Below are positions 1 to 64,000 of a stretch of DNA of 64,000 nucleotides, one piece after another. This stretch comes from Candidatus Forterrea multitransposorum CG_2015-17_Forterrea_25_41 (GTDB lineage Archaea; Iainarchaeota; Iainarchaeia; Iainarchaeales; CSSED10-239), in assembly GCA_009392915.1 (NCBI GenBank), contig CP045477.1, positions 256,001 through 320,000 on the forward strand, in the 5' to 3' direction. A model generated the notes under the pieces. That model was not told the DNA's origin, did not search any database, and was given only the letters and a program-made list of their open reading frames with translations. Position 1 is the stretch's first letter; every line of letters begins with the position of its first letter. The position numbers were made by a program, and so were the translations under genes.

Positions 1-2832
1 TCATTTGTAAGCATACCTGTTTCAGCTGAGTTAGGTGATGAAGCAAAAAGCCAAGTAGGAAATGTTTTAATTGAACAAGTATTTTTAGGTGGTGGAAAAC
101 TTCTAAATAAAGTCTTTGGACTAAACCCAATAGTTCACGGTGTCTTAGCAGGTGGTTTTTCTGCAATAAATACTTTTTCTCAACTTTCAAAAGTAGAAAT
201 TGATTTTTCCTTAGATAGAGATCAAGTAAACCTTTCTGAAGATAAAGAAGATTATTTTGAACCATATGATAATTACCTTTTAGATAATAAAATAGAACAA
301 GATGTAACTTTAAAAGACAACATGCTTTTAACTGATAAAAATATCTTAGATGCACAATTTATTGAAACAAAAAATTTATCTGAAATTGATAATGGAAGTA
401 ATTCTCCAAATTTTAGACTTGCAGATAAAACAAAACTTGTAAAAGTTTTAGATTCAAATAATCAAGCAGTATCTTTACAAAAAAGAGAAATATTATTTGA
501 AGATACAAATAAAACAATTGAAAACGAATATGAATATAGAACCTTTGTAGTTAAATATCCTAAATCAACATATACAGGAAAAGTAGATTATGATCTTGGT
601 TTTTCTGATCTTTTAGGATCATGGGCAAATCTTTTAGTTCCATTCTATAATGGTGCAAGTAATATTAAAATAAGTAAATTTTTAGATGGTTCTAATACAA
701 AACTTATAGAAAAAATAAATGAAGAAAAAAAAGAAGAAATACTTTTAGAACCTTTCAAATTAATATTTAATTCTTATGTTAGAGATTCACTTGAAAATGT
801 TGAAACAGACCAAGTTAACTGTGTTACTGAAGGTGGATTACTTTTAGGTCAAACAGGAACAGAAGCTCTTCCAAATATAGCTTTAGATTGGACTTATAAT
901 TCTTCAAATGCACAAACAATTTCAGGTATGAATGTTTCAAGACTTGATTGGTGTGATGCTGATTTAACTGGTGAAGAAAACAAAAACTCAATCTTTTGTG
1001 ATTCAACACAATTCTCAATTGAACTTTTAAATAAACTTGAAAAAATTCAAAACTTTGTAAAAGATAATAAAGCTTCATTTACATGTCCAACACCAGGTGT
1101 TACTCAAAGCTTAATTTCAGAAAATAACAATATAGGAATAACACAATTAAATTCAAGTTATGATTCTTCAATAATTTCTGTTGAATATCTACTTGAAGGA
1201 ACAATGAATTTAGATGATTTTAATATTGTTCCAGAAACATTAGGAAGTTTAGCTCTTACTCTTCTTAAAGACGGAGTAGAGGAAGATAGTAAAATAATAG
1301 AGTTTACTTTAGAAGACTTTATTGAAAATAAATTCTCAGGAACAGAAGAATTTGATGTTGGTTTTATTTTTGATGATGAAACTAATTTTAAAATAACTGC
1401 AATTTTAACTTTATCAGATCCATATAGTTCAGTTGATTCAAAATTAGATAATCTTTTAGAAAATGAATTTACTCCAAATTCAGAAACTTGTGATTTAGAA
1501 AAAACATCTCAAAATATAAATCTTTTCTCTAAGAATAAGAAAATAGATACTTCATTAGTAGAGTTTAGATCTTATTTAATGAAAGATGGATATTCTAATG
1601 ACTTTAAATCAGACTTTGATAGATATTATAGACATACAATAACAGCAGCTCCAGATATCTATAAAGATTATTATTATAAATATTTTACAACAGATAATTT
1701 TACTTTCCAATCATCCTTTGATTCAGAACCTGGAAGATTAATGCTTCAAGGTCCTGGAAGATACAATGTTTTATTAAAAGTAACATTTGATGATGAATGG
1801 AATTTATTTGATAAAACAACAGATGAAGTTACAGGAAAAGTTGAAGTTATTTTAACAAGAGAAATTGCACCTGAAAGAGATTCTCCTCTTTACTATATGC
1901 CATTTAATGGTCTTGTTGGAATTGATTCTGAAAATGCAAGACAAGGTTATGGTGTTGACTTTACAGGAGATGTTGTAACAGTTTCAAAACTTCAAACTAA
2001 TGAATATTTAAGAACAGAGCCTTTTACACAATCTAATACAGTTAACACAGTTTCTGTAAAAGAGTATGGTAAAAATCCAACTGACTTTTCTTTCTTAAAT
2101 AATGGACAAACAAGAGGAATGCTTCTTAATATTAATTTATCAAGTACAAAAACAAATCCAGAGCTTGTCTTTGTTCCATCAAGAGCAACTCCTGTTGCTT
2201 TAAAAGTTTCAAATCAAAATAATGATGCTTATGCTTTCTATAAGCTTGATATAGGAGCTCCTCAAGCTCAAGGTGGAGAACCTGCATTAACTCCTGGTAG
2301 TTTAGTTCCATGGACAGGTGTTGGAAATTGTCTTGACTTTACAGGAATTTCAATTTTAGAAACTTATAAAGGTAGACCAGACATACATGCAATTTCTTCA
2401 AAACTTGCACCTTCAACAACAAGTGACACTGTTTCATATGGTGTTGAATGGGAAGGAAGAAATATTACTAGAAGAGGAGATGTATTCTTAAGAACAGTCT
2501 TTTACACACCAAGTAATTTTAAAACAGGTGATGGTTTAAGTGTACTTACTTTAGATTCATATGATGATGCAGCAGCTTTCTATACATTAGGTCAAGAGAA
2601 TGCAAGTTCTGTTGAGCTTAGAAATGTTTTAGGAAACAATGCAGATATTAAATATATTAGTGAAATCTTTTCACTTGTAAACGAAAAGAAAGCATGTATT
2701 GATTATACAGCTAATAATTTAAAAATTTCATATAATCCAATAGCCGTATCAGAACCATTATTTGGTGGAGATTTATCTTCAGATTCTCAAAATGCTTGGG
2801 TTGAAAGTAAAGGCGGATGTATAATAAATTAA
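1..2832 (+). CDS. Giant surface protein, 5'-truncated by the window edge (last ~943 codons); paralog of the C-terminal part of the 2466-aa neighbour
   Basis: Frame 1 has no stop codon in nt 1-321, so the ATG at 322 in the ORF track is only an internal Met. It aligns colinearly with the last ~890 aa of ORF 2848..10248: CVTEGG..TGTEALPNIALDW vs CVTDTG..TGEGAVPNISLNW; YYMPFNGLVG..RQGYGV vs FYRMPFNGFVG..RQGYGV; WTGVGNCLDFTG vs WTGVGSGCDFSG; FLRTVFYTP vs YLRTVFYSP. Confidence 0.85.
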   Translation, partial: SFVSIPVSAELGDEAKSQVGNVLIEQVFLGGGKLLNKVFGLNPIVHGVLAGGFSAINTFSQLSKVEIDFSLDRDQVNLSEDKEDYFEPYDNYLLDNKIEQDVTLKDNMLLTDKNILDAQFIETKNLSEIDNGSNSPNFRLADKTKLVKVLDSNNQAVSLQKREILFEDTNKTIENEYEYRTFVVKYPKSTYTGKVDYDLGFSDLLGSWANLLVPFYNGASNIKISKFLDGSNTKLIEKINEEKKEEILLEPFKLIFNSYVRDSLENVETDQVNCVTEGGLLLGQTGTEALPNIALDWTYNSSNAQTISGMNVSRLDWCDADLTGEENKNSIFCDSTQFSIELLNKLEKIQNFVKDNKASFTCPTPGVTQSLISENNNIGITQLNSSYDSSIISVEYLLEGTMNLDDFNIVPETLGSLALTLLKDGVEEDSKIIEFTLEDFIENKFSGTEEFDVGFIFDDETNFKITAILTLSDPYSSVDSKLDNLLENEFTPNSETCDLEKTSQNINLFSKNKKIDTSLVEFRSYLMKDGYSNDFKSDFDRYYRHTITAAPDIYKDYYYKYFTTDNFTFQSSFDSEPGRLMLQGPGRYNVLLKVTFDDEWNLFDKTTDEVTGKVEVILTREIAPERDSPLYYMPFNGLVGIDSENARQGYGVDFTGDVVTVSKLQTNEYLRTEPFTQSNTVNTVSVKEYGKNPTDFSFLNNGQTRGMLLNINLSSTKTNPELVFVPSRATPVALKVSNQNNDAYAFYKLDIGAPQAQGGEPALTPGSLVPWTGVGNCLDFTGISILETYKGRPDIHAISSKLAPSTTSDTVSYGVEWEGRNITRRGDVFLRTVFYTPSNFKTGDGLSVLTLDSYDDAAAFYTLGQENASSVELRNVLGNNADIKYISEIFSLVNEKKACIDYTANNLKISYNPIAVSEPLFGGDLSSDSQNAWVESKGGCIIN

Positions 2833-2847
2833 AAGAGGGATTAATTA

Positions 2848-5800
2848 ATGTCATTTAAAGATGCTTGGCAAAATTTTCTAACAAAGATAGACAACAGAAT
2901 ACCAATTAAAAAGATAACAGGCCCACTTGATAAAAAAAATCCCTTAACTTCTTTTTTTATTTTTCTTTTAATAATTTTAGTTGTTTTATACTTAATCTTT
3001 GGATCAAGTATAACACTAAATAATCAAAAACTAACTGAAGTTACAATAAGACTTGCAGATTCAGATAATAATATTTTAGATAATTTTGATTTTAAGATTA
3101 GAAATATATCTGATGGAATAACAAATAGTTATGTTACAAACTCATCAGGTTCTTTAACTTTAGAACTAGATTTAAATAAAAAATATTTATTAATTATTGA
3201 TTCTCCTAATTATGAACTTTTAGAAGAAGAAATTAATTTATCTTTAGATTCTTTAAATTTTATAGTTACTGTTTTAGATACTCCAATTAATTATTTAAAA
3301 ACAGTTTACTTTGAAGATGCATTAACTAATAGCTTAATTGAAGATTCTTTAAATGTTACAATTAGATGTGATAATGGAGAAATAATTACTCCAAATACTA
3401 TTGATACTCAATCTGGAAGTGTAGAAATTAATGTTCCTTTAGAATGTGAAAATATTTATGCATCTGTAAGAGGAGATAGGTATATTGAAGAAAATCTAGA
3501 GATGCCTATTACAGAAAGTACTTTCAAGCTTGAATCTATAACTGAAATATTAGAGAGTGGAAGAGTTTCTATTTCAGTATTTTCTGGAGAAGATATTATT
3601 CAAGATTCAATAACTATTAAAATATTTTCAGTTGATGATTCAATAACTCCAATTAATACTACACAAACAACAAATGGAATTGGTTTTTTTAATTCAATAC
3701 CAGTTGGTGAATATATTGTTAAAGCAAGTGATGTTTCAAATAGATATCTTCAAAAACAAGAACAAGTTACAATAATTAAAAACTCACTTTCTGAAATTAC
3801 ATTTGATTTAATAGATACAGATACAGACTCTCCTATAATAATTGATCCTGATACAAATCAAGAAATTGTTATAAGAGAAGTTACTGTTTTTGTAAAAGAT
3901 AAGGATTCAGGAGAAATTATAGATTCTTCTTTTGATCCTAGTGTTACTTTACTTTTAGATGGTAATGAAAATATTGAACAAAGAAACCTTAATGAAGGTT
4001 TTATTTTTAATATTTCAGAGGATAAATCATATTCTCTTAAAGCAACAGCAGAAGGTTATATTCCTGGAGAAATTATTCCAATAATTTCTGGTAAAAATAC
4101 ATATATTTTTAATTTAGAAAAAATAACAATAAGTAATGTTTCAAACCTTAATATTACTGTTCAAGATGAAGACTTAAAACCAATTGTTGGTTTAAAATCT
4201 TGGATATATGATAAAGATGGACAATATATAGATCCTAGATTTGATTTTTCAACATCTGATGAAAATGGAAATATTGTTTTTGAAAATATTCCTGATCTTA
4301 ATTTTACAATAAAAGTTAAAAATAGTTTTATTGAAGAGACTTCTTCAATGTATCATAATTCTCCACCAGAAGATACTAACATAACATTACCTGTAGAGAT
4401 TGGTACTGGTACAGTTAATTTAACTGTTAAAAATAAATTAAATGATATTGTTTCAAATGCACAAGTTACTTTTTATTCTGAAAGTTTAGAAGTTTTAGGT
4501 AGTTCTTTTGCATCTTCAAATGGAACTTTAGAAAATGATCTTAAAGCTGATAAAAGAATTTTTATAAAAATAGAAGCTGATGGTTATCTTCCTTACTTTA
4601 CAGAGCTTTTTAGAATTTATAAAAATAAAACAGTTACAAAAGAAATTATTCTTGAAAGAGAAAATTTATCAGATGATGTTTCTGTTGAGTTTTTAGGACT
4701 TTATAATTCTTTAGATACTGAAGTTGAATCTTTAAAAAACAATGAAGTATTTTATTTTAAGTTTAAAGCAATCATGCCTGTTTCAAGTCAACATTTTAAT
4801 TTTGTATTTAGAGCAGGTTCTTTTACTTCAGTAACAGAAGATATTGTTTTTATAATGCCACAAAATACTTCTTTAGGTATTCCTGTTTATTATGAAAATG
4901 AGCCATTTAATGAATCAGGGAATTATTTAGAATCTAAGTTAGTTGATATTGAATTCTTAGGATATCCTGCTTCAGTTCATGAAATTACAATTCCTATAAG
5001 AATTAAAAATGCAGCTATTAATGAAAGAGTTTCTTTCTTTTATGATTCTTCAATAAATAATATTGACTTTATGTCAAATAATTTTAATCAATTACAATAT
5101 TTTATAGAAGCTACAAGTCTTTGTGGAGAAGATTTTTGTTTTTCAGGACAATATGTTGATGTTTCTCAAGACTTAAGATATGATATTTCTTCAAATAATT
5201 TAATTTCAACAAATATTCATTCAGATTATATTTTAGAATATCAAATTACAAATTCTTCTTCAAATAGTTTTGAAGATGTAAGACTTTCTACAAGAAATTT
5301 AAATAATGATGATAATCCAGTAGCTATGATTAACATTAATAGTTATTCAATTTCTGGAGAAGCAACTTCTGTTGGTCAAACAATTGAAGGAGAAAATAAT
5401 TTTAATATTCCTTTTACTGGTGATGAAATTAATTTAGAAAAAATTAATCCTTTTTCAAGTATTAATTATACTTTAAATGTAACTCCTTTAAATCTTGGAC
5501 AATCTAAACTTACAAATAGAATTATTTCTCTTCAAGAAGAAATCTATTCTCTTCCTATAAACTTTTCAGTTTCAGAACTTGAAACTATGGAAATTGATTA
5601 TGAACCTAAAAATATTGTTCCTGGACTTCCTTTTGATTTATTAGTAACTGTAAAAGATACTCAAGGAGAATATTTAGAAGGAGTAAATATTAATATTTTA
5701 CAAAAAGTTAGAAATGAGTATATTACTGTTTCAACAGGAAAAACAACTGATCCTCAAGGAAATGTAATAATAACTTTACCATCTTTAAGACCAGGAGAGA

Positions 5801-8800
5801 CTTTTGAAATACAAGCTATAAAGTCAAAATATTTTTCTCAGAATGTTTCTTTTACAATCGGAACTGATATTTTAGATGTTTATTCTCAAGAGCAAATATT
5901 ATCTTCTGAAAGTCCACTTGAAGTATTTATTCATAAAACAAATATTAATGGTGAAACTTATTCTTTAACTTTAAAAAACAAAACAAACTATGCTTTAAAA
6001 ATTAATCAATTTAATACTGAAGATTTTTCTTTTAATAAATCTTATTTACTTAATTTAGAGCAAACTGTTAATTATCTTAATAATCAAATAACTTCTCAAG
6101 CAGAAGGTTTTGTAATTCCTGCAAATGAATCTAAAGAAATTGTAATTAAGTTTGCCCCTTCAGATTCTGCAAGAACTCATCCTGTTTCAGAAGATATTTT
6201 AGGTGCAATTACAGGAAATTATTCTTTAAATAATTATGATTATCGTTTTACAATTCCTGTTAAAGCAAAATTTTCTGTTGGAAGTGGTGTTTTATTTGAT
6301 GATTGTTTAGTTGTAACTCAAAGTCCAGGAGAATGGAATACTGTTGTTTCTACAAGTACTCAAACAACTTCTTTTACAATAAAGAATACTTGTCTTTCAA
6401 AAGAAGGAGAAGTCCCAATACCTATTAAAAATGTACAAGCAAAGATATCTTCTCAAGCAGATAGATATGGTGTTTATTTCTTAAACCTTATAGGCCCATC
6501 TTCTTCAAATCAAATACAGTTGTCTGAAAATTACTATAGAGTTGTAATTGATCAAATGGCTCCTGAAGAAGAATATAGAGTTGATTTAACATTTAATACT
6601 AATGGTACAAGATTTGCAGATGTTAAAACAAATATACATCTTAATGCTCAAGTAGAAACTGAAGATGGTTTATCTTTTGTAAATAAAGAACCTAAAGATA
6701 TTTTCTTAAAAACAAATATTTCAATAATGAATCTTAATGATTGTTTTTCATATATTGATCAAAATGGAAAAGTAATTAATTCAGGTGGTCTTTATACTTT
6801 AGAAGGTATTGAAGAAAATGAATTAACTATTAGAAACAATTGTCAAGGAAAAGCTACTTTTAAAATGAATCTTTGTGATGCTTATGATTTAGGTTGTAAT
6901 GATTTAATTATTACAAATACAGATGAAGAAAATAATATTTTAAGATTTTCACTTAACGATTCTGAAAAAACAGTATATATTAAAAAAGATTCAACAAAAG
7001 CACCTGGTGCTTATATTCTTAATAACAGAGTCTCTGTTATAAATAATTTTGAAAGAGAACTTGCATCTTCTTTTGCTCTTTTAAAAATAAATGCAAAAGA
7101 TCCTAATGGTTTATGGATGGAAGATCCTTTTATAGAGATTAATGAAGATAAAGTTTCTGAGATTAAAAGATTATATAATAATAATTTAGAAAAGACTCCT
7201 TGGGATTATGCAAGTTATTATCAAGGAGAAGAAGGTTTTGGAAAATTTATAACAAATATTTATTATACAGGAAATACTTGGAAAAAATCTTTTAATCAAC
7301 ATTGGAGTAGATGTATAGCTGGAGATGATACTTGTTTATTTAACGGGGATAATTCTTTACTTTCAATGAGATTTTTACCAGAAAATCAATTAAGTAATGT
7401 TGGTGCAGAAGGATTAAGTGCAGGTGGTGCAATTGGGATAGGAATTGGTACTGCTGCAATTGTTTCATTAGTTTTAATTATGGCAAAAGTTGCTGTATTA
7501 GGAAGTCTTTTAGGACCTGTCGGTTGGATAGTTGCTGGACTTTCAATTGTTGTTGCATCAATAGCACCATCTTTCTTTTCAGATTATGATGTAGATGTGC
7601 AACCAAGGTTTTTGGATGTTTCTGAAAATAATACTATTGATAATTTAGTTGCTTTAAAAGAAATATCTGTAGATGATTTAAGTGATCAAAAAGAATTAAT
7701 TAATGTATTTGATATTACTGGTGCAAGATATTTTAAATATTTTAATAATGTTATTTTTGCACATGGAAAACTTGCTTCTAAAAAAGAAATTAAAAGTGTA
7801 CTTCCAAAATGTAATGGTATAAATAATTTAGTGCCTGTTGATCAATTTTTAAAAGTATATAATAAACCTCCATTTTGTGATGAAATAACTATAGAAGAAA
7901 CTGAAGATTCTTATATTTATAAAACAAGTTGTAATGGACAAAAATTAAATAGACTTGAATTAAATTTATTCTATAGTGCTTATTCAATATGTAAAAGTGA
8001 TGAAACATATTGGCCAGAACAAGCAGGTATAAAACCTTTACAGTTTAATTTAACTGATGAAATATATAATTTATTAGATAATGATTCTAAAAAATATTAT
8101 TTTAAAAAATATGAATTTAATCCAACTTTAGATGATTCAAATAGCACACAAGATTTAGCTTTTGTAGATTCAGATAGTGTAGGAAATTATAGATTTGGTT
8201 TCTTTTTAACAAAACCTGAAGAAACACCAAATTATGATCTTTCATTACAAGAATGTGTAACTGATACTGGAAGAACTGGAAAAACAGGAGAAGGTGCAGT
8301 TCCAAATATTTCTCTAAATTGGAATTGGGCTGAAACTGATTGTGCACAAACATATTGTGATGCAACTCAATTAACTCAAGATGTTTTAGATAGAATTAAT
8401 GATGCTGAAAAATTAATTTCATCAAATGTTGTTCAATGTCCTATAAGTAATCAAGAACTTTATGACCAAGCATTAAATGGTTCTTATAAAGTAACTGCAG
8501 AACCATCTGATGTTATTAATGAAATACCTGTTGGAAAAGTAGGTATTAATTCTGTAAAATTAGATTCTCAAAATAATAAATTAGCAATAAAAGTAGTTTT
8601 AGAAAACAGATCTGATACACCATCTTCAGGAACTATTGTTATTAGTCTTGATGATAAACAATTAGAATCTATAAAATACAGAGATGTAGCTTCAGGAGAA
8701 TATATTGAAGAAAATATAGATTATCCTGGATCTTATTCAAAAAGTATAACTGTTCCTTCTGGTATTGATAATACTAATGAAATAATTTTTGTTTATAAAG

Positions 8801-10248
8801 AAGGAATTTATGGTGAAGACTTACCTTTAACTATTGATTATTTAGCAACAAATTCACATAGTAATATGTTTGCTTCAAGTGTTGATTTATCAAGTTATCA
8901 AGCAGAAGAAATCAATGAGTGTCAAGTTCCAGCAACAACTGCAAGATTTGATGGAACAAGTTATTTAGATATGTGGCTTAATAAAGAAATGTATCCTGAT
9001 AATGTTGTAGGTTCTGGTTGGTCTCAAACTGATATTACAAAACTTAAAGAACTTTTAGAGTTTGATGCATACTTAATAACAGATAATTATAATAGTAATT
9101 TTAAAAATGACTTTGATATGGCCTTCGGTGGTCTTGCTTCAAAAGAAGATGGAGCTGGAGCTGGAAATTATGCTATAATGTCTTCTCCAACTGTGTTTTC
9201 AAATGGTTATCTTTCTAAATTATTTAAAAACAATTTAATATTTACAAAAGAATATTCAAGTGAAGAAAATGTAAATATTAATGTTCCAGGAAAATATAAA
9301 ATTAAAATTGATTTATTATTTGAAAATGGTTCTTGGAATTTTTATGAAGGTGATGATCTAGATGTAAATGCATTTGTAACTTTTAGATTTATTTCTTCTC
9401 CAGAAACAGATAGTGTTTTCTATAGAATGCCATTTAATGGATTTGTTGGAAAAACAACTTCTGGATATGATAGACAAGGTTATGGTGTTTCTTACTTAGG
9501 AGATTCTATAAGAGTTGATAATGAAAATGTAATTACAGAAGAAGATTATGGTTCAAATTCATTAAGAACAATAACTGTTACAAAATCAAATGATCTTTCA
9601 AGAATTAATTCAAATATTGAAACAAGAGGTAATCTATTAAGTATTAAATATAATCAAACAGACAATGTAGATTTAATATTTACTCCAAGCACACCAATTC
9701 CTTTACTTATGAGTATTGATAAGAGTAATAATAGCCCTCTTAATGTGATTTATAGACTTAAAGATAAGAGTGGTAATGCTATTAGTTCAACTTCTTTATT
9801 AAGATGGACAGGTGTTGGTTCTGGTTGTGACTTTTCTGGTAATTCTATATATAATATGACTTATTATGATAGATATGCTGGAGATGAAGGTGCAGTTTCT
9901 GCATATGTAGTTGATTGGCCACAAGTCTTAAGAACAGGAAAAATATATTTAAGAACTGTTTTCTATAGTCCTGAAAGAGAGTCTTATTCTTTAGAGAATA
10001 GATCTGATCAAGGTGTTATGGTTAAGTTTTCAAAGAATGGAACTAATTATTCTTCTTCAGTTTCTTTAGGTGAAGATGATTTAACAGGCATTAAATCTAT
10101 TTCAGATGTATTTAATTTAATTAAAGATAATAAAGTATGTGTTGTAAATTCATATGATGGAAAAACTTCTGATTTCTTTTATAATCCTTCAGAAATTTTT
10201 ACAGAGAAGTTTACAAAACAACCTTCTGATTCTTTAGAATGTAGTTAA
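2848..10248 (+). CDS. Giant (2466 aa) membrane-anchored surface protein: N-terminal TM anchor, tandem transthyretin/CarboxypepD_reg-like beta-sandwich repeats, internal Gly/Ala-rich hydrophobic hairpin, conserved C-terminal module of unknown function
   Basis: Long uninterrupted ORF with a GAGGG RBS 8 nt upstream and only 15 nt after the previous stop. TM segment LTSFFIFLLIILVVLYLIFG lies at nt 2944-3003. Repeated ~75-aa units have the pattern ..V.V.D..G..I......tD.nGn..f..ip.g.y.i.....Y. A second hydrophobic block lies at nt ~7402-7585. Many N-x-S/T sequons. Confidence 0.85.
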   Translation: MSFKDAWQNFLTKIDNRIPIKKITGPLDKKNPLTSFFIFLLIILVVLYLIFGSSITLNNQKLTEVTIRLADSDNNILDNFDFKIRNISDGITNSYVTNSSGSLTLELDLNKKYLLIIDSPNYELLEEEINLSLDSLNFIVTVLDTPINYLKTVYFEDALTNSLIEDSLNVTIRCDNGEIITPNTIDTQSGSVEINVPLECENIYASVRGDRYIEENLEMPITESTFKLESITEILESGRVSISVFSGEDIIQDSITIKIFSVDDSITPINTTQTTNGIGFFNSIPVGEYIVKASDVSNRYLQKQEQVTIIKNSLSEITFDLIDTDTDSPIIIDPDTNQEIVIREVTVFVKDKDSGEIIDSSFDPSVTLLLDGNENIEQRNLNEGFIFNISEDKSYSLKATAEGYIPGEIIPIISGKNTYIFNLEKITISNVSNLNITVQDEDLKPIVGLKSWIYDKDGQYIDPRFDFSTSDENGNIVFENIPDLNFTIKVKNSFIEETSSMYHNSPPEDTNITLPVEIGTGTVNLTVKNKLNDIVSNAQVTFYSESLEVLGSSFASSNGTLENDLKADKRIFIKIEADGYLPYFTELFRIYKNKTVTKEIILERENLSDDVSVEFLGLYNSLDTEVESLKNNEVFYFKFKAIMPVSSQHFNFVFRAGSFTSVTEDIVFIMPQNTSLGIPVYYENEPFNESGNYLESKLVDIEFLGYPASVHEITIPIRIKNAAINERVSFFYDSSINNIDFMSNNFNQLQYFIEATSLCGEDFCFSGQYVDVSQDLRYDISSNNLISTNIHSDYILEYQITNSSSNSFEDVRLSTRNLNNDDNPVAMININSYSISGEATSVGQTIEGENNFNIPFTGDEINLEKINPFSSINYTLNVTPLNLGQSKLTNRIISLQEEIYSLPINFSVSELETMEIDYEPKNIVPGLPFDLLVTVKDTQGEYLEGVNINILQKVRNEYITVSTGKTTDPQGNVIITLPSLRPGETFEIQAIKSKYFSQNVSFTIGTDILDVYSQEQILSSESPLEVFIHKTNINGETYSLTLKNKTNYALKINQFNTEDFSFNKSYLLNLEQTVNYLNNQITSQAEGFVIPANESKEIVIKFAPSDSARTHPVSEDILGAITGNYSLNNYDYRFTIPVKAKFSVGSGVLFDDCLVVTQSPGEWNTVVSTSTQTTSFTIKNTCLSKEGEVPIPIKNVQAKISSQADRYGVYFLNLIGPSSSNQIQLSENYYRVVIDQMAPEEEYRVDLTFNTNGTRFADVKTNIHLNAQVETEDGLSFVNKEPKDIFLKTNISIMNLNDCFSYIDQNGKVINSGGLYTLEGIEENELTIRNNCQGKATFKMNLCDAYDLGCNDLIITNTDEENNILRFSLNDSEKTVYIKKDSTKAPGAYILNNRVSVINNFERELASSFALLKINAKDPNGLWMEDPFIEINEDKVSEIKRLYNNNLEKTPWDYASYYQGEEGFGKFITNIYYTGNTWKKSFNQHWSRCIAGDDTCLFNGDNSLLSMRFLPENQLSNVGAEGLSAGGAIGIGIGTAAIVSLVLIMAKVAVLGSLLGPVGWIVAGLSIVVASIAPSFFSDYDVDVQPRFLDVSENNTIDNLVALKEISVDDLSDQKELINVFDITGARYFKYFNNVIFAHGKLASKKEIKSVLPKCNGINNLVPVDQFLKVYNKPPFCDEITIEETEDSYIYKTSCNGQKLNRLELNLFYSAYSICKSDETYWPEQAGIKPLQFNLTDEIYNLLDNDSKKYYFKKYEFNPTLDDSNSTQDLAFVDSDSVGNYRFGFFLTKPEETPNYDLSLQECVTDTGRTGKTGEGAVPNISLNWNWAETDCAQTYCDATQLTQDVLDRINDAEKLISSNVVQCPISNQELYDQALNGSYKVTAEPSDVINEIPVGKVGINSVKLDSQNNKLAIKVVLENRSDTPSSGTIVISLDDKQLESIKYRDVASGEYIEENIDYPGSYSKSITVPSGIDNTNEIIFVYKEGIYGEDLPLTIDYLATNSHSNMFASSVDLSSYQAEEINECQVPATTARFDGTSYLDMWLNKEMYPDNVVGSGWSQTDITKLKELLEFDAYLITDNYNSNFKNDFDMAFGGLASKEDGAGAGNYAIMSSPTVFSNGYLSKLFKNNLIFTKEYSSEENVNINVPGKYKIKIDLLFENGSWNFYEGDDLDVNAFVTFRFISSPETDSVFYRMPFNGFVGKTTSGYDRQGYGVSYLGDSIRVDNENVITEEDYGSNSLRTITVTKSNDLSRINSNIETRGNLLSIKYNQTDNVDLIFTPSTPIPLLMSIDKSNNSPLNVIYRLKDKSGNAISSTSLLRWTGVGSGCDFSGNSIYNMTYYDRYAGDEGAVSAYVVDWPQVLRTGKIYLRTVFYSPERESYSLENRSDQGVMVKFSKNGTNYSSSVSLGEDDLTGIKSISDVFNLIKDNKVCVVNSYDGKTSDFFYNPSEIFTEKFTKQPSDSLECS

Positions 10249-10321
10249 AAGTAATATATATAAATATATTGCTTAACTATATTTTATAGGTTTAATATAT
10301 ATATATTAGGTTAGTATAATT

Positions 10322-10684
10322 ATGAGAAGATACATTTATTTATTTTTAATCGTTTTCTTAGTTTTTCCATTTATTTCTGCACTTAGTTATGATAATGAAA
10401 TCTATGTAAACCCTTTTGTTTTTGGTGTAATTAGAGGGGATGATGGGGAAGTTATTTCAAATATTTCTGATGATGAAATAATAGATCCTGAAATGCAAGT
10501 TTCAAGTGCAAATGGGTTTACTAAAAAATCAGATCTTGATTTAACCATAAGAGAGAATCTTTTGATTTTTAAACTTCCTTCTTATCAAAAAACAAATAAT
10601 AATTCTTTAAATAAATATACTTTTATTTATAATACCTTTGATTATCCTTCAAAGAATGTAAATATTTTATTTAAATTAAATTGA
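10322..10684 (+). CDS. Small secreted protein (120 aa), unknown function
   Basis: N-terminal signal-peptide-like sequence MRRYIYLFLIVFLVFPFISA|LS. A TATA-like ttaatatatatatatt lies ~25-30 nt upstream of the ATG with no SD, suggesting a leaderless start. The stop overlaps the start region of the next gene. Confidence 0.55.
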   Translation: MRRYIYLFLIVFLVFPFISALSYDNEIYVNPFVFGVIRGDDGEVISNISDDEIIDPEMQVSSANGFTKKSDLDLTIRENLLIFKLPSYQKTNNNSLNKYTFIYNTFDYPSKNVNILFKLN

Positions 10685-10692
10685 GAAAATAT

Positions 10693-13110
10693 ATGAGATA
10701 TTTAAAAAAAATTATTTTAACAGTAATATTAATTACTTTTATTTTACTAGTTCAATCATATGTGTTTTCAGCAAGTTGTAATTTAACTCCAAATCAAACT
10801 TCTCTTAGAACTCTTTCTTTAGGTTGTAGTGGTGATGCTTGTGATTTTGTTTTAATTAAAAGTGAAGATGTATCTTCTCAATATAATTCTTGTATTGATT
10901 CTTGTGATCCTGATAATTATCCTGAAAATTACAAAACTTGTATGACTGATTGTTATGATTCTTCAATTAATTCTACAACTGATATTTCATTAAACAGTTC
11001 TTTAAGTTTTTCAAAATCTTCTGAATGCTCTGATAAAGAAATAAATGTTTCTTTAGCAGCAGATATTAATTTTGAAATGTTAAATGAAACAACTTCTCTT
11101 TCAATTTCAGGTATTGATTCTTTAAATACTAATGGAAAAGATATTATAATTTTTGTAAACAATAATGATAAACTTGGAGATGCAACTTTTAGGTTTGATT
11201 TTAGTGATTTAATAATTTCTGATACTTCTAAAATAATTATGACAACAAAAGAAAGAACTTCAATTACAGATTCTATTAATGGTGGGTGGGATGATTGGAA
11301 AAGAGATGGTATTAAACTTTATTTTAATAATTTAGAAATATTAGAAAATGCATCACTTGATTTAAATATGTATATTCCTAAAAATATTTTTAATGTAATT
11401 GATGAAATAGATATGCCTAGAACTTCACTTGCAGGTGGTGAATTAACTTTTGATGGAAACTTAATAGTTAATAATGGTAATTTAAATATTTATCTAAAAG
11501 CACAAGATAGTCAAGATGGTAGAAATTATATAGATTCTGGAAATTGTTTTGATGATCCAGCTTCACAAGGTGGAACTGTTAAAGAGGCAGGGCACATATT
11601 TTTTAACTTAAATTATTTAGAGAATAATGGTTTACTTTTTTCTAAAATGTTATCTGGAAATGGTGGTATTGGAGGTAATGGATCAAAAGCTCAGGATGGA
11701 TGTCGTGGAGATCCTCCAGGTCATGGTGGTAGAGGGGGAAATGCAGGAGATATTTTTTTATATATTAATAATATAGATAATACTAGTAATATTGATTTTA
11801 ATTTAATTGCAGGAAATGCTGGTCCTGGTGGAGATACAGGTTTTGATGGTGGAAATTCTCGTGAAAATTTTGCTATTGGAGGTTCTGGTGGTAATGGAGG
11901 AAATATTTATTTTTGTAAACCAATTTGGAATTCTGGCTTTAGTTGTTTGATAAATAATTATAATTCATTAATAAATAAAGGTAATTTTAATTTAGTTGCA
12001 AATACTGGTTTTGGAAATAATGGTGGAAATAAGAATAATCATCCTGATGAAGGTAGAGCAGGAGATGGAGGAGATGGTGGTTCTTATTTATCAAGTTTAA
12101 CGTTTGATTTTATAAGAAACTCTGGAAATTTAAATATTGCTCTTGAAACAGGTTATGGTGGTTTTAAAGGAACTACTGATGGTGGTGAAGATGGTGTTGG
12201 TGGAAGAACTCCTAATTTTTTTATTAATTTCTTAGAAAATTCTTCTGAAAATTTAAATATATTTTTAAACAGTAAACATGAAATTGGTAATCTTGAATCA
12301 GATGTTATTATTGATAAATTACAAAATGGTAGTTATCTACCAAGTATGATATATACTGTTTTTACTGATTGGACTTTTACACCTAGTGAAGAGTGTGCAA
12401 TTAGTTGTCAATCTAAATTTGATTCTTGTTATCATTTGCCTTCAGCTTGTAATAGATTTTTAGATATGTGTTTATATACTTGTGATAAAACTACAGAAGA
12501 TCTTGAAACTGTTACACAAAATAGAAAAATAAAAATTAATGATGCATGTTATGTTAAACAACCATCAAGTGCTTTAGATTATATGACTGGATTTATATAT
12601 GTTAATTCTGCAAATAAAGATGTTTTTGAAAATCTTCTTCCAGAAAATGTTTCTTCTAATCTTACTAATAACTCAGAATGTGTAATCTGTGATTATTATG
12701 ATTTTGAAAATTTAAATGAAATATTTCCAACAGGTTCTGGAAATAAATTCTTTAAAAACTATACTTTATATTCTACAGTTCAAGGAAAAATTAATGCAGG
12801 AGATTTAGAAATACATTATGCTAAAAATGATCTATCTTTTACAAAAATAAATAAGCTTTATAATCCTTTTACAAAAGAAAATAATCTCCCACTTTATTCT
12901 AATAAACAAGATATAACAAGTAGTCAAGAACCTAATTCTCTAGGTTTGTATGAATATAATATAGATGCAAGTAATCTTGAATGGTATTATGATAAAGAAA
13001 TGGACTTATCAGAAAAAGATTTATATTGTTATAATCAAAATTATAGAATTGAAGGAAAAATAGGAACTAAGATTTTTAACTTCCCATTTACTCCATTATT
13101 TAAAAATTAA
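10693..13110 (+). CDS. Secreted or anchored protein (~805 aa) with a central Gly-rich repeat region (beta-solenoid-like) flanked by two Cys-rich segments
   Basis: The ORF track starts at TTG 10681; ATG 10693 is the more likely start. N-terminal hydrophobic segment ILTVILITFILLVQSYVFSA. About five repeats follow the pattern GNLNI.L..G.GG..G (GNLNIYLKA, SNIDFNLIAGNAGPGGDTG, GNFNLVANTGFGNNGGN, GNLNIALETGYGGFKG, ENLNIFLNS). Cx3C-type Cys clusters lie at nt 10777-10953 and 12394-12483. Confidence 0.75.
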   Translation: MRYLKKIILTVILITFILLVQSYVFSASCNLTPNQTSLRTLSLGCSGDACDFVLIKSEDVSSQYNSCIDSCDPDNYPENYKTCMTDCYDSSINSTTDISLNSSLSFSKSSECSDKEINVSLAADINFEMLNETTSLSISGIDSLNTNGKDIIIFVNNNDKLGDATFRFDFSDLIISDTSKIIMTTKERTSITDSINGGWDDWKRDGIKLYFNNLEILENASLDLNMYIPKNIFNVIDEIDMPRTSLAGGELTFDGNLIVNNGNLNIYLKAQDSQDGRNYIDSGNCFDDPASQGGTVKEAGHIFFNLNYLENNGLLFSKMLSGNGGIGGNGSKAQDGCRGDPPGHGGRGGNAGDIFLYINNIDNTSNIDFNLIAGNAGPGGDTGFDGGNSRENFAIGGSGGNGGNIYFCKPIWNSGFSCLINNYNSLINKGNFNLVANTGFGNNGGNKNNHPDEGRAGDGGDGGSYLSSLTFDFIRNSGNLNIALETGYGGFKGTTDGGEDGVGGRTPNFFINFLENSSENLNIFLNSKHEIGNLESDVIIDKLQNGSYLPSMIYTVFTDWTFTPSEECAISCQSKFDSCYHLPSACNRFLDMCLYTCDKTTEDLETVTQNRKIKINDACYVKQPSSALDYMTGFIYVNSANKDVFENLLPENVSSNLTNNSECVICDYYDFENLNEIFPTGSGNKFFKNYTLYSTVQGKINAGDLEIHYAKNDLSFTKINKLYNPFTKENNLPLYSNKQDITSSQEPNSLGLYEYNIDASNLEWYYDKEMDLSEKDLYCYNQNYRIEGKIGTKIFNFPFTPLFKN

Positions 13111-13133
13111 TTTAAAAAAAGAGAAGAAAGAAT

Positions 13134-16100
13134 ATGTCAATATTTAAAAAATCAAGAGACAAAATAGAAGCAGAAAAGCTATATGCTCTTTTATCAGACA
13201 AAACTACAAACTATACTCTAGAGGATATTAAAGAGACTATTAAAAAACAAGGTTATTCTGATAAAGTTTCTTCAATTGTTGTAAAGATGATTACAGATAA
13301 TAAACTTCCTTTAAAAGATTCAGTTAATAAAACAAAAACAAAAGAAGAAGTCTTAAAAGAATTATCAGCTTCTGTTGATAAAAACTTCTCTAAACAAAAT
13401 CCAAAAGATTCTTCAAAAGATTCAAAAAAAGAAGATAAAAATAATCAAAAAGAAAATACAAAAAAACAAGAAGATATTAAAAAAGAAGATTCTAAAAAAC
13501 AAAAAGAAGATCTTAAAAAAACAAAAGAAACAAATTTAAAAAATATTAATAAAGTTCCTTTCTTTACAAAAGTAAAAACTTTCTTTAAAAGAATATATTT
13601 CTTTTTTGAAGATAATTACTATAAGATGGTTGATGGTGTAAGTAAAGTTATACCTCTAAACAAATTAACAGACAAAATAGATAAAGTTTTCCCAAGTTTC
13701 ATATTATTCTTATTAATCTTAGCTTTATTGATATATTTAATACTTTCAGGAAGTTTATCTTTCTCTAAAACTTGGACAGTTGCTGTAGAGGTTTATGACC
13801 CATCTTCTGTACCCTTAAAAGATGTTTCTGTAACTTTAATGCTTAAAGATGAAAATTTTTCAACTTTAAAAACAGATATTTTTGGTGAAGTTATTTTTAG
13901 TGATTTTAAATCTAGAAAACAAAATATTAATTTAATAGCTTCTAAAGATAATTATGATACAGTTGAACATTCCTTTAAATTAAGTAAAAGTAATTTAAGA
14001 CAAAAGTTATATCTTCCAACAGATGTAAATTCTAAGATTGATCCTTCAGAAGAAGAAGTAAGAGAAATTTCTTTTGTTGAAAATAATACTGTTTTAATAA
14101 CAGATTCTGTATTAACTACAAATTTTTCTTGTACTAATGCAGATGTAGAACCTAATCCTACAAGAAAAGTTATTTCTTCAGGAAAGGTAACAGTTACAAC
14201 TTATTCTGGTTGTGGTGCTTTAAGAGTTTCTGTAACTTCAGATGATTTTTCTTCAATTACAAATCAAGTTATAAATTCTTCAAATAAAGTAAATCTTACA
14301 AGAATTAATCTTGATAGAGGTAATTTAGGTTTCTCTGTTAAAAACATATCTGGAAGTTCAATTCCTGGAACAGAAGTTAAAGTTTATAGTTCTTCAAACA
14401 CTACTTTTCCTCATGATACAACCACAACTGATCTTTATGGTTTAGGTGAGTTTAGTTTAGAACCTAAAAGTTATTTTTTAACTTTCTCAAAAGAAGGTTA
14501 TCTAACAAATCCTTTAAAAGGTCCTTTAACTGTTATTAAAAATGATTCTGTAAACACAGATGTAGTTTTATTTACTTTAGATGATCTTTTAGAATTTGAT
14601 TGTTCTGATGATAAATATTCACAATTTTGTATTGCTGATGAAATTGATTGTTTTAATCCAAACTTAAAACCATTTTTAATAAATAATGCTGATGGTTCTT
14701 GTACAATTGGAAGACCAGGTTATATTTCTGTAACTTTAAAAGATGTTAATTCTGGAGAACCTGTATATGCAGATATAACTTTAGATTCAAAATTAAAAGA
14801 ATCTGATCAAAACTTTTCTCTTGGTGAACATATTGCAAGGGATACTAATTTCTATACTTTTAATGTTATTGATTTCTATAATTATAGAGTAAGAGTTTTA
14901 AATACAGAAGAGAGTGGTTATCTTCAACCAGATCCAGTCACTGTAAACGGTATTGATCAAAATATAACAGTTAATTTAGAATATTCTTCTTCCCTTAACT
15001 CAGGAGATATTTCAGTAAATGTTAAGAGTGCAGATATGCCTATCTCAAATGCAAGAGTTTATTTATATAAAGAGTTTGAAGATGATTTTGTTTTAGTAAA
15101 TTCTGATCCATTATTTACAAATCAAAATGGAGATGTTAATTTTTATTCTCAAAGAGCAAATAGAGATTATTATGCTTATGCTTTACATAATGTTTTAGAT
15201 AAACAAGGAACTTCACAAACAGATGATTTAGATGTTAACTCAATACTTGATTTATCAATAGATCTTGAAGATATTCCAAAGATATTAAATCTAAAGGTAA
15301 GTCCAAGTATTTCTTATGATATTAATTTTTATAATTCTTCAGATAATCTTGTAACTGAATATGTAAGAACAGATCTTGAAGATGGAAATTCTCTTTATTA
15401 TTTTACAGGTTCTATAAATAAAGTTTATGCAGTTGTTTCTTCTTCAGGTTATACTACCTATCAAACAGATTATATTACTTTAATACCTGATCAAGAAGTT
15501 TATAAAACAGTTAATCTTTCTACACTTTCTTCTTGTGAAGACTCTAAGTTAGAAATTTTAGGTCTTTATGATGGTTCTGGAGTTTTAGAAATTGATAATA
15601 TTGATTTTGTTGAAAATGATTTAGATAAAGAATACAGATTAAAGTTTAAATATATTTCATGTACAGAAGATGAAGAATACAATCAAGCTACTTTAAGACT
15701 TGGAAGACAAGGTTTAATAGATGATGAATATTTATTCTTTGTTTCAGATCAATTTACTTCTCAAGATATAGATGTTACAAGAGGTTATAAATTTTCACAA
15801 GAACATATACCTGACTTTAATTTTGATCTTTTCAATCTTAATTATTCTCAAGATAGATCTTATGATTATTCTGGTGAAGGTTATAAATGGATTGAAATTG
15901 ATTTTGAAAAATTAAATTCTGATATCTTAGAGTTTTCAACTAACTTTAAGTTCAGAGAAGATTCAATTGTTCCTTTTGAAAACTATGTTTTAAATTATAA
16001 ATCATTTGCAAGTATTTATGATGAACTTTATTCTTTTGATCCTGTTTTAAATGAATCTTGGACAGAGATACCAATCTATCCTAATGGTTATTTTTATGCA

Positions 16101-19100
16101 GAAACAAACAAATATTTAATACCTTTTGAAAATACAGATTATATTTATTCTGTAAAATTAAAAGACTGGAATCAAAATCTTTTAGAAGAATATGCTGGTG
16201 GTTATCCTGTATCTATTAATAATTTTTATAAATATGATCTAAGTTATTTATATTTAAATCAAACAGAAAGAAACGGTAGTGTTTTACAATCTTCTCAATA
16301 TACAAATAATAATTTAGATTATTTAAGTTATGGTTATACTTCATCTTTAGGTAACTCAAGTTCAGGAGATACTCAAAATGCTACAAATAACATGACTTCA
16401 TTTTTAATACTTCCAGATTATAATACTCTTCCAGGTTCAACAGATACTACTATAAATCAAGAAATCTATTATCATATTAATGTTGATGATTATAATTATT
16501 CTTTAGATGATATTAATGCAGAGATTGGTTATTATTTAAATACTTATACTCTTTTAGAGCCAAAAGGTTTTTTTGAAAATACTAATTTTTCAGATTCAAG
16601 TATTATTTCTGATGTTTTAGATGAGTACCCTTTAGTTAATACAAGTATTTATTCTTATTTATCTGATGAAAATTTTATATTTAATATTTCAACTAACTTT
16701 TCAGGAAACAGAATAATTATTGGTGAAAATAATTTAGGTTTTAAAGTTTTAGATAATTATGGTTCTCCAGTTTCAAATGTTTTAATAAAGTATAAAGTTG
16801 ATGGTGATGAGCTTATAACTTTAGGGTCTACAAATGAACAAGGTATGCTTAGTGATCAAAATATTTTTATAAATCTTTCAGATATTGGAAAAAATATTAA
16901 TTTTGTATTTTTGTTTTCTCCAGAGTTTGGTTTCCTTGCAAACACAGTTGTAAGAAACAAAGAAATCTATTCTGGATTTTCAATAGTTCCAGAAGATATT
17001 AATTTATCTGCAAGTTATTATATTTTAAATGATCAAGTTATAATTGATCAAGTTTCTACAAATAATTATAATCTTTTAAAAGAAACAAATTATTCAAGCA
17101 CTTTAGAAGAAATTGATTTTGTTGGAGAATCAAGTTTGTTTAATCTTGATTCTATTAAAAATAAAATGATTGAAGATAATAATCTTGTAAAAGATTTATT
17201 AGAAGGAGAAAATGAAATTATTACAAGTCTTTTCTTAAACAATAATATTTCTCAATCAACAAATCTTTTAGGTTATTATAGAAATGAAATTGATATTAAT
17301 AATTCTTTAACACAATTATTAGATATTAATTCAAATGTTGAAATTATTAATCTAGGTTCAATTAACTATGATTTTAATCTTGAAAAACATTTTATGAAAG
17401 GACTATTAATTGAAAACAATAATGTTTCTCTTGAGCTTATAAAAGAAATAAACGAATTAATTACTTTAGATTTAAATCTTTTATCAGATAACTCTCAAGC
17501 AACATTTGATAGTATTTCTGTAGAGCTTCCTGAATTTTTAGATCTTGAAGAATTTAATGAAGGTTATTCTTCTTTAGTTGGAGAGTCTTTAACTTCTGAT
17601 GGTTTAATAATTCCTCTTAACTTTAAGATTAATAACTCCTATTCAGGTTCTCTTCCAACTCCAAAGGAAGATATTAATTTAACTTTTAATGTTTATCTTG
17701 ATGATAAATTAGTTTCTTTTAATAAAATAATTTCAATAAAAGTATATTCTAAAGATGACATCTTTTTAATAGAGTCTGAAGGAGACTTACAGATCTATTG
17801 TACTGTTGAAAATTGTTCTCAAAAAAAATCTTTTACTTTTAAAAAATTAGTTAATAATTATATATTAAATCTAAATAAAGAAATTGAAATCAATGAGATG
17901 GATTTAATTGAAGTTTCAAATCTTTTAAGTAATATTAATTTTATTGACCTTTCTGAAAAGAACAGAGCTTTATCTTTTAGTGCCCTATATAATTCTGTTA
18001 ACGAAGAAAATAAACAAGGTAATTTTGATTTAATTTTTAATATTAATATTTTAAATGATTCTTTTAATATAGAAATACCTATTGATTATTTAATTATAAA
18101 ATATTTAGAAGAAGAAACCATAAGTGAAATTACTTTTAATTCCTGTATTGGTGTTGGTGGTCAAGAAAGCAGTAGTGATTTATTTATTTTAGGTTATTGT
18201 CAAGATACCCAAGATACTTGTAAAACAGGAGAATCTGCTGTTCCAAAAGTATTTTTTAATTGGGCAGAATCTGACCTTTCAACAGATTATGACGGAAAAA
18301 CCTGGAATAATGTCTGTATTGGTAATAGCCAAGATACAATGTCAAGTAAATATGCTTGTGATTCCTTACAAATGTTAATTTCAATTTTTAATAAAATTGA
18401 TAATGGTGTAGAAGAATCATTCTATATTAAACTTTTAAATGATGGAATTTCTGATGCTCTTTTAAAAGATTTTATAAATTATAATACACTTTACTTAGGT
18501 TATGATAAACCTAGTGAAGAGATCTTTTCAGAAGATGCAGTTGATGATGGTTTATTTAAAATAACAATTAATAATTCTCCAGAAATTAAAATTTTCCAAC
18601 CTGGTATCTATAAAGTTTTAGTATATGGTGATGATTCAGGAAATGCATATATGGGAAGAGAAGAAGATCAAATGATAGATATACGTCTAGAAAAGGTAAG
18701 TGATCTTCCTGCATCAGAGATAAGTGTATTCCACTATATGCCATTTAATGGTAATTTAGGTTTAGATGGTACAAGAGAGGGTTACGGTATTAAAAATCAA
18801 GATAGTGATGTTGCTCAATTAACTCAAGATGTTGATATTAATTATATTGATGTTATAGATGAAATAATTCAACTATCTTTAACTAATAATAATCTAGAAA
18901 CTTCTCACTTAACACAAACATTAAAGTCTGAAGGAAAAATACTTGAATTAAATAAATATGATAGTGTTGTTGAAATGATTTATTCTCCTTCATATCCAGT
19001 ACCAATATATTCTCATGTAGCATGTATTGATAAAGATGATTTTAGTTATAATCTTTATGAAAATAATAATGCTTTAGATAATATTATAGGTGGATCATTT

Positions 19101-19577
19101 ATTGATTGGAATTTTAATAATACCATAAGATCAGATGTTAAAACAACAGTAACAGGAGATGTTACTAGATACGTATTTAACAATAATAATTTAGAAGGTT
19201 CTTTAAACCTTAATTCAATGTTATATCTTCCTGTAAAATTAAATATTGATTCTTTAAAACTTAAAACCACAGAGTTTGCAAATAATAAAAATACAACTTT
19301 ATTTACAAAGAATAATTTTACAGGTGTAAATCAAGCAGATTTAGTTTTCTCTGAAGATGATTATGTTCTTGGAAATGATTTAATAAACCTTAATACTATT
19401 AAAGGTTTATTTAATTTTATAAGTCAAGAAAAAGCATGTATTGAAAAATCTATTGATAACACAACTATTAAATGGATTGATGAAAAAGTTAATTTTACAG
19501 AACAAGAATTACTTGATATAAATAGTAATATTCCTTCTGATTATTCTTGTCTTGAAGGAGAGGTAATCATAGATTAA
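13134..19577 (+). CDS. Giant (2147 aa) type-II-like membrane protein: Lys/Glu-rich cytoplasmic N-terminus, single TM, tandem beta-sandwich repeats, short version of the conserved C-terminal module
   Basis: Long ORF. TM segment FPSFILFLLILALLIYLILSG lies at nt ~13688-13752. CarboxypepD_reg-like units are present (e.g. GFSVKNISGSSIPGTEVKVYSS...TDLYGLGEFSLEPKSYFLTFSKEGY). The C-terminal module from nt 18144 carries CKTGESAVPKVFFNW, YACDSLQ and FHYMPFNGNLGLDGTREGYGI. Confidence 0.85.
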   Translation: MSIFKKSRDKIEAEKLYALLSDKTTNYTLEDIKETIKKQGYSDKVSSIVVKMITDNKLPLKDSVNKTKTKEEVLKELSASVDKNFSKQNPKDSSKDSKKEDKNNQKENTKKQEDIKKEDSKKQKEDLKKTKETNLKNINKVPFFTKVKTFFKRIYFFFEDNYYKMVDGVSKVIPLNKLTDKIDKVFPSFILFLLILALLIYLILSGSLSFSKTWTVAVEVYDPSSVPLKDVSVTLMLKDENFSTLKTDIFGEVIFSDFKSRKQNINLIASKDNYDTVEHSFKLSKSNLRQKLYLPTDVNSKIDPSEEEVREISFVENNTVLITDSVLTTNFSCTNADVEPNPTRKVISSGKVTVTTYSGCGALRVSVTSDDFSSITNQVINSSNKVNLTRINLDRGNLGFSVKNISGSSIPGTEVKVYSSSNTTFPHDTTTTDLYGLGEFSLEPKSYFLTFSKEGYLTNPLKGPLTVIKNDSVNTDVVLFTLDDLLEFDCSDDKYSQFCIADEIDCFNPNLKPFLINNADGSCTIGRPGYISVTLKDVNSGEPVYADITLDSKLKESDQNFSLGEHIARDTNFYTFNVIDFYNYRVRVLNTEESGYLQPDPVTVNGIDQNITVNLEYSSSLNSGDISVNVKSADMPISNARVYLYKEFEDDFVLVNSDPLFTNQNGDVNFYSQRANRDYYAYALHNVLDKQGTSQTDDLDVNSILDLSIDLEDIPKILNLKVSPSISYDINFYNSSDNLVTEYVRTDLEDGNSLYYFTGSINKVYAVVSSSGYTTYQTDYITLIPDQEVYKTVNLSTLSSCEDSKLEILGLYDGSGVLEIDNIDFVENDLDKEYRLKFKYISCTEDEEYNQATLRLGRQGLIDDEYLFFVSDQFTSQDIDVTRGYKFSQEHIPDFNFDLFNLNYSQDRSYDYSGEGYKWIEIDFEKLNSDILEFSTNFKFREDSIVPFENYVLNYKSFASIYDELYSFDPVLNESWTEIPIYPNGYFYAETNKYLIPFENTDYIYSVKLKDWNQNLLEEYAGGYPVSINNFYKYDLSYLYLNQTERNGSVLQSSQYTNNNLDYLSYGYTSSLGNSSSGDTQNATNNMTSFLILPDYNTLPGSTDTTINQEIYYHINVDDYNYSLDDINAEIGYYLNTYTLLEPKGFFENTNFSDSSIISDVLDEYPLVNTSIYSYLSDENFIFNISTNFSGNRIIIGENNLGFKVLDNYGSPVSNVLIKYKVDGDELITLGSTNEQGMLSDQNIFINLSDIGKNINFVFLFSPEFGFLANTVVRNKEIYSGFSIVPEDINLSASYYILNDQVIIDQVSTNNYNLLKETNYSSTLEEIDFVGESSLFNLDSIKNKMIEDNNLVKDLLEGENEIITSLFLNNNISQSTNLLGYYRNEIDINNSLTQLLDINSNVEIINLGSINYDFNLEKHFMKGLLIENNNVSLELIKEINELITLDLNLLSDNSQATFDSISVELPEFLDLEEFNEGYSSLVGESLTSDGLIIPLNFKINNSYSGSLPTPKEDINLTFNVYLDDKLVSFNKIISIKVYSKDDIFLIESEGDLQIYCTVENCSQKKSFTFKKLVNNYILNLNKEIEINEMDLIEVSNLLSNINFIDLSEKNRALSFSALYNSVNEENKQGNFDLIFNINILNDSFNIEIPIDYLIIKYLEEETISEITFNSCIGVGGQESSSDLFILGYCQDTQDTCKTGESAVPKVFFNWAESDLSTDYDGKTWNNVCIGNSQDTMSSKYACDSLQMLISIFNKIDNGVEESFYIKLLNDGISDALLKDFINYNTLYLGYDKPSEEIFSEDAVDDGLFKITINNSPEIKIFQPGIYKVLVYGDDSGNAYMGREEDQMIDIRLEKVSDLPASEISVFHYMPFNGNLGLDGTREGYGIKNQDSDVAQLTQDVDINYIDVIDEIIQLSLTNNNLETSHLTQTLKSEGKILELNKYDSVVEMIYSPSYPVPIYSHVACIDKDDFSYNLYENNNALDNIIGGSFIDWNFNNTIRSDVKTTVTGDVTRYVFNNNNLEGSLNLNSMLYLPVKLNIDSLKLKTTEFANNKNTTLFTKNNFTGVNQADLVFSEDDYVLGNDLINLNTIKGLFNFISQEKACIEKSIDNTTIKWIDEKVNFTEQELLDINSNIPSDYSCLEGEVIID

Positions 19578-19579
19578 AT

Positions 19580-19951
19580 ATGAGTAATATTTTTTTAAAT
19601 TTTTTAAATGATTTTGATTTAATCTTACAGTTATTTTTAATTCTTACAATCATTGCATTTATCAGAAGAAGAGTAACTCACAATACATTAGCTCTTTTTT
19701 TAATAAGTGTAACAGTTATTGCTATGATCTTTTTATTCTGGCCTGTCTTTAAAATTGGATATATTTTCTATATTCTTTTGTCAGTTGGAGTTGCAGGAAT
19801 ATTTGTTGATTTCTTCTTTATTAGTGCTGGTGGTTCTGCAGAAGAGATGATGGGTAAAAAAATGGAGACTCATGGAACTCCTGGAGCAACTGAACATGCT
19901 GCAAGAAATCAATTAGTTAAAAAAATGGGTGGAAGACCTCCTGGAAGATGA
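19580..19951 (+). CDS. Small polytopic membrane protein (123 aa), basic C-terminal tail
   Basis: Starts 2 nt after the giant ORF's stop. About 3 hydrophobic helices are followed by the soluble tail MGKKMETHGTPGATEHAARNQLVKKMGGRPPGR. Confidence 0.6.
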   Translation: MSNIFLNFLNDFDLILQLFLILTIIAFIRRRVTHNTLALFLISVTVIAMIFLFWPVFKIGYIFYILLSVGVAGIFVDFFFISAGGSAEEMMGKKMETHGTPGATEHAARNQLVKKMGGRPPGR

Positions 19952-19958
19952 ATTAAAA

Positions 19959-20306
19959 ATGAATAGTAATAAAGGTTTTTTTGGTGGTATTCCTTTAATT
20001 GCAAAGATATTAGTAGTGTCTGTTATTGCAATTTTGATTGTTCCTGGGGCAATGGCAATTTTTCCTTGGGTTAAGTATGTTATAATGGGTTTAATTGTTT
20101 TTTTTATTTATGAAAACGCAGCACAGGCTTTTGGTGAAAAAAATATTCTTACCTTTATTGTGACTGGTATTTTAGCTTATTTTTTAGTTTATAAATATTT
20201 ATTTCTTACAAGTGCTATAATGATGGCATATTTATTTTTAGGCTTTGGTTTAGTTTCTGTTTTCTTTTGGGGAACTTCTACTCTTTCCAGAAAAGGCAAA
20301 AAATAA
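19959..20306 (+). CDS. Small polytopic membrane protein (~115 aa)
   Basis: The ORF track begins at GTG 19929, overlapping the previous gene. In-frame ATG 19959 lies 7 nt after the previous stop and is preferred. Four hydrophobic segments; ends with the basic tail SRKGKK. Confidence 0.6.
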   Translation: MNSNKGFFGGIPLIAKILVVSVIAILIVPGAMAIFPWVKYVIMGLIVFFIYENAAQAFGEKNILTFIVTGILAYFLVYKYLFLTSAIMMAYLFLGFGLVSVFFWGTSTLSRKGKK

Positions 20307-20314
20307 TTTTAATA

Positions 20315-20388
20315 GGATCTATGGTGTAGCCTGGATAGCACGTAGGCTTGCGGAGCCTAAAACTTGGGTTCAAATCCCAATAGATCCG
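20315..20388 (+). tRNA. tRNA-Arg (anticodon GCG)
   Basis: Hand-folded cloverleaf of 74 nt: acceptor GGATCTA/TAGATCC, D-arm GTGT-AGCCTGGATA-GCAC, anticodon arm TAGGC-TTGCGGA-GCCTA, T-arm TTGGG-TTCAAAT-CCCAA, discriminator G. GC-rich island in AT-rich DNA; no encoded CCA. Confidence 0.88.
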
Positions 20389-20427
20389 TCTTTATTCTTC
20401 TCTAAATGCCCATAAAATAAGGTTTTT

Positions 20428-20446
20428 AACACATCTATTTAAAAAG
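20428..20446 (+). promoter_or_regulatory. BRE/TATA-like promoter element AACACATCTATTTAAAAAG upstream of the HU gene
   Basis: Identical 19-mer at 34294-34312 (upstream of rpoH). A related TATTTAAAAA-N-TTTGGT.TTAT element lies at 58355-58380. It sits ~62 nt upstream of the HU ATG, which has its own GGGGG SD. Confidence 0.5.
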
Positions 20447-20507
20447 CTTTGGTATTATTAATTAATTAAAACATATAACTTTTATTACATAAAAGGGGGA
20501 ATTAAAA

Positions 20508-20777
20508 ATGAATAAAAGTACTTTAATAGAAGCTGTTGTTAAGAAAACAGATTTATCAAAAGCAAAAGCTGAAGAGTTTATTAATACAACTTTAGAAGCT
20601 ATGAAAGTAATTGTAAAAAAAGAAGGTAAATTACAATTAGTTGGTTTTGGTACATTCAAAGTTAAAAAAAGAGCTGCTAGAATGGGTAGAAATCCACAAA
20701 CAGGAAAATCTATGAAAATAGCTGCTAGTAAAACAGTTTCATTCAAAGTTGGTAAAGAATTTAAAGAGAGATTATAA
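20508..20777 (+). CDS. hup: Bacterial-type DNA-binding protein HU/IHF family (89 aa)
   Basis: Full-length match to the HU signature: MNKS.LI..V......SKA.AE.....T.......V..G..LQLVGFGTF.V..RAAR.GRNPQTG....I.A....SFK.GK..K. SD GGGGG lies 9 nt upstream. Confidence 0.9.
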   Translation: MNKSTLIEAVVKKTDLSKAKAEEFINTTLEAMKVIVKKEGKLQLVGFGTFKVKKRAARMGRNPQTGKSMKIAASKTVSFKVGKEFKERL

Positions 20778-20806
20778 ATCTCTTTTTTTTTCTTTTTCTT
20801 TTTTTT
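20766..20806 (+). terminator. Hairpin (agagat/atctct) plus long oligo-T tract after the HU gene
   Basis: Sequence tctttttttttctttttctttttttt immediately follows the stop. Oligo-T tracts are the known archaeal termination signal. Confidence 0.6.
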
Positions 20807-20912
20807 ATAATTTTTTAAAAAATCTATTTTTTAATAATCCCACTACTTCTTTTAAAACCTTTGTATCATAATTATGTTATACAATTAATATAAAAAAGGA
20901 GCAAAGATATAT

Positions 20913-21189
20913 ATGTTATCAAAAATAGATGATAGACAAAGATTTACAATTTCAAAAAATCTTTTAAAAGAAAATAAATATTTCTTAGATTTCAATTTAG
21001 AAAACTCAACTGTACTTTTAAGTCCATTCTCTACTGCTCCCCATCATCACTAATTCTAAAATAATTGTTTCTTCTGACAAGAAAAACAGATTTCTAATAC
21101 CTACAAGTATAAGAAAGTCTTTTGGCGTCTATAGTTTTGTAGAGGTCACTTTAAAGGAAGATTCTAAACTTTTATTGAAGTTTATTTAA
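20913..21189 (+). pseudogene. AbrB/SpoVT-like double-domain gene, apparently frameshifted (46-aa ORF 20913-21053, plus a start-less +1-frame continuation to 21189)
   Basis: ORF 1, with a GGAG RBS: MLSKIDDRQRFTISKNLLKENKYFLDFNLENSTVLLSPFSTAPHHH*. The +1 frame is open from 21022: ..IVSSDKKNRFLIPTSIRKSFGVYSFVEVTLKEDSKLLLKFI*. Both halves resemble the swapped-hairpin pattern D.kgR..IP..iR. The frames overlap only at 21022-21053, which contains a CCCC run (21039-21042). Confidence 0.4.
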
Positions 21190-21198
21190 ACTTATAAT

Positions 21199-21271
21199 GG
21201 TCATAATAGTGTAGTGGTTAGCATAGGAGTCTGTGGAGCTTCTGGCCCGGGTTCAAATCCCGGTTATGACC
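21199..21271 (+). tRNA. tRNA-His (anticodon GUG) with genomically encoded G-1
   Basis: 8-bp acceptor stem G-1:C73 plus GTCATAA/TTATGAC, anticodon arm GGAGT-CTGTGGA-GCTTC, T-arm CCGGG-TTCAAAT-CCCGG. An extra 5' G pairing with C73 is the tRNA-His hallmark. Confidence 0.88.
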
Positions 21272-21284
21272 CTTTTTAACCTTC

Positions 21285-21364
21285 CTTTTAAGAAAAGAAA
21301 CGTTAACGAAAGAAAAGTAAACTTTCTTTTAGGTAAAGAAACGGTATAACAAAAGAAAAGTAAA
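21285..21364. repeat. Imperfect tandem duplication (37 nt + 39 nt) in the tRNA-His/hisS spacer
   Basis: Copy 1 (21285-21321): cttttaagaaaagaaacgttaacgaaagaaaagtaaa. Copy 2 (21326-21364): cttttaggtaaagaaacggtataacaaaagaaaagtaaa. Confidence 0.6.
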
Positions 21365-21453
21365 AAGAGATGTTAAAATGAAAAAAAAAATAAAAACATT
21401 TACTTTTTATATGTTTTTGTAATTAAAATATAATATAGAAAAAAAGATTAAAT

Positions 21454-22770
21454 ATGAATGATAAAATAATACTTGAAACCGCAAAAGGTTTTAGAGACTT
21501 TTCTCCTGAAGAAAAGATATTAAGAGATAAAGTTATTTTTAAAATAAAAAACATTTTTGAAAATTATGGTTTTTCTCCTCTAGAGACCCCAACTGTTGAA
21601 AAATTAGAAATTTTAGAAGCAAAGTTTGGAGCTGGAGAAGCTTCAGATGCAGTTTCTGAAATCTATAGGTTTAAAGATCAAGGTGATAGAGACTTAGGTC
21701 TAAGATATGAGTTTACTTTTGCCTTAGCAAGATACATTGGAATGAATCCTCAAACAAGACTTCCTTTTAAAAGATACCAAATAGGTCCAGTTTTTAGAGA
21801 TGGTCCTATTAAAGCAGGAAGATATAGAGAGTTTTATCAATGTGATGTTGATATTATAGGTGTTAATTCTCAAGAAGCTGATGCTGAAATAATTTCTTTA
21901 CTTGATTATGTTTTTAAAGAACTTAATCTAGAGGTTAACATAGAAATTAACGATAGACGTCTTTTAGAAGAAATCTTAGATTTTCTAAAAGTTACAAAAG
22001 AAAAACAAACTTCAGTAATTATAACTATTGATAAGCTTAAGAAAACAGGTAAGGAAGGGGTTAAAAATGAGCTTTTATCTAAAGGTTTAGATGAAAATAC
22101 CTGTGATTCACTGTTAAATATACTTCTTATCTCTAAAACAAACCAAGAAGCTTTAGAAGACCTATCTAAAACAATAGGAGAAACAGAAGGTATTGTTTCT
22201 TTAAGAAATTTATTTAGTTTTTTAGAGTATTATAATGTTAATTATATTTTCCTACCTTCTCTTGCAAGAGGGCTTGGTTACTATACAGGTCCAATCTTTG
22301 AAGTTTTTTTAAAAGATGAAACTATAATGTCTTCTTCAATTGCTGGTGGAGGAAGATGGGATAAAATGATAGGAAAATACTTGCAAGATGAAAATAGAAA
22401 TTATCCTGCTGTGGGTGTTGCTTTTGGTCTTGAACCAATCATGGAAATTATAAAAAAAAGAGATGGTATGGATAAAAAAACAACTGCTGATCTTTTTATA
22501 ATACCAATTGGTGATAAAAATATAAAAAAAGCTATTAGAATAACTCAAGAGATTAGAAAACAAAAAGTTAATACTTCAATTGATCTTTTAAAAAGAAATA
22601 TTGGAAAAAATATAGATTATGCAGATAAACTTGGTATAACATATGTTGGTTTTTTAGGAGAAAATGAAATTTTAGAAAATAAAATAAAAATTAAAAATAT
22701 AAAAACTGGAGAAGAATCTTTAATTGATGTTAAAGATGTTAAAAAACATTTAGTTGTAGAAGGTAATTAG
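21454..22770 (+). CDS. hisS: Histidyl-tRNA synthetase (class IIa)
   Basis: Motifs GFRDFSPEE, LRYEFTFALARY, FKRYQIGPVFRDGPIKAGRYREFYQCDVDIIG, GLGYYTGPIFE and GGGRWD are typical HisRS motifs. Confidence 0.93.
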   Translation: MNDKIILETAKGFRDFSPEEKILRDKVIFKIKNIFENYGFSPLETPTVEKLEILEAKFGAGEASDAVSEIYRFKDQGDRDLGLRYEFTFALARYIGMNPQTRLPFKRYQIGPVFRDGPIKAGRYREFYQCDVDIIGVNSQEADAEIISLLDYVFKELNLEVNIEINDRRLLEEILDFLKVTKEKQTSVIITIDKLKKTGKEGVKNELLSKGLDENTCDSLLNILLISKTNQEALEDLSKTIGETEGIVSLRNLFSFLEYYNVNYIFLPSLARGLGYYTGPIFEVFLKDETIMSSSIAGGGRWDKMIGKYLQDENRNYPAVGVAFGLEPIMEIIKKRDGMDKKTTADLFIIPIGDKNIKKAIRITQEIRKQKVNTSIDLLKRNIGKNIDYADKLGITYVGFLGENEILENKIKIKNIKTGEESLIDVKDVKKHLVVEGN

Positions 22771-22772
22771 AT

Positions 22773-23399
22773 ATGGTTAAAGGCGCTATAAAACCAATTA
22801 AATTAGAAAATATAACTTACTCTACAGGCAAGGGTTTAAAAAAATATGTTCCTAAAAATATTAGAAGTACTTTAAAGATAGAATACTTAGAAAAAAATAC
22901 AACTATTAGTAGAGCTTTTAAAAATAAATTAGAAAAAAATGTATCTGAATTCTATACTAAAAAAGCAACTACTAAAGAAGAATATTTTTCAAAAAAACAT
23001 TCTCAAATCTTAAAAGAATTTAATAGTCTTAGTTTGAAAACTGACCTTCTATCTTTAAATGAAAAACTAAAAGATATTAATGTTTCTTTTAATTATTTAA
23101 TTTCAAGATTACAACAATCAAAATCAAAAGAAACTACTTATCAAAGAAGGGTTTTTACTGCCTTTTTTAAAAAAGAAAAAGAAACAGTAAAAAGTCTTGT
23201 AGATAATTTAAATCAAATAAATAAAATTGATCTTAAAATATTTAAGCTTAGCTCTGATCCTGCTTTTAAAGAAAATATATCTTCTTTAGGACATGAAAGA
23301 ACATTGTTAACTGAAAAAACATTAGAAAAGTATACTGAACTAAAAATGAATTTAGATCTTTTTACTTCAAGTAATATGCTTGAAGCATTTAGTCTTTAA
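22773..23399 (+). CDS. Hypothetical Lys-rich, predicted helical protein (208 aa)
   Basis: ORF starts 2 nt after the hisS stop. No recognisable motif. Confidence 0.5.
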   Translation: MVKGAIKPIKLENITYSTGKGLKKYVPKNIRSTLKIEYLEKNTTISRAFKNKLEKNVSEFYTKKATTKEEYFSKKHSQILKEFNSLSLKTDLLSLNEKLKDINVSFNYLISRLQQSKSKETTYQRRVFTAFFKKEKETVKSLVDNLNQINKIDLKIFKLSSDPAFKENISSLGHERTLLTEKTLEKYTELKMNLDLFTSSNMLEAFSL

Positions 23400-23436
23400 A
23401 ATAATTTAACAAAAGCAATACAAATAATGATCAAAA

Positions 23437-24375
23437 ATGGCAATAAACAATTTAATATTTAATGAAATTATAAAAAGAGGATATTCCCTTGAAGGAAACA
23501 CAAGAGTATGGGATTTATCAGATTCTAAACTTTGGTATATTACTCCTAAACAGTCTCAAGGTTTTTTAAATGTTGAAGAAGATGCAGAATATAAAAAATC
23601 TTTAACTGAAGTTGAAATTAGTTTAATTAAAAATAATCTTAACTTTATTCTCTCACAATTAAAAGCAAAATCATATAATATAGTTGATATTGGTTGTGGA
23701 AATGGTAAAAAAGCTTCTTTATTTATTGGACAACTTTCAAAACATCTCTCTATTAGATATTGCCCAATTGATATTAGTTCTTACATGGTAAATACAGCTT
23801 CTGAAACTATTAGAAGATTAAACATAGGTGATGTTTTAGAGTTTAGTTGGAATATTTCTGATTTTGAAAATCTAGATAATGTTACAGCTCTTTTTAGAAA
23901 TCAAAGTTATAAACATCATTTTATGTTATTTCTAGGAAACACTATGGGTAATTTTAGCCAAAATAACATCTTAGCAACTATTAAGAAAAGTATGAAGAAA
24001 GGAGATTATCTTTTAATTGGAAATGGTATTATTGATAAAGTTACTCCTGAACTTATTAAAAGTTATTATAATAAAGCAATGATTGATTTTTTAGTTCAAC
24101 CATTAAAGCTTATAGGCTTTAAAAAAAATGAACTAAATTATAGTTCTAGGTTTGTAAATTCAAGAATGGAAATGTATTTTACTGTTTTAAAAGATAAAAC
24201 AATTAAAAGTATGGATAAAGTTATTAATTTCAAGAAAGGAGATCAGATAACAGTTGGTATATCTTATAAATATAAAAAGACAGATTTTAAAAAGATTTTA
24301 GGTAAATTTTTTAGAAAAGTTAAAATTATAACAAATAAAGAAGAAACTTATGCTCTTGCTTTTTGTAATGTTTAG
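23437..24375 (+). CDS. SAM-dependent methyltransferase, EgtD/Methyltransf_33-like
   Basis: Motif I IVDIGCGNGKK, then YCPIDISSYMV..A, FLGNTMGNFSQNN and KKGDYLLIGNG. This matches the pattern L.E.G.G...K / Y.PiDiS / flGStiGNf / gd.lLiG of histidine-specific methyltransferase-type proteins. Confidence 0.65.
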   Translation: MAINNLIFNEIIKRGYSLEGNTRVWDLSDSKLWYITPKQSQGFLNVEEDAEYKKSLTEVEISLIKNNLNFILSQLKAKSYNIVDIGCGNGKKASLFIGQLSKHLSIRYCPIDISSYMVNTASETIRRLNIGDVLEFSWNISDFENLDNVTALFRNQSYKHHFMLFLGNTMGNFSQNNILATIKKSMKKGDYLLIGNGIIDKVTPELIKSYYNKAMIDFLVQPLKLIGFKKNELNYSSRFVNSRMEMYFTVLKDKTIKSMDKVINFKKGDQITVGISYKYKKTDFKKILGKFFRKVKIITNKEETYALAFCNV

Positions 24376-24497
24376 TTTTTTAATTAATTAAAAGAATTAT
24401 TCTGAAATAAACTAGTTTTAAAATAAAAAATAACTTTTAAAAACAATGCATACAATAATATATAAGTTATTTATAGATATATTTATGTGATTTTTGT

Positions 24498-27167
24498 ATG
24501 GCTGAAACAGAACTTAAAAAACAAGTAAGACCAATGTTTGAAAAAAACTGGAAAGAACATTATCAAGTAGATGCTCTTGAAAAACTTGGTTATGAAAGAA
24601 AAGTTTGCAGGAAATGTAATAAACCTTTCTGGACAAACACAAACAGAGATACTTGTGCTGAATCTACTTGTGAAGAAAGAAGTTTTATTGGAAAAAAAAC
24701 AAAAGAATTTTCATATACACAGACCTGGAAAGAAATTGAAAAATTCTTTGAAAGTAAAGGACATACTTCAATACCAAGATACCCTGTTATACCAAGATGG
24801 AGAAATGATCTTTATTTTACAAATGCATCAATCATTGATTTTCAACCATATGTTGTTAATGGAGAAGTTAAACCTCCAGCAGACCCTTTAATAGTTCCAC
24901 AAACTTCAATAAGGTTTGGAGATATTACAAATGTTGGTGTTACTGGAACACATTATACAACTTTTGTAATGTTTGGTCAACATGCTTTTAATACAGATCC
25001 TAAAAAACCATACTGGAAAAACGAAGCTTTATCTCTAGATTTTGAATATTTAACAAAAGTTATTGGTGTTAAAGAAAAAGATTTAGTCTTCTTTGAAGAT
25101 GTTTGGGAAGGTGGAGGTTATTTTGGACCTTCAATGGAATATTATGCACATGGTGTTGAACTTGGTAATTGTGTTTTTATGCAATTTCAAGATCTTGGAA
25201 ATAAACAATATGATCAATTAAAAAGACCAATTATAGATATGGGTGCTGGTTTTGAAAGACTTGCATGGTATACAAATGGTACACCTACAAGTTATGATGT
25301 AACTTTTAAAGATTTATTAGATTATTTAAAAAAATATACAAAAGTTAAATTTGACGGAAAACTTTTAGAAAGATTTTATAAACTTTCAGGAGAATTAAAT
25401 ATTGATGAAATTTCAGATGTTGATAAAAAATATAATGAGATTTCAGAAAAACTAGGTTTTGATAAAAAAGAACTTCTAGAAAAACTTTCTCCTGTTCATG
25501 CTCTTTATGCTATATGTGATCATACTAAAACATTACTTTATACTTCAACTGATGGTTTATTACCTTCAAATTCAGGAGGAGGATATAATTTAAGGATATT
25601 AGCAAGAAGAGTTTTAGATTTAAATAAAGAATTTAATTTTAATTTAGATTTTGAAAAAATATTTGAAATACATGTAACTTCTTTAAAAGATTTTGATCCA
25701 ACTTTAAGAAATGGTTTAAAGACTGTTATTGATGTTTTTAGAGAAGAAGAAAAAAAATATATTGCAAGTAAAGAAAAAGCTGTTCAAAAAATAAATGCTT
25801 TTTCATCTTCTAAAAAACAATTAACAACAGAAGATCTTGTAACTTTATATAAAAGTGATGGAATTACAGCTGAACAAATAAAAGAAGTTTACAAAGATAT
25901 TGAAATTCCAACAGATTATTTTACAAAAATAACTTTAGATAATGCTCAAGAAAAAGCAAAACAAGAAAACTTCTTAGATAAGCTTTTAGAAAATGAAAAT
26001 AAAGAAATTATTAAAGCTTTAAAAAATACAGAAAAATTATACTATCAAGGAATTACAGAAGTTACTGCAAAAGTAATTTTTTCTTCTAAAAAATTTGTTA
26101 TTCTTGACAAAAGTGTTTTCTATCCTCAAGGTGGAGGACAAAACTATGATCATGGAACCATAAATGGTCTTTATGATGTTTCTGAAGTTTATAATTATGA
26201 AGGAAAAATATTAGTTGTTTTAGATAATTCTCAAAAAGAGTTAAATATTGGACAAAATGTAATCTGTTTAGTTGACAGAGAAAGACAAATACAACTTAGA
26301 TCTCAACATTCTTCAACACATCTTCTAAATGCTGCTGCAAGAAAAGTTTTAGGGAATCATATCTGGCAAGCAGGTGCTTTTAAAGACGTTTCTCAAGCTC
26401 ATTTAGATGTAACTCATTATAGAGCAATTACTGATGAAGAGATAAATGAAATTGAAAATCAAGTTAATGAATGGATTCTTGAAGGAATACCAATAAATAA
26501 TTATGAACTTTCAAAAGATGAAGCTGAGAAAAAATATGGCTTTAGACTTTACCAAGGTGGTGCAATTCCTGGGAATGTTTTAAGAATATTAGAGATTCAA
26601 GGAATAGATGTACAAGCATGTGCAGGTCTTCATTTAACAAACACATCTCAAGCTGGTATCTTTAAGATTATTAAAAGAACTTCTGTTCAAGATGGTGTTG
26701 AGAGAATAATTTTTACAACTTATAAATCTGCTTTAAAATATATTAAAGAAAATGAAAATATTTTAAATAACTCTTCTCAAGTTCTTTCAGTTTCAAGAGT
26801 TGAACTTGAAAAAACCATTAAAAATTTCTTTAAGGAATGGAAAGAACAAAGAAAAGAAATTGATTCTTTAAGAGAAAGAATTGCTGAATATGAAACCAAT
26901 AATGTTATTGAAACTTCTGAAAAGAAAGTAATTGCAAAGTTTAATTTAGATTCTATTGAAATTTTAAAAATCTTTAAAAAAGTTGGAAATGTTGAAAAAG
27001 CAAAAGATAAAACAATTGCTATATATAATAATAATGGTAATGTTTTTATCTATAAAGGACCAGATTCAAAAATTTCAATTGAAGAAGTAAAAACTGAACT
27101 TGAAGAAAAAATGAAAAGAAAAATAAAAGGAGGAGGAAATATCCTCTTCCAAGGTAAATTTATATAA
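24498..27167 (+). CDS. alaS: Alanyl-tRNA synthetase (archaeal type)
   Basis: 889 aa. Editing-domain motifs HSSTHLLNAAARKVLG and CAGLHL; catalytic-core motifs FTNASIIDFQP and FEDVWEGGGYFGPSMEY. Confidence 0.92.
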   Translation: MAETELKKQVRPMFEKNWKEHYQVDALEKLGYERKVCRKCNKPFWTNTNRDTCAESTCEERSFIGKKTKEFSYTQTWKEIEKFFESKGHTSIPRYPVIPRWRNDLYFTNASIIDFQPYVVNGEVKPPADPLIVPQTSIRFGDITNVGVTGTHYTTFVMFGQHAFNTDPKKPYWKNEALSLDFEYLTKVIGVKEKDLVFFEDVWEGGGYFGPSMEYYAHGVELGNCVFMQFQDLGNKQYDQLKRPIIDMGAGFERLAWYTNGTPTSYDVTFKDLLDYLKKYTKVKFDGKLLERFYKLSGELNIDEISDVDKKYNEISEKLGFDKKELLEKLSPVHALYAICDHTKTLLYTSTDGLLPSNSGGGYNLRILARRVLDLNKEFNFNLDFEKIFEIHVTSLKDFDPTLRNGLKTVIDVFREEEKKYIASKEKAVQKINAFSSSKKQLTTEDLVTLYKSDGITAEQIKEVYKDIEIPTDYFTKITLDNAQEKAKQENFLDKLLENENKEIIKALKNTEKLYYQGITEVTAKVIFSSKKFVILDKSVFYPQGGGQNYDHGTINGLYDVSEVYNYEGKILVVLDNSQKELNIGQNVICLVDRERQIQLRSQHSSTHLLNAAARKVLGNHIWQAGAFKDVSQAHLDVTHYRAITDEEINEIENQVNEWILEGIPINNYELSKDEAEKKYGFRLYQGGAIPGNVLRILEIQGIDVQACAGLHLTNTSQAGIFKIIKRTSVQDGVERIIFTTYKSALKYIKENENILNNSSQVLSVSRVELEKTIKNFFKEWKEQRKEIDSLRERIAEYETNNVIETSEKKVIAKFNLDSIEILKIFKKVGNVEKAKDKTIAIYNNNGNVFIYKGPDSKISIEEVKTELEEKMKRKIKGGGNILFQGKFI

Positions 27168-27179
27168 AGTGAATAAAAA

Positions 27180-28307
27180 ATGAATTTTTTAAAAATAATC
27201 TCTTTTGTCTTAATTGGTTTAGTTGTTTTTTTAGTGGCATCTTCATATCTTGCAAATGATTCTTTTCAAGATGTAAAATCAGATACTTCTGATAAAATAG
27301 ATTCAACTATTGAAGATGTTAAAGATAATAATCTTTTTTCAAAACCAAAAGATGCATATGATTCTATAAAAAATAAAATTACCTTTGGTTCTTTTGATAG
27401 AAATATTTCAACTGAAGTATTTTTTTGTCCTGAAGAAGATTGTTTAACAGAACTTTTAGAGTTGATTTCTTCTTCTAAAAAAACAATTGATTGTGCGGTA
27501 TATGATGTTTCTCTTGAAACTGTAACTGATGCTTTAATTGAAAAATCAAATCAAGGTCTAGAAATAAGGTTTATTTCAGATTATGGAACTTCTCAAAATA
27601 AATCTTCAAATTTAGGATTATTAAAAGATTCAAATGTTACAGTTCTTACAAACTCTTCAGAATCTTCTTACATGCATAATAAATTTTGTGTTTTTGATGA
27701 AAAAATTGTTTTTGTAGGTTCAATGAATTTTACATTAAATGGAAATTATAAAAATAATAATAATGTTTTAATAATTGAAGATAAAGAAATTGCAAAAGAA
27801 TATACTAACAAAATAGATTCTTTTTTTAAAGGAGAATTTTCTCCAAAACCTAAAGAAGTTTATAATGTTAATAATTATGGTAATCTAGAAAATTATTTTT
27901 GTCCTGAAGATGATTGTTTATATCATCTTTTAAGATTTGCAAATGATGCTAATTATTCTATTGAATGTATGCTTTTTAGTTATACTTTAGATGATTTCTT
28001 TCAAGAAGTTGTTGATAAAAATATAGATCAGAGATATATTTTAGAGTCAAGAGGAATTAGTCAATATTCTAAATATAATGATCTTAAGAATAATTCCATT
28101 CCTGTTATTTTAGATCAAAACCCAAATAGTATGCATAATAAATTTTGTATTATTGATGATTATATTGTTTTAACTGGTTCTATGAACTATTCAAATAATG
28201 GTACTAAAAATAATGATGAAAGTTTTTTAGTAATACATGATTTTGAGATTGCTCAAGAATATAAAGATTATTTTAATGACTATTGGACATCTTGGAGTAA
28301 TAATTAA
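27180..28307 (+). CDS. Phospholipase D-family protein with two HKD motifs and an N-terminal TM anchor
   Basis: TM segment IISFVLIGLVVFLVASSYL. HKD1 HNKFCVFDEKIVFVGSMN starts at nt 27675 and HKD2 HNKFCIIDDYIVLTGSMN at nt 28134. Both fit HxKxxxxDxxxxxxGSxN exactly. Confidence 0.85.
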   Translation: MNFLKIISFVLIGLVVFLVASSYLANDSFQDVKSDTSDKIDSTIEDVKDNNLFSKPKDAYDSIKNKITFGSFDRNISTEVFFCPEEDCLTELLELISSSKKTIDCAVYDVSLETVTDALIEKSNQGLEIRFISDYGTSQNKSSNLGLLKDSNVTVLTNSSESSYMHNKFCVFDEKIVFVGSMNFTLNGNYKNNNNVLIIEDKEIAKEYTNKIDSFFKGEFSPKPKEVYNVNNYGNLENYFCPEDDCLYHLLRFANDANYSIECMLFSYTLDDFFQEVVDKNIDQRYILESRGISQYSKYNDLKNNSIPVILDQNPNSMHNKFCIIDDYIVLTGSMNYSNNGTKNNDESFLVIHDFEIAQEYKDYFNDYWTSWSNN

Positions 28308-28339
28308 AAATTTCTTTAAATTAATAATAAAAGAAATTT
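28308..28339 (+). terminator. Perfect 10-bp hairpin (aaatttcttt / aaagaaattt) immediately after the PLD-family gene
   Basis: Inverted repeat 28308-28317 / 28330-28339 with a 12-nt loop. The stem is almost entirely A/T, so stability is modest. Confidence 0.35.
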
Positions 28340-28379
28340 GTTTATAAACTTATTGCTTCTATATATATATTGTAGTAAA

Positions 28380-28453
28380 GGGGCTGTGGTGTAGCCTGGT
28401 TAGCATTTAAGCTTTGGGAGCTTACGACCCCCGTTCAAATCGGGGCAGTCCCA
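28380..28453 (+). tRNA. tRNA-Pro (anticodon UGG)
   Basis: Cloverleaf of 74 nt: acceptor GGGGCTG/CAGTCCC (one G-U pair), anticodon arm TAAGC-TTTGGGA-GCTTA with G37, T-arm CCCCG-TTCAAAT-CGGGG, discriminator A. TATA-like ctatatatatatt lies ~10-20 nt upstream. Confidence 0.88.
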
Positions 28454-28484
28454 CTCTTTTACTAAACTTCTTTAATAGATTATT

Positions 28485-29447
28485 ATGGCTAAATCAAATT
28501 CTTTATCTAAAAATTTTTTAGTTGAAAATTTTAATCCAAGGTATAAAGAAAAGAAACCTACTTTTTCTTCAAGAACAATAAGCATATTATCTGAAGTTAA
28601 ATCTGAACAATTATTTTTAAGAAACTTTAAGCAAGCTAAAGAAGAATATTCAAAAATTAAAAAAGAATTAAATCCTGTTTTTGAAAAAAGAAAAAAAGAA
28701 AATCTTGCAAAATTTAATGATTATTTATCTCTTGAAAGAACTTCTGTAAAAAATCTTTTAGATTTTTTAAGTAATAATGATCAAAAGATTAGAAGAATAA
28801 AAAATATGATTGAAAGTAGAACTAAATATTCTTCTGATATTAAATTAAATAAAGCTCAACAATTTTATTTAAAATATTTAAATCTAATGTTAAGAAAAAG
28901 CGATCAATTACTTTATTATTTAAAAGAAATGAAAGCAATTCACAATCTTCCAAAAAGTAAAGAACTTCCTAAAAGATATTCTGATAAAATAGATGAACTT
29001 AAACTAAGATTAAAAAAAATGTCTCATAGAAAAAGATATTTATTAGAAGAAAAAGATTATTCTTTAAATTTTTTAAGTAATAATTTACCAAATCTTAAAT
29101 CTGATTATAAACTTAAAGCAGCTGGTGAAGGGAAAGAAATTATTAATGCTGAAAATCATCATGAATCACAAATTAAAAATATTGATTCACAATTAAGTGA
29201 TATTGAAACTAATACTTTAAGACTAAAAAAAAGAATTGAAGAATTAACAAAGCAAGGCCATGAAGAAAATCTTAGATCTTTTATTTCTCAAGAAAAAAAG
29301 AAGATTCCAGTTCTTAAAAAAAAATTTAAAGAAAAATTTCCTGATTTTATAACTCTTTATCAAATTTTCATGGAAGAAAGAAATAGTATTGAAGAAAAAT
29401 TTTATATTGACCTTTATCTTAATGGTAAGTTAAGTAATATTAAATAA
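28485..29447 (+). CDS. Hypothetical Lys-rich coiled-coil-like protein (320 aa)
   Basis: Long ORF with heptad-like K/E/L-rich sequence and no recognisable motif. Confidence 0.5.
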   Translation: MAKSNSLSKNFLVENFNPRYKEKKPTFSSRTISILSEVKSEQLFLRNFKQAKEEYSKIKKELNPVFEKRKKENLAKFNDYLSLERTSVKNLLDFLSNNDQKIRRIKNMIESRTKYSSDIKLNKAQQFYLKYLNLMLRKSDQLLYYLKEMKAIHNLPKSKELPKRYSDKIDELKLRLKKMSHRKRYLLEEKDYSLNFLSNNLPNLKSDYKLKAAGEGKEIINAENHHESQIKNIDSQLSDIETNTLRLKKRIEELTKQGHEENLRSFISQEKKKIPVLKKKFKEKFPDFITLYQIFMEERNSIEEKFYIDLYLNGKLSNIK

Positions 29448-29526
29448 ATTTTAATTTTATATTATATAGTTTCTTTTTTAAATATATTGCCTTATATAAT
29501 ATATTACTTAAAATATGTGATTATAT

Positions 29527-30990
29527 ATGCCTTCAGATGAAAAATATAAAATAAAAGATTTAAACGAATGGTTTAATGATATTATCTTTAAAGCAGAACT
29601 TATTGATGTAAGATATAACTTAAAAGGTTTTACTGTATTTAGACCAAGATCTGTTTTTTCAATAAGTAAAATGTTTAGAATATATGAAGATAAGTTTAAT
29701 GAAACTGGTCATCAACAAGTAATGATGCCTGCATTAATACCTGAAGAAAATTTTTTAAAAGAATCAGATCATATTGAAGGCTTTACTCCTGAAGTTTTCT
29801 GGGTAACTAAACATGGAGATGAAGATTTTGAACAAAAGTATGCATTAAGACCAACTTCTGAAACTGCATTTTATTATATGTTTAAATATTGGGTACAAAG
29901 TTATAGAGACTTACCTTTAAAAACATATCAAAGAGCAAATGTTTTTAGATTTGATTCAAAAGCTACAAAACCATTTATTAGAGGTAGAGAATTTTACTGG
30001 TATGAATCTCATAATATTTTTGAAACTTTACAAGAAGCAGTAAATCAAGTTTATGAAGATATGCAAATAACAGAAGATATGCTTCATGAAGAATTTGGTA
30101 TACCATTTATTTTCTTTAAAAGACCACAATGGGATAAATTTCCAGGAGCTGTAGATACTTTTGCAGCAGATACTATTTTAGATAATGGAAGAATATTACA
30201 ACTTCCTTCAACACATCTTTTAGGAACTAAGTTTACTGAAACTTTTGATGTTAAGTTTAAAGATAAAGATGATGAAATGAAATATCCTTTTGGTACTTGT
30301 TATGGTCCTGCAATTTCAAGAATATATGGTGGAATGATTTGTGTTCATGGAGATTCTCTTGGTTTAAGAATACCTTTTGATTTAGCTCCTGTTCAAATAA
30401 TTTTAGTTCCTTTATATTTTAGTGATTTTGATAATACTAAATTAGAAGCATTTTGTTTAGATATAGCACAAGATTTAGATAAACTTGGATATAGAGTAAA
30501 AATAGATGATCAGACTTCAAAAACTCCAAAAGAAAGATTTTCAGAATATGAAATGAAAGGAATCCCTATAAGAATAGAAATTGGTCCAAAAGATATTTTT
30601 TCAGGAACAGTTGTAATCTTTAGAAGAGATTTAAATGAAAAGAAAAAAGTTGATGTTGCAGATATTTTTGATGAAATAAAACTTATTGAATCTGAGTTTA
30701 TAAATAATTTAAGATCTCAAGCAGATGAAGTTTTTGAAGAAAAAATTATAACTGTTAACAACATGGATGATTTAAAAGAAGTTATAGATGATAACCTTGT
30801 TGCAAGAGTACCATTTTGTTCAATAGATATGGATGGTAAAAATTGTTTTGAAGAACTTAAAGCAGAAACAAAAGGTGGAGACATTAGAGGAGTAAGGATG
30901 GATGTTAAAGAAGTTCCTGAAGAAAATGATGTTTGTGTTGTTTGTAAAAAGAAAGCTCAATCTATTGTGTATGTAGGTAAAAGTTATTAA
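29527..30990 (+). CDS. proS: Prolyl-tRNA synthetase (archaeal/eukaryotic type)
   Basis: Motifs ALRPTSETAFYYMF..W..SYRDLPLK.YQ..NVFR.....KPFIRGREF.W.E.H, plus the C-terminal Zn-type domain VCVVCKKKA..IVYVGKSY. Confidence 0.92.
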   Translation: MPSDEKYKIKDLNEWFNDIIFKAELIDVRYNLKGFTVFRPRSVFSISKMFRIYEDKFNETGHQQVMMPALIPEENFLKESDHIEGFTPEVFWVTKHGDEDFEQKYALRPTSETAFYYMFKYWVQSYRDLPLKTYQRANVFRFDSKATKPFIRGREFYWYESHNIFETLQEAVNQVYEDMQITEDMLHEEFGIPFIFFKRPQWDKFPGAVDTFAADTILDNGRILQLPSTHLLGTKFTETFDVKFKDKDDEMKYPFGTCYGPAISRIYGGMICVHGDSLGLRIPFDLAPVQIILVPLYFSDFDNTKLEAFCLDIAQDLDKLGYRVKIDDQTSKTPKERFSEYEMKGIPIRIEIGPKDIFSGTVVIFRRDLNEKKKVDVADIFDEIKLIESEFINNLRSQADEVFEEKIITVNNMDDLKEVIDDNLVARVPFCSIDMDGKNCFEELKAETKGGDIRGVRMDVKEVPEENDVCVVCKKKAQSIVYVGKSY

Positions 30991-31031
30991 TTTCTTTTAA
31001 AAAAGCTTTAATAATTAAAAGGTAAAATAAA

Positions 31032-32783
31032 ATGGAATTTAGTTTAGTATCTAAATATTTTCAAAGACTTGAAAAAACTTCAAGTCGTCTTGAAATGAGA
31101 AATATATTGTCAGAATTATTTTCTATTTGTTCTCTTGATCAAATATCTAAACTAATTTATTTTTGTCAAGGAAAGATTGGTCCAAAATATAAAGGTAAAG
31201 AAATAAATATTGGACAATCTACACTTATTGTAATTTTATCAAGATATCTTGGACATACTGTAAGCACAATTTCAGATAAATTTAAAGAACTTGGAGATTT
31301 AGGTTTAGTTGTTGAGAGCTTATCTTCAGGAAAAAAACAAGAAACTCTTTTTTTAAAAAAACAATCTTTTCTGCAAGTTTACTCTTCTTTTGAAAAAATG
31401 ACAGAGATTGATGGAAAGGGTGCAATTGATACAAAAATAAAAATATTTGAATCTATTCTTTATAATGCAGATAATCTTTCTGCTAAATATATAATAAGGT
31501 TTCCAATTTCCTTAAGATTAGGTTTTTCAGACTCAACAATTATTGATGCTTTATCCTTATTGGAAGAAGATGAAGAAAAACAAAAAGAAGCAAGAGATTT
31601 AATTTTAGAAAAATACAATTTAGTTTCTGATCTAGGACTTATTGCAAAACAATTTAAAGAAAATAAAACTCAAGGTATTAAAGAATTATCTGTTCAACCA
31701 TTAATTCCTTTAAAACCAGCTCTTTGTGAAAGATCAAAAGACTTAAATGAAATTTTTGAAAGACTTGGTAAAGATGGAGATTTTTTAATTGATTCAAAGA
31801 TTGATGGTTTTAGAATGCAAGTACATAAGCTTAATGATACAATTAAAATATATTCTAGAAATGAAGAAGATATAACTTCTATGTTTCCAGATATAACTTC
31901 TAATATTTTAAAAATCAAACATAATTTTATAATTGATTGTGAAGCAATAGGTTATGATCCTATTAATAAAAAATATCATGATTTTCAAGTAACAATGCAA
32001 AGAAAAAGAAAATATGATATTTCAGAAAAATCAAAAGAACTTCCTTTACATTTAAAAGTTTTTGATATTATTTATTTTGATGAAAAAAAGATTTATCTTT
32101 TACCTTTTAAAGAAAGAAGAGAGCTTTTAGAGAAATATTTTAATATTCCTCCAGTAATCTCTCCAACAAAAATATTAATTACAAACAATCTCTTAAATTT
32201 AGAAGATTTCTTTCTTGAAATGAAAGATTCAGGTTTTGAAGGTTTAATTGCAAAAGACCTTAATTCTCCTTATAGTGCAGGATCAAGAGGCTTTAATTGG
32301 ATTAAATACAAAAAATCTTATGATAAAGAAAATTTAGATACAATTGATGCTGTTATTATTGGTGGTTTTTTTGGACAAGGTAAAAGAACAGTTACTGGTC
32401 TAGGTGCAATTTTAGTTGCTTTATATGATGAAACAAAAGATTGTTATTTTTCTCTTGCAAAAGTTGGAAGTGGACTTAAGGATGAAATTTTAGTTGAGCT
32501 TTCTGAAAAGTTAAAAAAAATAACAATTCCAAAAAAACAAGATAATATAGTTTCAAACATTGAGCCTGATTTTTATGTTCTTCCAAAAATAGTTGTTGAA
32601 GTTAATTATGATGATATTACAGTTAGTTCTGTTCATACAGTTCCATTACTTAACAGAAATGAAACTCTAGCACTTAGATTTCCAAGATTTATAAAATACA
32701 GAACAGATAGAACAGAAAAAGATACAACCTCTCTTAAAGAGATTGCAAGACTTTTTTCTCTTCAAGAAAAATCATTTTCTTAA
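31032..32783 (+). CDS. lig: ATP-dependent DNA ligase
   Basis: Motif I adenylation site SKIDGFRMQVH (KxDGxR), EGLIAKD, NWIKYKKSY, and the C-terminal OB-fold region LRFPRFIKYRTDR. Confidence 0.92.
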   Translation: MEFSLVSKYFQRLEKTSSRLEMRNILSELFSICSLDQISKLIYFCQGKIGPKYKGKEINIGQSTLIVILSRYLGHTVSTISDKFKELGDLGLVVESLSSGKKQETLFLKKQSFLQVYSSFEKMTEIDGKGAIDTKIKIFESILYNADNLSAKYIIRFPISLRLGFSDSTIIDALSLLEEDEEKQKEARDLILEKYNLVSDLGLIAKQFKENKTQGIKELSVQPLIPLKPALCERSKDLNEIFERLGKDGDFLIDSKIDGFRMQVHKLNDTIKIYSRNEEDITSMFPDITSNILKIKHNFIIDCEAIGYDPINKKYHDFQVTMQRKRKYDISEKSKELPLHLKVFDIIYFDEKKIYLLPFKERRELLEKYFNIPPVISPTKILITNNLLNLEDFFLEMKDSGFEGLIAKDLNSPYSAGSRGFNWIKYKKSYDKENLDTIDAVIIGGFFGQGKRTVTGLGAILVALYDETKDCYFSLAKVGSGLKDEILVELSEKLKKITIPKKQDNIVSNIEPDFYVLPKIVVEVNYDDITVSSVHTVPLLNRNETLALRFPRFIKYRTDRTEKDTTSLKEIARLFSLQEKSFS

Positions 32784-33341
32784 AAATTTATTTACTTTCT
32801 TTTCAGTAAATTTTTGTATATTTAGTTTATCTTTTTCTATGTTTAAAGCACTACCAAATATATAAGAACTTGAGGCAATACCACAAAAACTTAAGATGTT
32901 TTTTGTAAGACCTTTTGTAAATTTATTACAAGTAAATAAATTATATATTTTTGGAGCTCCTGAAGTTGTTAAAACTAGTGCTTTTTTATTTTTTAAAAGT
33001 CCTCTTGGAATAGAATTTACATATTTATAAGCAAAACCAGGAGTAAATACTCTATCACAAAATCCTTTTAAAATTGCAGGCATTGTTCCCCACCAAATAG
33101 GGTAGATAAATATTAGTTTATTGCTTTCTTTTATTTTTTCTTGAATTTTTTTAATTTCATTTGAAGTTTCTCTATTAAGTTCTTCTTTTCCTAAAATAGG
33201 ATTAAATTTCATTTTATAAAGATCTAATACTTGATAGTCTATTTTTTGTTTTTTTAAAATTTCTGTTGTTTTTGTAAGTATCTCTTTATTATAGCTTTCT
33301 TTATCTGGATGTGAATACACTATTAATATTTTTGATTTCAT
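32772..33341 (-). CDS. Flavodoxin-like fold NAD(P)H oxidoreductase (Flavodoxin_2 / NQO-type)
   Basis: Motifs KILIVYSHPDKESYN and FIYPIWWGTMPAILKGFCDRVFTPGFAY. Convergent with lig, with a 12-nt overlap. Confidence 0.75.
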   Translation of the reverse strand: MKSKILIVYSHPDKESYNKEILTKTTEILKKQKIDYQVLDLYKMKFNPILGKEELNRETSNEIKKIQEKIKESNKLIFIYPIWWGTMPAILKGFCDRVFTPGFAYKYVNSIPRGLLKNKKALVLTTSGAPKIYNLFTCNKFTKGLTKNILSFCGIASSSYIFGSALNIEKDKLNIQKFTEKKVNKFLRK

Positions 33342-33421
33342 TTTTTAAAACCTCTTTTTTTCTTCTAAAAATAAAAATAGAAAAGAAGACTTTATTTTAA
33401 AAATCTTCTTTTATTAACGAT

Positions 33422-34132
33422 TTAATATTGTTTAATTGATGACCACATAATTTCATCATGTGGATTAATTTCAATTCCTTTTGGTGTTATAAACAAAGGA
33501 TGTACTTTTTGATCATGTTTAGTTCCTCTTAGTTTTCTAATGAAAATTGATCTGTGAGGTGGTATAAAGTAAAGCATAAAAATTCCATCTACAACAAATT
33601 CTTCAACACCAAATGCAGAAAAGTCATGTGGTCCTCCAGAAGTTTCAGCTGTTAGCATAGTTGTACAATCTAAATCTTTTAAATAATCTGAAAATCTAAA
33701 AAGAAGATTTCTTAATTTTCCAGGATCAGTTATCCATGCAGAAAAAGCTGTTGTTGAGTCAATTGTAAGTCTTTTTGCACCAATATCTTTAACCATAGAT
33801 GTTATAATATCAAGTTCTTTATCTATTTGTGGTTCTATTGGTTTTCTTGGGTCAATATGCATTCTGTATATTTTCATTAAATCTCTTTGTTCAAGTGATT
33901 TAATATCCCATCCAAAGTTTTCCATGTTCCAGACAATATTTTTAAGATTGTCTTCAACAGTTACAAAAAGACCTGGTTCTCCGTATTTTTTAGCCCCTTC
34001 ATAAATAAAAGTGGTTGCAAAAATAGTTTTTGCAGAACCTGCACCTCCTGATACTAAGACAGACGCTCCTCTAGGGATTCCTCCATCTATAAGTTCATCA
34101 AAGCCAATAACACCAGTTGGTACTCTATCCAT
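33422..34132 (-). CDS. KaiC-like RecA-superfamily ATPase (single domain, 236 aa)
   Basis: Sequence VPTGVIGFDELIDGGIPRGASVLVSGGAGSAKTIFATTFIYEG.....EPGLFVTVEDN contains Walker A GGAGSAKT and matches the KaiC/RadB-type N-terminal pattern. Confidence 0.8.
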   Translation of the reverse strand: MDRVPTGVIGFDELIDGGIPRGASVLVSGGAGSAKTIFATTFIYEGAKKYGEPGLFVTVEDNLKNIVWNMENFGWDIKSLEQRDLMKIYRMHIDPRKPIEPQIDKELDIITSMVKDIGAKRLTIDSTTAFSAWITDPGKLRNLLFRFSDYLKDLDCTTMLTAETSGGPHDFSAFGVEEFVVDGIFMLYFIPPHRSIFIRKLRGTKHDQKVHPLFITPKGIEINPHDEIMWSSIKQY

Positions 34133-34293
34133 TTTTAATACACCTTTTTTTAAATATTTGCTTATATATATTAAATATAAACATATAATATAATGTAAGG
34201 TAAGTTATTTAAAAGTTTACTTTATTTTAAACTAATTTTAATAATATTTATAATACATAAAAAACTCTTAAAAAGCTGTTTTTTGAAGTAAAA

Positions 34294-34312
34294 AACACAT
34301 CTATTTAAAAAG
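34294..34312 (+). promoter_or_regulatory. BRE/TATA-like element AACACATCTATTTAAAAAG upstream of the RNAP operon
   Basis: 19/19 identical to 20428-20446. A second TTAAAAAGCT box lies at ~34268-34280. Both sit in the divergent intergenic region between the KaiC-like gene and rpoH. Confidence 0.45.
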
Positions 34313-34463
34313 TTTTTGTATGTAAATTACTTTATGCTCTTATTATCATCTCTCTATTTATCTATACCGACGAATTTTACAAAATATATATATTTATCAC
34401 TATTTAAATTTAGAGCAAAAGAGTTTATGAGATTATATTTATAAGTATAGCTTTTTTAAGAAG

Positions 34464-34823
34464 GTGTTTATTTTGGATCAAGAAGATTTTATAATGGAAG
34501 AAGAAAATTTAGAAGAAAAAGATTCTTCAGAAGATGAAGAAAAAGTTTCAAAAGTTAGAAAATTAAGTAAGAACAGAAGACAAAGAAGACTTAAGGATGA
34601 AATTGTACATAATTTTATACCTCTTCACACTATTGCTGATGAAAAAGATTTAGCAGAGCTTTCTTTAAAGAATATATTTGTTGAAAAACTTCCTTTAATT
34701 TTAATTACTGATTCTGCTTTAAGACATTTAGAAGTTAAAGTAGGCGATGTCATTAAAATAAAAAGAAAAAATGAAATCATTGGGGATGTTTATTATTATA
34801 GAAGGGTTGTAGCTGATGAATAA
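34464..34823 (+). CDS. rpoH: DNA-directed RNA polymerase subunit H (Rpb5 homolog) with an acidic/basic N-terminal extension
   Basis: The C-terminal 70 aa match the RpoH pattern: HNFIPLHTI..E.....L......LP.I...D.A.R.L..KVGDVIKIKR......VYYRRVV. The start is ambiguous: GTG 34464, in-frame TTG 34473 (7 nt after AAGGTG) or ATG 34494. Confidence 0.85.
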   Translation: MFILDQEDFIMEEENLEEKDSSEDEEKVSKVRKLSKNRRQRRLKDEIVHNFIPLHTIADEKDLAELSLKNIFVEKLPLILITDSALRHLEVKVGDVIKIKRKNEIIGDVYYYRRVVADE

Positions 34824-34885
34824 ATCATTCTTTTTAAGCAACCTTTTTTTTAAATTTTTTAAAAAAAATATAAATGTGATTGTAA

Positions 34886-36340
34886 ATGGATAATTGGCCA
34901 TTAATTGAATCTTATTATAAAACTGCAGGACCTATAGATCAAATTTTAAAATCTTTTGATCAATTTATTGAGGAGAAAATTCCTGAAATTGTTGAAGAAT
35001 ATTCAGATGTTGAATGTAATAACAATGTTAGAATTAAACTTGAAAATGTAGAAATTTTTAAACCTGAAATTGTTGAAGCAGACAGAAGTGCAAGATTAAG
35101 ACTTACACCAATGGAAGCAAGACAAAGAAATATTAATTATGCAGGTGCTATTTATTTAGATATTAAACTTTACAGAAAAGATGTTTTAATTGATGAAAAA
35201 AGAACATATGTTGGTGAAGTTCCTATTTTAGTAAAATCAAAATACTGTAACCTTAATGGTCTTTCAGAAGAAGATTTAATTGAGCAAGGAGAAGATCCTT
35301 TAGATTTTGGTGGTTATTTTATAATTAATGGTTCTGAGAAAGCTTTAATTACTCAAGAAGTTTTAGCACTTGATAGAATTTTAATTAGTGAAACTTCAGG
35401 TGTTGTTAAAGCACAAGTAATCTCTGTTAAAGGAGCTTTTAAAGGTAAAGTTAAAGTTGAAAGAAATTTAGAAGGATTAATGTATATTTCTTTTCCATCT
35501 TCTCCAAGAAAATTAGCTCTTGTTGAACTTTTAAATGCCTTAGGTATTATAAAAGAAAAAGATATTGTTGATCTTTTCTCTGATGAAAAAGTTATAAATA
35601 ATGAAATATTATTAAATATTGATAAAATTGGATGTACAACAGAGCAAGAAGCTTTAGATAAAATTGGAAAAGCAGTTGCTCCTTCTCAAACACAATCCTA
35701 TAGATTAAGAAGAGCACAAGAAGTTATTGATTCTTTCCTTTTACCACACATTGGTCAAGATAAAAAAGATAGAGCTGCAAAGGCTTTCTATTTAGTAACA
35801 ATGACAACAAAAATCATTGAAAAAGTCTATAAGTTAAGAGAAGACGAAGATAAAGATCACTACTCAAACAAAAGACTTGAACTTTCTGGAAAATTAATGG
35901 AAAATTTATTTAGATATTCTTTTAAACATTTTGTAAATGATTTAAAATTCCAGATTGATAGAACAATTTCAAGACATAGAAAATTAAATATTACAACAGT
36001 AATTAGACCAGATGCAATTTCTGATAGAATCAGATTTGCTGTAAGTACAGGAACTTGGGTTGCAAATGTTACTGGTGTTTGTACTTTCATGGATAGAATG
36101 AATTTTATAGCTCCATTAACTAACCTTAGAAAAGTTAAATCAACTCTTGATTCTCAAAGAGAGCTTTATGAAGCAAGAGATGTACATGGAACTCACTGGG
36201 GAAGATTATGTCCAGTTGAAACTCCTGATGGTCCTAATTGTGGTTTATCTAAAAACCTTTCTATTCTTTCAAGAATTACAACTGATGTAAGAAGTGAAAG
36301 TATATTAAAAACAATAGATATTGAAGAAATTAAATTGTGA
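34886..36340 (+). CDS. rpoB2: RNA polymerase subunit B'' (N-terminal half of split RpoB)
   Basis: 484 aa with motifs GGYFIINGSEKALITQE, DKDHYSNKRLELSGKLM and GRLCPVETPDGPNCGLSKNL. Followed 6 nt later by B'. Confidence 0.93.
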   Translation: MDNWPLIESYYKTAGPIDQILKSFDQFIEEKIPEIVEEYSDVECNNNVRIKLENVEIFKPEIVEADRSARLRLTPMEARQRNINYAGAIYLDIKLYRKDVLIDEKRTYVGEVPILVKSKYCNLNGLSEEDLIEQGEDPLDFGGYFIINGSEKALITQEVLALDRILISETSGVVKAQVISVKGAFKGKVKVERNLEGLMYISFPSSPRKLALVELLNALGIIKEKDIVDLFSDEKVINNEILLNIDKIGCTTEQEALDKIGKAVAPSQTQSYRLRRAQEVIDSFLLPHIGQDKKDRAAKAFYLVTMTTKIIEKVYKLREDEDKDHYSNKRLELSGKLMENLFRYSFKHFVNDLKFQIDRTISRHRKLNITTVIRPDAISDRIRFAVSTGTWVANVTGVCTFMDRMNFIAPLTNLRKVKSTLDSQRELYEARDVHGTHWGRLCPVETPDGPNCGLSKNLSILSRITTDVRSESILKTIDIEEIKL

Positions 36341-36346
36341 AGACTT

Positions 36347-38164
36347 ATGCCTATTAATAAAAGTAAAATATATATAAATGGAAGTTTAGTTGGATTTCAT
36401 AACAATCCACTAAAATTAAAGCAAGAGCTTTTAAAAAAGAGAAGAAAAGGAGAAGTTGATGACCAAGTAAACATTGCTTTTAATCAAGAGACAAATGAAA
36501 TCTACATCAGTACTGATAGTGGAAGAGTTCAAAGGCCTTTGATTATTGTTGAAAATGGAAAATCAAAATTATCTGCTGATCTTGTAAAAGATATAAAAGA
36601 CCAAAAAATAGTTTGGGATGATCTTGTAAAAGATGGTGTTTTAGAGTATTTAGATGCTGAAGAAGAAGAAAATGCATTAGTTGCTTTAGATGAAAAAGAA
36701 TTAACTCCAGATCATACTCACTTAGAGATTTCTGGAACTGCTATTTTTAGTGTTATTTCATCAATGATTCCATTTATAAATCACAACATGGCTGGTAAAG
36801 CTATTCACGGTGCTAAAGTTTTCAAACAAGGTGTTGGTATTCCTTCTGCAAATTACAGAAATAGATTTGATACTGAAATGCATGTTCTTTATTATCCTCA
36901 AAGAACATTAGTAACTACAAGAACAGAAGAAATGATTCAATCTTATAGAAGACCAATGTCTCAAAATGCAGTTGTTGCTATTATGCCTTTTAAAGGATAT
37001 AATATGACTGATGCTTTAATAATTAATAAAGGTGCAATTGAAAGAGGAGTTGGAAGATCTTCATACTATAGAACTTATTCTGCTCAAGAAAACAGATATC
37101 CTTCAGGACAAGCAGATGAATTTATTGTCCCTGATGAAACAATTGTTGGATATAGAGGAGATGAAGTTTATAAAAATTTAGGTGCAGATGGAATTGCAAA
37201 TGTTGAATCTTATGTTGAAGAAGGTGGAGTTGTTATTGGTATGTCTTCCCCTCCAAGATTTGTTGAAGAAATCTCTGAGTATGGTGTTGTTTCTGAAGAA
37301 AGAAGAGAATCTTCTGTAACTTCTAGAAGACACTTAAAAGGTTATATTGACAAAGTTATGTTAACTCAAACTGTTGGTGGTGTTAAAATTTGTAAAATTA
37401 AAGTTAGATCAGACTTTATCCCACAGACAGGAGATAAATTTTGTTCAAATCACGGACAAAAAGGTGTTATTGGTGCTGTTATAAACGAAGAAGATATGCC
37501 TTTTACATCAAATGGTATGAAACCTGATTTTTTATTAAACCCTCACTCAATTCCTTCAAGAATGACTATTGGTCACTTACTTGAAACTATTGGTGGAAAA
37601 GTTGCTTCTTTAAAAGGAGAAATTATAGATGGTACTCCTTTCTATATTGATAAAGATAATCTTTTAGAAACTTTAAAAGCATATGGTTTTAGAGAAGATG
37701 GTAAAGAAACATTTTATGATGGAACTACTGGAGAAAAAATGGAAATGCCAATTTTTGTAGGTCCAGTTTCATTTAAAAGATTATATCACGTTGTTACAAA
37801 TAAAATACAATCAAGAGATACAGGTTCTATACAATTATTAACCAGACAACCAACCGAAGGTAAAGAAAAAGGTGGTGGACTAAGATTTGGTGAAATGGAA
37901 GGAGATGCTTTAATTGGTCATGGATCAGCTATGCTTTTACATGAAAAATTAATTGATTCTGCTGATGAACTTGAAGTCCATGTATGTTCTGATTGTGGAA
38001 TGATTGCAATTGATGATAAAATTAGAAATAGAAAATATTGTCCTATTTGTACAAATGGTACAATTGAAAAAATAAAAATTAGTTATGGTTTTAAGCTTCT
38101 TTTAGATGAACTTAAAGCTTTAGGTGTGTATCCAAAACTTGAAATTGGAGACAAAATAAATTAA
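36347..38164 (+). CDS. rpoB1: RNA polymerase subunit B' (C-terminal half of split RpoB)
   Basis: 605 aa with motifs GDKFCSNHGQKGVIG, NPHSIPSRMTIGHLLE, GGLRFGEMEGDALIGHG and the C-terminal Zn ribbon CSDCG...CPIC. Confidence 0.93.
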   Translation: MPINKSKIYINGSLVGFHNNPLKLKQELLKKRRKGEVDDQVNIAFNQETNEIYISTDSGRVQRPLIIVENGKSKLSADLVKDIKDQKIVWDDLVKDGVLEYLDAEEEENALVALDEKELTPDHTHLEISGTAIFSVISSMIPFINHNMAGKAIHGAKVFKQGVGIPSANYRNRFDTEMHVLYYPQRTLVTTRTEEMIQSYRRPMSQNAVVAIMPFKGYNMTDALIINKGAIERGVGRSSYYRTYSAQENRYPSGQADEFIVPDETIVGYRGDEVYKNLGADGIANVESYVEEGGVVIGMSSPPRFVEEISEYGVVSEERRESSVTSRRHLKGYIDKVMLTQTVGGVKICKIKVRSDFIPQTGDKFCSNHGQKGVIGAVINEEDMPFTSNGMKPDFLLNPHSIPSRMTIGHLLETIGGKVASLKGEIIDGTPFYIDKDNLLETLKAYGFREDGKETFYDGTTGEKMEMPIFVGPVSFKRLYHVVTNKIQSRDTGSIQLLTRQPTEGKEKGGGLRFGEMEGDALIGHGSAMLLHEKLIDSADELEVHVCSDCGMIAIDDKIRNRKYCPICTNGTIEKIKISYGFKLLLDELKALGVYPKLEIGDKIN

Positions 38165-38187
38165 AAACTTTATAAAAAGGATTAATT

Positions 38188-40776
38188 ATGAGTGGTGTTA
38201 AAAAAATAAAATCAATTGAGTTTAATATATTAAGCCCAGAAGTTATTAGAAAGATGTCTGGTGTAGAAATTTCTAGATCAGATACTTATGATAAAGATGG
38301 ATATCCAATAGAAAGAGGGGTAATGGATCTTCACTTAGGAGTAATTTCTCCAGGTTTAAGATGTAAGACTTGTGGTCATGGTATGAAAGATTGTCCTGGT
38401 CACTTTGGACATATTGAACTTACAAGACCTGTAATGCATCCTAAGTTTACTGAAAAAATATATCCTATACTTCAATCTAGTTGTAAAGAATGTGGTAAAC
38501 TTTTAATTGAAGATGAAAATAGAACTGAGCTTATGAGATATGCTCAAGATCCTGACAAACTTGCAAAATTCATAATTGATACTTCAAAAACTTTAAAAAA
38601 ATGTCCTCATTGTCAAGCAGAAATTTCAAAAGTTTCTTTAGATAAACCAACTAATTTCTTTGTAGATGGTGAAAGATTATATCCTTCTGATATTTTAGAT
38701 TGGATTTTAAAAATAGAAGATAAAGATTTATTTTTATTTGGATATTCTGAAAAATTAAAACCACAATGGTTTATTTTAAATGTTCTTCCAGTTCCTCCAG
38801 TTTCAATGAGACCTTCTCTTTCTCTTGAAAATGTTGTTACTGCTGAAAATGATTTAACTCACATGCTTTTAAACATTGTAAGAATTAATTCAAGACTTCA
38901 TGAAAACATGAATGCTGGTGCTCCACAAATAATTATTGAAGACTTGTGGGATCTTTTACAATACAATGTTACAACTTATTTTGATAATAATACAGCAGGT
39001 GTACCTCCTGCAAAACACAGATCTGGAAGAGCATTAAATACTTTAGCTCAAAGATTAAAAGGTAAAAAAGGAAGATTTAGATATAACTTAATTGGAAAAA
39101 GAGTTAATTCTGCATCAAGATCTACAATATCACCTTCTACAGAAGTTGCAATTGATGAACTTGGAATTCCTCAAGAAGTTGCAGATACTTTAACAGTTTC
39201 TGAAAGAGTAACTTCTTGGAATATTTCAAAGATTAAAGATTTTATTATGCAAGATAAAGTAAAATATTTAATATCTAAGAATAATAGAAAAAGAATGATT
39301 ACAGAATCAAACAGACAAGAAATAATAGATGCTTTAGAAGAAGGAACTATTGCTAAAAGAAAAATGGTTGATGGAGATTTAGTAATTTTTAACAGACAAC
39401 CAACACTTCATAGATCTTCAATTATGGGACACAAAGTAAAAGTTTTACCTGGTAAAACCTTTAGACTAAATCCAATTTCATGTGCTCCTTACAATGCGGA
39501 CTTTGATGGTGATGAAATGCAAATTCACGCTCCACAAAGTGAATCTTCTATTGCTGAGATTAAAAATCTTTTAATGGTTAATAATCATGTTTTAAGTATT
39601 AGACATGGTAAACCAATTATTACACCTACAGAAGACTTAATTTCTGGTGGATTTTTACTTACAAAACAAGATACTGAATTTACTAAAAAAGAAGCCATGG
39701 AAATGCTTTATTCAATAGGTGTTACAGAACTTCCTGCAGCTGATAGAGGAAGAGGACTTTATTCTGGTAAGTTAATTTTTAGTCAAATCTTACCAAATGA
39801 TCTTAATTTAGAATATGAAAATAAAATGTATACTATTATTAAGAAAATAAAAGGAAAAGTTACTAAAAAAGATATTGAAAAATACGATTGTTACTTTAAA
39901 ATTGAAAAAGGAAAATTAGTTTCTGGAGTCTTTGATGAAAGAGCAACTTCTCCTAAAAACTTAATTGATGTTATTGTAAGACATTATCCTACAGATTTTA
40001 TTTCTGAGTTTTATTATAAATTATCTAAATTAGTTTTTTATGCTTTATCAAAGAAAGGTTTAACTATTGCTTTAGATGAATATAAAACAACTAAAGAATT
40101 ACAAGTTGAAATTGATCAAAAAATAAAAGAATTAATTGTAAGTACAAATGCAATTGTTAAAAAATATGAAAATAAAACATTACCTTTAGTATCTGGTAAA
40201 AATCTAGATGAAACTTTTGAAATTGAAATGATGACAGCAGCATCTAATGTTAAGGATTATATTTCTGACAAAATACTTCTTGAAAAATTCAACGATATGT
40301 ATGATGATAGAAAAGTTTCAAACAATAACACAACTATGCTTTCAAGTGTAGGTGGGTCTAGAGGAAAAGTTTTAAATGTTGTAAACATTATTGGTCTTTG
40401 GGGACAAGTAACTGTTAGAACAGGAAGAGCTAAAAATGGTTTTAAAAATAGACTTTTAAGTTCTAATGTTTTAGGTTCAAATGCATTAATGGATTATGGT
40501 TTTGTTAAAAATAATTTCTATAATGGTATGACCCCTAAAGAATATTTCATCCACTCAATTGGTGGAAGACAAGGTGAAATTGACACTGGTGTTTCTACAA
40601 AAGTATCTGGATATCTTTATAGAAGACTTTCAAATGCTTTAAAAGATCTTGTTGTACAAGATGATTTATCTGTAAAGACAGCAGATGGACAAGTAATACA
40701 ATTTACTTATGGTGATGATGGTCTTTCCCCTGATAAAGCTTATCTTGGAAAGAATATTAATTTCTTCCACGAGTAG
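38188..40776 (+). CDS. rpoA1: RNA polymerase subunit A'
   Basis: Zn motifs CKTCGHGMKDCPGHFGHIEL and catalytic NADFDGDEMQIH. AGGA RBS upstream. Confidence 0.94.
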   Translation: MSGVKKIKSIEFNILSPEVIRKMSGVEISRSDTYDKDGYPIERGVMDLHLGVISPGLRCKTCGHGMKDCPGHFGHIELTRPVMHPKFTEKIYPILQSSCKECGKLLIEDENRTELMRYAQDPDKLAKFIIDTSKTLKKCPHCQAEISKVSLDKPTNFFVDGERLYPSDILDWILKIEDKDLFLFGYSEKLKPQWFILNVLPVPPVSMRPSLSLENVVTAENDLTHMLLNIVRINSRLHENMNAGAPQIIIEDLWDLLQYNVTTYFDNNTAGVPPAKHRSGRALNTLAQRLKGKKGRFRYNLIGKRVNSASRSTISPSTEVAIDELGIPQEVADTLTVSERVTSWNISKIKDFIMQDKVKYLISKNNRKRMITESNRQEIIDALEEGTIAKRKMVDGDLVIFNRQPTLHRSSIMGHKVKVLPGKTFRLNPISCAPYNADFDGDEMQIHAPQSESSIAEIKNLLMVNNHVLSIRHGKPIITPTEDLISGGFLLTKQDTEFTKKEAMEMLYSIGVTELPAADRGRGLYSGKLIFSQILPNDLNLEYENKMYTIIKKIKGKVTKKDIEKYDCYFKIEKGKLVSGVFDERATSPKNLIDVIVRHYPTDFISEFYYKLSKLVFYALSKKGLTIALDEYKTTKELQVEIDQKIKELIVSTNAIVKKYENKTLPLVSGKNLDETFEIEMMTAASNVKDYISDKILLEKFNDMYDDRKVSNNNTTMLSSVGGSRGKVLNVVNIIGLWGQVTVRTGRAKNGFKNRLLSSNVLGSNALMDYGFVKNNFYNGMTPKEYFIHSIGGRQGEIDTGVSTKVSGYLYRRLSNALKDLVVQDDLSVKTADGQVIQFTYGDDGLSPDKAYLGKNINFFHE

Positions 40777-40823
40777 AAATGTTATGTTTGTTGGACAATT
40801 TAAAATATTAAATGTGAAATATT

Positions 40824-41990
40824 ATGAGAGAACTTCCAAAATTAGTTTTAGAGAGAATTGAAAATTATTCTAAAAAGAAAAGTTTTAGTGATGCAAAACA
40901 AAAAAAATTAGTTGAAATTGTAACTAGAAAATACAATGATTCTTTAGTAACTCCTGGAGATGCTATGGGTCTTATTGCTGCTCAATCAATAGGTGAACCT
41001 GGAACACAGTTAACTTTAAGAACAAAGCACTATGCTGGATCTTTAGAAGTATCTGTTGGTCAAGGAATTCAAAGAGTAATTGAAATTGTTGATGGAAGAT
41101 TATCTTCAAAGTTTCCTTCTATGAAGCTTTATTTAAAGAAAGATGTTTTTAATACTGATAAAAAAATAAATAAATTTGCAAAAAGTTTAATAGATATTAA
41201 AGTTGGAGCAATTGGAGAATTCCAAGAAGATTTTTTAAACAGAACTGTTTCTTTTGTCCTAGATCATGAAAAAATTAATGAACTTGATATTGATAAAGAA
41301 GAAGTTATGACACTTATCTATGATAAGATAATTGATGTTTATGTTTCAAAAAGATTTACTCCAAATAAAAATGGTATAAATTTTACTTTTGATAAAGATA
41401 CACCTCTCTTCAATATTAGAAAAGCTATTATTAAATGGAATAAAATACCTTTATTTGGTATAAAAAATATAGAATTAACTGTTGTTTCAGAAGAGAATGG
41501 AGAAAAAGTAATTATTACTAAAGGTTCTAATCTTTCTGAAATTTTAAAAGTTGAAGAACTTGATACTCAAAGAAGTTACACAAATGATATTTTAGAAGTA
41601 AATAAAGTTTTTGGTATTGAAGCTGCAAGAGAATCAATAATAAGAGAACTTTATAATACTTTTGATAGTAATGGAATTGATATTAACAAAAGACATATTG
41701 CAATTTTAGCAGATCTTATGTGCTTTAATGGAAAAGTTAAAGGAATTGTAAGAACTGGAATTACAGGAGAAAAATCAAGTCCATTTGCAAGAGCTTCTTT
41801 TGAAGAAACTGTTAAACATATTCTTTCAGCTGCATTTGATGGTGAGAGAGAAAACTTCAAAGGAATTATTGAAAACCTTATTGTAGGACAACCAATACTT
41901 GCAGGAACTGGTAGAGTAAAACTTACTCTTGATCCTAAAAATCTTAAAAAAATGATAAAAAAACAAGAGAGTTTAATTGAAGATAAATAA
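40824..41990 (+). CDS. rpoA2: RNA polymerase subunit A''
   Basis: Motifs GDAMGLIAAQSIGEPGTQLTLRT.H.AG and FEETV..L..AA..GE.....G..EN.IVGQ.I..GTG. Confidence 0.93.
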   Translation: MRELPKLVLERIENYSKKKSFSDAKQKKLVEIVTRKYNDSLVTPGDAMGLIAAQSIGEPGTQLTLRTKHYAGSLEVSVGQGIQRVIEIVDGRLSSKFPSMKLYLKKDVFNTDKKINKFAKSLIDIKVGAIGEFQEDFLNRTVSFVLDHEKINELDIDKEEVMTLIYDKIIDVYVSKRFTPNKNGINFTFDKDTPLFNIRKAIIKWNKIPLFGIKNIELTVVSEENGEKVIITKGSNLSEILKVEELDTQRSYTNDILEVNKVFGIEAARESIIRELYNTFDSNGIDINKRHIAILADLMCFNGKVKGIVRTGITGEKSSPFARASFEETVKHILSAAFDGERENFKGIIENLIVGQPILAGTGRVKLTLDPKNLKKMIKKQESLIEDK

Positions 41991-42081
41991 ATAAAAAAAG
42001 AGATTCCTTTTTTAAATGTTGTGAAGCATAATTATATATTATATTAAAGGATTTTTTTTAAAAAAAATATAAGTGATTAAT

Positions 42082-42576
42082 ATGGATTGGAATAGATTTA
42101 ATACACAATTAAGAAGTGCAGTTGATACAGGAAAAGTAATTTATGGAACTAAAGAGACTTTAAGAGAATGTCTTGTTGGTGAACCTAAATTAGTTGTTGT
42201 TTCAAAGAATATAAAAAACATTACAAAAAAAGAAATTGAACATTTCTCAAACAAACTTAAGATTCATTTTATTGAATATCCAGAAAATGGTTTTGAATTA
42301 GGTTCTGTTTGTGGAAAACCTTTTAATATTTCTTCACTTGTAATTAAAGATTTAGGTCAATCATCAATTGTTGATGTTATTAACTTAAAAGAAGTTGTTG
42401 AAGAAAAAATGACTAAGTCTAAAATTAAAGCTGAAAAAAGACAAGTTAAAGAAGAAAAGAAAGCTGAAAAATCTAAAGCAAAGAAATTAAAAGAAATACA
42501 AAAAGAAGAAGATGATGAAAAGTCTATTAAAGAAGACGCAGCTTTAAAAGGAATTTTAAAAATTAAAAAGAAATAA
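42082..42576 (+). CDS. rpl30e: Ribosomal protein L30e with a ~60-aa Lys/Glu-rich C-terminal extension
   Basis: L30e-like core LRSAVDTGKVIYGTKETL......G..KLVVVS.N........IEHFS....I.F.....N..ELG..CGKPF.....VI.D.G.S. ATG 42082 is preferred over GTG 42073 because of the GTGA 7 nt upstream. It sits in the canonical position after rpoA''. Confidence 0.85.
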   Translation: MDWNRFNTQLRSAVDTGKVIYGTKETLRECLVGEPKLVVVSKNIKNITKKEIEHFSNKLKIHFIEYPENGFELGSVCGKPFNISSLVIKDLGQSSIVDVINLKEVVEEKMTKSKIKAEKRQVKEEKKAEKSKAKKLKEIQKEEDDEKSIKEDAALKGILKIKKK

Positions 42577-42580
42577 TTAA

Positions 42581-42841
42581 ATGGCTAGAAAAAATATAAA
42601 TAATTTTAACAGGAAAAAAAAAGTTGTAAAAGAAGCTATACCAGTTTCTGAGCAAAAAGTTAAAAAAATAAAACCTGGTAAAATTACTGCTGAAATTTCT
42701 ACTTTAATGAGTTTTGGTATTTATGTTAATAATCCAAAGAAAGCAGAAATGCTTTTAGCGGAAATATTTAAGGAAGCAAAAATAAGCGGCGAATCTATAT
42801 CTCTTGTTGCTAAGAGATTTAGAAATAAATTAAAAAAATAA
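42581..42841 (+). CDS. Hypothetical basic protein (86 aa) occupying the operon slot where archaeal nusA normally lies
   Basis: ORF 4 nt after rpl30e and 27 nt before rps12. No KH-domain GxxG signature is visible. Confidence 0.5.
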   Translation: MARKNINNFNRKKKVVKEAIPVSEQKVKKIKPGKITAEISTLMSFGIYVNNPKKAEMLLAEIFKEAKISGESISLVAKRFRNKLKK

Positions 42842-42868
42842 AAACTTAAAAAATAAAGGTGAATTTAT

Positions 42869-43294
42869 ATGGCAAACGGAGAATTTGCAGCAAAAAAGAA
42901 TATCAAAGATAGAAAAAAATGGAATAAAAAAGATCCTAGAGAAAAAAGAAGCATTAAAGTTAAAGCTAAGAAAGGACTTTTAAGAGGTGCTCCTCAAGCA
43001 AAAGGTATAGTTCTTGAGAAAAAAGGAATTACTGCAAGACAGCCAAACTCTGGTATTAGAAAATGTGTTAGAGTTAAGCTTATTAAAAATGGTAAGGAAT
43101 TAACTGCTCTTGCACCTAAAGATAAAGCTATTAAATTTATTGAGATACACGACCAAGTAACTGTTGAAGGTATTGGTGGACGTAAAGGAGGTCCAGTTGG
43201 TGATCTTTGGGGTGTAAAATACAAAGTTATCAAAGTTAATGGACAATCTCTTGAAATGCTTAGAACAGGTAAAAAAGAGAAATCTAAAAAATAG
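42869..43294 (+). CDS. rps12: Ribosomal protein uS12 (S12/S23e)
   Basis: Motifs [42 protein letters not shown] and [38 protein letters not shown] upstream. Confidence 0.94.
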
Positions 43295-43320
43295 GTAAAA
43301 TTTAAAAATTGGTGTTAAAT

Positions 43321-43920
43321 ATGATGATTTTAGGTAAATGGGCAACAAATGATGTTGTTTGTAAAGATTTAGGTATTGCAAGATATGTAAGTTTTAAAGA
43401 AAAAGAAATTCCTCATACTTTTGGAGTTGCTAAAAGTACTCCTACAGATAAAGCAAAAGTTAATGTTGTTGAAAGACTTATCAATAAAATGATGAGATCT
43501 GGTCAAGGTAAAAAGAAATTATCTGGAAAGTTTATTAGAGGAAAAAATGCTTGTGGTAAAAAAGATCAAATGATAAGAGTTGTTGATGAAGCTTTTGATC
43601 AAGTAAATAAAATTACAAAGCAAAACCCAATACAAGTTTTAGTTGAAGCTATTGAAAATTCTGCTCCTAGAGAAGATATTATCAAACTTCAAAGAGGAGG
43701 AATTAATTATAATCAAGCAGTTGATATTGCTCCTATACAAAGACTTGATGAAGCTTTAAAGAATTTAGCTCTTGCACCTTTCAAGGCAACTTTTAAAACT
43801 AAAAAAGACATGGCTTCAGCTCTTGCAGAAGAACTTATGGCAGCAGCTAAGAATGATCAAAAGAGTTATGGTGTAAAAAGAAAAGATGAAATTGAAAGAA
43901 TTGCACAAGGTTCTAGATAG
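43321..43920 (+). CDS. rps7: Ribosomal protein uS7
   Basis: Motifs VERLINKMMRSG..KK and NPIQVLVEAIENSAPREDI...RGG.....AVDI.P.R.LD.ALKNLA. ATG 43321 (GGTG 7 nt upstream) is preferred over TTG 43309. Confidence 0.9.
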   Translation: MMILGKWATNDVVCKDLGIARYVSFKEKEIPHTFGVAKSTPTDKAKVNVVERLINKMMRSGQGKKKLSGKFIRGKNACGKKDQMIRVVDEAFDQVNKITKQNPIQVLVEAIENSAPREDIIKLQRGGINYNQAVDIAPIQRLDEALKNLALAPFKATFKTKKDMASALAEELMAAAKNDQKSYGVKRKDEIERIAQGSR

Positions 43921-43938
43921 TTTTATTATTTTTGTTTT

Positions 43939-43962
43939 CTCTCTTTTTTTAAAAAAAGAGAG
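43939..43962 (+). terminator. Perfect 24-nt palindrome ctctcttttttt/aaaaaaagagag followed by T-runs, after rps7
   Basis: The 12-bp stem 43939-43950 / 43951-43962 has no loop spacer, so the real hairpin would open its central A/T pairs. Flanked by tttttt tracts. Confidence 0.5.
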
Positions 43963-44031
43963 GAATTTCTATTTTTTAAAAAAAAAATTCTTTTTTAAAC
44001 TTATTGATTTATTTATATTATTGTATCATTT

Positions 44032-44787
44032 ATGACTAGATTTAAAAATACTTTAAAAAAGTTATTACCAGATAGACTTAGATATGGAAAAGGCTATGTT
44101 CTTGAAAATAAAATGTCTAAAGTTTCAACTTCTTATAATATTAAAGAATATAATATAAATTATTTAAAAGAAGTTAATAATTTTTATAAAACATTTAGAC
44201 TAGATTCTAAAAAATATTCTCTTTCTAAAACTAATTTTAAAGCTTTAAGAAATAAAGACTCAAGAGAGCTTGTTGTTAGAGGAGTTTATTCTCTTTTTAA
44301 ATCTTTTAATGTTTCTGATGAATTAATTTTAAAAAGATTTCCAAATAAAACAAAAAAAGAAAGAGAGCTTATTAAAAATAAGTTATATAATCAGAAATAT
44401 CCTAAACTTGCAAGTGAAGTTATTGAAAGTATTAATTTATTTTTAAAAACTAGAAAACAAGAAATGCAACCAAGATACTTAGAAAAATTTGCAGAAATTT
44501 TTTATGAACTTAATCTTTTAAAAGAAAAAGAAAATTTAAGAATTGAAGGAAATAAATTTTTTTTAGAAGTTTTTAATAAACTTAATGAAATCACAAAACA
44601 AGAAAATAATTCTCAAAAAATAAACAATTCAACTCCTGCTTATGATTATTTATCTTCAATTTCTGGAGATTTTATTGAATTTGTAATTAGAAGTAGAAGT
44701 AATAATAAAAATAAATATGTAACTGTTAAAGAATTTAAAAAAGAACAATTTTCTTTAGATAGAATTAAAAAATATAGTGTTAGGTAA
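44032..44787 (+). CDS. Hypothetical Lys-rich protein (251 aa)
   Basis: ORF only; no recognisable motif. Inserted between rps7 and the EF-2 gene. Confidence 0.45.
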   Translation: MTRFKNTLKKLLPDRLRYGKGYVLENKMSKVSTSYNIKEYNINYLKEVNNFYKTFRLDSKKYSLSKTNFKALRNKDSRELVVRGVYSLFKSFNVSDELILKRFPNKTKKERELIKNKLYNQKYPKLASEVIESINLFLKTRKQEMQPRYLEKFAEIFYELNLLKEKENLRIEGNKFFLEVFNKLNEITKQENNSQKINNSTPAYDYLSSISGDFIEFVIRSRSNNKNKYVTVKEFKKEQFSLDRIKKYSVR

Positions 44788-44821
44788 ATTTTATAATAAT
44801 TTTTAAAAGAAAAGAAAAATC

Positions 44822-45451
44822 ATGCAAAAAGATAATAACTGGGATAATATTTATTCTTCTGTAAAGAATCTTAAAAAACTTCCTTGGGTAAGAACCACAA
44901 TACCAGAGTGGTTTAAACTAATAATTAATTCTAAATGGATAGCCCCTTGTAAAACATTAGATGTTGGGTGTGGAAATGGTTATTTTTCATATTATCTTTC
45001 AAAAAAAGGCTTTAAAGTTACAGGTATTGATGTTTCAAAAGAAATTATTATTTATGCAAAAAAATCTTATCCTCAAAGTAATAATCTAAAATTTATTGTG
45101 TCTAATTTTTTTAATAAAGAAACTCTTTCTGAAAAATATAATTTTATTTTAGATATTGGACTTTTCCATAATATCTTACCAGAGAAAAGAAAAGAATTTT
45201 CAAAAAGACTTTCAGAGCTTCTTTTTGATAAAGGTAAGGTTTTAATCTTTTGTTTTGATAAAAGAGAAGGTACTTTTGAGAATAAAGAAATATACTTTAA
45301 TTCATTAATTAACATGTATTCATATCCTCTTTCAAAAGAAGAAATAATTAAAACTTTTAGTAAAGATTTTATTATTGAAAAAATAGAAGAAATAAGACAT
45401 GGTACAAATAATTATAAAAGACGTTATCTTTGTTTTTTAATTAAAAAATAA
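44822..45451 (+). CDS. Class I SAM-dependent methyltransferase (209 aa)
   Basis: Motif I LDVGCGNGYFSYYLSKKGFKVTGIDVS..II..AK, with post-I and II segments NFILDIGLFHNI. Confidence 0.75.
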   Translation: MQKDNNWDNIYSSVKNLKKLPWVRTTIPEWFKLIINSKWIAPCKTLDVGCGNGYFSYYLSKKGFKVTGIDVSKEIIIYAKKSYPQSNNLKFIVSNFFNKETLSEKYNFILDIGLFHNILPEKRKEFSKRLSELLFDKGKVLIFCFDKREGTFENKEIYFNSLINMYSYPLSKEEIIKTFSKDFIIEKIEEIRHGTNNYKRRYLCFLIKK

Positions 45452-45644
45452 GTGATTTTAAGTAAAATATATGATTTTTTTAAAATAAGAAAAGGTATTT
45501 AAATAAATCTCTACCTATATTATATATAGTATACTATTTTTAGTATTATCCTAAAGAAAAGGTAGTATAGCAAATATTAATATTTTTTTAAAATCATATT
45601 ATAAAAAAATACATTCTAAAAATAACTATAAAGGTGAAAGTAAA

Positions 45645-47843
45645 ATGGGAAGAAAAGAACAAGTTGCTGAGCTTGCAGAAAAGCTTATGGCAAATACAAA
45701 AAATATTAGAAATATTGCAATTATTGCACACATTGATCATGGAAAATCTACTTTAACAGACAATTTAGTTGCAACTGCTGGTTTAATTTCAAAAGATTTA
45801 GCAGGAGAACAAAGATTCATGGATTCATATGTTTTAGAACAAGAAAGAGGAATTACAATTAATTCTGCAAACGTTTCTGTTCCATGTGATATTGATGGTG
45901 AAAAATTTTTAATAAATATTATTGATACACCAGGTCACGTTGATTTCACTGGTGATGTTATAAGAGCGATGAGAGCTGTTGATGGTGCTGTTTTAGTTGT
46001 TGATGCTGTTGAAGGTGTTATGCCACAAACAGAAACTGTATTAAGACAAGCTTTAAGAGAAAAAGTAAAACCTGTACTTTTTATTAATAAAGTTGATAGA
46101 TTAATTACAGAAATGCATGTAACTCCAGAAGATATGCAAAAGAAATTTGTTAAAGTTGTAATGGATATTAATAATTTAATTGCAAAAAATGCTCCTGAAG
46201 AATTCAGAAAAGATTGGTTAGTAAATATTGCAGATGGTTCTGTATGTTTTGGTTCTGGTTTCCATAATTGGTCTCTTTCAGTTCCTGCTATGAAAAAATA
46301 TAATGTAACTTTTAAAGATGTTATTGAGTATGCAGAAAATGAAAAACAAAAAGAACTTGCAGATAAAATTCCAATTTCAGAAGTTTTCTTAGGAATGGTT
46401 GCAAAACATCTTCCTGATCCAAAGACTTCTCAAAAATATAGAATCCCAACTATTTGGAAAGGAGATCCTGAATCCCCAGAAGGAAAAGCAATGTCTGAAT
46501 GTAATACTACATCAGAAGAAGTTTCAATGATGGTAACTGATATTGTTTTAGATAAACATGCAGGAGATATTGCTTCTGGAAGAATTTATTCTGGATCAAT
46601 TAAAAAAGGAATGGATTTAAAAGTTTTAGGAACAGATAGAACAACTAAAGTTCAATATGTTGGTATTTATTTAGGTCCTGAAAGAGTTATTTTAGATGAA
46701 GTAAAATCTGGAAATATTGCTGCAATTATTGGACTTAAAGAAGTTTATGCTGGTCAAACAATTGCAAGTCACGATATTGTTCCATTTGAAGATTTCATGT
46801 CAGATGTTGAACCAGTAATGACTGTTTCTGTTGAAGCTAAAAATTCAAAAGATCTTCCAAGATTAATTCAAGTTATTCATAATATAACTAAAGAAGATCC
46901 AAACATAAAAGCTGAATTAAATCAAGATACAGGAGAACATCTTTTATCAGGTATGGGTGAACTTCACTTAGAAATTACACAATACAAGATTGAAAAAGAT
47001 AATAATATTCCAATAACTGTTTCACCACCAATTGTTGTTTACTATGAAACAACAACACAAGAATCTCCAGTTGTTGAAGGAAAGACTCCAAACAAACACA
47101 ATAAATTTAAAGTTAGAGTTGAACCAATCTCTTCAGAAATGCTTGAAAAAATTAGAAAAATTAAGTTTACTGGAAAGATAAGACCTAACAAAGATTTAGA
47201 TATTATTAAAAAATTACAAGAAGCAGGATTTGATGTTGACGAATCAAAGAATGTTTGGGCAATCAATAATCATTCAATTTTAATTAATAGAACAAAAGGA
47301 ATACAAAACTTAAATGAAGTTAGAGAACTTATAATTGAAGGATTTACAGATGCTACAAATGAAGGTCCTGTTGCTAAAGAAAAAGTATCTGGAATTATTG
47401 TTTCTCTTGAAGATGCAACATTACACGAAGATGCAATCCACAGAGGTCCTGCACAAGTTCTTCCTGCAATAACAAGAGCAATATATGCTGGTGTACTTGC
47501 TGGTAACTATGTTCTTTTAGAACCAAAACAAAGTTTAACTGTTTCAGTTCCTCAAGATTTTATGGGTTCTGTTTCTAAAGTTTTATCTTCAAGAAGAGCA
47601 CAAATTGAAGATATTAAAACAGAAGGAGATTCTTCAATTTTTATTAGTAAGATTCCTGTAAAATCAATGATTGGTTTCTCACAAGAGATGAGAGGAGAAA
47701 CACAAGGTAGAGCTGTTTGGACTGCTGAATATTTTGGTTATGAACAACTTCCAAAAAGTATGCTTAAAGACACAATCATAGATATTAGAAAAAGAAAAGG
47801 TATGGATCCTGAACCAAAACCTGCTGAGTTTTTCATGGATTAA
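45645..47843 (+). CDS. fusA: Translation elongation factor 2 (aEF-2)
   Basis: G1 motif AHIDHGKST, DTPGHVDF, NKVDR, and diphthamide-site context HEDAIHRGPAQ. AGGTGA RBS 8 nt upstream. Confidence 0.95.
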   Translation: MGRKEQVAELAEKLMANTKNIRNIAIIAHIDHGKSTLTDNLVATAGLISKDLAGEQRFMDSYVLEQERGITINSANVSVPCDIDGEKFLINIIDTPGHVDFTGDVIRAMRAVDGAVLVVDAVEGVMPQTETVLRQALREKVKPVLFINKVDRLITEMHVTPEDMQKKFVKVVMDINNLIAKNAPEEFRKDWLVNIADGSVCFGSGFHNWSLSVPAMKKYNVTFKDVIEYAENEKQKELADKIPISEVFLGMVAKHLPDPKTSQKYRIPTIWKGDPESPEGKAMSECNTTSEEVSMMVTDIVLDKHAGDIASGRIYSGSIKKGMDLKVLGTDRTTKVQYVGIYLGPERVILDEVKSGNIAAIIGLKEVYAGQTIASHDIVPFEDFMSDVEPVMTVSVEAKNSKDLPRLIQVIHNITKEDPNIKAELNQDTGEHLLSGMGELHLEITQYKIEKDNNIPITVSPPIVVYYETTTQESPVVEGKTPNKHNKFKVRVEPISSEMLEKIRKIKFTGKIRPNKDLDIIKKLQEAGFDVDESKNVWAINNHSILINRTKGIQNLNEVRELIIEGFTDATNEGPVAKEKVSGIIVSLEDATLHEDAIHRGPAQVLPAITRAIYAGVLAGNYVLLEPKQSLTVSVPQDFMGSVSKVLSSRRAQIEDIKTEGDSSIFISKIPVKSMIGFSQEMRGETQGRAVWTAEYFGYEQLPKSMLKDTIIDIRKRKGMDPEPKPAEFFMD

Positions 47844-47897
47844 TTTTTCTTTTTCTTTTTTCTTTTATTTTTTTGTCCTTCTTTATATCTAGGACAA
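47844..47897 (+). terminator. Oligo-T tracts plus a 7-bp hairpin (ttgtcct/aggacaa) after EF-2
   Basis: Sequence tttttctttttcttttttcttttattttttt directly follows the stop. Hairpin at 47873-47897. Confidence 0.6.
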
Positions 47898-48106
47898 AGC
47901 TTCTTTTTTTCTTTTCTTTTTCTTTAAAACTATTTGTTTTATAATATTCTTCAAACTTTTTCTTGTTTTATTATTTGGACAGTTTATTTTTTTTATTAAA
48001 AATAATTATTTTTAAAAAATATATAACATTTATAAATGTTTACATCTACAGTATATAATATATTTTATTATTCTGCTTTTGCAGAAAAATTGGAGGGAGA
48101 AAAAAA

Positions 48107-48346
48107 ATGGCTGTAAAAAAGAAAGTAGTTGCAAAAAAAGCACCTGCTAAAAAAGCTGTTGTTAAGAAAAAAGCACCTGTTAAAAAAGTAGTTGCTAAAA
48201 AAGCACCAGCTAAAAAAGTAGTTGCAAAAAAAGCACCTGCTAAAAAAGCTGTTGTTAAAAAAGCACCTGCTAAAAAAGTAGTTGCTAAAAAAGCACCAGC
48301 TAAAAAAGTAGTTAAAAAGAAAGCACCTGCTAAAAAGAAAAAATAG
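48107..48346 (+). CDS. Small, very basic Lys/Ala/Val/Pro repeat protein (79 aa; about seven KKAPAKKVVA decapeptide repeats), histone-H1-tail-like
   Basis: 30-nt tandem periodicity (aaaaaagcacctgctaaaaaagtagttgct and variants) held in one open frame. Strong GGAGGG RBS 9 nt upstream, preceded by a ttctgc-tttt-gcagaa hairpin (48071-48086). Confidence 0.75.
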   Translation: MAVKKKVVAKKAPAKKAVVKKKAPVKKVVAKKAPAKKVVAKKAPAKKAVVKKAPAKKVVAKKAPAKKVVKKKAPAKKKK

Positions 48347-48476
48347 GTGTCATCTTTATTTAATAACTATTTTATTTTAATAAGTCTTTTTTTATAAAAG
48401 GCTTATTTTTTCTATTTTTTTAATATTTTCTTTTAAAAAATATATTTAAATACCTTAATATCTATCTATATATATC

Positions 48477-49604
48477 ATGATTAAAAATATAACTTTATTA
48501 GGTTCAAATAATGATATTGGTATTAAGACAATTGAGTTTTTAAAAAACAATACTAATAAGTTTAAAATCTATTCTCTTTCTTATGACTCTAAGGTAGATA
48601 ATCTTGATTTTTTTATATCTCAAATAAAAGATGTTTCTCCAAAGAAAGTTTTTATACCTTTAGAAAAAGATGCTGAATATATAGAATCTAAAACTAAGGT
48701 TGAGATAATTACAGGTACTGAAAATTTTCCTGAGTTTATAAAATCAAATGAAATTGATCAAGTAATTTCTTCTTTATCAGGACTTTCAAGTGTTAAAAAA
48801 ATATTATCAACTATTTATGAGTTTAAAGATATTACTTTACTTAATACATCTCCTTTTCTATATTGTGGAAGAATAATTACAAATGAAGTTAAATCAAAAG
48901 GAGTAAATTTTAATATTTTTTCATATCCAGTTTATTCTTTAGATTTTATTTTAAAATCTTCAAATATTAATTTTATTAAAAATATTAATTTATTTACAAA
49001 ACAAAAAAACAAAAAAGAAAAAATAACTATTAATGATTATAAAGATTTTGGAAGTTATCTTAAAGCATATTATTCTGAAAATAATATAAGACTTGTAAAT
49101 GATATGTTTATTATTTATTATTTATATAATATTCCAATAGATAATTTTAATTTTTATGAACAATCAGAAAGAATAATAAATATTGAAATAAAATTTTTAA
49201 ATGGTACAAGTGTTTTCTTTAAAGCAAATCTAGATATAGATAGTATTTTTAATTATTATTTTTTAGATAATGAAAAAATAGTTGAAAATAAAGAAAAAGA
49301 TCTTGATAAAATATCTTTTTCATATAAAAAAATAGATCCAACTAAAGAAAAGTTTTTAAGTTTAGGTATAGAAACTTTAAAAAAAGGTGGTTCTTTTCCA
49401 ATAATCTATTATATAACAATTGAAACATTACTTTATTATATTTATAAAAGAAAAATTAAAGAAAACATAGATATTTATAAAATTGTTAAAGAATTTTTAG
49501 AAGACAAAACACTTTATGATAAATTCCCTGATTTAAGTTCTGTTTATGCTATTGATAATAAGATAAATGAAAAAATCAAAAATAAATTTAATATTAAAAA
49601 CTAA
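48477..49604 (+). CDS. Highly divergent DXR (1-deoxy-D-xylulose-5-phosphate reductoisomerase)-like protein with degenerate cofactor and metal motifs
   Basis: Colinear with E. coli Dxr as I remember it. [11 protein letters not shown] aligns to [53 protein letters not shown] aligns to [50 protein letters not shown] aligns to PVDSEHNAIF. The C-terminal [12 protein letters not shown] aligns to LKLAMEAFEQGQ. Confidence 0.55.
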   Translation: [375 protein letters not shown]

Positions 49605-50380
49605 ATTGATTCTTCATAAATTATAATTCCAGCATTACTTTTTTCTTTAGCTTCTTTTAAAAGATTTTTATTTTCTTCAATATATTTAACACCATAGTTT
49701 GCAACTACATGCCCAAAACAGTATTTATTATTTATATTAAAGGTAAGTCTATTAAATCTTGTACAATAATGACTTCCTCCAACACCAACAGCTTCAATCC
49801 ATTGATTTTTATTTTTAATTTCTTCTTTGTTATAATCTTTAATATTTTCTATTAAGATTTTAATCATATATTTTGAAACTAATTTATTTGTCCAATCATT
49901 TTCACAAGATCCTATTTCATAAAATAAAGTTGGTTCTTCAAGATATGGTCCATGATGCGTTGCTTCTTGTTTAATTTCATATTCTTTTATTTCTTTAGGT
50001 TTATTTTTTTTTAATTCTATTAAAAGTAATCTCATTAATATTGGGTCAGCTTTTACAACTGCATGATCTTTTCCACCTAATTCTGCAATTCCCCAATTAC
50101 CGATTGCATGTACTGTCATACATTTAGGTTTATTTTCAGAAAGAGTAGAATGTCTTGACAAAAAGATAATTTGATCATATTTTTTTTCTCCAACAATATT
50201 TTTTTCTGAAGAATAAATATGTGTTTCTGATATTTCTTTGAAGAATATTTCGTTTTTACTTTCAATATTTATTTTATAGATTTTATCATCTATTTTTTCT
50301 AAAGAATAATAATTAAACAATTCTTCCTTAAGATTAATTGAAGCTAAATCTTCTTTTGAAGTAATTATTAAAATTTTCAT
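49601..50380 (-). CDS. dtdA: D-aminoacyl-tRNA deacylase, archaeal type (DtdA/DTD2)
   Basis: Motifs IITSKEDLASINL, IFLSRHS, CMTVHAIGNW, ELGG, EATHHGP and FYEIGS match the PF04414-type pattern. The 3' end overlaps the convergent DXR-like gene by 4 nt. Confidence 0.8.
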   Translation of the reverse strand: MKILIITSKEDLASINLKEELFNYYSLEKIDDKIYKINIESKNEIFFKEISETHIYSSEKNIVGEKKYDQIIFLSRHSTLSENKPKCMTVHAIGNWGIAELGGKDHAVVKADPILMRLLLIELKKNKPKEIKEYEIKQEATHHGPYLEEPTLFYEIGSCENDWTNKLVSKYMIKILIENIKDYNKEEIKNKNQWIEAVGVGGSHYCTRFNRLTFNINNKYCFGHVVANYGVKYIEENKNLLKEAKEKSNAGIIIYEESI

Positions 50381-50491
50381 AAAATTTACACCTTTTTTTC
50401 CAAAAGTTATTTAAATATATTTAAGTATATATATATAATAGACATAAATAATTATAAATTGTTTAGTATATTTAAAAGAAGGTGAATTTAA

Positions 50492-50845
50492 ATGATAAAT
50501 ATTACAAACTCTCTATTTCCGTTTAGATTAAACATTAATGAAAAAAACCCAATAGAATTAACTTTAAAAATAAAAAATATGGGTGTTGAAGATAAATTTA
50601 TAAGTTATGATGTAATTTTAGAAAGAACTCTTTCTTTTGATAAAAGTGGTCTTAAAAAATCAGTTTCAATAAGACACGGAACTTTAAAACCAGATGAAAC
50701 TATATCTGAAAAATTAGACATTTTTCCTTTCCAAGGTATTAAAGCAGGAGACCATAGAGTTTTAGTTATTGTTAACGAACATTATTTAGATTATACTTCT
50801 TTAAAACAAAAAACAGAGAAAGTAATTATCATTAGATCCTTCTAA
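50492..50845 (+). CDS. Hypothetical small beta-rich protein (117 aa)
   Basis: AGGTGA RBS upstream. The CARDB-like strand pattern NPIELTLKIKNMGVEDKF is weak evidence. Confidence 0.5.
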   Translation: MINITNSLFPFRLNINEKNPIELTLKIKNMGVEDKFISYDVILERTLSFDKSGLKKSVSIRHGTLKPDETISEKLDIFPFQGIKAGDHRVLVIVNEHYLDYTSLKQKTEKVIIIRSF

Positions 50846-50899
50846 TTTTTTTATTATTTTTTATTTTAAATAAAATCAATATAAAAAACTGAATAAAAT

Positions 50900-52078
50900 A
50901 TGTCCTTTATATATACTTGTCTTGAAAAATTATCTATTTTTCAAAAAAAATATAAATATTTAATTTTATTAATAACTATACTTATAACTATTTTCTTTAT
51001 ATTAGGTGTTCCAAAAATACAAATGGAAACTGATTTTTCAAAAATGTCTCCTTCAGAACTTGATATCTTTAAATTAAATGAAAAAATAACAGATAAGTTT
51101 GGAGGTTCTGATGTTGTTGTAATTATTTTAAAATATAATGATTCTTTTAATTCAAGTTTTAAAGAATATGATATCAGAAATATTGATGTTATAAATTATT
51201 TAGAAGAACTAGAAACTGAATTTAGAAAAGAAAGTCAAGTTAACACAGTAATTTCTGCATCAACTTATCTTTCTATGTTTTCTTTAAACTCAAATGAAGA
51301 TGTAATTAATTCTATTGATTTACTGCCAGGAATATCAGATTTTTTTAGTAAAGATTATAAAACAACAATTTTGTATTTAACTTCTGATTTATCTGGAAGT
51401 CAAGATAAAACAATTGCTTTTACTGAAATGATTAATGAAAAAATAAATCTTGTAAACAAACCAACTGGTATTGATGTTATGGTTACAGGAACAGCTCCTG
51501 TAGGTGTTACAGTTTTAGATATTTTAGGTAAAGATGCTGTTAAAACATTAATTTATGCGATTATTATTATATTATTTTTATTATTTATTACAGAAGCTTC
51601 TTTTTCAAGAGGTTTTTTAGTATTTTCTCCAATATTTTTAGGTGTTATTTGGACTATTGGAACAATGGGTTGGCTTTCAATTAAACTTTCAGTTGCAACT
51701 GTTGGAATTGGTGCAATGATTTTAGGTTTAGGTGTAGAGTATGGAGTTTTTATGACTTCAAGATACAGAGAAGAAAGAAATAAAGGAAAAACACAAGAAG
51801 AATCCTTAAAAGTTACTGTTCCTTCAATAGGTTCTTCAATTTTAGGTTCTGGCCTTACAACTATTGTTGGTTTCTTAGCATTAACTTTTTCAATTATGCC
51901 AGTTTTAAAAGATCTTGGTAATTCTCTTGCAATTGGAATTGGTTTTAGTTTATTTATTGCAATTTTTATTTCTCCAAGTCTTATAATTCTCTTTGAAGAC
52001 TTTACTTTTTGGTTCTCTAAAAAGATGCATGATACTTATAAAAATATCACTGATAAACAAGGAAGGTTGATAAAATGA
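50900..52078 (+). CDS. RND/MMPL-superfamily exporter, N-terminal half (1 TM + extracytoplasmic domain + 5 TM)
   Basis: Topology and SSD-like block GIGAMILGLGVEYGVFMTSRYREE; predicted exporter of the RND superfamily type. The stop overlaps the next start (ATGA). Confidence 0.75.
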   Translation: MSFIYTCLEKLSIFQKKYKYLILLITILITIFFILGVPKIQMETDFSKMSPSELDIFKLNEKITDKFGGSDVVVIILKYNDSFNSSFKEYDIRNIDVINYLEELETEFRKESQVNTVISASTYLSMFSLNSNEDVINSIDLLPGISDFFSKDYKTTILYLTSDLSGSQDKTIAFTEMINEKINLVNKPTGIDVMVTGTAPVGVTVLDILGKDAVKTLIYAIIIILFLLFITEASFSRGFLVFSPIFLGVIWTIGTMGWLSIKLSVATVGIGAMILGLGVEYGVFMTSRYREERNKGKTQEESLKVTVPSIGSSILGSGLTTIVGFLALTFSIMPVLKDLGNSLAIGIGFSLFIAIFISPSLIILFEDFTFWFSKKMHDTYKNITDKQGRLIK

Positions 52079-53301
52079 GTTGGTATGATAAACCTTTGAG
52101 CAGGTATTCTTATTTTGTATCTCATAGACCTTATCTTGTAATACTAATTGTTATTATACTTATTATTTTTGCAATGTATTTTTCATCAAAAGTAGAATAT
52201 GTTAATTTTAGTAATTCTGATATGGTTCCTGATAATTATGAAGTTGTAAAAGCATTTAATCTTTTAGAAGATACTTTTGGAAATCCATCAAGTATTTTAA
52301 TTGCAATTGAACTTGATGATTCTTTTCAAGGTTATAATAAAGTAAATGATCTTAGAGATTATAAAGTTATTGAATATATTGATGTAATTTCTCAATATAT
52401 TGAAAACACAGATTATATTTTGGAAGTTTCAAGTATTTCAACAGCTGTAAAAGAAGTTAATAATGGAATAATTCCTAAATCTAATCTAGAAATTAATAAA
52501 CTTATTAGTAATAATTTTATTTTTGAAAATATAATTAGTAAAGATTATTCAATGACATTAATTAGAATTTCTTTAACTGATGATTTCAGTGAAGAAGATA
52601 ATGCTGAAGAAGTTGTTTTTAATCTTGAAAAAATAATTTCATCAATAGATGACCCTAATATAGGTCTTAATGTTAATGTAGCAGGAGAAATTTCAGCAGG
52701 ACCAATTGTTGAAAGAGAAATTGGACCTGATATGCAAAAGACAAGTAGTTATTCTATATATGGAATAATTATTTTATTAATATTTATATTTGTAGTTGGA
52801 GAAGTAATTTCTTCATTTAATAAAAAACAATCAAAAAAAATAAAAATTTTAACAGTTCTTGGTTCAATAAGGTTTGGACTTATTCCTCTTTCAACAATAT
52901 TAATTGGAGTAATTTGGACTTTTGGATATCTTGGACTTGTTAAAATGGGTCTTTCTTCAATTACTTCAGGAGTAATTTCAATGATTATGGGTATTGGAAT
53001 TGATTTTGGTATCCAGACAGTTATGAGATTTAAACAAGAAATAAAAGATAAAACTCCTGAAAAAGCAATGGAAGAAACCATGAAAAATGTTTTTATTCCA
53101 ATGGCAACAACAACTATTGCTGCATTAATTGGTTTTAAAGCAATGTCAATGGGAGAATTAACTTTACTTCAAGATTTAGGGAAAATGATGAGTTATGGAG
53201 TTACTGCTTGTTTTTTTGCAGCAATAACATTTGTTCCAGCAATTTTAGTTGTTTTGGAAAAATGGATTTTATCTTTAAAAGTAAAATTTAAAAAGAAATG
53301 A
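52075..53301 (+). CDS. RND/MMPL-superfamily exporter, C-terminal half
   Basis: Same 1+5 TM architecture, with ISMIMGIGIDFGIQTVMRFKQE paralogous to the block in the upstream half. Confidence 0.75.
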   Translation: MSWYDKPLSRYSYFVSHRPYLVILIVIILIIFAMYFSSKVEYVNFSNSDMVPDNYEVVKAFNLLEDTFGNPSSILIAIELDDSFQGYNKVNDLRDYKVIEYIDVISQYIENTDYILEVSSISTAVKEVNNGIIPKSNLEINKLISNNFIFENIISKDYSMTLIRISLTDDFSEEDNAEEVVFNLEKIISSIDDPNIGLNVNVAGEISAGPIVEREIGPDMQKTSSYSIYGIIILLIFIFVVGEVISSFNKKQSKKIKILTVLGSIRFGLIPLSTILIGVIWTFGYLGLVKMGLSSITSGVISMIMGIGIDFGIQTVMRFKQEIKDKTPEKAMEETMKNVFIPMATTTIAALIGFKAMSMGELTLLQDLGKMMSYGVTACFFAAITFVPAILVVLEKWILSLKVKFKKK

Positions 53302-53332
53302 AATATTTTTAAAAAAAAAGGTGTGATTAAAT

Positions 53333-54583
53333 ATGAATAAAAAATATATGCTTATAGTTTTGGTTTTATTAACAATGATTTTAATAAAGCCAATTTATGC
53401 AAATGATTTAGATGTAGTTAAATTATCTGCAAATTTGCAAAATCAAGATCCAGATCCTGCAGTTCCTGGAGAATACTTAGAACTAAGATTTAATGTTTAT
53501 AAAACAGGTAATAATTCTGCAGAAAATATTCAATTTTACTTAGATGTTGAACATCCTTTATCATTTGATTTATCAGATACTCCTGATAGAAATATTTCTT
53601 TATGGAAAGGTCAATCAGGAGATGATTGGTATTATACTCTTTACTATAAAGTTTTAGTTGATTCTTTAGCTTTAGAAGGAGATTATGAAATTTCATTAAG
53701 ATATAAATATAATGATATAGATGTATGGAATATTGAAAAATTTAATATTAGAGTTGATAATAAAGAAGTCCCTAATTTTGTTTTTGGAAATTTATTAACA
53801 ACTCCTAGAAAACTTTTAAGTGGTCAAGAAGAAGCAAAAATAGATATTGATTTATTAAATATTGGAAAAGGGGATGCAGAAAATGTAATTCTAGAAGTAA
53901 ATCTTCCAGAAGGGTTTAATCCTACATATGCATATTCAGATAGAATTAATTTAGGGAATATTGATGCTTCTCAAAATAAAACTGGATCAATATATCTTGA
54001 TATTGATGATGAAATCAAATCAGGAATATATCAAGCTAAAGTTAAGGTAAAATATATTGAAGAAAGCGATTCTAAAAAAGAATTAAAAGAAAAAGAAATG
54101 ATTTTAGAAATTCCTGTTAAAGCAAAACCATATCTTAAAGTTACAAGTCAAGAAGTTTTAAATGAAACAAAAACTATATTTCCTGGACAAACTATTGACA
54201 TTAAGATAAATGTTAAAAACTTTGGAGATAAAGATGCAGAATCAGTTTCTTTAAGAGTTTTAAAAGATTCTTCTCATCCTTTTGATTTAGTTGAAAAATC
54301 TGATTTTATAGGTAATTTAGAATCTTTGCAAGAAGGTGAGGCTGTAATATCTATAGAAGTTGATCCTAATGCAAATTTAAAAGAATATAAATTAAATGTA
54401 GAAATTAGATCTATATCTGAAAATACAGTATTTATTGATGATGATTCAATTATTTTAAAAGTTGTTTCTGAAGATAAAAATAAAAATAATTTATTGATTC
54501 CTATTTTAGTAGTCTTATTTTTATTAGCTGGTTTGATTTATTATATATCAATTAAGAAAAAAAATAAAAAAGGAAAAAAATAA
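53333..54583 (+). CDS. Surface protein with repeated CARDB/COG1361-like beta-sandwich domains, signal peptide and C-terminal TM anchor
   Basis: Signal peptide MNKKYMLIVLVLLTMILIKPIYA|ND. Repeats LNIGKGDAENVILEVNLPEGF, NVKNFGDKDAESVSLRV and NQDPDPAVPGEYLELRFNV. C-terminal LLIPILVVLFLLAGLIYYISIKKKNKKGKK. AGGTGTGA RBS upstream. Confidence 0.7.
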   Translation: MNKKYMLIVLVLLTMILIKPIYANDLDVVKLSANLQNQDPDPAVPGEYLELRFNVYKTGNNSAENIQFYLDVEHPLSFDLSDTPDRNISLWKGQSGDDWYYTLYYKVLVDSLALEGDYEISLRYKYNDIDVWNIEKFNIRVDNKEVPNFVFGNLLTTPRKLLSGQEEAKIDIDLLNIGKGDAENVILEVNLPEGFNPTYAYSDRINLGNIDASQNKTGSIYLDIDDEIKSGIYQAKVKVKYIEESDSKKELKEKEMILEIPVKAKPYLKVTSQEVLNETKTIFPGQTIDIKINVKNFGDKDAESVSLRVLKDSSHPFDLVEKSDFIGNLESLQEGEAVISIEVDPNANLKEYKLNVEIRSISENTVFIDDDSIILKVVSEDKNKNNLLIPILVVLFLLAGLIYYISIKKKNKKGKK

Positions 54584-54593
54584 GTGATATTAT

Positions 54594-54920
54594 ATGTTTT
54601 CACATCAATTAAAAATAACTAAGAGTAGATTATATTTTGCTCTTACTTTTATTTTTGTTCTTCTTTTAATTGGTACTTTATTATTTAGTAATATAGAAGA
54701 ATGGTCTTTTGTAGATTCTTTTTATTTCTCTACAGCAACTTTAACAACTGTTGGGTATGGAGATTTAGTTCCTACTCATAATTTAAGTAAGATATTAACT
54801 TCAATATATACTCTTTTAGGTGTAGGTACATTCTTGTATTCTATAGGTATAGTTGCAGAATTTTATTTCTATAAGAGATTTACAATACTAAATAAAAAAA
54901 TAGAAAAAAGAAAGAAGTAG
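54594..54920 (+). CDS. Minimal two-TM potassium channel subunit (108 aa)
   Basis: Selectivity filter TLTTVGYGDLVP lies between two hydrophobic helices. No RCK/TrkA or other cytoplasmic domain. Confidence 0.85.
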   Translation: MFSHQLKITKSRLYFALTFIFVLLLIGTLLFSNIEEWSFVDSFYFSTATLTTVGYGDLVPTHNLSKILTSIYTLLGVGTFLYSIGIVAEFYFYKRFTILNKKIEKRKK

Positions 54921-54923
54921 AAT

Positions 54924-55613
54924 TTACTTCTTTTTAACTTCTTTTCTTTTTGTAATATAGGTTTCCATAAGTTTACTTGAATAATTCTTTACAGATCCAC
55001 TTAAACCTATACCAATTGCAATTGCGAAAGCTAAAACTACTCCACCTAATATTATTAGAAGTATAGCTTCAATAAATTGTATTTGTACACCTATTTGTCT
55101 TAAAGCAATATTTAAAATTAATATTATGATGATTGCTTGAACAATTTCTGATATTATTTTTGAAAATTTGTGATCTTTTGAAACATGTATACTTCTTGCA
55201 ACAATTTCTGAAAGAACAAGTCCTACAATTGTTAATATTATTGCAAATATTAAATGTGGTATCCACATTGCAAATTTTGTTAATAAATCAGTTAAAACAT
55301 TTATTTTTATTAAACTTGCAGCTGGAGCTAAGAATACTATGAATATACCCCATAAAATTAATTGTTTAATAATTTTTGAAAGTTTAATATGTAATAATAC
55401 GTTTGAAAAATCATTTTTTTTTACCCAATTATCAATTTTCCATTTAGTGATAATTTTGTAAACTATGTGAGCAACTAAAAGACCTATTAGATAACCTATA
55501 ATTATTACAACCAATGCTCCAATAATTCCAGGAATATTTTGAACAATAGATTGCCAAATTGCTTCTAATGGGTTTAATGTAGCTTGCCCAACTTCAACTA
55601 GTGTGCTAACCAT
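54924..55613 (-). CDS. Hypothetical polytopic membrane protein (229 aa)
   Basis: Five to six hydrophobic segments and a basic C-terminus KRKEVKKK. No motif recognised. Confidence 0.55.
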   Translation of the reverse strand: MVSTLVEVGQATLNPLEAIWQSIVQNIPGIIGALVVIIIGYLIGLLVAHIVYKIITKWKIDNWVKKNDFSNVLLHIKLSKIIKQLILWGIFIVFLAPAASLIKINVLTDLLTKFAMWIPHLIFAIILTIVGLVLSEIVARSIHVSKDHKFSKIISEIVQAIIIILILNIALRQIGVQIQFIEAILLIILGGVVLAFAIAIGIGLSGSVKNYSSKLMETYITKRKEVKKK

Positions 55614-55731
55614 TTTTTAAAACCTCCTTGTAAGTTTAAAAATAATACATATATATTTAAAGAATATGTTTAAAAATACATTTATTTACTATATTTTTTA
55701 AATATTAACATTATTTTTATTTTGATTAGCT

Positions 55732-56727
55732 ATGAAAAAAGAAAATAAAACAATTATTTCTATTAAAGGTTTAAAAAAAACATTTAAAACAAAAGTTACA
55801 AAACCTGGCATGAGTGGTATTTTTAGAAATATATTTTCTCCAGATTATAAATATATAAAAGCTGTTGATAATATTTCTTTAGATATTAAAAAAGGAGAGC
55901 TTGTTTCTTTTATTGGTCCAAATGGTGCTGGTAAATCAACTACTTTAAAGATGCTTTCAGGTATTCTTTTTCCTGATTCTGGAAAAATAAAGATTCTAGG
56001 TAAAGATCCTTCAAAAAAAAGAAAAGAACTTTCTTATGATATTGGAACTATTTTTGGACAGAAACCACAGTTATGGTTTCATCTTCCACCAATAGATAGT
56101 TTTAATTTATTTGCAAAAATTTACGATATTGATCAAACAATCTATAAAGAAAGACTTGATAATTTAATAAATCTTTTTGAAATATCTGATATTATTAATC
56201 AACCTGTAAGAAAATTATCTCTAGGTCAAAGAATGAGGTGTGAGTTTGTTTTAGCTTTACTTCATAATCCAAAAATATTATTTCTAGATGAACCAACTAT
56301 AGGTATGGATATTATTGTTAAAAAAACAATGAGAGAATTGATTAAAAAGATTAATGAAAAGGAAAAAACAACAATTATTTTAACAAGTCATGATATAGGA
56401 GATATTGAAAATATATCAACAAGGCTTGTTATCATTAATCATGGTGAGATTGTTTATGATGGGGATTTTAAAAATATTAAACAAAAATATCTTTCAAAAA
56501 AGTTATTAAAGATTACAACTGAAGATAAGATTGATGAAAAAGATTTTAAAGATTTAACTGTTATAAAAAAATCAAAGTACTATATTGAGTTTGAAATTGA
56601 AACACATAAATTTCCTTTAAAGAAAGTAATTGATTTTTTGTTTACTAAATATAAGATAACAGATATTGGCATAAATGAAATGCCTATTGAAGATGTTATT
56701 GAAGAGATTTATAGAGATCAAAGATGA
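55732..56727 (+). CDS. ABC transporter ATP-binding protein (COG4586-like)
   Basis: Walker A GPNGAGKSTT, signature LSLGQRMR, Walker B LFLDEPTIGMD, H-loop TSHD. Confidence 0.9.
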   Translation: MKKENKTIISIKGLKKTFKTKVTKPGMSGIFRNIFSPDYKYIKAVDNISLDIKKGELVSFIGPNGAGKSTTLKMLSGILFPDSGKIKILGKDPSKKRKELSYDIGTIFGQKPQLWFHLPPIDSFNLFAKIYDIDQTIYKERLDNLINLFEISDIINQPVRKLSLGQRMRCEFVLALLHNPKILFLDEPTIGMDIIVKKTMRELIKKINEKEKTTIILTSHDIGDIENISTRLVIINHGEIVYDGDFKNIKQKYLSKKLLKITTEDKIDEKDFKDLTVIKKSKYYIEFEIETHKFPLKKVIDFLFTKYKITDIGINEMPIEDVIEEIYRDQR

Positions 56728-57524
56728 GCTCACAGTTAAATAAATATTTGTCTATTTCTTTTATTAATATAAAAGAAAGTTTGACATATATCTGGGACAT
56801 AATATTTGGAAAAGTTATATTTATAGCTTTAATTATTTTTGTTTTTGCAAACCTTTGGACAGTTGTTTTTGCATCAAAAGGAGAAGTTATACCTGGTTTT
56901 ACTCTTGCAATGATGGTCTGGTATTTAGTTTTTGGTGAAGCCATAATTACTTCTATTGGAAGATTTGTAAAAGAGGTTGGAGATGATATTAAGAGCGGAG
57001 AGATTGCAAATTATTTAACAAAGCCATACAACTATATAGTTTACAAAATGTTTGTCTCTTTTGGAAAAGGTTTAATTAATTTTACTTTAATACTTATCTT
57101 TGGTGGACTTGTTGCTTATCTTATGGTTGGTGGTGTTGAAATATCTTTAATCTCAATACCTTTTCTATTAATTGTAGCTTTACTTGCAATGCTGCTTAAT
57201 TTAGTAATTGCATCTGTTATAAGTCTTTTTGCTTTCTGGATAGAGGATGCAAGTTCTCTAAATTATATTTATTCAAAGTTTACTTTTATTTTTGGTGGAA
57301 TGATTGTTCCTTTAGAGGTATATCCTCCTTTAGTTGAAAAAATAGCATCATTCTTACCTTTTAGTTATTCTGCATACCATCCTTCAAAATTAGCTTTAAT
57401 TTTTAGTTTTGAATCTTTTTTTAAAGTTTTTCTTGTTCAAATAGCATGGATAAGTTTTTTTATAATAATTTTAATTTTCTTTTATAAATATATAATTAAA
57501 AAAGTGAGTGTTAATGGCGGTTAG
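56724..57524 (+). CDS. ABC-2-type permease (six TM)
   Basis: ATGA start/stop overlap with the ATPase gene. Polytopic hydrophobic profile, ABC2_membrane_6-like. Confidence 0.7.
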   Translation: MSSQLNKYLSISFINIKESLTYIWDIIFGKVIFIALIIFVFANLWTVVFASKGEVIPGFTLAMMVWYLVFGEAIITSIGRFVKEVGDDIKSGEIANYLTKPYNYIVYKMFVSFGKGLINFTLILIFGGLVAYLMVGGVEISLISIPFLLIVALLAMLLNLVIASVISLFAFWIEDASSLNYIYSKFTFIFGGMIVPLEVYPPLVEKIASFLPFSYSAYHPSKLALIFSFESFFKVFLVQIAWISFFIIILIFFYKYIIKKVSVNGG

Positions 57525-58308
57525 AGAAATTATTTCAAATTTTAAATTATTTATAGAGTATCAAAAGATTTTCTTAAAGTCAGCCATAGAATACAGGGCT
57601 AATTTTTTACTGTCCACTTTTTTCATGTTTTTAAATGATGTTATTTGGTTATTTTTTTGGTATCTTTTATATTATAAATTAGGAGATATTAATGGATGGG
57701 TCTTTCAAGATTTAATATACATTTATGTTTTTGCAACAATTTCTTTTGGTATTGCAGGTTATTTCTTTGGAAATCATAAAGAAATTGCAGAGCTTGTTGT
57801 TAAAGGAAAATTAGATTTTTATTTAACACTTCCAAAGAAAGATTTAACACATATACTAATATCTAAGAATAGTTGGTTTGATTTAGGAGATCTTTTATTT
57901 GGAATTTTATTACTTATATTTATGGTTTCAGTTACAAAGGTTCCTTTAATATTATTAATGATAATTCCTGGTGTATTAATATTAATTGGTTTTGGTATAC
58001 TTGTAGGTAGTTTATCTTTTTATCTTCAGTCATCAGAGAGCTTTGGTTCAACTCTTTATGAATCACTTATATCTATATCTCTTTACCCTGGTTCAATCTT
58101 TACAGGAGCTACAAAGTTTATAACATTATTTATTCTTCCAGCAGGTTTTATAACAGCTGTTCCTGTTCAGTTACTACATTCTTTTGATTTAACTTGGTTT
58201 ATTTTACTTTTCTTATTCTCAATAGCTTTATTTTTACTTGCTATCTATGTTTTTTATAAGGGATTAAAGAGATATGAGAGTGGAAATCTTCTTTATGTAA
58301 GAATGTAA
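57514..58308 (+). CDS. ABC-2-type permease, second subunit
   Basis: The ORF track starts at GTG 57508; ATG 57514 is likelier. Overlaps the upstream permease by 11 nt. Polytopic. Confidence 0.7.
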   Translation: MAVREIISNFKLFIEYQKIFLKSAIEYRANFLLSTFFMFLNDVIWLFFWYLLYYKLGDINGWVFQDLIYIYVFATISFGIAGYFFGNHKEIAELVVKGKLDFYLTLPKKDLTHILISKNSWFDLGDLLFGILLLIFMVSVTKVPLILLMIIPGVLILIGFGILVGSLSFYLQSSESFGSTLYESLISISLYPGSIFTGATKFITLFILPAGFITAVPVQLLHSFDLTWFILLFLFSIALFLLAIYVFYKGLKRYESGNLLYVRM

Positions 58309-58354
58309 TTTAACTTTTTTAATAATTTTTTAACCTGTGAGATATATCTAACAT

Positions 58355-58380
58355 ATTTAAAAACATTTTGGTGTTATATA
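58355..58380 (+). promoter_or_regulatory. TATA-like element TATTTAAAAACATTTTGGTGTTATAT
   Basis: Shares TATTTAAAAA-N2/3-TTTGGT.TTAT with 20437-20460. It lies ~47-56 nt upstream of ATG 58411, which has a GGAGG SD. Confidence 0.45.
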
Positions 58381-58410
58381 TATCTAACAAGTACAATTGG
58401 AGGAAAAATT

Positions 58411-58809
58411 ATGATAAATAAAAATTATTCAAAAAAATTTAAAATTTCTTTAATATTTGGTGTTATTATTTTATTATTAGGTATTCTTTTAACTGCTTTA
58501 AATGTATTAACTGAAAGTTTTTCAAGTGTTTTAATATCTGTAGGTTTAGTTTTAATAATAGTTAGTTATGTTAGAATGATTAAATATAAAGATGGTCCTG
58601 CAAAAGATGAACTTACAAGGAAAATTGCAGATAGGGCGGCAGCATATAGTTGGTTTTATACTTTAATTGTTCTTTTTATTATTTTTTGGATAGATTATTT
58701 TAAATTAATAGTTTTAACAGTAGAGGGTGTTATTAGTATATTATATATTGTAATGATCTTTACAATGATATTCTATCAACAATGGTTCTGGAAAAAAGGT
58801 GATGTATAG
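58411..58809 (+). CDS. Small four-TM membrane protein, partner of the downstream XRE regulator
   Basis: GGAGG RBS. Hydrophobic profile. The stop abuts the regulator's start. Confidence 0.6.
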   Translation: MINKNYSKKFKISLIFGVIILLLGILLTALNVLTESFSSVLISVGLVLIIVSYVRMIKYKDGPAKDELTRKIADRAAAYSWFYTLIVLFIIFWIDYFKLIVLTVEGVISILYIVMIFTMIFYQQWFWKKGDV

Positions 58810-59019
58810 TTGAAAACAATAATTAAAGCACTAAGACAAAAATATAATTTAACACAAGAAGACCTTGCTTTAAAGGTAGGGGTTAGAAGAGAAACAATTG
58901 TCTTTATTGAGAAAGGATCTTACAATCCTTCTTTAAAACTTGCAAAAAAGATCTCCTTAGTTTTAAAAGAAAAAATAGATAATATCTTTATATTTAGTAA
59001 AGGAGATTTAGATTTTTAA
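58810..59019 (+). CDS. XRE-family helix-turn-helix transcriptional regulator (69 aa, YozG-like)
   Basis: [45 protein letters not shown] is a classic Cro/C1 HTH. TTG start 6 nt after GGTGATG. Confidence 0.85.
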
Positions 59020-60033
59020 TATCTTTCTAAAACTTTCTATTTTTTTATCAATATATCCTTTATCATAAAGATATTTATAATTTTTTAAAATATCTTTAAT
59101 TATTTTCTTTCTATCATATAAATTATATTTAGTTTCTTCAAAGATTAAATGTAAATAATATTCAGAACTTGTAACAAGCCAAAAATATACTTGTAAATCT
59201 TTAAAAAAGAAATATTTTTTAGAAACATTTTTTATTTTTTTAAAATTTTTTATATATTCTTTAAGAAATAATTTTTCAAATGTTTTAAATTTATTAGAGT
59301 GAGATAATTTTGCAATATCAAGTATAGGATTACCTACTTTCAAATATTCCCAATCAATAAAATTTATTTTTTTATTATTTTCAATAATATTTTTTGAATT
59401 TAAATCTCCATGTGTTAAATAATTATCTTTATTTATATCATTTGGTTTATTTACTTCAATATTTTTTCTTATTCTTTTATACATTTTTGAAACATCTAAA
59501 CATCTATGACTAATATACGTCTCTTTAATTTTAAATTCTGATATAAGTTTATTATAATTTTGTTTATCAATATTTATTTTTTCTAAAAATGATAATTTTG
59601 TATTATTTGATTTTGCTAATTTTTTAGCAATAATTGAAATATTTTTTTTATTTAAAACTATATTTTTTCCTTTAACGTATGTAATTATTATATATGAATA
59701 AGAACAAAATCTACCTTTTTTTGAAAAATAGATTTTTTTTGTATCTGATAAATTATATTTTTCAACAATTTTTAGTTTATTATACTCTTTTTTTGATTTT
59801 TTATAAGAATCATTATTTAATCCTTTGATATTTATTCTAAAAATATATTCTTTTTTATTTATTTTAAAATAAATGTTTATATTTTTTCTATTAATTTTAA
59901 GAAATTTAATATTTTTCACTTGTATTTTTTCATTAATACCAAATATATCTGAAGATAAATTTTCAATTTCTTTTTTAACATCGACAAGCTTTATTTCCAT
60001 AATTATTTTATAATTAATTAAGTTTTTAAACAT
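59008..60033 (-). CDS. Aminoglycoside/choline-kinase-like phosphotransferase (APH family)
   Basis: Catalytic loop [12 protein letters not shown] and metal-binding FIDWEY. Confidence 0.75.
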
Positions 60034-60123
60034 AATTATTTAATATTTATATTAAATAATTTATTTAAAATAAGAAAAGAGTTTATATAAGTATCTATCT
60101 TATATATTAATTATTAAAATACA

Positions 60124-61521
60124 ATGAAGGTCTTTTTAATGAATGAAATTGAATTTGATTATGAAAATAAAGAATTTAATGAAATAATTTATAAAATAAT
60201 GTTACATACTATAGAAATATCTGATTTTGATAATTATTTTACTAAAGGTCTTACAAATGAAGATAAAGAAAAAGTATTGACTGAAATAAAAAATTTAGAT
60301 TTTAGTATTATAGCAATTAATGAAGTTATTGTAGAAACTAAAAACTTTTTTAAAAAATATTTAGAATCAGATTTTACAGAATATTTAATTGATTATTTGA
60401 TAGGTTATAAAGAATTAGCACCGATCATGAAAAGTGATGATTATGAAGAAATAATGGTTAATGATTATAATAAAGTATTTGTAATTTCAAGAAAAAATAT
60501 ATATTATAAAACAAATATCGTTTTTGATAGAAGAAGTTTTAATGTTTTTTTAGAATATATTAAAAAAACAATTAATGGTGACTTTAATAAAAGAAAATTT
60601 ATTGATGGTGTACTACCTGATAACTCAAGAATAAATATTGTTTCTAAAGAGATTGCAAGATTTAATGTTATAACTATTAGAAAATTTTTAAGTAAACCAT
60701 TAACAATAGTTGATTTAATTAATAATAATACTTTTAATTATGAAGTTGCAGCTTATTTATGGACTGTAATTGAAGGATTTAATTTAAAACCAGCAAATCT
60801 TTTTATTTGTGGTGGAACAAGTACAGGTAAGACAACTCTTTTAAATATTTTACTTAACTTTGTACATCCAAAAGAAAGAGTTATTTGTGTTGAAGATACT
60901 AAAGAAATAAATACAACTATCTTTGATAATTCTGTAAGTCTTATTAGTGATATTTCTGATCCAGATAGTCTTTATAATATTACTTTAAACATATTAAGAA
61001 TGAGACCAGATAGAATAGTTATTGGTGAAACTAGAGGTAAAGAAGCTAAAGCTTTATTTATGGCAATGGATACAGGGCACCAAGGTTGTATATCTACAAT
61101 TCATGCAAATAATAGTGGAGATTTAATTAATAAATTATTATCTGAACCAATGAATATAGAAGAAAGTTACATTAAATTATTAGACATAATAATTACTTTT
61201 GATAAAAAATATATTGGTAATAAAATGTATAGATATGTTTCTCAAATTTCAGAAATTAGTAGACTTGGAAATATTACATTAAATCACATTTATTCCAATG
61301 ATAATATGGAATTTAGTTCTTCAGTTAATTTTATGAGTTCTCAATTTTTAGAAAAATTATGTAATTATATAAGTATTTCAAAAATAGAACTTCAAATTGT
61401 AATTGATAATAGAATTAAAATACTTAAAAGTATGGTTGATAGAAATATTAAAGATTCTGAAGAAATTAGAAATTTACTTATTGATCCAAGATTTGGTTAT
61501 AAAGAATTATTAAATAAATAA
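60124..61521 (+). CDS. Type II/IV secretion-system family ATPase (FlaI/VirB11/CpaF-like)
   Basis: Walker A CGGTSTGKTTLLN, Asp box VEDTKE, Walker B RPDRIVIGETRG, His box GHQGCISTIHAN. Confidence 0.88.
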   Translation: MKVFLMNEIEFDYENKEFNEIIYKIMLHTIEISDFDNYFTKGLTNEDKEKVLTEIKNLDFSIIAINEVIVETKNFFKKYLESDFTEYLIDYLIGYKELAPIMKSDDYEEIMVNDYNKVFVISRKNIYYKTNIVFDRRSFNVFLEYIKKTINGDFNKRKFIDGVLPDNSRINIVSKEIARFNVITIRKFLSKPLTIVDLINNNTFNYEVAAYLWTVIEGFNLKPANLFICGGTSTGKTTLLNILLNFVHPKERVICVEDTKEINTTIFDNSVSLISDISDPDSLYNITLNILRMRPDRIVIGETRGKEAKALFMAMDTGHQGCISTIHANNSGDLINKLLSEPMNIEESYIKLLDIIITFDKKYIGNKMYRYVSQISEISRLGNITLNHIYSNDNMEFSSSVNFMSSQFLEKLCNYISISKIELQIVIDNRIKILKSMVDRNIKDSEEIRNLLIDPRFGYKELLNK

Positions 61522-61559
61522 AAAAGAAAGGTTTATAAATAAATTGAATAACAATATAA

Positions 61560-61850
61560 ATGATTATTATGGATATTACAATGATTTATGCTTTATTTAT
61601 AATAGCTTATGCAGTTTTAATATTTTTAGGTTCTACATATCTTGAAGAATCTAATTTATTAAGAAATAAAGGTAAAAGAAAGAAAGTTGATCAAGCAAAG
61701 AAATGGTTTAGTTTTTTTATATTTAGTTTCTTATATGCTGTATTAATATATGCAAGTTTTTATGTGCATTATTTAATAGTAATTTCTCTTCTTTTATATG
61801 CTACCTTATTATTTTTCATAGCGTATTCTATTAGAAGACACTTAAAATAA
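61560..61850 (+). CDS. Small three-TM membrane protein (96 aa)
   Basis: Hydrophobic profile, immediately downstream of the secretion ATPase. Far too short to be a FlaJ/TadC platform protein. Confidence 0.5.
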   Translation: MIIMDITMIYALFIIAYAVLIFLGSTYLEESNLLRNKGKRKKVDQAKKWFSFFIFSFLYAVLIYASFYVHYLIVISLLLYATLLFFIAYSIRRHLK

Positions 61851-61870
61851 ATGTTTTATTTTTAGGACAT

Positions 61871-62455
61871 TTATTTTATAATTTTTCTTTTTTTTGTATA
61901 ACTATATTTATTATTTTTTTTAATTATTTCAAATAAGTATATAAAATTATTATTAAAACTAGAAATATCTTTATTATATTCTTTATTAGTAATGTATGAT
62001 ATTATTGCTCTTCCTATACCATTGTGACAAGTAATTAATATTGTTTTTTCTTTATAATTTTTATATAAATAGTCTATAAAATTTTTAGCTCTTTTTAAAA
62101 ATTTTTTATTTTTTTCTCCTTCTTTATTTTCATATATAACAAAATAATAACTTTTTAGTGACCAATTAAATTCTTTTTTAGTTTTTCCTGTAAGTTCTCC
62201 TAAATCTTTTTCTCTTAATTTTTCTGTGTAAATTAAAGGTTTAGATTTATGATATTTGTATATTTCTTTAATAGTGTCTTTGGCTCTTTTAAGATCACTT
62301 GAAAAGAAAAAGTCTATTTTTTCATTTTTTAAAGTAATTGCTATTTTTTTTGCTTGTTCTATACCTTTTTTTGTAAGTTTACCTGGTAGATGTCCTTGCA
62401 TTATACCTTTTGTGTTTTCTATTGTTTCTCCATGTCTTGTTATTATTAGTTTCAT
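61871..62455 (-). CDS. Histidine phosphatase (phosphoglycerate mutase family)
   Basis: N-terminal LIITRHGET..N, SSDLKRAKDT, and a late CHNG His motif. Confidence 0.8.
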   Translation of the reverse strand: MKLIITRHGETIENTKGIMQGHLPGKLTKKGIEQAKKIAITLKNEKIDFFFSSDLKRAKDTIKEIYKYHKSKPLIYTEKLREKDLGELTGKTKKEFNWSLKSYYFVIYENKEGEKNKKFLKRAKNFIDYLYKNYKEKTILITCHNGIGRAIISYITNKEYNKDISSFNNNFIYLFEIIKKNNKYSYTKKRKIIK

Positions 62456-62564
62456 ATATTTTTCACATTTTTAAATATTTATAATGTAGACTATATTAAA
62501 AATAGTCTTTTTAATTAGTATAATTTTTTTGTAGTAATTTCTTTTTCTTAAGTATACTATAATT

Positions 62565-63479
62565 TTATTTTATATTTTTAAAATAGATATACTCATTTTC
62601 TATATTTAGATCAAATACTTTTATGAAAAAATTTTTTGCATTAAATTCATTTTTATCATCAAAATTATCTTTATTACCTATAGTATTAAACATTTTTTGA
62701 AAAGCTTCTTTATATGAAATATTTTCTTTTTCAGAAATTTTTTTTAATAAATAATCCATAAATTTACCTGCTGATTGATAATATCTATTTTTAGTTATAT
62801 TACGCTTGTCATAGTCAAAAACATTAATTCTTTCTAAAAATAATTCTTTTGCTGTAATTAATTCTTCATTGAAATCTTTTGAGATTTGATTTGCACATAT
62901 TACTGTTAATCCTTCATTAAATAATAATGGTAATGAATTTAATTTCCCATTTTTTTTTAAATTATATTTGTGAAAAAATATGTGTAACAATTCATGAGCA
63001 TCTCCTAGTATTGATTCTTTAGAATGTACATTTCTTTTTGCATTATCTAAAAGAAATGTTTGAAGATAAATTAAAGTTGTACTAGATACTCTTCCTTTTG
63101 CATTTGATGGTAAATTCATTTTTGTAGTGCGTCCAATTGAACAAAATTCATCAAAGTCTTTAGCCAAAAATATATTAATTGAATAGCATTCTGAATAGAA
63201 TATTTTTTCTGGAGAATAAAAAAATGAAATTAGATGGTCTTTTGCTTTTAAAAATCTTTCTTTAACATATATAAATACATTAGCCTTTTTATAAGTTCCT
63301 TTTAAAATCTCATCTAAATTTTTTTGGAATTCATTAATTAAAGAAGTATAATAAAAATTAAAAGGAATTTCTCCATCTATATTTACTTTGAAAATAGATT
63401 TTTCTTTTGAAATTACAAAATTTTTACATAAATTTTCTTTTTCTTTATCTTTAACTTCATAAAATTTTATTTTAAGCAT
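62565..63479 (-). CDS. Putative zinc metallopeptidase (HExxH...NEG, peptidase-MA-like)
   Basis: GDAHELLHIFFH followed 22 residues later by FNEGLTV, a gluzincin-like third ligand context. Confidence 0.45.
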   Translation of the reverse strand: MLKIKFYEVKDKEKENLCKNFVISKEKSIFKVNIDGEIPFNFYYTSLINEFQKNLDEILKGTYKKANVFIYVKERFLKAKDHLISFFYSPEKIFYSECYSINIFLAKDFDEFCSIGRTTKMNLPSNAKGRVSSTTLIYLQTFLLDNAKRNVHSKESILGDAHELLHIFFHKYNLKKNGKLNSLPLLFNEGLTVICANQISKDFNEELITAKELFLERINVFDYDKRNITKNRYYQSAGKFMDYLLKKISEKENISYKEAFQKMFNTIGNKDNFDDKNEFNAKNFFIKVFDLNIENEYIYFKNIK

Positions 63480-63968
63480 GGTATTCTATTTTAGTATTTT
63501 TTAATTATTTTTAATTATAAATATAATCACATATAATATATTTAAAGCTTTTGATTTAATTTTTATTGATATATTTTTCTCGGCCAGGTAGCCTCTCCTT
63601 GAAAACAGATATATTTTTGTCTTTACACTATATTATTATAATTTATAAAAGGAGGTAATAGATGGTTGTGATAAAATGAACTTTAAACTACATAATATTT
63701 TAGATTATTTGTTTCGGCAAATTTAATATAGATAAAAAGTAAGTAAGTTATGTATAGTTTATAAGATATTAAAAATTAAAAAATTGTTATGTCTTTGGGA
63801 AGTAAATTATTTTATAAAAAATTATTTTTGTGAGAGATGATGATAAGAAATACTTTTTTACAATTATTATTTTTTATAATCTAATTTACTATACATAACA
63901 ATATAATTTTAAAAAATATTTTTTTCTAGAAAGTGTCAAAAAATTAAATTTTCAGCTTCATTCTTCGG

Positions 63969-63992
63969 TCGGCATAATATCTCTTATGCCGA
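63969..63992. other. Perfect 9-bp, relatively GC-rich hairpin (tcggcataa-tatctc-ttatgccga) at the window edge
   Basis: Seen directly. It lies in a >500-nt noncoding tract and could belong to a structured RNA or processing stem that continues beyond the window. Confidence 0.4.
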
Positions 63993-64000
63993 AAAATAGC

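Follow-up and report, generated by a model that had tools for sequence, protein, structure and literature searches.

The closest described systems are SlaA/SlaB of the Sulfolobales and tetrabrachion of Staphylothermus marinus among archaeal surface proteins, and MpIBP, LapA, and SiiE among adhesins. Known archaeal S-layer proteins are usually smaller than the giants described below, occur singly or in pairs, and are anchored at the C-terminus. A bacterial parallel is provided by Giant1-5 of Apilactobacillus kunkeei, five consecutive genes encoding very large extracellular paralogues that occupy several percent of a small genome (PMC12863079).

Like SlaA/SlaB and tetrabrachion, the locus analysed here encodes membrane-anchored extracellular proteins that are large, acidic, and beta-rich and comprise more than one polypeptide, with a precursor or split two-chain organisation and lineage-specific sequences without cross-phylum homology. 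Unlike them, it has an N-terminal anchor with a cytoplasmic motif instead of a C-terminal anchor, five paralogous units of 2100-2500 aa instead of one or two, and dedicated polytopic partners, and no sequence or profile match connects the systems. The described S-layer domain families (MSTP/DUF1608-type, csg, SlaA/SlaB) gave no Pfam or NCBIfam match at E ≤ 0.1, and the C-terminal TM or PGF-CTERM/lipid anchor of known archaeal S-layer families is absent from the locus proteins. In contrast to MpIBP, LapA, and SiiE, the locus is archaeal and belongs to a single-membrane cell, has 4-6 recognisable repeats per giant and a beta-helix that is a separate secreted protein, and lacks RTX repeats, a type I secretion signal, and adjacent T1SS genes: no RTX/HemolysinCabind Pfam match was obtained, and the only ABC system among the scanned neighbours is of the ABC-2 type and 35 kb away. 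With A. kunkeei Giant1-5, the locus shares five very large extracellular paralogues taking up several percent of a small genome, but Giant1-5 are bacterial, 3000-8000 aa long, and show no evidence of homology, and their abstract mentions no small membrane partners that are conserved (PMC12863079).

A same-strand operon of about 33 kb

The window (the whole 64,000-nt stretch of DNA analysed) lies on a source contig of 663,621 bp from Iainarchaeota, a DPANN phylum, consistent with the genome-reduced lineage that a first-pass annotation had surmised. ORF mapping of the window agreed with that annotation on the gene array, its coordinates, and its spacers: all array ORFs are on the + strand and are separated by 15, 73, 8, 23, 2, and 7 nt, which implies co-transcription, and the last stop codon is followed after 8 nt by tRNA-Arg(GCG) (20315-20388, +), the 3′ boundary of the array, itself outside the system. 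The ORFs are real genes and not chance ORFs, since they have full-length orthologues in many genomes and pN/pS for G2 and the 964-aa protein (both described below) is 0.19-0.24. The whole operon spans ~33 kb, with ~13 kb of the array outside the window on the upstream side of the source contig, and accounts for about 4-5% of the genome (0.66-0.84 Mb). Extension into the upstream contig recovered the 5′ end of the first gene in the window together with two further paralogues, an 1867-aa N-part gene before it and, before that, a 2323-aa giant. What had been read as a truncated giant cut by the window edge is a complete gene for a stand-alone 964-aa C-part protein (1-2832 in the window, +, the 3′ 943 codons; source gene 7091-9985) that starts 63 nt upstream of the window. 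Paralogy among the giants held up, whereas their number rose from three to five paralogous units once the upstream contig was included.

The giants are type-II membrane proteins with a shared C-terminal module

Giant 2 (G2, 2466 aa; 2848-10248, +) is the fused form, with an N-part, a hairpin, and a C-module in a single ORF. Its N-terminal cytoplasmic segment and TM signal-anchor (aa 29-59; 2848-3024, +) were located by hydrophobicity scan and N-terminus alignment, its internal Gly/Ala-rich hydrophobic hairpin (aa 1523-1579; 7414-7584, +) by hydrophobicity scan, and its C-terminal module (aa 1544-2462; 7477-10233, +) by hmmsearch with an alignment profile (domain E 2e-193). The internal hairpin had been missing from the first sequence reading. 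Giant 3 (G3, 2147 aa; 13134-19577, +) belongs to the class without an internal hairpin. A cytoplasmic extension of ~180 aa at its N-terminus comes first, followed by the family motif, a TM anchor (aa 181-213; 13674-13772, +) preceded by FFFEDNYYKMV...TDKIDKVFPSF, a stalk, and the C-module (aa 1509-2140; 17658-19553, +; HMM domains E 6e-18 and 1e-63). The hydrophobicity scan thus bore out the N-terminal TM anchors proposed for G2 and G3. Alignment of 100 giant N-termini showed that the cytoplasmic motif (..EDkYY..DpIDkvvPSF) is common to the giants, the G2 copy being weak, and all giants combine a conserved cytoplasmic N-terminal motif with a TM anchor. The scan detected no hydrophobic anchor at the C-terminus of any locus protein, Cys counts are even (16 + 8 = 24 in the split pair described below, set against fused G2), and the pI is acidic (4.4-4.9); with the N-terminal anchors, these features make the locus an extracellular, membrane-anchored design. 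The giants are type-II membrane proteins with a cytoplasmic motif of ~35 aa, one TM anchor, a stalk, and an all-beta head of ~680 aa. The stalk would consist of extracellular, disulfide-stapled transthyretin/Ig-like sandwiches.

Pairwise alignments among the 964-aa protein, G2, and G3 confirmed that the C-terminal module is shared: the 964-aa protein and G2 are 31% identical over 417 aa of it (E between 1e-36 and 9e-39 according to the direction of the search), and G2 and G3 are 25% identical over 326 aa (E 3e-10). In the upstream 2323-aa giant, the head-module HMM found no match to the C-terminal region, which was rejected as a homologue of the module, with only short motifs alike by eye. For CarboxypepD_reg (PF13620), the whole-protein score is 53.5 bits in G2, 38.1 in G3, 62.8 in the 1867-aa protein, and 71.2 in the 2323-aa giant, all above the gathering cut-off of 32.3 bits, which denotes domain membership and does not imply function. 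An iterative HMM search detects 4-6 such domains in each giant, most of them within the N-terminal ~600 aa; the transthyretin-like domains of the first-pass annotation are present, but its long runs of repeats shrink to these few. Nor are N-x-S/T sequons dense, as had been claimed: 42, 43, and 11 were observed against 37, 35, and 12.5 expected from composition, and heavy glycosylation, which had been considered on the grounds of sequon enrichment, was dropped. An alpha-2-macroglobulin/thioester identity was likewise rejected, the CxEQ thioester motif being absent.

One hairpin-class gene is split near the hairpin

Two classes of giant coexist, with and without a hairpin between stalk and head. 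The 964-aa protein opens with a cleavable signal peptide, carries a Gly-rich hydrophobic segment that is conserved, and ends in an all-beta module of ~680 aa, and it is the equivalent of the C-terminal third of G2; its AlphaFold2 model has a pLDDT of 82.5 and a pTM of 0.64, and its orthologues are 962-1001 aa long and 36-97% identical. The 1867-aa gene is the equivalent of the N-terminal part of G2, with which it is collinear (22.5% identity over 1315 aa, E 2e-29). Collinearity of the 1867 + 964 pair with fused G2 demonstrates gene fission: in this clade, one hairpin-class gene has been split near the hairpin into an 1867-aa stalk and a 964-aa secreted head. The pair is a clean natural gene split near a membrane hairpin in which the downstream half gained its own signal peptide, and the split form is kept in at least 10 genomes with intact ORFs.

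The Gly/Ala-rich segment between stalk and head in G2, GLSAGGAIGIGIGTAAIV..., aligns (columns 40-135) with a counterpart in the 964-aa protein, the Gly-rich stretch directly after the signal-peptide cleavage site, which is among the best conserved in the alignment of orthologues. Of 100 family representatives, 38 have a hairpin-like segment, which lies 791-1020 aa from the C-terminus in 35 of these. In the hairpin class, the segment would tie the head back to the membrane.

Secreted proteins and small membrane partners

Between G2 and G3 lie genes for two smaller secreted proteins. The 120-aa protein (10322-10684, +), which has a signal-like N-terminus and no Cys, was found only in close relatives, where the motifs IYVNPFVFGVI[KR]GDDG and C-terminal N[VI]N[VI]LFK are conserved. 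The 805-aa protein (10693-13110, +, from an ATG; a TTG at 10681 would give 809 aa) also has a signal-like N-terminus by hydrophobicity scan, and it combines Cys-rich helical caps (22 Cys) and Gly-rich coils with an invariant C-terminus, FNFPFTP[LI]FK; its 12 orthologues are limited to close relatives. Its structural model (pLDDT 79, pTM 0.73) predicts a right-handed beta-helix of the pectate-lyase-like superfamily fold. Best fold matches include the secreted adhesins EtpA, HMW1, UpaB, and TibA, and others are the phage tailspike CBA120 TSP3 (5w6f) and 3p4g, the MpAFP beta-helix. Identity to EtpA (8vba), HMW1 (2odl), and TSP3 (5w6f) is 6-13%, and in contrast to these proteins the 805-aa protein has no TPS domain, beta-barrel translocator, trimerisation domain, or particle-binding domain, while the Cys-rich helical caps and C-terminal FNFPFTPLFK are specific to it. 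The right-handed beta-helix is also the fold of polysaccharide lyases, and the protein may therefore be a catalytic accessory. Pfam, NCBIfam, and PDB profile searches gave no match to a CAZy-type enzyme family.

The array closes with two small polytopic membrane proteins, M123 (123 aa; 19580-19951, +), in which a basic C-terminal tail follows ~3 hydrophobic segments, and M125 (19959-20306, +; 115 aa from the ATG, 125 aa from a GTG at 19929), with roughly 4; both segment counts come from reading the hydrophobicity scan. The start of M125 is backed by homologue alignment and source gene calls. M123 is kept directly downstream of giants across the phylum (16 homologues adjoining giants), and M125 (14 homologues) always follows M123. 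From this synteny, M123/M125 would probably be a membrane-embedded base or assembly partner. Neither has a Pfam family; when 28 M123/M125 homologues were scanned singly, the lone match was to DUF7649 (E 0.0015).

The family and its core gene order run through the phylum

A word-indexed protein search returned only 9-12 close orthologues per query, a repeat with an alignment as query brought no more, and exhaustive HMMER search revealed a wider family, with 668 clusters at 50% identity for the C-terminal module. The module is at the C-terminus in nearly all matches listed, and the taxon-named matches are Iainarchaeum/Diapherotrites. Close relatives keep the full order (2320, 1600-1935, 964-1001, 2400-2525, 125, and 805 aa), and a core of giant without hairpin, giant with hairpin, M123, and M125 recurs in distant phylum members. 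Pfam, NCBIfam, and PHROGs contain no match for the head module, the 120-aa and 805-aa proteins, or M123/M125, in agreement with the first-pass description of the four smaller genes as belonging to no recognisable family, and PDB sequence searches with single sequences and profiles gave no matches. Profile searches and structure prediction likewise returned no enzyme or known-family match, in line with the first-pass annotation, which had seen no catalytic motif. That annotation had named a known family, an unconserved gene order, or disrupted ORFs in relatives as results that would speak against it; the survey of relatives found conserved order and intact ORFs, and none of the three was encountered. 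Literature searches found nothing on this giant family or on the Iainarchaeota envelope; to the extent of the searches made, no earlier description exists of the family, the cytoplasmic motif at its N-terminus, the hairpin class, or the pair of small membrane partners.

Constrained and fast-evolving parts

Strain comparison revealed a selection mosaic in which strongly constrained members, the putative scaffold (G2, the 964-aa head, M123/M125, and the stalks), lie beside fast-evolving parts. Scaffold pN/pS is 0.19-0.26 (G2 0.19, 964-aa protein 0.24), M123 is 100% identical between strains, and M125 has a dN/dS of 0.11. In G3, the last ~350 aa of the C-module evolve fast: pN/pS is 1.64 for aa 1801-2147 vs 0.15 for aa 1-1500, and the tail differs from G2 by Fisher test (P 6e-8); across the two heads of G3 and the upstream 2323-aa giant, pN/pS is 1.1-1.6. 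The 120-aa protein shows 86% amino acid identity between strains and a dN/dS of 0.58. Segments have been replaced in the 805-aa protein and in the tail of the 1867-aa protein; strains share 76% amino acid identity in the 805-aa protein, and dS reaches 0.77 in its hypervariable centre, which argues for allele replacement rather than adenine-targeted mutagenesis, and the 37 window ORFs scanned include no reverse transcriptase family of a diversity-generating retroelement. The 805-aa beta-helix, the 120-aa protein, the 1867-aa tail, and the heads of G3 and the 2323-aa giant may form the exposed surface at which partner cells, substrates, or viruses are recognised or contacted. With family and core synteny running through the phylum and the scaffold genes under strong purifying selection, the locus is not the clearly accessory block that it had been taken for.

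Function of the locus

To our knowledge, Iainarchaeota has no cultured member, and whether its members are free-living or symbiotic is disputed. The anatomy of the locus, its topology signals, the size of the family, the synteny, the absence of known-family or enzyme matches, and the selection pattern point to a lineage-specific, non-catalytic cell-envelope and contact system of Iainarchaeota, most likely an outer coat and contact surface, a reading to which we assign a probability of about one half. Several paralogues from one operon, together with M123/M125, would co-assemble into a proteinaceous outer cell surface. The N-terminal anchor and the five paralogous units, unlike known archaeal S-layers, may count against a coat. 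The first-pass annotation favoured attachment to a host, partner cell, or substrate; in a dedicated host or partner-cell apparatus of this kind, the giants would not be a general coat but long-reach adhesins whose heads, with the beta-helix, bind a specific host surface. The anchor-extender-head layout resembles giant bacterial adhesins, the best 805-aa fold matches include adhesins, hypervariability or relaxed constraint between strains marks several parts that are presumably exposed, and the genome is a small DPANN one. Yet host-specific adhesins would seldom show phylum-wide conservation or the strong purifying selection seen on G2 and the 964-aa head, the hairpin-class head would be tied back to the membrane and not placed at a distal tip, and no host is known for Iainarchaeota, argued to be possibly free-living (PMC10936187). 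A general surface coat fits the data at least as well, and attachment to a host, which is speculative, seems to us the less probable of the two.

Nutrient acquisition, with the beta-helix as a polysaccharide lyase, hydrolase, or depolymerase and the giants displaying carbohydrate-binding modules in a cellulosome-like manner, is improbable: the head model finds its best matches in sugar-binding and Ig-like domains of GH2 enzymes, but these are non-catalytic domains only and at high rmsd, no CAZyme or Pfam catalytic family was matched by sequence or profile, and the giants are found phylum-wide but the beta-helix protein in close relatives only. A bolder proposal, that the hydrophobic element inserts into another cell's membrane and that the 1867 + 964 pair mimics class I fusogen subunits, leading to cytoplasmic bridges of the DPANN type, draws on the Gly/Ala-rich composition of the segment, on the strong conservation of its counterpart just past the signal-peptide cleavage site, and on its recurrence at a similar distance from the C-terminus. 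If true, it would make the locus the long-sought DPANN machinery for breaching or fusing with a partner membrane. We consider it very improbable, since the head is all-beta, without heptad-repeat coiled coil or C-terminal TM, and a static two-helix membrane hairpin is the simpler account of the segment; neither a class II three-domain fold/fusexin HAP2 nor a class I coiled-coil core with C-terminal TM was found, and a viral origin or fusogen was rejected for want of PHROG matches and a fusogen fold. An integrated mobile or viral island, or a set of decaying pseudogenes, might be suspected from the adjoining tRNA-Arg and the split paralogue, but is effectively refuted: GC is 0.23-0.28 throughout without a compositional break, PHROG, integrase, and other mobile-element families are absent among the locus proteins, synteny is conserved across the phylum, the split form persists in intact ORFs, and pN/pS is well below 1.

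Giant beta-sandwich surface proteins being common, the envelope reading brings no new principle. Occupying 4-5% of the genome, phylum-wide, and annotated throughout as hypothetical proteins, the locus is the obvious molecular entry point to the group's cell surface; it provides metaproteomics, antibody work, and cryo-ET with targets, and supplies markers that separate the constrained scaffold from strain-variable exposed parts.

Genes flanking the array

ORFs scanned downstream of the array to 50 kb encode tRNA synthetases, a methyltransferase, a PLD-like protein, DNA ligase, RNA polymerase, ribosomal proteins, EF-2, a DXR-like protein, and D-aminoacyl-tRNA deacylase. An MMPL pair, a CARDB protein, an ABC-2 transporter, and a T2SSE ATPase follow at 50-62 kb, contrary to the first-pass statement that everything downstream is core information processing. 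In a related strain, genes for proteins of 558 aa and 840 aa lie still further upstream of the array.

Layout of the Locus and Its Upstream Extension

All seven ORFs that the first-pass annotation had placed on the forward strand at 1–20306 were found at their coordinates, and the spacers of 15, 73, 8, 23, 2, and 7 nt were reproduced with ATG starts at 10693 and 19959. The array ends, as described, 8 nt upstream of tRNA-Arg(GCG) (20315–20388). The GC content of the locus is 0.23–0.28 and similar to that of the rest of the window; there is therefore no compositional island. Every locus protein is named "hypothetical protein" by JGI and by NCBI, where the proteins are numbered GW835_02480–02515.

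The first ORF had been read as a giant protein cut by the window edge. Giant 2 (G2; 2,466 aa; 2848–10248) is encoded on a 663,621-bp JGI metagenome contig, and reading 10 kb upstream on that contig, the extension that had been proposed, recovered the 5′ end of "giant 1" and two more locus genes. The first ORF is instead a complete 964-aa gene that starts 63 nt before the window and whose product has a classical signal peptide (MEKIKKNIKFLGIFLIMALMLSFVSIPVSA/ELGD); upstream of it lies a separate 1,867-aa gene and, farther upstream, a 2,323-aa giant. The 1,867-aa protein is collinear with the first ~1,390 aa of G2 (22.5% identity over 1,315 aa, E 2e-29) and the 964-aa protein with its last ~940 aa, and the cysteine counts agree (16 + 8 in the pair, 24 in G2). 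G2 and the 1,867/964 pair are thus the fused and the split form of one architecture. A word-indexed search, which reaches close orthologs only, returned orthologs of the 964-aa protein with 36–97% identity and 962–1,001 aa, all annotated as "hypothetical," so the stand-alone form is a conserved gene and not a broken one.

The upstream giant of a strain that is 90% related begins ~13 kb before the window edge, and the locus there spans ~33 kb from the start of that giant to the stop of M125, the last small membrane protein. Two more genes of no Pfam family lie 5′ of this giant. The one directly adjacent (related-strain stretch L045, 2644–4320) encodes a 558-aa protein whose N-terminus, MLKNKKGFNLFTALISLMLLSITLVFIF, by eye resembles the class III signal peptide of type IV pilin-like proteins; the surface locus may thus continue upstream with pilin-like components. 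Farther upstream, an 840-aa ORF with its 5′ end cut (L045, 12–2534) contains a Cys/Gly-rich hydrophobic patch, Ser/Ala-rich linkers, and coiled-coil-like stretches.

Anatomy of the Giant Proteins

The N-terminal transmembrane (TM) anchors reported for both window giants are present, and the 1,867-aa protein and the related strain's upstream giant have them too; no C-terminal anchor was detected in these two proteins or, by hydrophobicity scan, in the window giants. When the N-termini of 97 family representatives and three giants of the window genome were aligned (100 in all), a conserved motif emerged in the ~35 residues before the TM segment, roughly ..Y..lEDkYY..LDkid..iPvyki.DpIDkvvPSF. Giant 3 (G3; 2,147 aa; 13134–19577) carries an extra ~145-aa Lys/Glu-rich cytoplasmic extension in front of this motif, and strain comparison shows that the extension is conserved (dN/dS of 0.17 over aa 1–150). 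Because the n-region is long and conserved, we infer that the giant N-terminus acts in the cytoplasm and is a signal-anchor that stays uncleaved. Residues 1–180 of G3 (13134–13670) comprise a short, possibly folded segment followed by a Lys/Glu/Asp-rich low-complexity run.

The only Pfam family matched above threshold was the transthyretin-like CarboxypepD_reg, with weaker matches to Big_1, SpaA, and MG. The transthyretin-like domains noted previously are thus real, but the long runs of them come down to four to six detectable copies in each giant by iterative HMM, most of them within the N-terminal 600 aa. Nor are N-x-S/T sequons denser than chance, their counts of 42, 43, and 11 comparing with 37, 35, and 12.5 expected from composition. 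The ectodomains are acidic (pI 4.4–4.9), with even numbers of locally paired cysteines. Inside G2, ~57 residues (aa 1523–1579) form a hydrophobic stretch rich in Gly and Ala, hereafter the hairpin. The N-terminal anchor is present in 96 of 100 long family representatives and an internal hydrophobic segment in 38; in 35 of the 38, this segment lies 791–1,020 aa from the C-terminus. In the 964-aa protein, its counterpart directly follows the signal peptide, is less hydrophobic, and is among the best conserved stretches across orthologs (FGLNPIVHGVLAGGFSAINTF).

Head Module, Partners, and Distribution

An exhaustive HMMER profile search with the C-terminal head module returned 668 clusters at 50% identity with E ≤ 1e-3, 383 of them with E ≤ 1e-30; in nearly all cases among the matches listed, the head lies at the extreme C-terminus of a protein of 2,200–3,250 aa. 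The AlphaFold2 model of the 964-aa head protein, built on 52 sequences, is good (pLDDT 82.5, pTM 0.64) and almost all beta, with its first 63 residues disordered. The head is a new arrangement of sandwich domains without an enzyme fold.

Scanning one genome per species for synteny, as had been advised, yielded 40 loci. Wherever record titles are informative they name Candidatus Iainarchaeum, ainarchaeum, or Diapherotrites, the sole exception being one "Thaumarchaeota" MAG. Close relatives keep the full order (2,313–2,323 / 1,600–1,935 / 962–1,009 / 2,392–2,525 / ~125 / ~805 aa), and distant relatives a simpler core: a hairpin-less giant of 2,440–2,940 aa, a giant of 2,295–2,460 aa that carries the hairpin in most loci, and homologs of M123 (19580–19951) and M125 (19959–20306). 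These two basic polytopic proteins matched no Pfam family; including the source contig, the loci hold 16 M123 and 14 M125 homologs. The 120-aa protein, which is secreted and Cys-free, was seen in close relatives only, and its gene and the 805-aa gene are additions of the local clade. What had been called an accessory block belongs to the core of a phylum. On these data it is a noncatalytic system of several proteins, extracellular and anchored in the membrane. Two main-locus genomes (CAZOCW010000003.1 and JBAZUY010000003.1) also hold a second, more divergent pair (1,736–1,983 aa) whose match to the head module is partial (E 1e-14 to 1e-15); these genomes thus have more than one locus of this kind.

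Selection Between Strains

The window was compared with a co-occurring strain at a dS of about 0.04–0.07. Values of pN/pS were low for G2 (0.19), the 964-aa protein (0.24), the G3 stalk (aa 1–1500; 0.15), and aa 1–1500 of the 1,867-aa protein (0.26); M123 did not differ between strains, and M125 gave a dN/dS of 0.11. The G3 head (aa 1801–2147) and the C-terminal 473 aa of the upstream giant reached 1.64 and 1.14, values that do not significantly exceed 1 (P 0.2 and 0.44) and lie far above that of G2 (Fisher P about 1e-7). Both dN and dS are 0.3–0.8 in the last ~350 aa of the 1,867-aa protein and the center of the 805-aa protein, which points to allele replacement. The 1,867-aa tail (aa ~1500–1867; dN 0.37–0.64, dS 0.42–0.51) follows 1,200 aa that are nearly identical in the two strains and has essentially been replaced between them; it is a low-complexity coiled tail with a four-Cys knot at its end (upstream source-contig stretch L001, 5950–7053). 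The 805-aa protein is 76% identical between strains whose G2 shares 98.5%. From this pattern, parts of the locus that change rapidly stand beside a scaffold that is rigid.

Interpretation

Our preferred reading, to which we give a probability of about one half, is a cell-envelope system. In it, the giants, M123, and M125 would form the outer protein surface, and the variable members would be the exposed recognition surface. The main rival, an apparatus purely for host attachment, accounts as well for the variable parts and for the adhesin-like beta-helix of the 805-aa protein. Conservation across a phylum fits it less well, as do the strength of the constraint and a hairpin by which the head is tied back to the membrane, and Iainarchaeota are not established symbionts (PMC10936187); we consider it doubtful. 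Enzymatic, fusogenic, or mobile-element readings of the locus are much less likely.

Nothing at the locus contradicts what is expected of a DPANN cell surface. Giant beta-sandwich surface proteins are already a known kind. Within the reach of our search, we found no prior description of the head-module family, the cytoplasmic N-terminal motif, the hairpin and split classes, or the M123/M125 partners.

Neighboring Genes

The downstream genes identify the organism as an archaeon: HisRS, AlaRS, ProRS, ATP-dependent DNA ligase, split RpoB, RpoA′/A″, an L7Ae/L30e-family protein, S12, S7, and EF-2. The earlier statement that everything downstream is information processing is only roughly right, since the genes beyond 50 kb also encode an MMPL pair, a CARDB protein, an ABC-2 transporter, and a T2SSE ATPase.

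Between tRNA-Arg and tRNA-His, 20508–20777 encodes an 89-aa bacterial-type DNA-binding protein (Bac_DNA_binding/HU, a label taken from the annotation of the identical gene in the related-strain stretch L047) that is 100% identical between strains. In the related strain, a 448-aa serpin (PF00079; L047, 20252–21598) directly follows this gene, whereas the counterpart site in the window (20778–21199) has no ORF of at least 90 aa and is followed by tRNA-His; gene content beside the array thus differs between strains. At 48477–49604, the N-terminal 124 residues of a 375-aa protein match DXP reductoisomerase (PF02670, E 4e-15), an MEP-pathway-like gene that would be unexpected if Iainarchaeota rely on the mevalonate route, as PMC10936187 states. 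At 50900–54583, a pair of MMPL-family membrane proteins precedes a surface protein of 416 aa (CARDB/DUF11); this small cluster is the second in the window that relates to the surface. An ATPase of the type II/IV secretion family (T2SSE; PilB/FlaI-like, E 2e-25) is encoded at 60124–61521, 40 kb downstream of the giants locus.

Follow-up and report, generated by a model that had tools for sequence, protein, structure and literature searches.

A hydrophobic block inside a giant surface protein

In DPANN archaea, whose genomes are very small, clusters of giant surface proteins take up several per cent of the genome, and one of these proteins raises a simple question: why does a chain already anchored at its N-terminus carry a second long hydrophobic stretch far inside it? 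The protein, giant 2, is encoded in a 64,000-nucleotide stretch of DNA (hereafter the window) from an Iainarchaeum/Diapherotrites (DPANN) archaeon. Its parts are as follows.

2848–10248, forward strand: giant 2, a 2466-aa surface protein consisting of signal anchor, stalk, hydrophobic junction loop and head
2944–3012, forward strand: N-terminal signal anchor, aa 33–55 (Kyte-Doolittle 3.03; additive Hessa dG −5.6 kcal/mol)
3013–7203, forward strand: stalk, aa 56–1452, Ig-like/prealbumin-like beta-sandwich domains (Pfam; colinearity with a stalk-only protein)
7204–7710, forward strand: junction loop, aa 1453–1621, between W1452 and the FDITG motif, both conserved
7402–7578, forward strand: hydrophobic block, aa 1519–1577 (translation, Kyte-Doolittle, Hessa dG, shuffles)
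7579–10245, forward strand: head, aa 1578–2466, a beta-rich module of several domains, marked by conserved Cys and by the motifs C-x-TD-x-G-x-GKTGEGAVP, CDATQ, FYRxPFNGxVG and RQGYG

The anchor is preceded by a Lys-rich 32-aa cytoplasmic tail (7 K+R, 0 N-glycosylation sequons, 0 Cys), giving a type II orientation. Pfam matches (CarboxypepD_reg, SpaA, Big_1, MG4) lie at aa 250–1000 and are confined to the stalk, which is colinear with a protein of 1704 aa that consists of a stalk only and is encoded separately in locus L001 (21% identity across 1420 aa, E 4e-26). The stalk ends in a conserved TPW1452DY motif, with W1452 and Y1454 nearly invariant. The junction loop that follows is made up of a variable hydrophilic stretch, the hydrophobic block itself and a few acidic residues in a short segment; it is poorly conserved across the alignment of orthologues (13 full-length proteins, 2392–2525 aa, 29–85% identity), with conserved sequence on both sides. 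The head motifs listed above are invariant columns in both alignments.

The block is 59 residues long and in frame, and translating nt 7402–7585 reproduces exactly the residues quoted in the earlier note, GAEGLSAGGAIGIGIGTAAIVSLVLIMAKVAVLGSLLGPVGWIVAGLSIVVASIAPSFF(SD). It is composed mainly of small and aliphatic residues (G11 A10 I8 V8 L7 S6), with a single K and a single E. A Kyte-Doolittle scan of the whole protein finds two hydrophobic segments only (aa 29–59 and aa 1523–1579), with 19-residue maxima of 3.03 at the anchor and 2.43 in the block. The block is therefore the sole internal hydrophobic segment, and it ends 889 aa before the C-terminus. A 19-residue window this hydrophobic arose in 303/5000 shuffles of giant 2, which is not unusual for this Ile/Leu-rich proteome, and a 55-residue window in 0/5000, so it is the length of the block, not one 19-residue peak, that makes it non-random. 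Local GC rises to 0.37 (versus ~0.25) because of the Gly/Ala/Val codons.

There is no competing long ORF at the block on either strand and no Rfam match at its coordinates. Pfam, NCBIfam and PDB sequence searches with the block and head gave nothing significant; the sole hits, all far under the cut-offs, were DUF3742 (E 0.041), HrpZ (E 0.072) and Y_Y_Y (E 0.45). Two candidate explanations, a colicin-type buried hairpin and DGR-type hypervariation, were dropped on location and context, i.e., beta-rich flanks and a block that is not C-terminal. An archaeosortase/PGF-CTERM signal was also dropped: the block lies far from the C-terminus and is followed by the acidic SDYDVD.

Predicted helices, insertion energy and structure models

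Within the block, three elements can be told apart.

7411–7485, forward strand: H1, aa 1522–1546, a predicted glycine-zipper helix followed by IVSLVLIMA (sequence; dG; helical in single-sequence AlphaFold)
7486–7488, forward strand: K1547, the block's only basic residue and a candidate cytoplasmic turn (sequence)
7489–7578, forward strand: H2, aa 1548–1577, containing a P-x-G-W kink at P1557–W1560, nt 7516–7527 (sequence; dG)

This is a hairpin-type layout: two segments of at least ~18 residues (25 aa and 30 aa) with the turn formers K1547, G1556 and P1557. Monne et al. are said to have found in 1999 that a helical hairpin needs a minimum of ~31–40 residues with Pro/Gly/Lys turn formers. The block, at 57 residues by this count, exceeds that minimum, and we count this helix-turn-helix anatomy in favour of a hairpin. 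The single Lys at the mid-block turn recurs in one orthologue (P0008); others have an uncharged G-S-T-P or G-P there. The P-x-GW and the post-block motifs, i.e., a conserved (S/T)(F/W)xN(D/E)(Y/F) downstream of H2, are the block's only conserved positions across orthologues.

H1 has a true GxxxGxxxGxxxG register (G1522/G1526/G1530/G1534), and matches to [GAS]xxx[GAS]xxx[GAS] begin at six positions. Transmembrane glycine zippers (GxxxGxxxG) were reportedly described by Kim et al. in 2005; H1 resembles them in having four Gly in register and at least three small residues at i, i+4 and i+8 in a hydrophobic helix. Unlike them, it matches no curated Pfam family (the Gly-zipper families give nothing even at E ≤ 10, and the block's sole match, DUF3742, is below the cut-off) and its register is unconserved, the Gly positions not aligning column by column across orthologues. 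Oligomerisation through H1 would be putative.

On an additive Hessa scale without position dependence, insertion of the block is energetically marginal in the window clade. In giant 2, H1 scores −0.8 (best 19 residues, aa 1528–1546) and H2 +2.0 kcal/mol; most close orthologues range from +0.3 to +2.5, P0009 reaches −1.7, and in P0004 every window is at or above +3 kcal/mol. The N-terminal anchors score −5 to −7 kcal/mol on the same scale.

MSA-based AlphaFold models the block as coil (pLDDT 21–44), an excluded segment between folded domains, which in this model leaves it outside the folded head. Single-sequence AlphaFold instead gives one continuous 66-residue helix without a turn (aa 1512–1577, pLDDT up to 88). 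Neither mode resolved a confident hairpin.

The block across the family

We compared 96 full-length representatives of the family (at least 2100 aa), scoring a block where a 19-residue Kyte-Doolittle mean of at least 1.6 fell 700–1060 aa from the C-terminus. An N-terminal TM segment is present in 93/96, a block at the stalk/head junction in 56/96, and a block at other internal positions in 3/96. The heads of block-bearing representatives are only 25–30% identical; head homologues number 345 at E ≤ 1e-3, of which 116 reach E ≤ 1e-30. Comparison of the orthologues indicates that the block is ancestral to the giant 2 group.

Position is conserved, and sequence and length are hypervariable. Uncharged runs span 30–100 aa (80–100 in P0007 and L016) with composition kept, Trp/Tyr clusters at both ends and acidic residues flanking. 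Like H1, the first half of the loop in relatives is Gly/Ala-rich, and the second helices of distant relatives are often very hydrophobic (19-residue means 2.5–3.5, e.g., P0080, P0074 and L024). In most relatives the putative cytoplasmic turn lacks a positive charge and hence gives no positive-inside signal, which counts against a hairpin.

The whole block has been lost, with flanks intact, in at least three lineages (P0011/P0012, P0006 and L009). The earlier note had named orthologues lacking the block without other change as evidence that would count against its idea, and three lineages show just this. The block is thus dispensable, though usually retained.

In distant relatives the block is bracketed by two conserved cysteines, Cys-A and Cys-B, at the base of the loop. 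This holds for 42/42 representatives in which both flank motifs are detectable: 36 have Cys in both scored columns, and six (-C-H-D-D-, with Cys-B one residue ahead of the scored column) were added by eye. Inner cysteines in the listed loops number 0 or 2, and in the wider family H2 leads directly into acidic residues and Cys-B (..FGEDPC..). We infer that the bracket, as a predicted disulfide, places both ends of the block on the same, outer side. Giant 2 and the window clade lack both cysteines; aligned by eye, TPW1452DY appears to be the counterpart of the Cys-A motif C-x-W, with Thr at the Cys-A position. Three block-less relatives (P0035, P0108 and P0129) keep the Cys pair around a Trp-rich amphipathic loop of 30–42 aa.

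Neighbouring paralogues and the stalk/head boundary

Two paralogues of giant 2 lie in the same window.

1–2832, forward strand: g1, a head-only paralogue of about 965–973 aa (orthologues in seven distinct loci; head 31% identical to giant 2)
13134–19577, forward strand: g3, a giant paralogue of 2147 aa, TM-anchored at aa 181–213 and with a shorter head module

The window begins ~22 codons into g1, inside its signal peptide (..SFVSIPVSA|E..), and the start of the gene was placed from its closest relative, L033, and six further loci (L001/L006, L007, L009, L014, L010 and L011); the one contig that encodes the identical protein starts later than the window. In these seven loci the g1 orthologues are 965–1034 aa long, each opening with a classical signal peptide whose cleavage motif is (V/I/Y)xA, e.g., ..PVSA|N, ..LYA|D and ..VYA|D. 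Upstream of the g1-type gene is a separate stalk-only gene (1600–1950 aa) with a TM anchor. Stalk and head are therefore separate genes in the adjacent paralogue, and the junction of giant 2 corresponds to a gene boundary there.

The earlier note had taken g1 for a giant whose first visible residues sit at the equivalent position but are less hydrophobic. The position is plausible; the size is not, as g1 is a secreted head-only protein of ~970 aa with a cleavable signal peptide. Its H2-like conserved helix GLNPIVHGVLAGGFSAINTF (nt 118–177) plausibly corresponds to the latter half of the block, since the two occupy one position and have a P-x-x-(H/W)-G in common when aligned by eye, although BLAST found no similarity between this region and the block. 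The positional counterpart of H2 itself, NPIVHGVLAGGFSAINTF, is only moderately hydrophobic and part of the secreted mature protein. Paralogue 1 also occurs in fused form in distant genomes (L020, 2957 aa; L026, 2739 aa), where the junction has no block; the sole internal hydrophobic window of L020 (aa 1019–1039) is far from the junction. As for g3, a Kyte-Doolittle scan bears out that it has no internal hydrophobic block, only the shorter module.

An origin of giant 2 from a stalk gene and a head gene had also been suggested. The separate halves in the adjacent paralogue support two ancestral genes in the sense of a gene boundary, with which fusion and fission would both be compatible, but no real split of giant 2 itself was found. 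Two apparent splits were rejected: P0015 (991 aa) stops at a contig end, and P0021 (974 aa) at a run of N in a scaffold gap (GCA_015657915.1).

At the homologous junction the head-only paralogues have cleavable signal peptides of canonical form, which suggests one alternative, namely that H2 is an internal signal peptide. Giant 2 would then be a polyprotein, cut by signal peptidase into a membrane-bound stalk and a free head, like the paralogue gene pair. Several orthologues do place small residues close to where H2 ends (SWA-A-TSW, MAS-TW, FLA-N). However, the −3/−1 motif is not conserved among orthologues, and in giant 2 the best candidate, ASIA|P, is followed at +1 by Pro, a residue that prevents cleavage by signal peptidase I. 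The ..FGEDPC.. that follows H2 in the wider family would be an unsuitable c-region, and a disulfide would keep the two halves joined. We therefore regard this cleavage as very improbable.

A probable hairpin in the archaeon's own membrane

Several lines of indirect evidence place both flanks of the block outside the cytoplasm. In giant 2 they carry 28 and 14 N-glycosylation sequons and 12 Cys each, against none of either in the N-terminal tail; g1-type heads have their own signal peptide; the Cys bracket would hold the two ends on one side; and the block can be lost whole. Loss of the whole block with the flanks kept would leave the topology unchanged only if the block crosses the membrane an even number of times, or not at all. 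Under the translocon partitioning rules reportedly set out by Hessa et al. in 2005 and 2007, the Sec translocon would integrate helices as hydrophobic as those of the distant relatives, and with the head outside a second crossing would be required.

The reading we favour, to which we give about an even chance, is that the block enters the cytoplasmic membrane of the archaeon itself as a helical hairpin, with both large domains outside. The N-terminal signal anchor would initiate Sec-dependent export of the ~1450-aa stalk, and the glycine-zipper helix H1 would halt transfer. After a tight turn (K1547, or a G-P turn in relatives), H2, kinked at P-x-GW, would resume export and deliver the 889-aa head to the outside. 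Giant 2 would in this way be pinned to the membrane twice, once by its N-terminus and once where stalk meets head, an arrangement probably ancestral in Iainarchaeia giant surface proteins. Across most of the family Cys-A/Cys-B would staple the hairpin's base on the outside; the window clade has lost these cysteines, and its putative hairpin would be dispensable and of marginal hydrophobicity. The neighbouring paralogue is split into two chains at the same point, the head having its own cleavable signal peptide. Where 80–100 residues are uncharged, there could be three or four segments instead of two, which counts against a two-helix hairpin.

A re-entrant hairpin with both domains outside was among the readings of the earlier note and is the best supported, on the sequons and cysteines, the paralogue signal peptide, the Cys pair and the whole-block losses; the marginal insertion energy and the lack of a hairpin in AlphaFold leave it unproven. 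Polytopic membrane proteins reportedly offer a parallel in the helical hairpins studied by Monne, Nilsson and von Heijne in 1999, in which two TM helices are joined by a tight Pro/Gly/charged turn. The block resembles these in its ~57 uncharged residues, mid-block Lys/Gly/Pro, same-side flanks and GxxxG in one helix. It differs in being the sole internal membrane element of a ~270-kDa extracellular protein, and in being hypervariable, dispensable and energetically marginal. Two further observations count against a hairpin. The Cys-paired 30–42-aa loops of block-less relatives are too short to span a membrane, and the junction of the fused paralogue-1 giants has no block, with the H2 counterpart falling within secreted g1.

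Some of the same evidence would suit a block with no function at all, e.g., the head's old signal peptide, left as a slowly decaying relic or tolerated low-complexity linker at a fusion/fission seam. The junction is a gene boundary in a paralogue whose head has a signal peptide, the block is hypervariable in sequence and length, at least three losses were independent and left the flanks intact, the window clade has lost its bracket cysteines, AlphaFold gives a low-confidence coil, and fused paralogue-1 giants have no junction block. A relic is nonetheless hard to reconcile with retention at the same position in 56/96 representatives (3/96 elsewhere) despite 25–30% head identity, with strict exclusion of charged residues over 31–100 aa and aromatic belts at the ends, or with a conserved flanking Cys pair. 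An exposed 55-residue hydrophobic stretch would also be costly unless buried in lipid or protein. We consider a relic unlikely, if the least so of the alternatives to the hairpin.

Possible insertion into another membrane

A hydrophobic loop closed by cysteines on the outside of a cell could also act on a different membrane. On this account the block is an exported loop, disulfide-stapled in most of the family, that inserts into another membrane such as that of a host cell, much as the internal fusion loops of viral fusion proteins or the membrane-insertion loops of toxins do. The Gly/Ala/Ile/Val composition of the block resembles that of fusion peptides, which we count in favour, and class I viral internal fusion loops are disulfide-bracketed (Ebola GP2 Cys511–Cys556, ASLV Env). 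The conserved Cys-A/Cys-B around a hypervariable hydrophobic or Trp-rich loop, the interfacial-type Trp-rich loops of block-less members, and the marginal insertion energy in the window clade all fit such a role.

The likeness is closest in the Cys-bearing relatives, where a Gly/Ala/Ile/Trp-rich loop with a Cys-closed base sits in a large anchored surface glycoprotein. Giant 2 departs from the viral pattern, having lost both cysteines and having no heptad repeats or helical core: what AlphaFold models after the block is a beta-rich head, with no coiled-coil machinery. The loops of the family are also longer, often fully TM-like, and without sequence or fold similarity to class I loops, and a structural search for viral fusion proteins gave no match (BFVD TM-scores ≤ 0.09). 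The loop occupies the stalk/head junction instead of a distal tip, and three lineages dispense with it. Moreover, no known mechanism moves helices with means of 2.5–3.5 through the Sec translocon without lateral release. On balance we think insertion into another membrane improbable.

The biology of the group can be argued both ways. According to passages of PMC5905446, a related Diapherotrite with a like cluster was inferred to be host-dependent, with its giant proteins proposed as mediators of cell-cell interaction, which would suit insertion into a host membrane; that paper also speaks of Diapherotrites lineages thought to be free-living, which would not. The likeness between that organism and the window is one of description: the same phylum and a tandem cluster of giant N-terminally anchored proteins. 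The passages of PMC5905446 on which we draw do not describe a domain architecture, internal block, Cys bracket or split stalk/head paralogue, and our search for literature on giant DPANN/Diapherotrites surface proteins found only the Forterrea note.

The hairpin and the partner-membrane loop would differ in consequence. Either way, one paralogue class has a position-conserved hypervariable hydrophobic loop at the stalk/head seam, the very point where its neighbour is split. With a hairpin in the archaeon's own membrane, the family would gain a first architectural model, in which both ectodomains are tied to the membrane; if the block is only a second anchor, this is useful but ordinary membrane-protein anatomy. 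If instead the loop engages a partner membrane, it would become a candidate for one of the molecular elements by which DPANN archaea contact their hosts, inserting in the host membrane to attach or to help open contacts that may supply lipids and metabolites. It would then be a cellular analogue of viral internal fusion loops.

The gene cluster

The paralogue pair invites comparison with the Sulfolobales S-layer, which is built from a membrane-anchored stalk protein, SlaB, and a separate outer protein, SlaA. The pairing of an anchored stalk-only protein with a secreted head-only protein is similar, giant 2 being the fused form. SlaB differs in being anchored C-terminally, no sequence or fold relationship was detected, and a lattice of the giants would be hypothetical.

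The cluster runs in the order giant, stalk-only, head-only, giant 2, a ~120-aa protein, an ~800-aa protein and giant 3. This order is identical in L001, L006, L007 and L033 (the contig of L007 stopping short on the right-hand side), and L002/L003, L005 and L009–L015 show related orders in which genes are added or missing. Overall, the cluster in the window is syntenic in more than 15 Iainarchaeum/Diapherotrites MAGs.

A hydrophobic block at the stalk/head junction of giant 2

Giant 2 is a 2466-aa surface protein (ORF 2848-10248, forward strand), and the block sequence quoted in the earlier note is an exact match to the translation of window 7402-7585 in its frame. A Kyte-Doolittle scan of the whole protein found only two hydrophobic segments, and 889 aa separate the end of the second from the C-terminus:

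aa 29-59, N-terminal anchor, 19-residue Kyte-Doolittle maximum 3.03
aa 1523-1579 (as delimited by the scan), block, 19-residue maximum 2.43

The block has the composition G11 A10 I8 V8 L7 S6, with one Lys (K1547) and one Glu, and its first half contains three GxxxG motifs in register (G1522/1526/1530/1534). Giant 2 is rich in Ile and Leu, and a 19-residue window as hydrophobic as the block is not rare in its shuffles (303 of 5000); an equally hydrophobic 55-residue window occurred in none of the 5000. The block has a GC content of 0.37 vs ~0.25 for its surroundings because of its Gly/Ala/Val codons, and its coordinates matched no RNA family and neither strand has a competing ORF there. Just upstream (window ~7255-7350, aa ~1470-1500), giant 2 has a private insertion of ~30 aa with two cysteines (..YYTGNTWKKSFNQHWSRCIAGDDTCLFNG..), which is missing in all 13 orthologues.

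Conservation and loss of the block

There are 13 full-length giant 2 orthologues at 29-85% identity, and the block is present at the same position in 11/14 aligned proteins. It is hypervariable in both sequence and length (31-95 consecutive uncharged residues), with only two conserved elements in the region: a P-x-G-W kink in its second half and a (S/T)(F/W)xN(D/E)(Y/F) motif just after it. Both ends are rich in Trp/Tyr, and the flanks are acidic. Three proteins (P0006, P0011 and P0012) have no block and retain both flanks. In a neighbour-joining tree of heads, block-less P0011+P0012, P0006 and the L009 orthologue are each nested among block-bearing sisters, and the outgroups have the block, so having the block is the ancestral state, with a minimum of three losses.

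We searched exhaustively with HMMER, using giant 2 aa 1400-2466, and obtained 345 homologues at E <= 1e-3; our survey covered the 96 representatives retrieved that are 2100 aa or longer. Nearly all (93/96) have an N-terminal transmembrane segment, and 56/96 have a 19-residue Kyte-Doolittle mean of at least 1.6 located 700-1060 aa from the C-terminus; such a window occurs elsewhere internally in only 3/96. In many distant relatives the second helix has a 19-residue mean of 2.5-3.5, and these are unambiguous transmembrane segments. The repeated losses bring up the reading of the block as a decaying relic of the seam, which we consider unlikely.

Two cysteines bracket the block in distant relatives

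In distant representatives, the block is preceded by a conserved ..V-x-V-x-A-x-x-C-(A/D)-W-x-E-A.. (Cys-A) and followed by ..(E/D)-D-P-C.. (Cys-B), with L-x-D-Y-(V/I)-I-N-L-x-G ~8 residues later. Using profile HMMs of the flanks, 36 of the 42 representatives with both flanks detectable have Cys in both scored columns; the other six (-C-H-D-D-) have Cys-B one residue before the scored column when aligned by eye, making 42/42. We infer that Cys-A and Cys-B form a disulfide. Such a conserved pair at the loop's base would place both loop ends together in the oxidising, extracytoplasmic space.

The loop from Cys-A to Cys-B is 30-177 aa long and, among the loops listed, contains either no inner Cys or two, as CPPC, CPVC or CWIC where the second helix begins. 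One sub-family (P0031, P0062, P0066, P0076, P0135, P0139, P0040, P0041, P0053) has CPPC, CPVC or CPAC exactly at the start of that helix, where it may form a redox or metal site at the interface with the membrane. P0035, P0108 and P0129 lack a transmembrane-like block; their Cys pair surrounds a 30-42-aa Trp/Phe-rich amphipathic loop (e.g., DWDDSNGRDWSILWEGIGGYWILHDFDFDAAWDAFWDLFNDP), which looks like an interfacial membrane-binding element rather than a spanning one. The window's clade has Thr at the Cys-A position (TPW1452DY) and no Cys-B (equivalence by eye), and W1452 and Y1454 are nearly invariant within it.

A two-gene paralogue of giant 2

What the earlier note called giant 1 is not a giant. 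Its orthologue in L033, the closest relative (whose giant 2 is 85% identical to ours), is only 973 aa, with N-terminus MEKIKKNIKFLGIFLIIAIMLSF.. preceded by an AT-rich spacer, and by this comparison window position 1 falls ~22 codons into the gene, within the signal peptide. Proteins of this type (965-1034 aa) are encoded at seven distinct related loci, L033 included. This count leaves out two loci that duplicate some of the seven, and also L005 (signal peptide present, helix divergent) and L022 (divergent, no such signal peptide). In the proteins counted, a classical signal peptide, with a (V/I/Y)-x-A cleavage motif, precedes a conserved Gly-rich helix, ..NP(I/V)(I/L)HG(V/A)(L/I)(A/G)G...

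Directly upstream, a separate gene encodes a 1600-1950-aa protein anchored by an N-terminal transmembrane segment. BLASTP aligns this stalk-only protein colinearly along giant 2 aa 64-1392 (E 4e-26, 21% identity across 1420 aa), and the head-only protein matches aa 1803-2447 (31% identity, E 4e-41), so the paralogue is a two-gene version of giant 2. Its gene boundary lies at the position of the block. In a by-eye alignment, the head-only helix GLNPIVHGVLAGGFSAINTF lies at the block's second half and has the P-x-x-(H/W)-G pattern in common with GPVGWIVAGLS..; BLAST found no similarity between the two. A signal peptide at this boundary also raises the reading in which the block is an internal signal peptide and giant 2 is cleaved like a polyprotein, which we regard as very improbable. 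The stalk-only protein of L001 (1941-7055) has a ~315-aa C-terminal extension (aa ~1390-1704), Ala/Lys/Thr-rich then globular, with no giant 2 counterpart; this extension is a candidate for where the secreted head-only protein docks.

Stalk and head thus occur as separate genes in the adjacent paralogue. Two giant 2 orthologues that look split at the hairpin are artefacts: P0015 runs into a contig end, and P0021 of L005 (annotated as 1448 + 974 aa) is frameshifted by an N-run:

L005 9860-9880 (NCBI GCA_015657915.1, NPIE01004308.1), scaffold gap causing the giant 2 split

In more distant Iainarchaeum MAGs, this paralogue is a single fused giant (L020 3029-11900, 2957 aa; L026 3662-11880, 2739 aa) with no block at the junction. 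Fusion/fission state and block presence therefore vary independently between paralogue lines.

Membrane topology

An AlphaFold2 model of aa 1420-2466 from a 15-sequence alignment (mean pLDDT 71.8) has a beta-rich head, most of which reaches 55-90 pLDDT per ten-residue block; the hydrophobic block is coil at pLDDT 21-44 and so lies outside the folded head. Single-sequence AlphaFold2 makes aa 1512-1577 one continuous helix with no turn (ten-residue block means 67-88). The segment thus has helical propensity; a hairpin is not resolved in this model. Additive Hessa-scale estimates are -0.8 kcal/mol for aa 1528-1546, +2.0 for aa 1554-1572 and -5.6 for the N-terminal anchor; orthologues range from -1.7 to +2.5 kcal/mol, and in P0004 every window is at +3 or above.

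The stalk contains 28 N-glycosylation sequons and 12 Cys, the head contains 14 and 12, and the Lys-rich N-terminal tail has neither; the homologous head of the paralogue has its own signal peptide. Both flanks of the block are thus predicted to be extracytoplasmic, in which case its number of membrane crossings is even or zero. Archaeal export of such proteins is co-translational via Sec, and the translocon releases strongly hydrophobic 20-residue segments laterally into the membrane, so the default outcome for hydrophobic family members is a helical hairpin embedded in the membrane of the producing cell. In the window protein, a 25-aa glycine-zipper helix (aa 1522-1546) would be followed by turn formers (K1547, G1556, P1557) and a 30-aa second helix (aa 1548-1577), an anatomy that fits such a hairpin.

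Given the even-or-zero crossings, lateral release via Sec and this anatomy, we favour, at roughly even odds, the block serving as a second anchor in the membrane where stalk meets head. Mechanistically, it would resemble known helical hairpin anchors. In the window's clade this anchor would be relaxed (marginal energetics, cysteines lost, block dispensable). The own-membrane hairpin and the stalk/head gene fusion, offered earlier as separate readings, are complementary, not exclusive. We think it quite unlikely that the loop is exported and engages some other membrane; the host-membrane reading, if true, would be much more novel than a hairpin anchor.

Gene cluster and neighbours

The MAGs with related loci carry the names Candidatus Iainarchaeum or Diapherotrites (DPANN archaea), and archaeal genes neighbour the cluster (split RpoB, RpoA'/A'', ATP-dependent DNA ligase, aEF-2). 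The conserved tandem order is giant, stalk-only protein, head-only protein, giant 2, ~120-aa protein, ~800-aa protein and giant 3. The same kind of giant cluster has been noted in a Diapherotrite with a proposed role in cell-cell interaction, with no dissection in the passages searched (PMC5905446). The cluster itself was noted before; in the open-access literature searched we found no prior description of the conserved-position hypervariable junction loop (with its Cys bracket in most family members), the repeated loss of the block or the split stalk/head paralogue, which are new as far as searched. Two secreted proteins follow giant 2:

10322-10684, forward strand, 120-aa secreted protein, just upstream of the 809-aa protein
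10681-13110, forward strand, 809-aa secreted protein, Cys-rich at its ends, with central Gly/Asn-rich repeats (GGNGG / GNAGxGG)

Both are conserved in related loci that reach far enough downstream, and neither has a Pfam or NCBIfam match. Giant 3, a 2147-aa paralogue, begins with a ~180-aa Lys/Glu-rich cytoplasmic extension before its transmembrane anchor (aa 1-180, window 13134-13680), compared with 32 aa in giant 2. Most giant 3 orthologues keep it, with the transmembrane segment at aa 126-249 in most related loci and near aa 32-74 in L011-L013. Further downstream, cognate tRNA genes adjoin their synthetases (window 20315-20388, 21200-21272, 21454-22770, 28380-28454, 29527-30990): tRNA-His lies 180 nt upstream of the histidyl-tRNA synthetase gene, and tRNA-Pro lies ~1 kb upstream of the prolyl-tRNA synthetase gene, a gap that contains a single 320-aa ORF.

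Follow-up and report, generated by a model that had tools for sequence, protein, structure and literature searches.

What role does a Gly-rich repeat protein play when it is encoded between two giant proteins on an archaeal chromosome? The 64-kb stretch of Candidatus Forterrea multitransposorum DNA analyzed here (the window) opens with an array of seven genes, A to G, whose fourth member, D, raises this question. The source organism, a tiny archaeon of the symbiotic type (DPANN), is known from metagenomes alone.

A conserved seven-gene array surrounds gene D

The array comprises the following genes:

1..2832, + strand: gene A, truncated by the window start (frame open to base 1), with a C-terminal MPFNG module common with the giants
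2848..10248, + strand: gene B, a 2466-aa giant anchored by an N-terminal TM segment, with Ig-like (CarboxypepD_reg/Big_1) domains, an MPFNG module and an internal pair of hydrophobic segments (aa 1525-1578)
10322..10684, + strand: gene C, a 120-aa protein with a signal peptide (120-499 aa at this position in other lineages)
10693..13110, + strand: gene D, an 805-aa Gly-rich beta-helix protein, predicted to be secreted (ORF listing)
13134..19577, + strand: gene E, a 2147-aa giant that begins 23 nt past D and has an MPFNG module and a TM anchor (aa ~185-210)
19580..19951 and 19929..20306, + strand: genes F and G, small multi-pass membrane proteins (from hydropathy) that close the array

All lie on one strand, with spacings that range from overlap to gaps of up to 73 nt, and the placement of D between the giants at 2848-10248 and 13134-19577 is as the first-pass annotation had described it. 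Gene A, whose homologs are 964-1092 aa long, matches gene B in blastp at 6.6e-39 and gene E at 2.7e-9. The position of gene B is conserved across all long loci, gene E lies downstream of D in every locus examined, and F and G are kept even in the distant L012 (E = 9e-22 and 9e-27), a locus that contains two pairs of a D paralog and a giant. Each of the seven independent lineages checked has full-length D in this seven-gene arrangement alongside the giants; they include relatives at 25-28% identity and represent 7 of the ~35 family clusters. The partnership with the giants that had been suggested at first reading is borne out by this co-occurrence in 7/7 full-length contexts; neither an absence of solenoid signal nor an occurrence of full-length D apart from the giants, the two observations that would have spoken against it, was made. 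The coupling holds for the full-length protein but not for its Gly module alone, which recurs in bacterial surface proteins and, in the one such context checked, has no giants around it (see below).

In every genome examined, the array is a chromosomal locus adjoining the genes for HU and HisRS, and all the named records with it belong to Iainarchaeota/Diapherotrites. A viral origin of D was ruled out, there being no IMG/VR relatives and the locus being fixed beside housekeeping genes. In the DPANN and Iainarchaeota literature and the family libraries that were searched, we found no description of the A-G array or its proteins. The gene order suggests that D would dock on the giants.

Architecture of the gene D product

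The reading frame of gene D spans 10681/10693..13110 (+), and the ATG at 10693 agrees with the N-termini of all homologs. In NCBI the product is the hypothetical protein GW835_02495 (NCP79414.1), and a 100% identical database protein (P0001) was recovered. It can be divided into the following parts, all on the + strand:

10693..10773: signal peptide, aa 1-27 (MRYLKK, a hydrophobic core and SYVFS/AS; from hydropathy, with a putative cleavage site)
10774..10872: small N-terminal beta element, aa 28-60, with C29, C45 and C50 (AF2 strands 31-33, 38-46, 49-56)
10873..10968: N-terminal twin-Cx3C alpha-hairpin, aa 61-92 (AF2 helices 62-70, 80-91), a lineage-specific insertion
10969..11418: Gly-poor N-terminal beta-helix coils, aa 93-242 (AF2 strand series 98-227)
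11419..12297: six ~51-aa Gly-rich units, aa 243-535 (hhalign self-matches, unit stacking and AF2 strand pairs)
12298..12384: last helix strands, aa 536-564 (AF2 strands 538-543, 552-564), with an invariant GSYLP motif (S547, P550)
12385..12486: C-terminal Cys hairpin, aa 565-598 (Cx3Cx6C-x6-Cx6Cx3C; AF2 helices 566-575, 583-595), a lineage-specific, hypervariable insertion
12487..13107: conserved C-terminal domain, aa 599-805, with invariant C619, C663xxC666-D and C779, K685 and many Tyr residues

The signal peptide (family consensus KK...VFA..C) is the sole hydrophobic segment by hydropathy, a C-terminal anchor being absent, and D would thus be secreted via Sec. An archaeosortase-type anchor (PGF-CTERM, PEF-CTERM and similar) was likewise not found, with no C-terminal hydrophobic segment and no NCBIfam match. 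The Gly-poor coils conserve the motifs ISGID, VNN and E..R, and the protein ends in FNFPFTPLF, which is invariant across homologs (FNFPFTPLFKN). Scans of D, C and A against Pfam, NCBIfam and PHROGs returned no usable match, a phmmer search of D against PDB sequences gave a chance gp41 match alone (E 1.3), and N-glycosylation sequons are not enriched above composition.

Gly-rich units and the predicted fold

The sequence motifs on which the initial description was built are all in place, viz., GNLNIYL (aa 262-268), NIDFNLIAG (366-374), GNFNLVAN (430-437), GNLNIALE (478-485) and ENLNIFLN (519-526), together with the Gly runs. That description gave about five units; the repeats themselves are confirmed (hhalign E 9e-24) but the count is raised to six units of ~51 aa. 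Comparison of the family profile (aa 240-545) with itself by hhalign gives off-diagonal matches at offsets of 51 aa (E = 9e-24), 103 aa (1e-13) and 154 aa (2e-7), and unit stacking resolves six units at aa 243-535 (nt 11419-12297), whose strand pairs in the AF2 model are 250-269, 302-320, 354-372, 422-437, 469-485 and 509-527. In each unit a (GGx)3 run leads into two strands, of 10 and then 7 residues, connected by an invariant Asn turn, after which come another (GGx)3 run and a hypervariable loop. Gly in the runs is either invariant or conserved at >90% (12 and 36 homologs), one Asn per unit (N260, N311, N363, N428, N476, N516) is invariant or >83% conserved, and the I/L positions are conserved too. 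No Pfam or NCBIfam model covers this unit.

The compositional oddity that had drawn attention to the gene is genuine: Gly makes up 24.5% of aa 290-505, compared with 5.3% for the remaining window ORFs, and for Cys the two figures are 2.7% and 0.75%. Of the 77 Gly codons, 73 are GGT or GGA, and the runs combine a strict GGx periodicity with a 9-nt period in the DNA. A recent DNA-level duplication of units was ruled out, as the DNA repeats are short and just 67-78% identical.

Repeat detection and structure prediction both bear out a solenoid-like protein, the latter as a beta-helix. The AF2 model (pLDDT 79.2, pTM 0.73, from a shallow input MSA of 12 sequences) predicts a right-handed parallel beta-helix extending over aa 93-564, with stacked coils, parallel sheets along the helical axis, and an Asn ladder and aliphatic stacks in each coil. 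The Gly runs are modeled confidently (pLDDT ~87-91) yet without beta-bridges, and they may take up a polyglycine-II-like extended form comparable to that in the Obg fold and phage gp38. The PDB sequence matches of the family profile comprise only six Obg N-terminal Gly-rich domains, which fall short of significance (E 0.08-0.9) and could stem from composition alone; a Foldseek match of the model to snow-flea AFP has an E of 1.5.

A beta-helix of this kind could belong to a carbohydrate-active enzyme, i.e., a tailspike-like lyase, glycosidase or depolymerase that opens the host envelope or EPS. We consider this highly improbable, as identity to the beta-helix matches is just 4-13%, enzyme families in Pfam, NCBIfam and PHROGs are unmatched, and conservation falls on Gly, Asn and aliphatic residues, i.e., structural ones. 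In the 36 family members, no position of the helix (aa 93-564) is acidic or basic in at least 80% of the sequences, and this lack of a conserved charged residue argues that D is not an enzyme.

The Gly runs might also be read as part of a Ca2+-dependent beta-roll or an ice-binding-type adhesin region, whose Gly/Asp/Asn-rich turns would coordinate Ca2+ in the manner of RTX repeats or MpAFP region IV. D and N residues do occur inside the runs, and a Ca2+ beta-roll has been proposed for the GGxGG repeats of the PE_PGRS type (PMC5054227). However, a match to HemolysinCabind or any other Pfam model is absent at E <=1, the runs are periodic as GGx triplets rather than GGxGxDxUx nonapeptides, Asp is not conserved in them save for D385 (78%), and the unit measures ~51 aa rather than 9, 18 or 19 aa, all of which makes this reading highly improbable.

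Cys-rich hairpins as accessory insertions

The two Cys clusters singled out at first reading are both present, with the N-terminal one (C67x3C71...C83x3C87) modeled as a helix-turn-helix of H62-70/H80-91 and the C-terminal one (C568x3C572x6C579x6C586x6C593x3C597) as H566-575/H583-595. Their likeness stands at the level of the twin-Cx3C motif, and homology between the clusters is not established. The idea that they are caps bracketing the repeats does not hold: both are inserted where the beta-helix as a whole (aa 93-564) begins and ends rather than where its Gly-rich part does, and neither is present in 23/36 family representatives. An insertion at the N-terminal hairpin site is seen in 12/36 representatives, with the twin Cx3C in 10 of these and an expansion to four Cx3C motifs in P0009, and the C-terminal hairpin is seen in 8/36; the two come and go independently. 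The Cys residues of the hairpins are lineage-specific, as against C29, C112, C619, C663, C666 and C779, which are invariant in the family (36 sequences for C29). Judged by this distribution, the hairpins are accessory, lineage-specific insertions. The C-terminal one retains just 17-47% identity between close strains (dS 0.64, dN 0.68) but is 100% identical inside one allele group.

Twin Cx3C or CHCH hairpins, as in the small Tim proteins and CHCH domain proteins, consist of two antiparallel helices with a Cx3C on each. The Cx3C helices of D could comparably form two (N-terminal) or three (C-terminal) predicted inter-helix disulfides. They differ in being predicted extracellular insertions in an archaeal surface protein, which vary in number (0-4 motifs) and are hypervariable in sequence; the likeness is one of pattern and no homology is claimed.

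Strain-level divergence and mosaic alleles

In comparisons between strains, the Gly module and the C-terminal hairpin are 5-20x more diverged than the near-identical neighboring genes. Between the window and L015, genes A, B, E, F and G show a dS of 0.026-0.09 and a dN of 0.025 or less, against a dS of 0.43-0.79 and a dN of 0.21-0.35 for codons 201-600 of D; the Gly-poor coils (aa 93-242) are conserved between strains, with a dS of ~0.11 or less, and giant B also has a divergent block. Within the cassette, the dN/dS between the window and L008 is highest in the inter-run loops (0.92) and lower in the strands (0.35) and the Gly runs (0.29). In six close homologs, the variability index, i.e., the column average of the fraction of sequences that depart from the commonest residue, comes to 0.12 in the Gly runs, compared with 0.32 in the loops. 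The alleles of D are mosaic, with the nearest-neighbor allele switching from unit to unit and the breakpoints falling between repeat units. The high dS that accompanies the high dN of the cassette shows, at the level of sequence comparison, recombination from diverged alleles; dN/dS is ~1 or lower everywhere in it, and positive selection is thus not proven. A role of the Gly runs as DNA-level recombination hotspots is not supported, since their dS is as high as that of the strands, and tblastn detected no silent donor cassettes within the 64-kb window.

No other stretch of the operon is as diverged or as recombined as the Gly module (window vs L015). The first-pass annotation had suggested a fibre, cap or adaptor, which is too passive in light of this observation; because divergence and recombination peak in the Gly module, it is better understood as an exposed recognition surface than as an internal adaptor.

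The same data can be accommodated by a structural reading, in which D is an S-layer-like building block of a cell wall made of the giants, has no specific ligand, and varies in its cassette to escape viruses or predators that use D as a receptor. It is consistent with the fixed, chromosomal and core-like nature of the array beside HU and HisRS, with the giants being TM-anchored chains of Ig-like domains as is typical of envelope proteins, with the dN/dS of ~1 or less, which gives no direct sign of positive selection, and with the divergent block in giant B; hypervariable envelope proteins can also mirror virus evasion. Nevertheless, the divergence sits in scaffold-framed loops and the alleles are shuffled unit by unit, which is the pattern of gp38-like recognition modules, and we regard the purely structural reading as possible though unlikely. 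It differs from one in which D is itself a recognition subunit mainly in who does the recognizing.

Comparison with known systems and distant relatives

In phage gp38, hypervariable receptor-binding loops are framed by conserved Gly-rich motifs that act as recombination hotspots, and the protein also has a beta-helix domain (PMC12032242). D resembles the T-even/S16 gp38 long-tail-fibre adhesin in having conserved termini, between which conserved Gly-rich motifs alternate with hypervariable loops, and in its mosaic alleles. However, it is ~3x larger, its Gly runs are interleaved with beta-strands in a solenoid instead of forming a separate sandwich, and it is a cellular chromosomal gene. No homology to gp38 was detected in sequence searches of Pfam, PHROGs and PDB, and there are no relatives on viral contigs. 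With gp38 as precedent, the loops of D may bind a ligand.

Against bacterial and phage beta-helix surface proteins (EtpA/HMW1, UpaB/TibA/Vag8, phage tailspikes and MpAFP region IV), D is alike in its predicted extracellular location, Asn ladder, aliphatic stacks and rod-like form as a carrier of binding surfaces, but it is archaeal, has a Sec signal alone and is at most 13% identical to them. Its coils also differ in being ~51-aa units, ~30 residues of which belong to (GGx)n runs and loops that lack beta-bridges. Pfam, NCBIfam and PHROGs detected no TPS, beta-barrel translocator, trimerization or tail-attachment domain in D. The hallmarks of two-partner-secretion adhesins (EtpA/HMW1/FHA) are lacking, given that there is no Pfam or NCBIfam match at E <=1 and no outer membrane, and that the neighbors are giants and small TM proteins; nor is there the C-terminal beta-barrel translocator of an autotransporter. 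The N-terminal domain of the Obg GTPase, with its type-II helices, shares with D the motif aGxGGxG ... GGxGGxGGxGG followed by a hydrophobic strand, but it is a cytoplasmic GTPase domain of fixed size without a repeat array, and D has no GTPase domain. One relative of D, P0047, gives a weak match to Pfam GTP1_OBG (E 4e-4, below cut-off).

Outside the archaeal full-length family, the giant bacterial proteins P0050 and P0056 contain 13 and 26 matches, respectively, to the aa 93-242 part of D. The Gly module alone is found in the uncharacterized bacterial surface proteins P0054, P0064, P0069 and P0080, whose units follow the same pattern (strand - SGxGGxGG - loop - GGxGGxGG - strand); the D family alignment A1 matches P0080 at E 1.2e-12 across aa 245-446 (hhalign). 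This module is the sole part in common with D, and in these proteins it is joined to Listeria-Bacteroides repeats, BspA-type LRR or other domains. There are no giants near P0080 in the single bacterial context checked (L014). One distant Gly-module relative bears a Thiol_cytolysin domain, which could hint that D is a secreted toxin or pore-former directed at a host, in which a beta-helix like that of VacA p55 carries the C-terminal domain as its effector. We find this the least credible of the readings considered here and consider it very remote, as no toxin domain was detected in D and its strict coupling to membrane-anchored giants suggests a protein that is retained rather than released.

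Proposed role and implications

Taken together, we propose, with about an even chance of being correct, that D is an exposed, variable and recombining recognition or adhesion subunit, non-enzymatic in nature, of a conserved surface complex of the Iainarchaeota (Diapherotrites, DPANN). Upon removal of its signal peptide, D would be held on the membrane-anchored giants by its conserved N-terminal coils and its Cys/Tyr-rich C-terminal beta-sandwich domain. The six Gly-rich coils would then provide a rigid scaffold, whose (GGx)3 runs frame hypervariable loops along one flank of the helix that would touch the ligand. Inter-unit recombination between alleles would swap these loops together with the disulfide-stapled C-terminal hairpin, and could thereby change specificity or antigenicity.

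A bolder version, which we offer as speculation that is rather unlikely to hold in full, would see the Gly module as an undescribed hybrid solenoid, with two beta-strands and two polyglycine-II segments in each ~51-aa coil forming a rigid lattice that displays the hypervariable loops. The A-G array would then be a host-recognition and attachment apparatus of the Iainarchaeota, in which D serves as a cellular analog of a phage receptor-binding adhesin and unit-by-unit shuffling switches the host range.

The ~51-aa Gly-rich solenoid unit is now defined and is common to uncharacterized bacterial surface proteins; if its (GGx)n runs are polyglycine-II, it would represent an unusual beta/PGII repeat architecture. 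Strain-level divergence and recombination (window vs L015) occur mainly in the repeat loops of D. The molecular basis by which DPANN archaea recognize and hold other cells is largely obscure, and D offers a concrete candidate for it in a conserved seven-gene envelope locus.

The family of glycine-rich repeat proteins

The window has a G+C content of ~25%. Its gene for RNA polymerase subunit B is split between two ORFs (484 and 605 aa; 34886-38164), and together with genes for an ATP-dependent DNA ligase and a ProRS of archaeal type this marks the window as archaeal. The ORF at 10693-13110 (+) codes for an 805-aa protein, D, identical (100%) to P0001, 'hypothetical protein GW835_02495 [archaeon]'; its start codon, ATG at 10693, follows the upstream gene's stop by 8 nt and agrees with the N-termini of all homologs. 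The sequence strings that the first-pass annotation quoted are all found in D, and the Gly-rich repeats that it reported are recovered by aligning the family profile (aa 240-545) against itself with hhalign (off-diagonal offsets of 51, 103 and 154 residues; E=9e-24, 1e-13 and 2e-7), although stacking yields six units (aa 243-535) instead of about five. The units follow the pattern G-G-x-G-G-x-G-G-x-I-x-F-x-I-N-x-I-x-N-x-G-N-L-N-I-x-L-x-S-G-x-G-G-x-G-G-x-G, followed by a variable loop. Gly accounts for 24.5% of aa 290-505, versus 5.3% in the window's other ORFs, with nearly all codons being GGT or GGA, and Cys for 2.7% versus 0.75%. The units are old at the DNA level: no more is left than brief matches (67-78% identity) and, within the Gly runs, a period of 9 nt.

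Pfam, NCBIfam and PHROG contain no match to D, and the PDB no significant one by sequence. A word-indexed search recovered 12 relatives, and an HMM search run exhaustively over 1.84 billion representatives gave 71 matches (45 below 1e-10), with ~35 full-length members of 670-890 aa sharing the architecture of D. Source MAGs of relatives are named Candidatus Iainarchaeum, Candidatus Diapherotrites or 'ainarchaeum', which assigns D to the DPANN phylum Iainarchaeota. Two very large proteins, P0050 (6643 aa) and P0056 (4728 aa), match the Gly-poor N-terminal coils of D 13 and 26 times, respectively (profile positions ~94-236); this stretch of the helix is in its own right a repeat type that very large proteins use.

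Predicted structure and conserved positions

An AlphaFold2 model built on a shallow MSA of 12 sequences (mean pLDDT 79.2, pTM 0.73) gives D the following organization:

aa 1-27: signal peptide
aa 28-60: small beta element
aa 62-70 / 80-91: helix hairpin
aa 98-564: long strand series, one strand pair recurring per Gly-rich unit
aa 566-575 / 583-595: second helix hairpin
aa 599-805: beta-rich C-terminal domain

The strand series supports, at the level of prediction, the earlier proposal of a solenoid. The Gly runs are modeled at pLDDT ~87-91 without beta-bridges and the loops between them at 60-68. The strict GGx periodicity of these runs, together with sub-threshold matches of the family profile to six Obg N-terminal Gly-rich domains (E 0.08-0.9), its only PDB sequence matches, makes PGII-type segments a lead rather than a result.

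Structural matches of D include many lyases (sequence identity to matches 4-13%). Across 36 family members, conservation in the helix is confined to the run Gly, one Asn per unit and aliphatic strand positions, and nowhere in aa 93-564 is an acidic or basic residue conserved, which argues against a catalytic groove and renders a beta-helix glycan-degrading enzyme very improbable; a Ca2+ beta-roll-type region likewise appears very improbable. The best-conserved part is the C-terminal domain, with the invariant C619, C663xxC666 plus an acidic residue (aa 663-667; window 12679-12693) and C779, as well as a basic residue at 685, many Tyr and a terminal FPFTPLF motif. The four Cys could pair as two disulfides or together bind a metal; at aa 664-687 the model is poor (pLDDT <50).

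Both Cys-rich clusters described in the first-pass annotation are present as twin-Cx3C helix hairpins, one at each end of the whole helix (C67x3C71...C83x3C87 and C568x3C572x6C579x6C586x6C593x3C597), but they are not general caps: 23 of 36 representatives have neither. The N-terminal insertion occurs in 12 (twin Cx3C in 10; four Cx3C motifs in P0009) and the C-terminal one in 8, the former alone in P0008, P0009, P0014 and P0017 and the latter alone in P0015. The hairpins are accessory and the fold can do without them, though they may cap the helix in the window's lineage.

A conserved array with giant membrane-anchored proteins

D lies in an array of seven genes on a single strand (+), with gaps ranging from overlap up to 73 nt:

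A, 1-2832: MPF(N/D)G module-bearing protein
B, 2848-10248: giant; module region 8900-10248
C, 10322-10684: protein with signal peptide
D, 10693-13110: Gly-rich repeat protein
E, 13134-19577: giant; module region 18200-19577
F, 19580-19951, and G, 19929-20306: small multi-pass membrane proteins, overlapping by 23 nt

The frame of A is open to the window's first base, so the listed start at 322 (window 1-360) is not the true one; its homologs have 964-1092 aa. A (module region 1-2832), B and E have in common a ~400-aa C-terminal module with a Y/R-MPF(N/D)G motif, whose database relatives are all Diapherotrites hypothetical proteins without a Pfam domain; the module is uncharacterised and lineage-restricted. 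Judged by sequence features, B and E contain Ig-like domains and are each anchored by an N-terminal TM segment, and no domain is common to D and these giants. F and G could help to assemble or export the giants.

The suggestion that D is a partner of the giants is strengthened by synteny in 7 lineages: gene order is the same wherever the flanking DNA is long enough to show it, namely in the contexts of P0007, P0008, P0011, P0012 and P0079 (46, 42, 33, 27 and 25% identity to D), the close strains L015 and L016, and L012, a distant activated-sludge locus. In L012 a second full D paralog occupies the place of A, giving D'-giant-(499 aa)-D-giant-F-G, i.e., two D + giant pairs (D paralogs at 303-2327 and 9995-12136, each followed by a giant), and a 499-aa Cys-containing secreted protein stands in for the 120-aa C. 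The F and G counterparts in this most distant array (18530-19320) are recovered at E 9e-22 and 9e-27 (27% and 43% identity). In L016, the strain with P0002, the call for giant E falls into two ORFs (139 + 1949 aa; 12392-18743), perhaps through a frameshift or an assembly error, or perhaps because the gene carries a phase-variable break. In two related genomes, serpin genes follow directly 3' of the array and HU (L006 20036-22289, L015 20252-21598); in the window this place is taken by tRNA genes and HisRS.

The bacterial P0080 has only the Gly module in common with D (hhalign E 1.2e-12, aa 245-446) and sits among unrelated genes, and other bacterial surface proteins combine the unit with internalin-like or BspA-type repeats; hence, the module is separable, with full-length D being tied to the giants.

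Mosaic alleles and a proposed recognition function

Divergence of the window from close strains (dS; dN; dN/dS where calculated)

A, versus L015: 0.065; 0.013
B, versus L015: 0.04; 0.007
E, versus L015: 0.075; 0.025
F, versus L015: 0.026; 0
G, versus L015: 0.09; 0.01
D whole gene, versus L015: 0.30; 0.149
D codons 201-600, versus L015: 0.43-0.79; 0.21-0.35
D codons 1-200 and 601-800, versus L015: 0.04-0.16; 0.04-0.10
D helix N part (aa 93-242), versus L008: 0.107; 0.076; 0.71
D Gly module (aa 243-535), versus L008: 0.39; 0.20; 0.51
D Gly-unit strands, versus L008: 0.412; 0.145; 0.35
D Gly runs, versus L008: 0.473; 0.135; 0.29
D inter-run loops, versus L008: 0.419; 0.386; 0.92
D C-terminal hairpin, versus L008: 0.64; 0.68; 1.06
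D C-terminal domain, versus L008: 0.044; 0.045; 1.04

This strain-level variation goes beyond the first-pass annotation. The nearest neighbour differs unit by unit among six close D homologs. P0003 is P0005-like in units 1-3 (96-100%), P0006-like in units 4-5 (83-93%) and window-like in unit 6 (95%), and P0002 is window-like through unit 5 and P0004/P0006-like in unit 6 and the hairpin. The alleles are thus recombinant mosaics with breakpoints between units. As dS and dN are both high, the divergence signifies import of diverged cassettes and is not proof of positive selection; the 64-kb window contains no donor copies. Giant B is strongly diverged from L016 at codons ~1401-2000 (dS 0.6-1.05, dN 0.2-0.9; rest of B dS <=0.13), which looks like a second variable cassette of the operon. 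This block includes a Gly/Ala-rich hydrophobic helix pair (aa 1525-1578; nt ~7420-7581) within the presumed extracellular part; the pair could form a re-entrant element or insert into the membrane.

D combines a signal peptide with a rigid predicted beta-helix, in which a conserved scaffold frames hypervariable loops; its termini are conserved, its alleles mosaic, and its coupling to the membrane-anchored giants strict. Taken together, these features of sequence and prediction lead us to propose, with about an even chance of being right, that D is a subunit of an envelope complex, exposed and serving in recognition or adhesion. The same variation might instead stem from virus evasion by a purely structural envelope protein, which we deem unlikely; that D is a toxin carrier we hardly credit. 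For a recognition or adhesion subunit the closest functional precedent would be phage gp38, in which a polyglycine-II core is built from conserved Gly-rich motifs that also serve modular shuffling, and hypervariable segments bind the receptor (PMC12032242). D likewise has a conserved Gly-rich scaffold framing hypervariable loops and mosaic alleles, although a search for homology between D and gp38 found none. The fold class and the variable-adhesin logic are already known; what is new is a family without library coverage, its ~51-aa Gly-run/strand unit, and its archaeal DPANN setting in a conserved giant-protein operon with cassette-like recombination.
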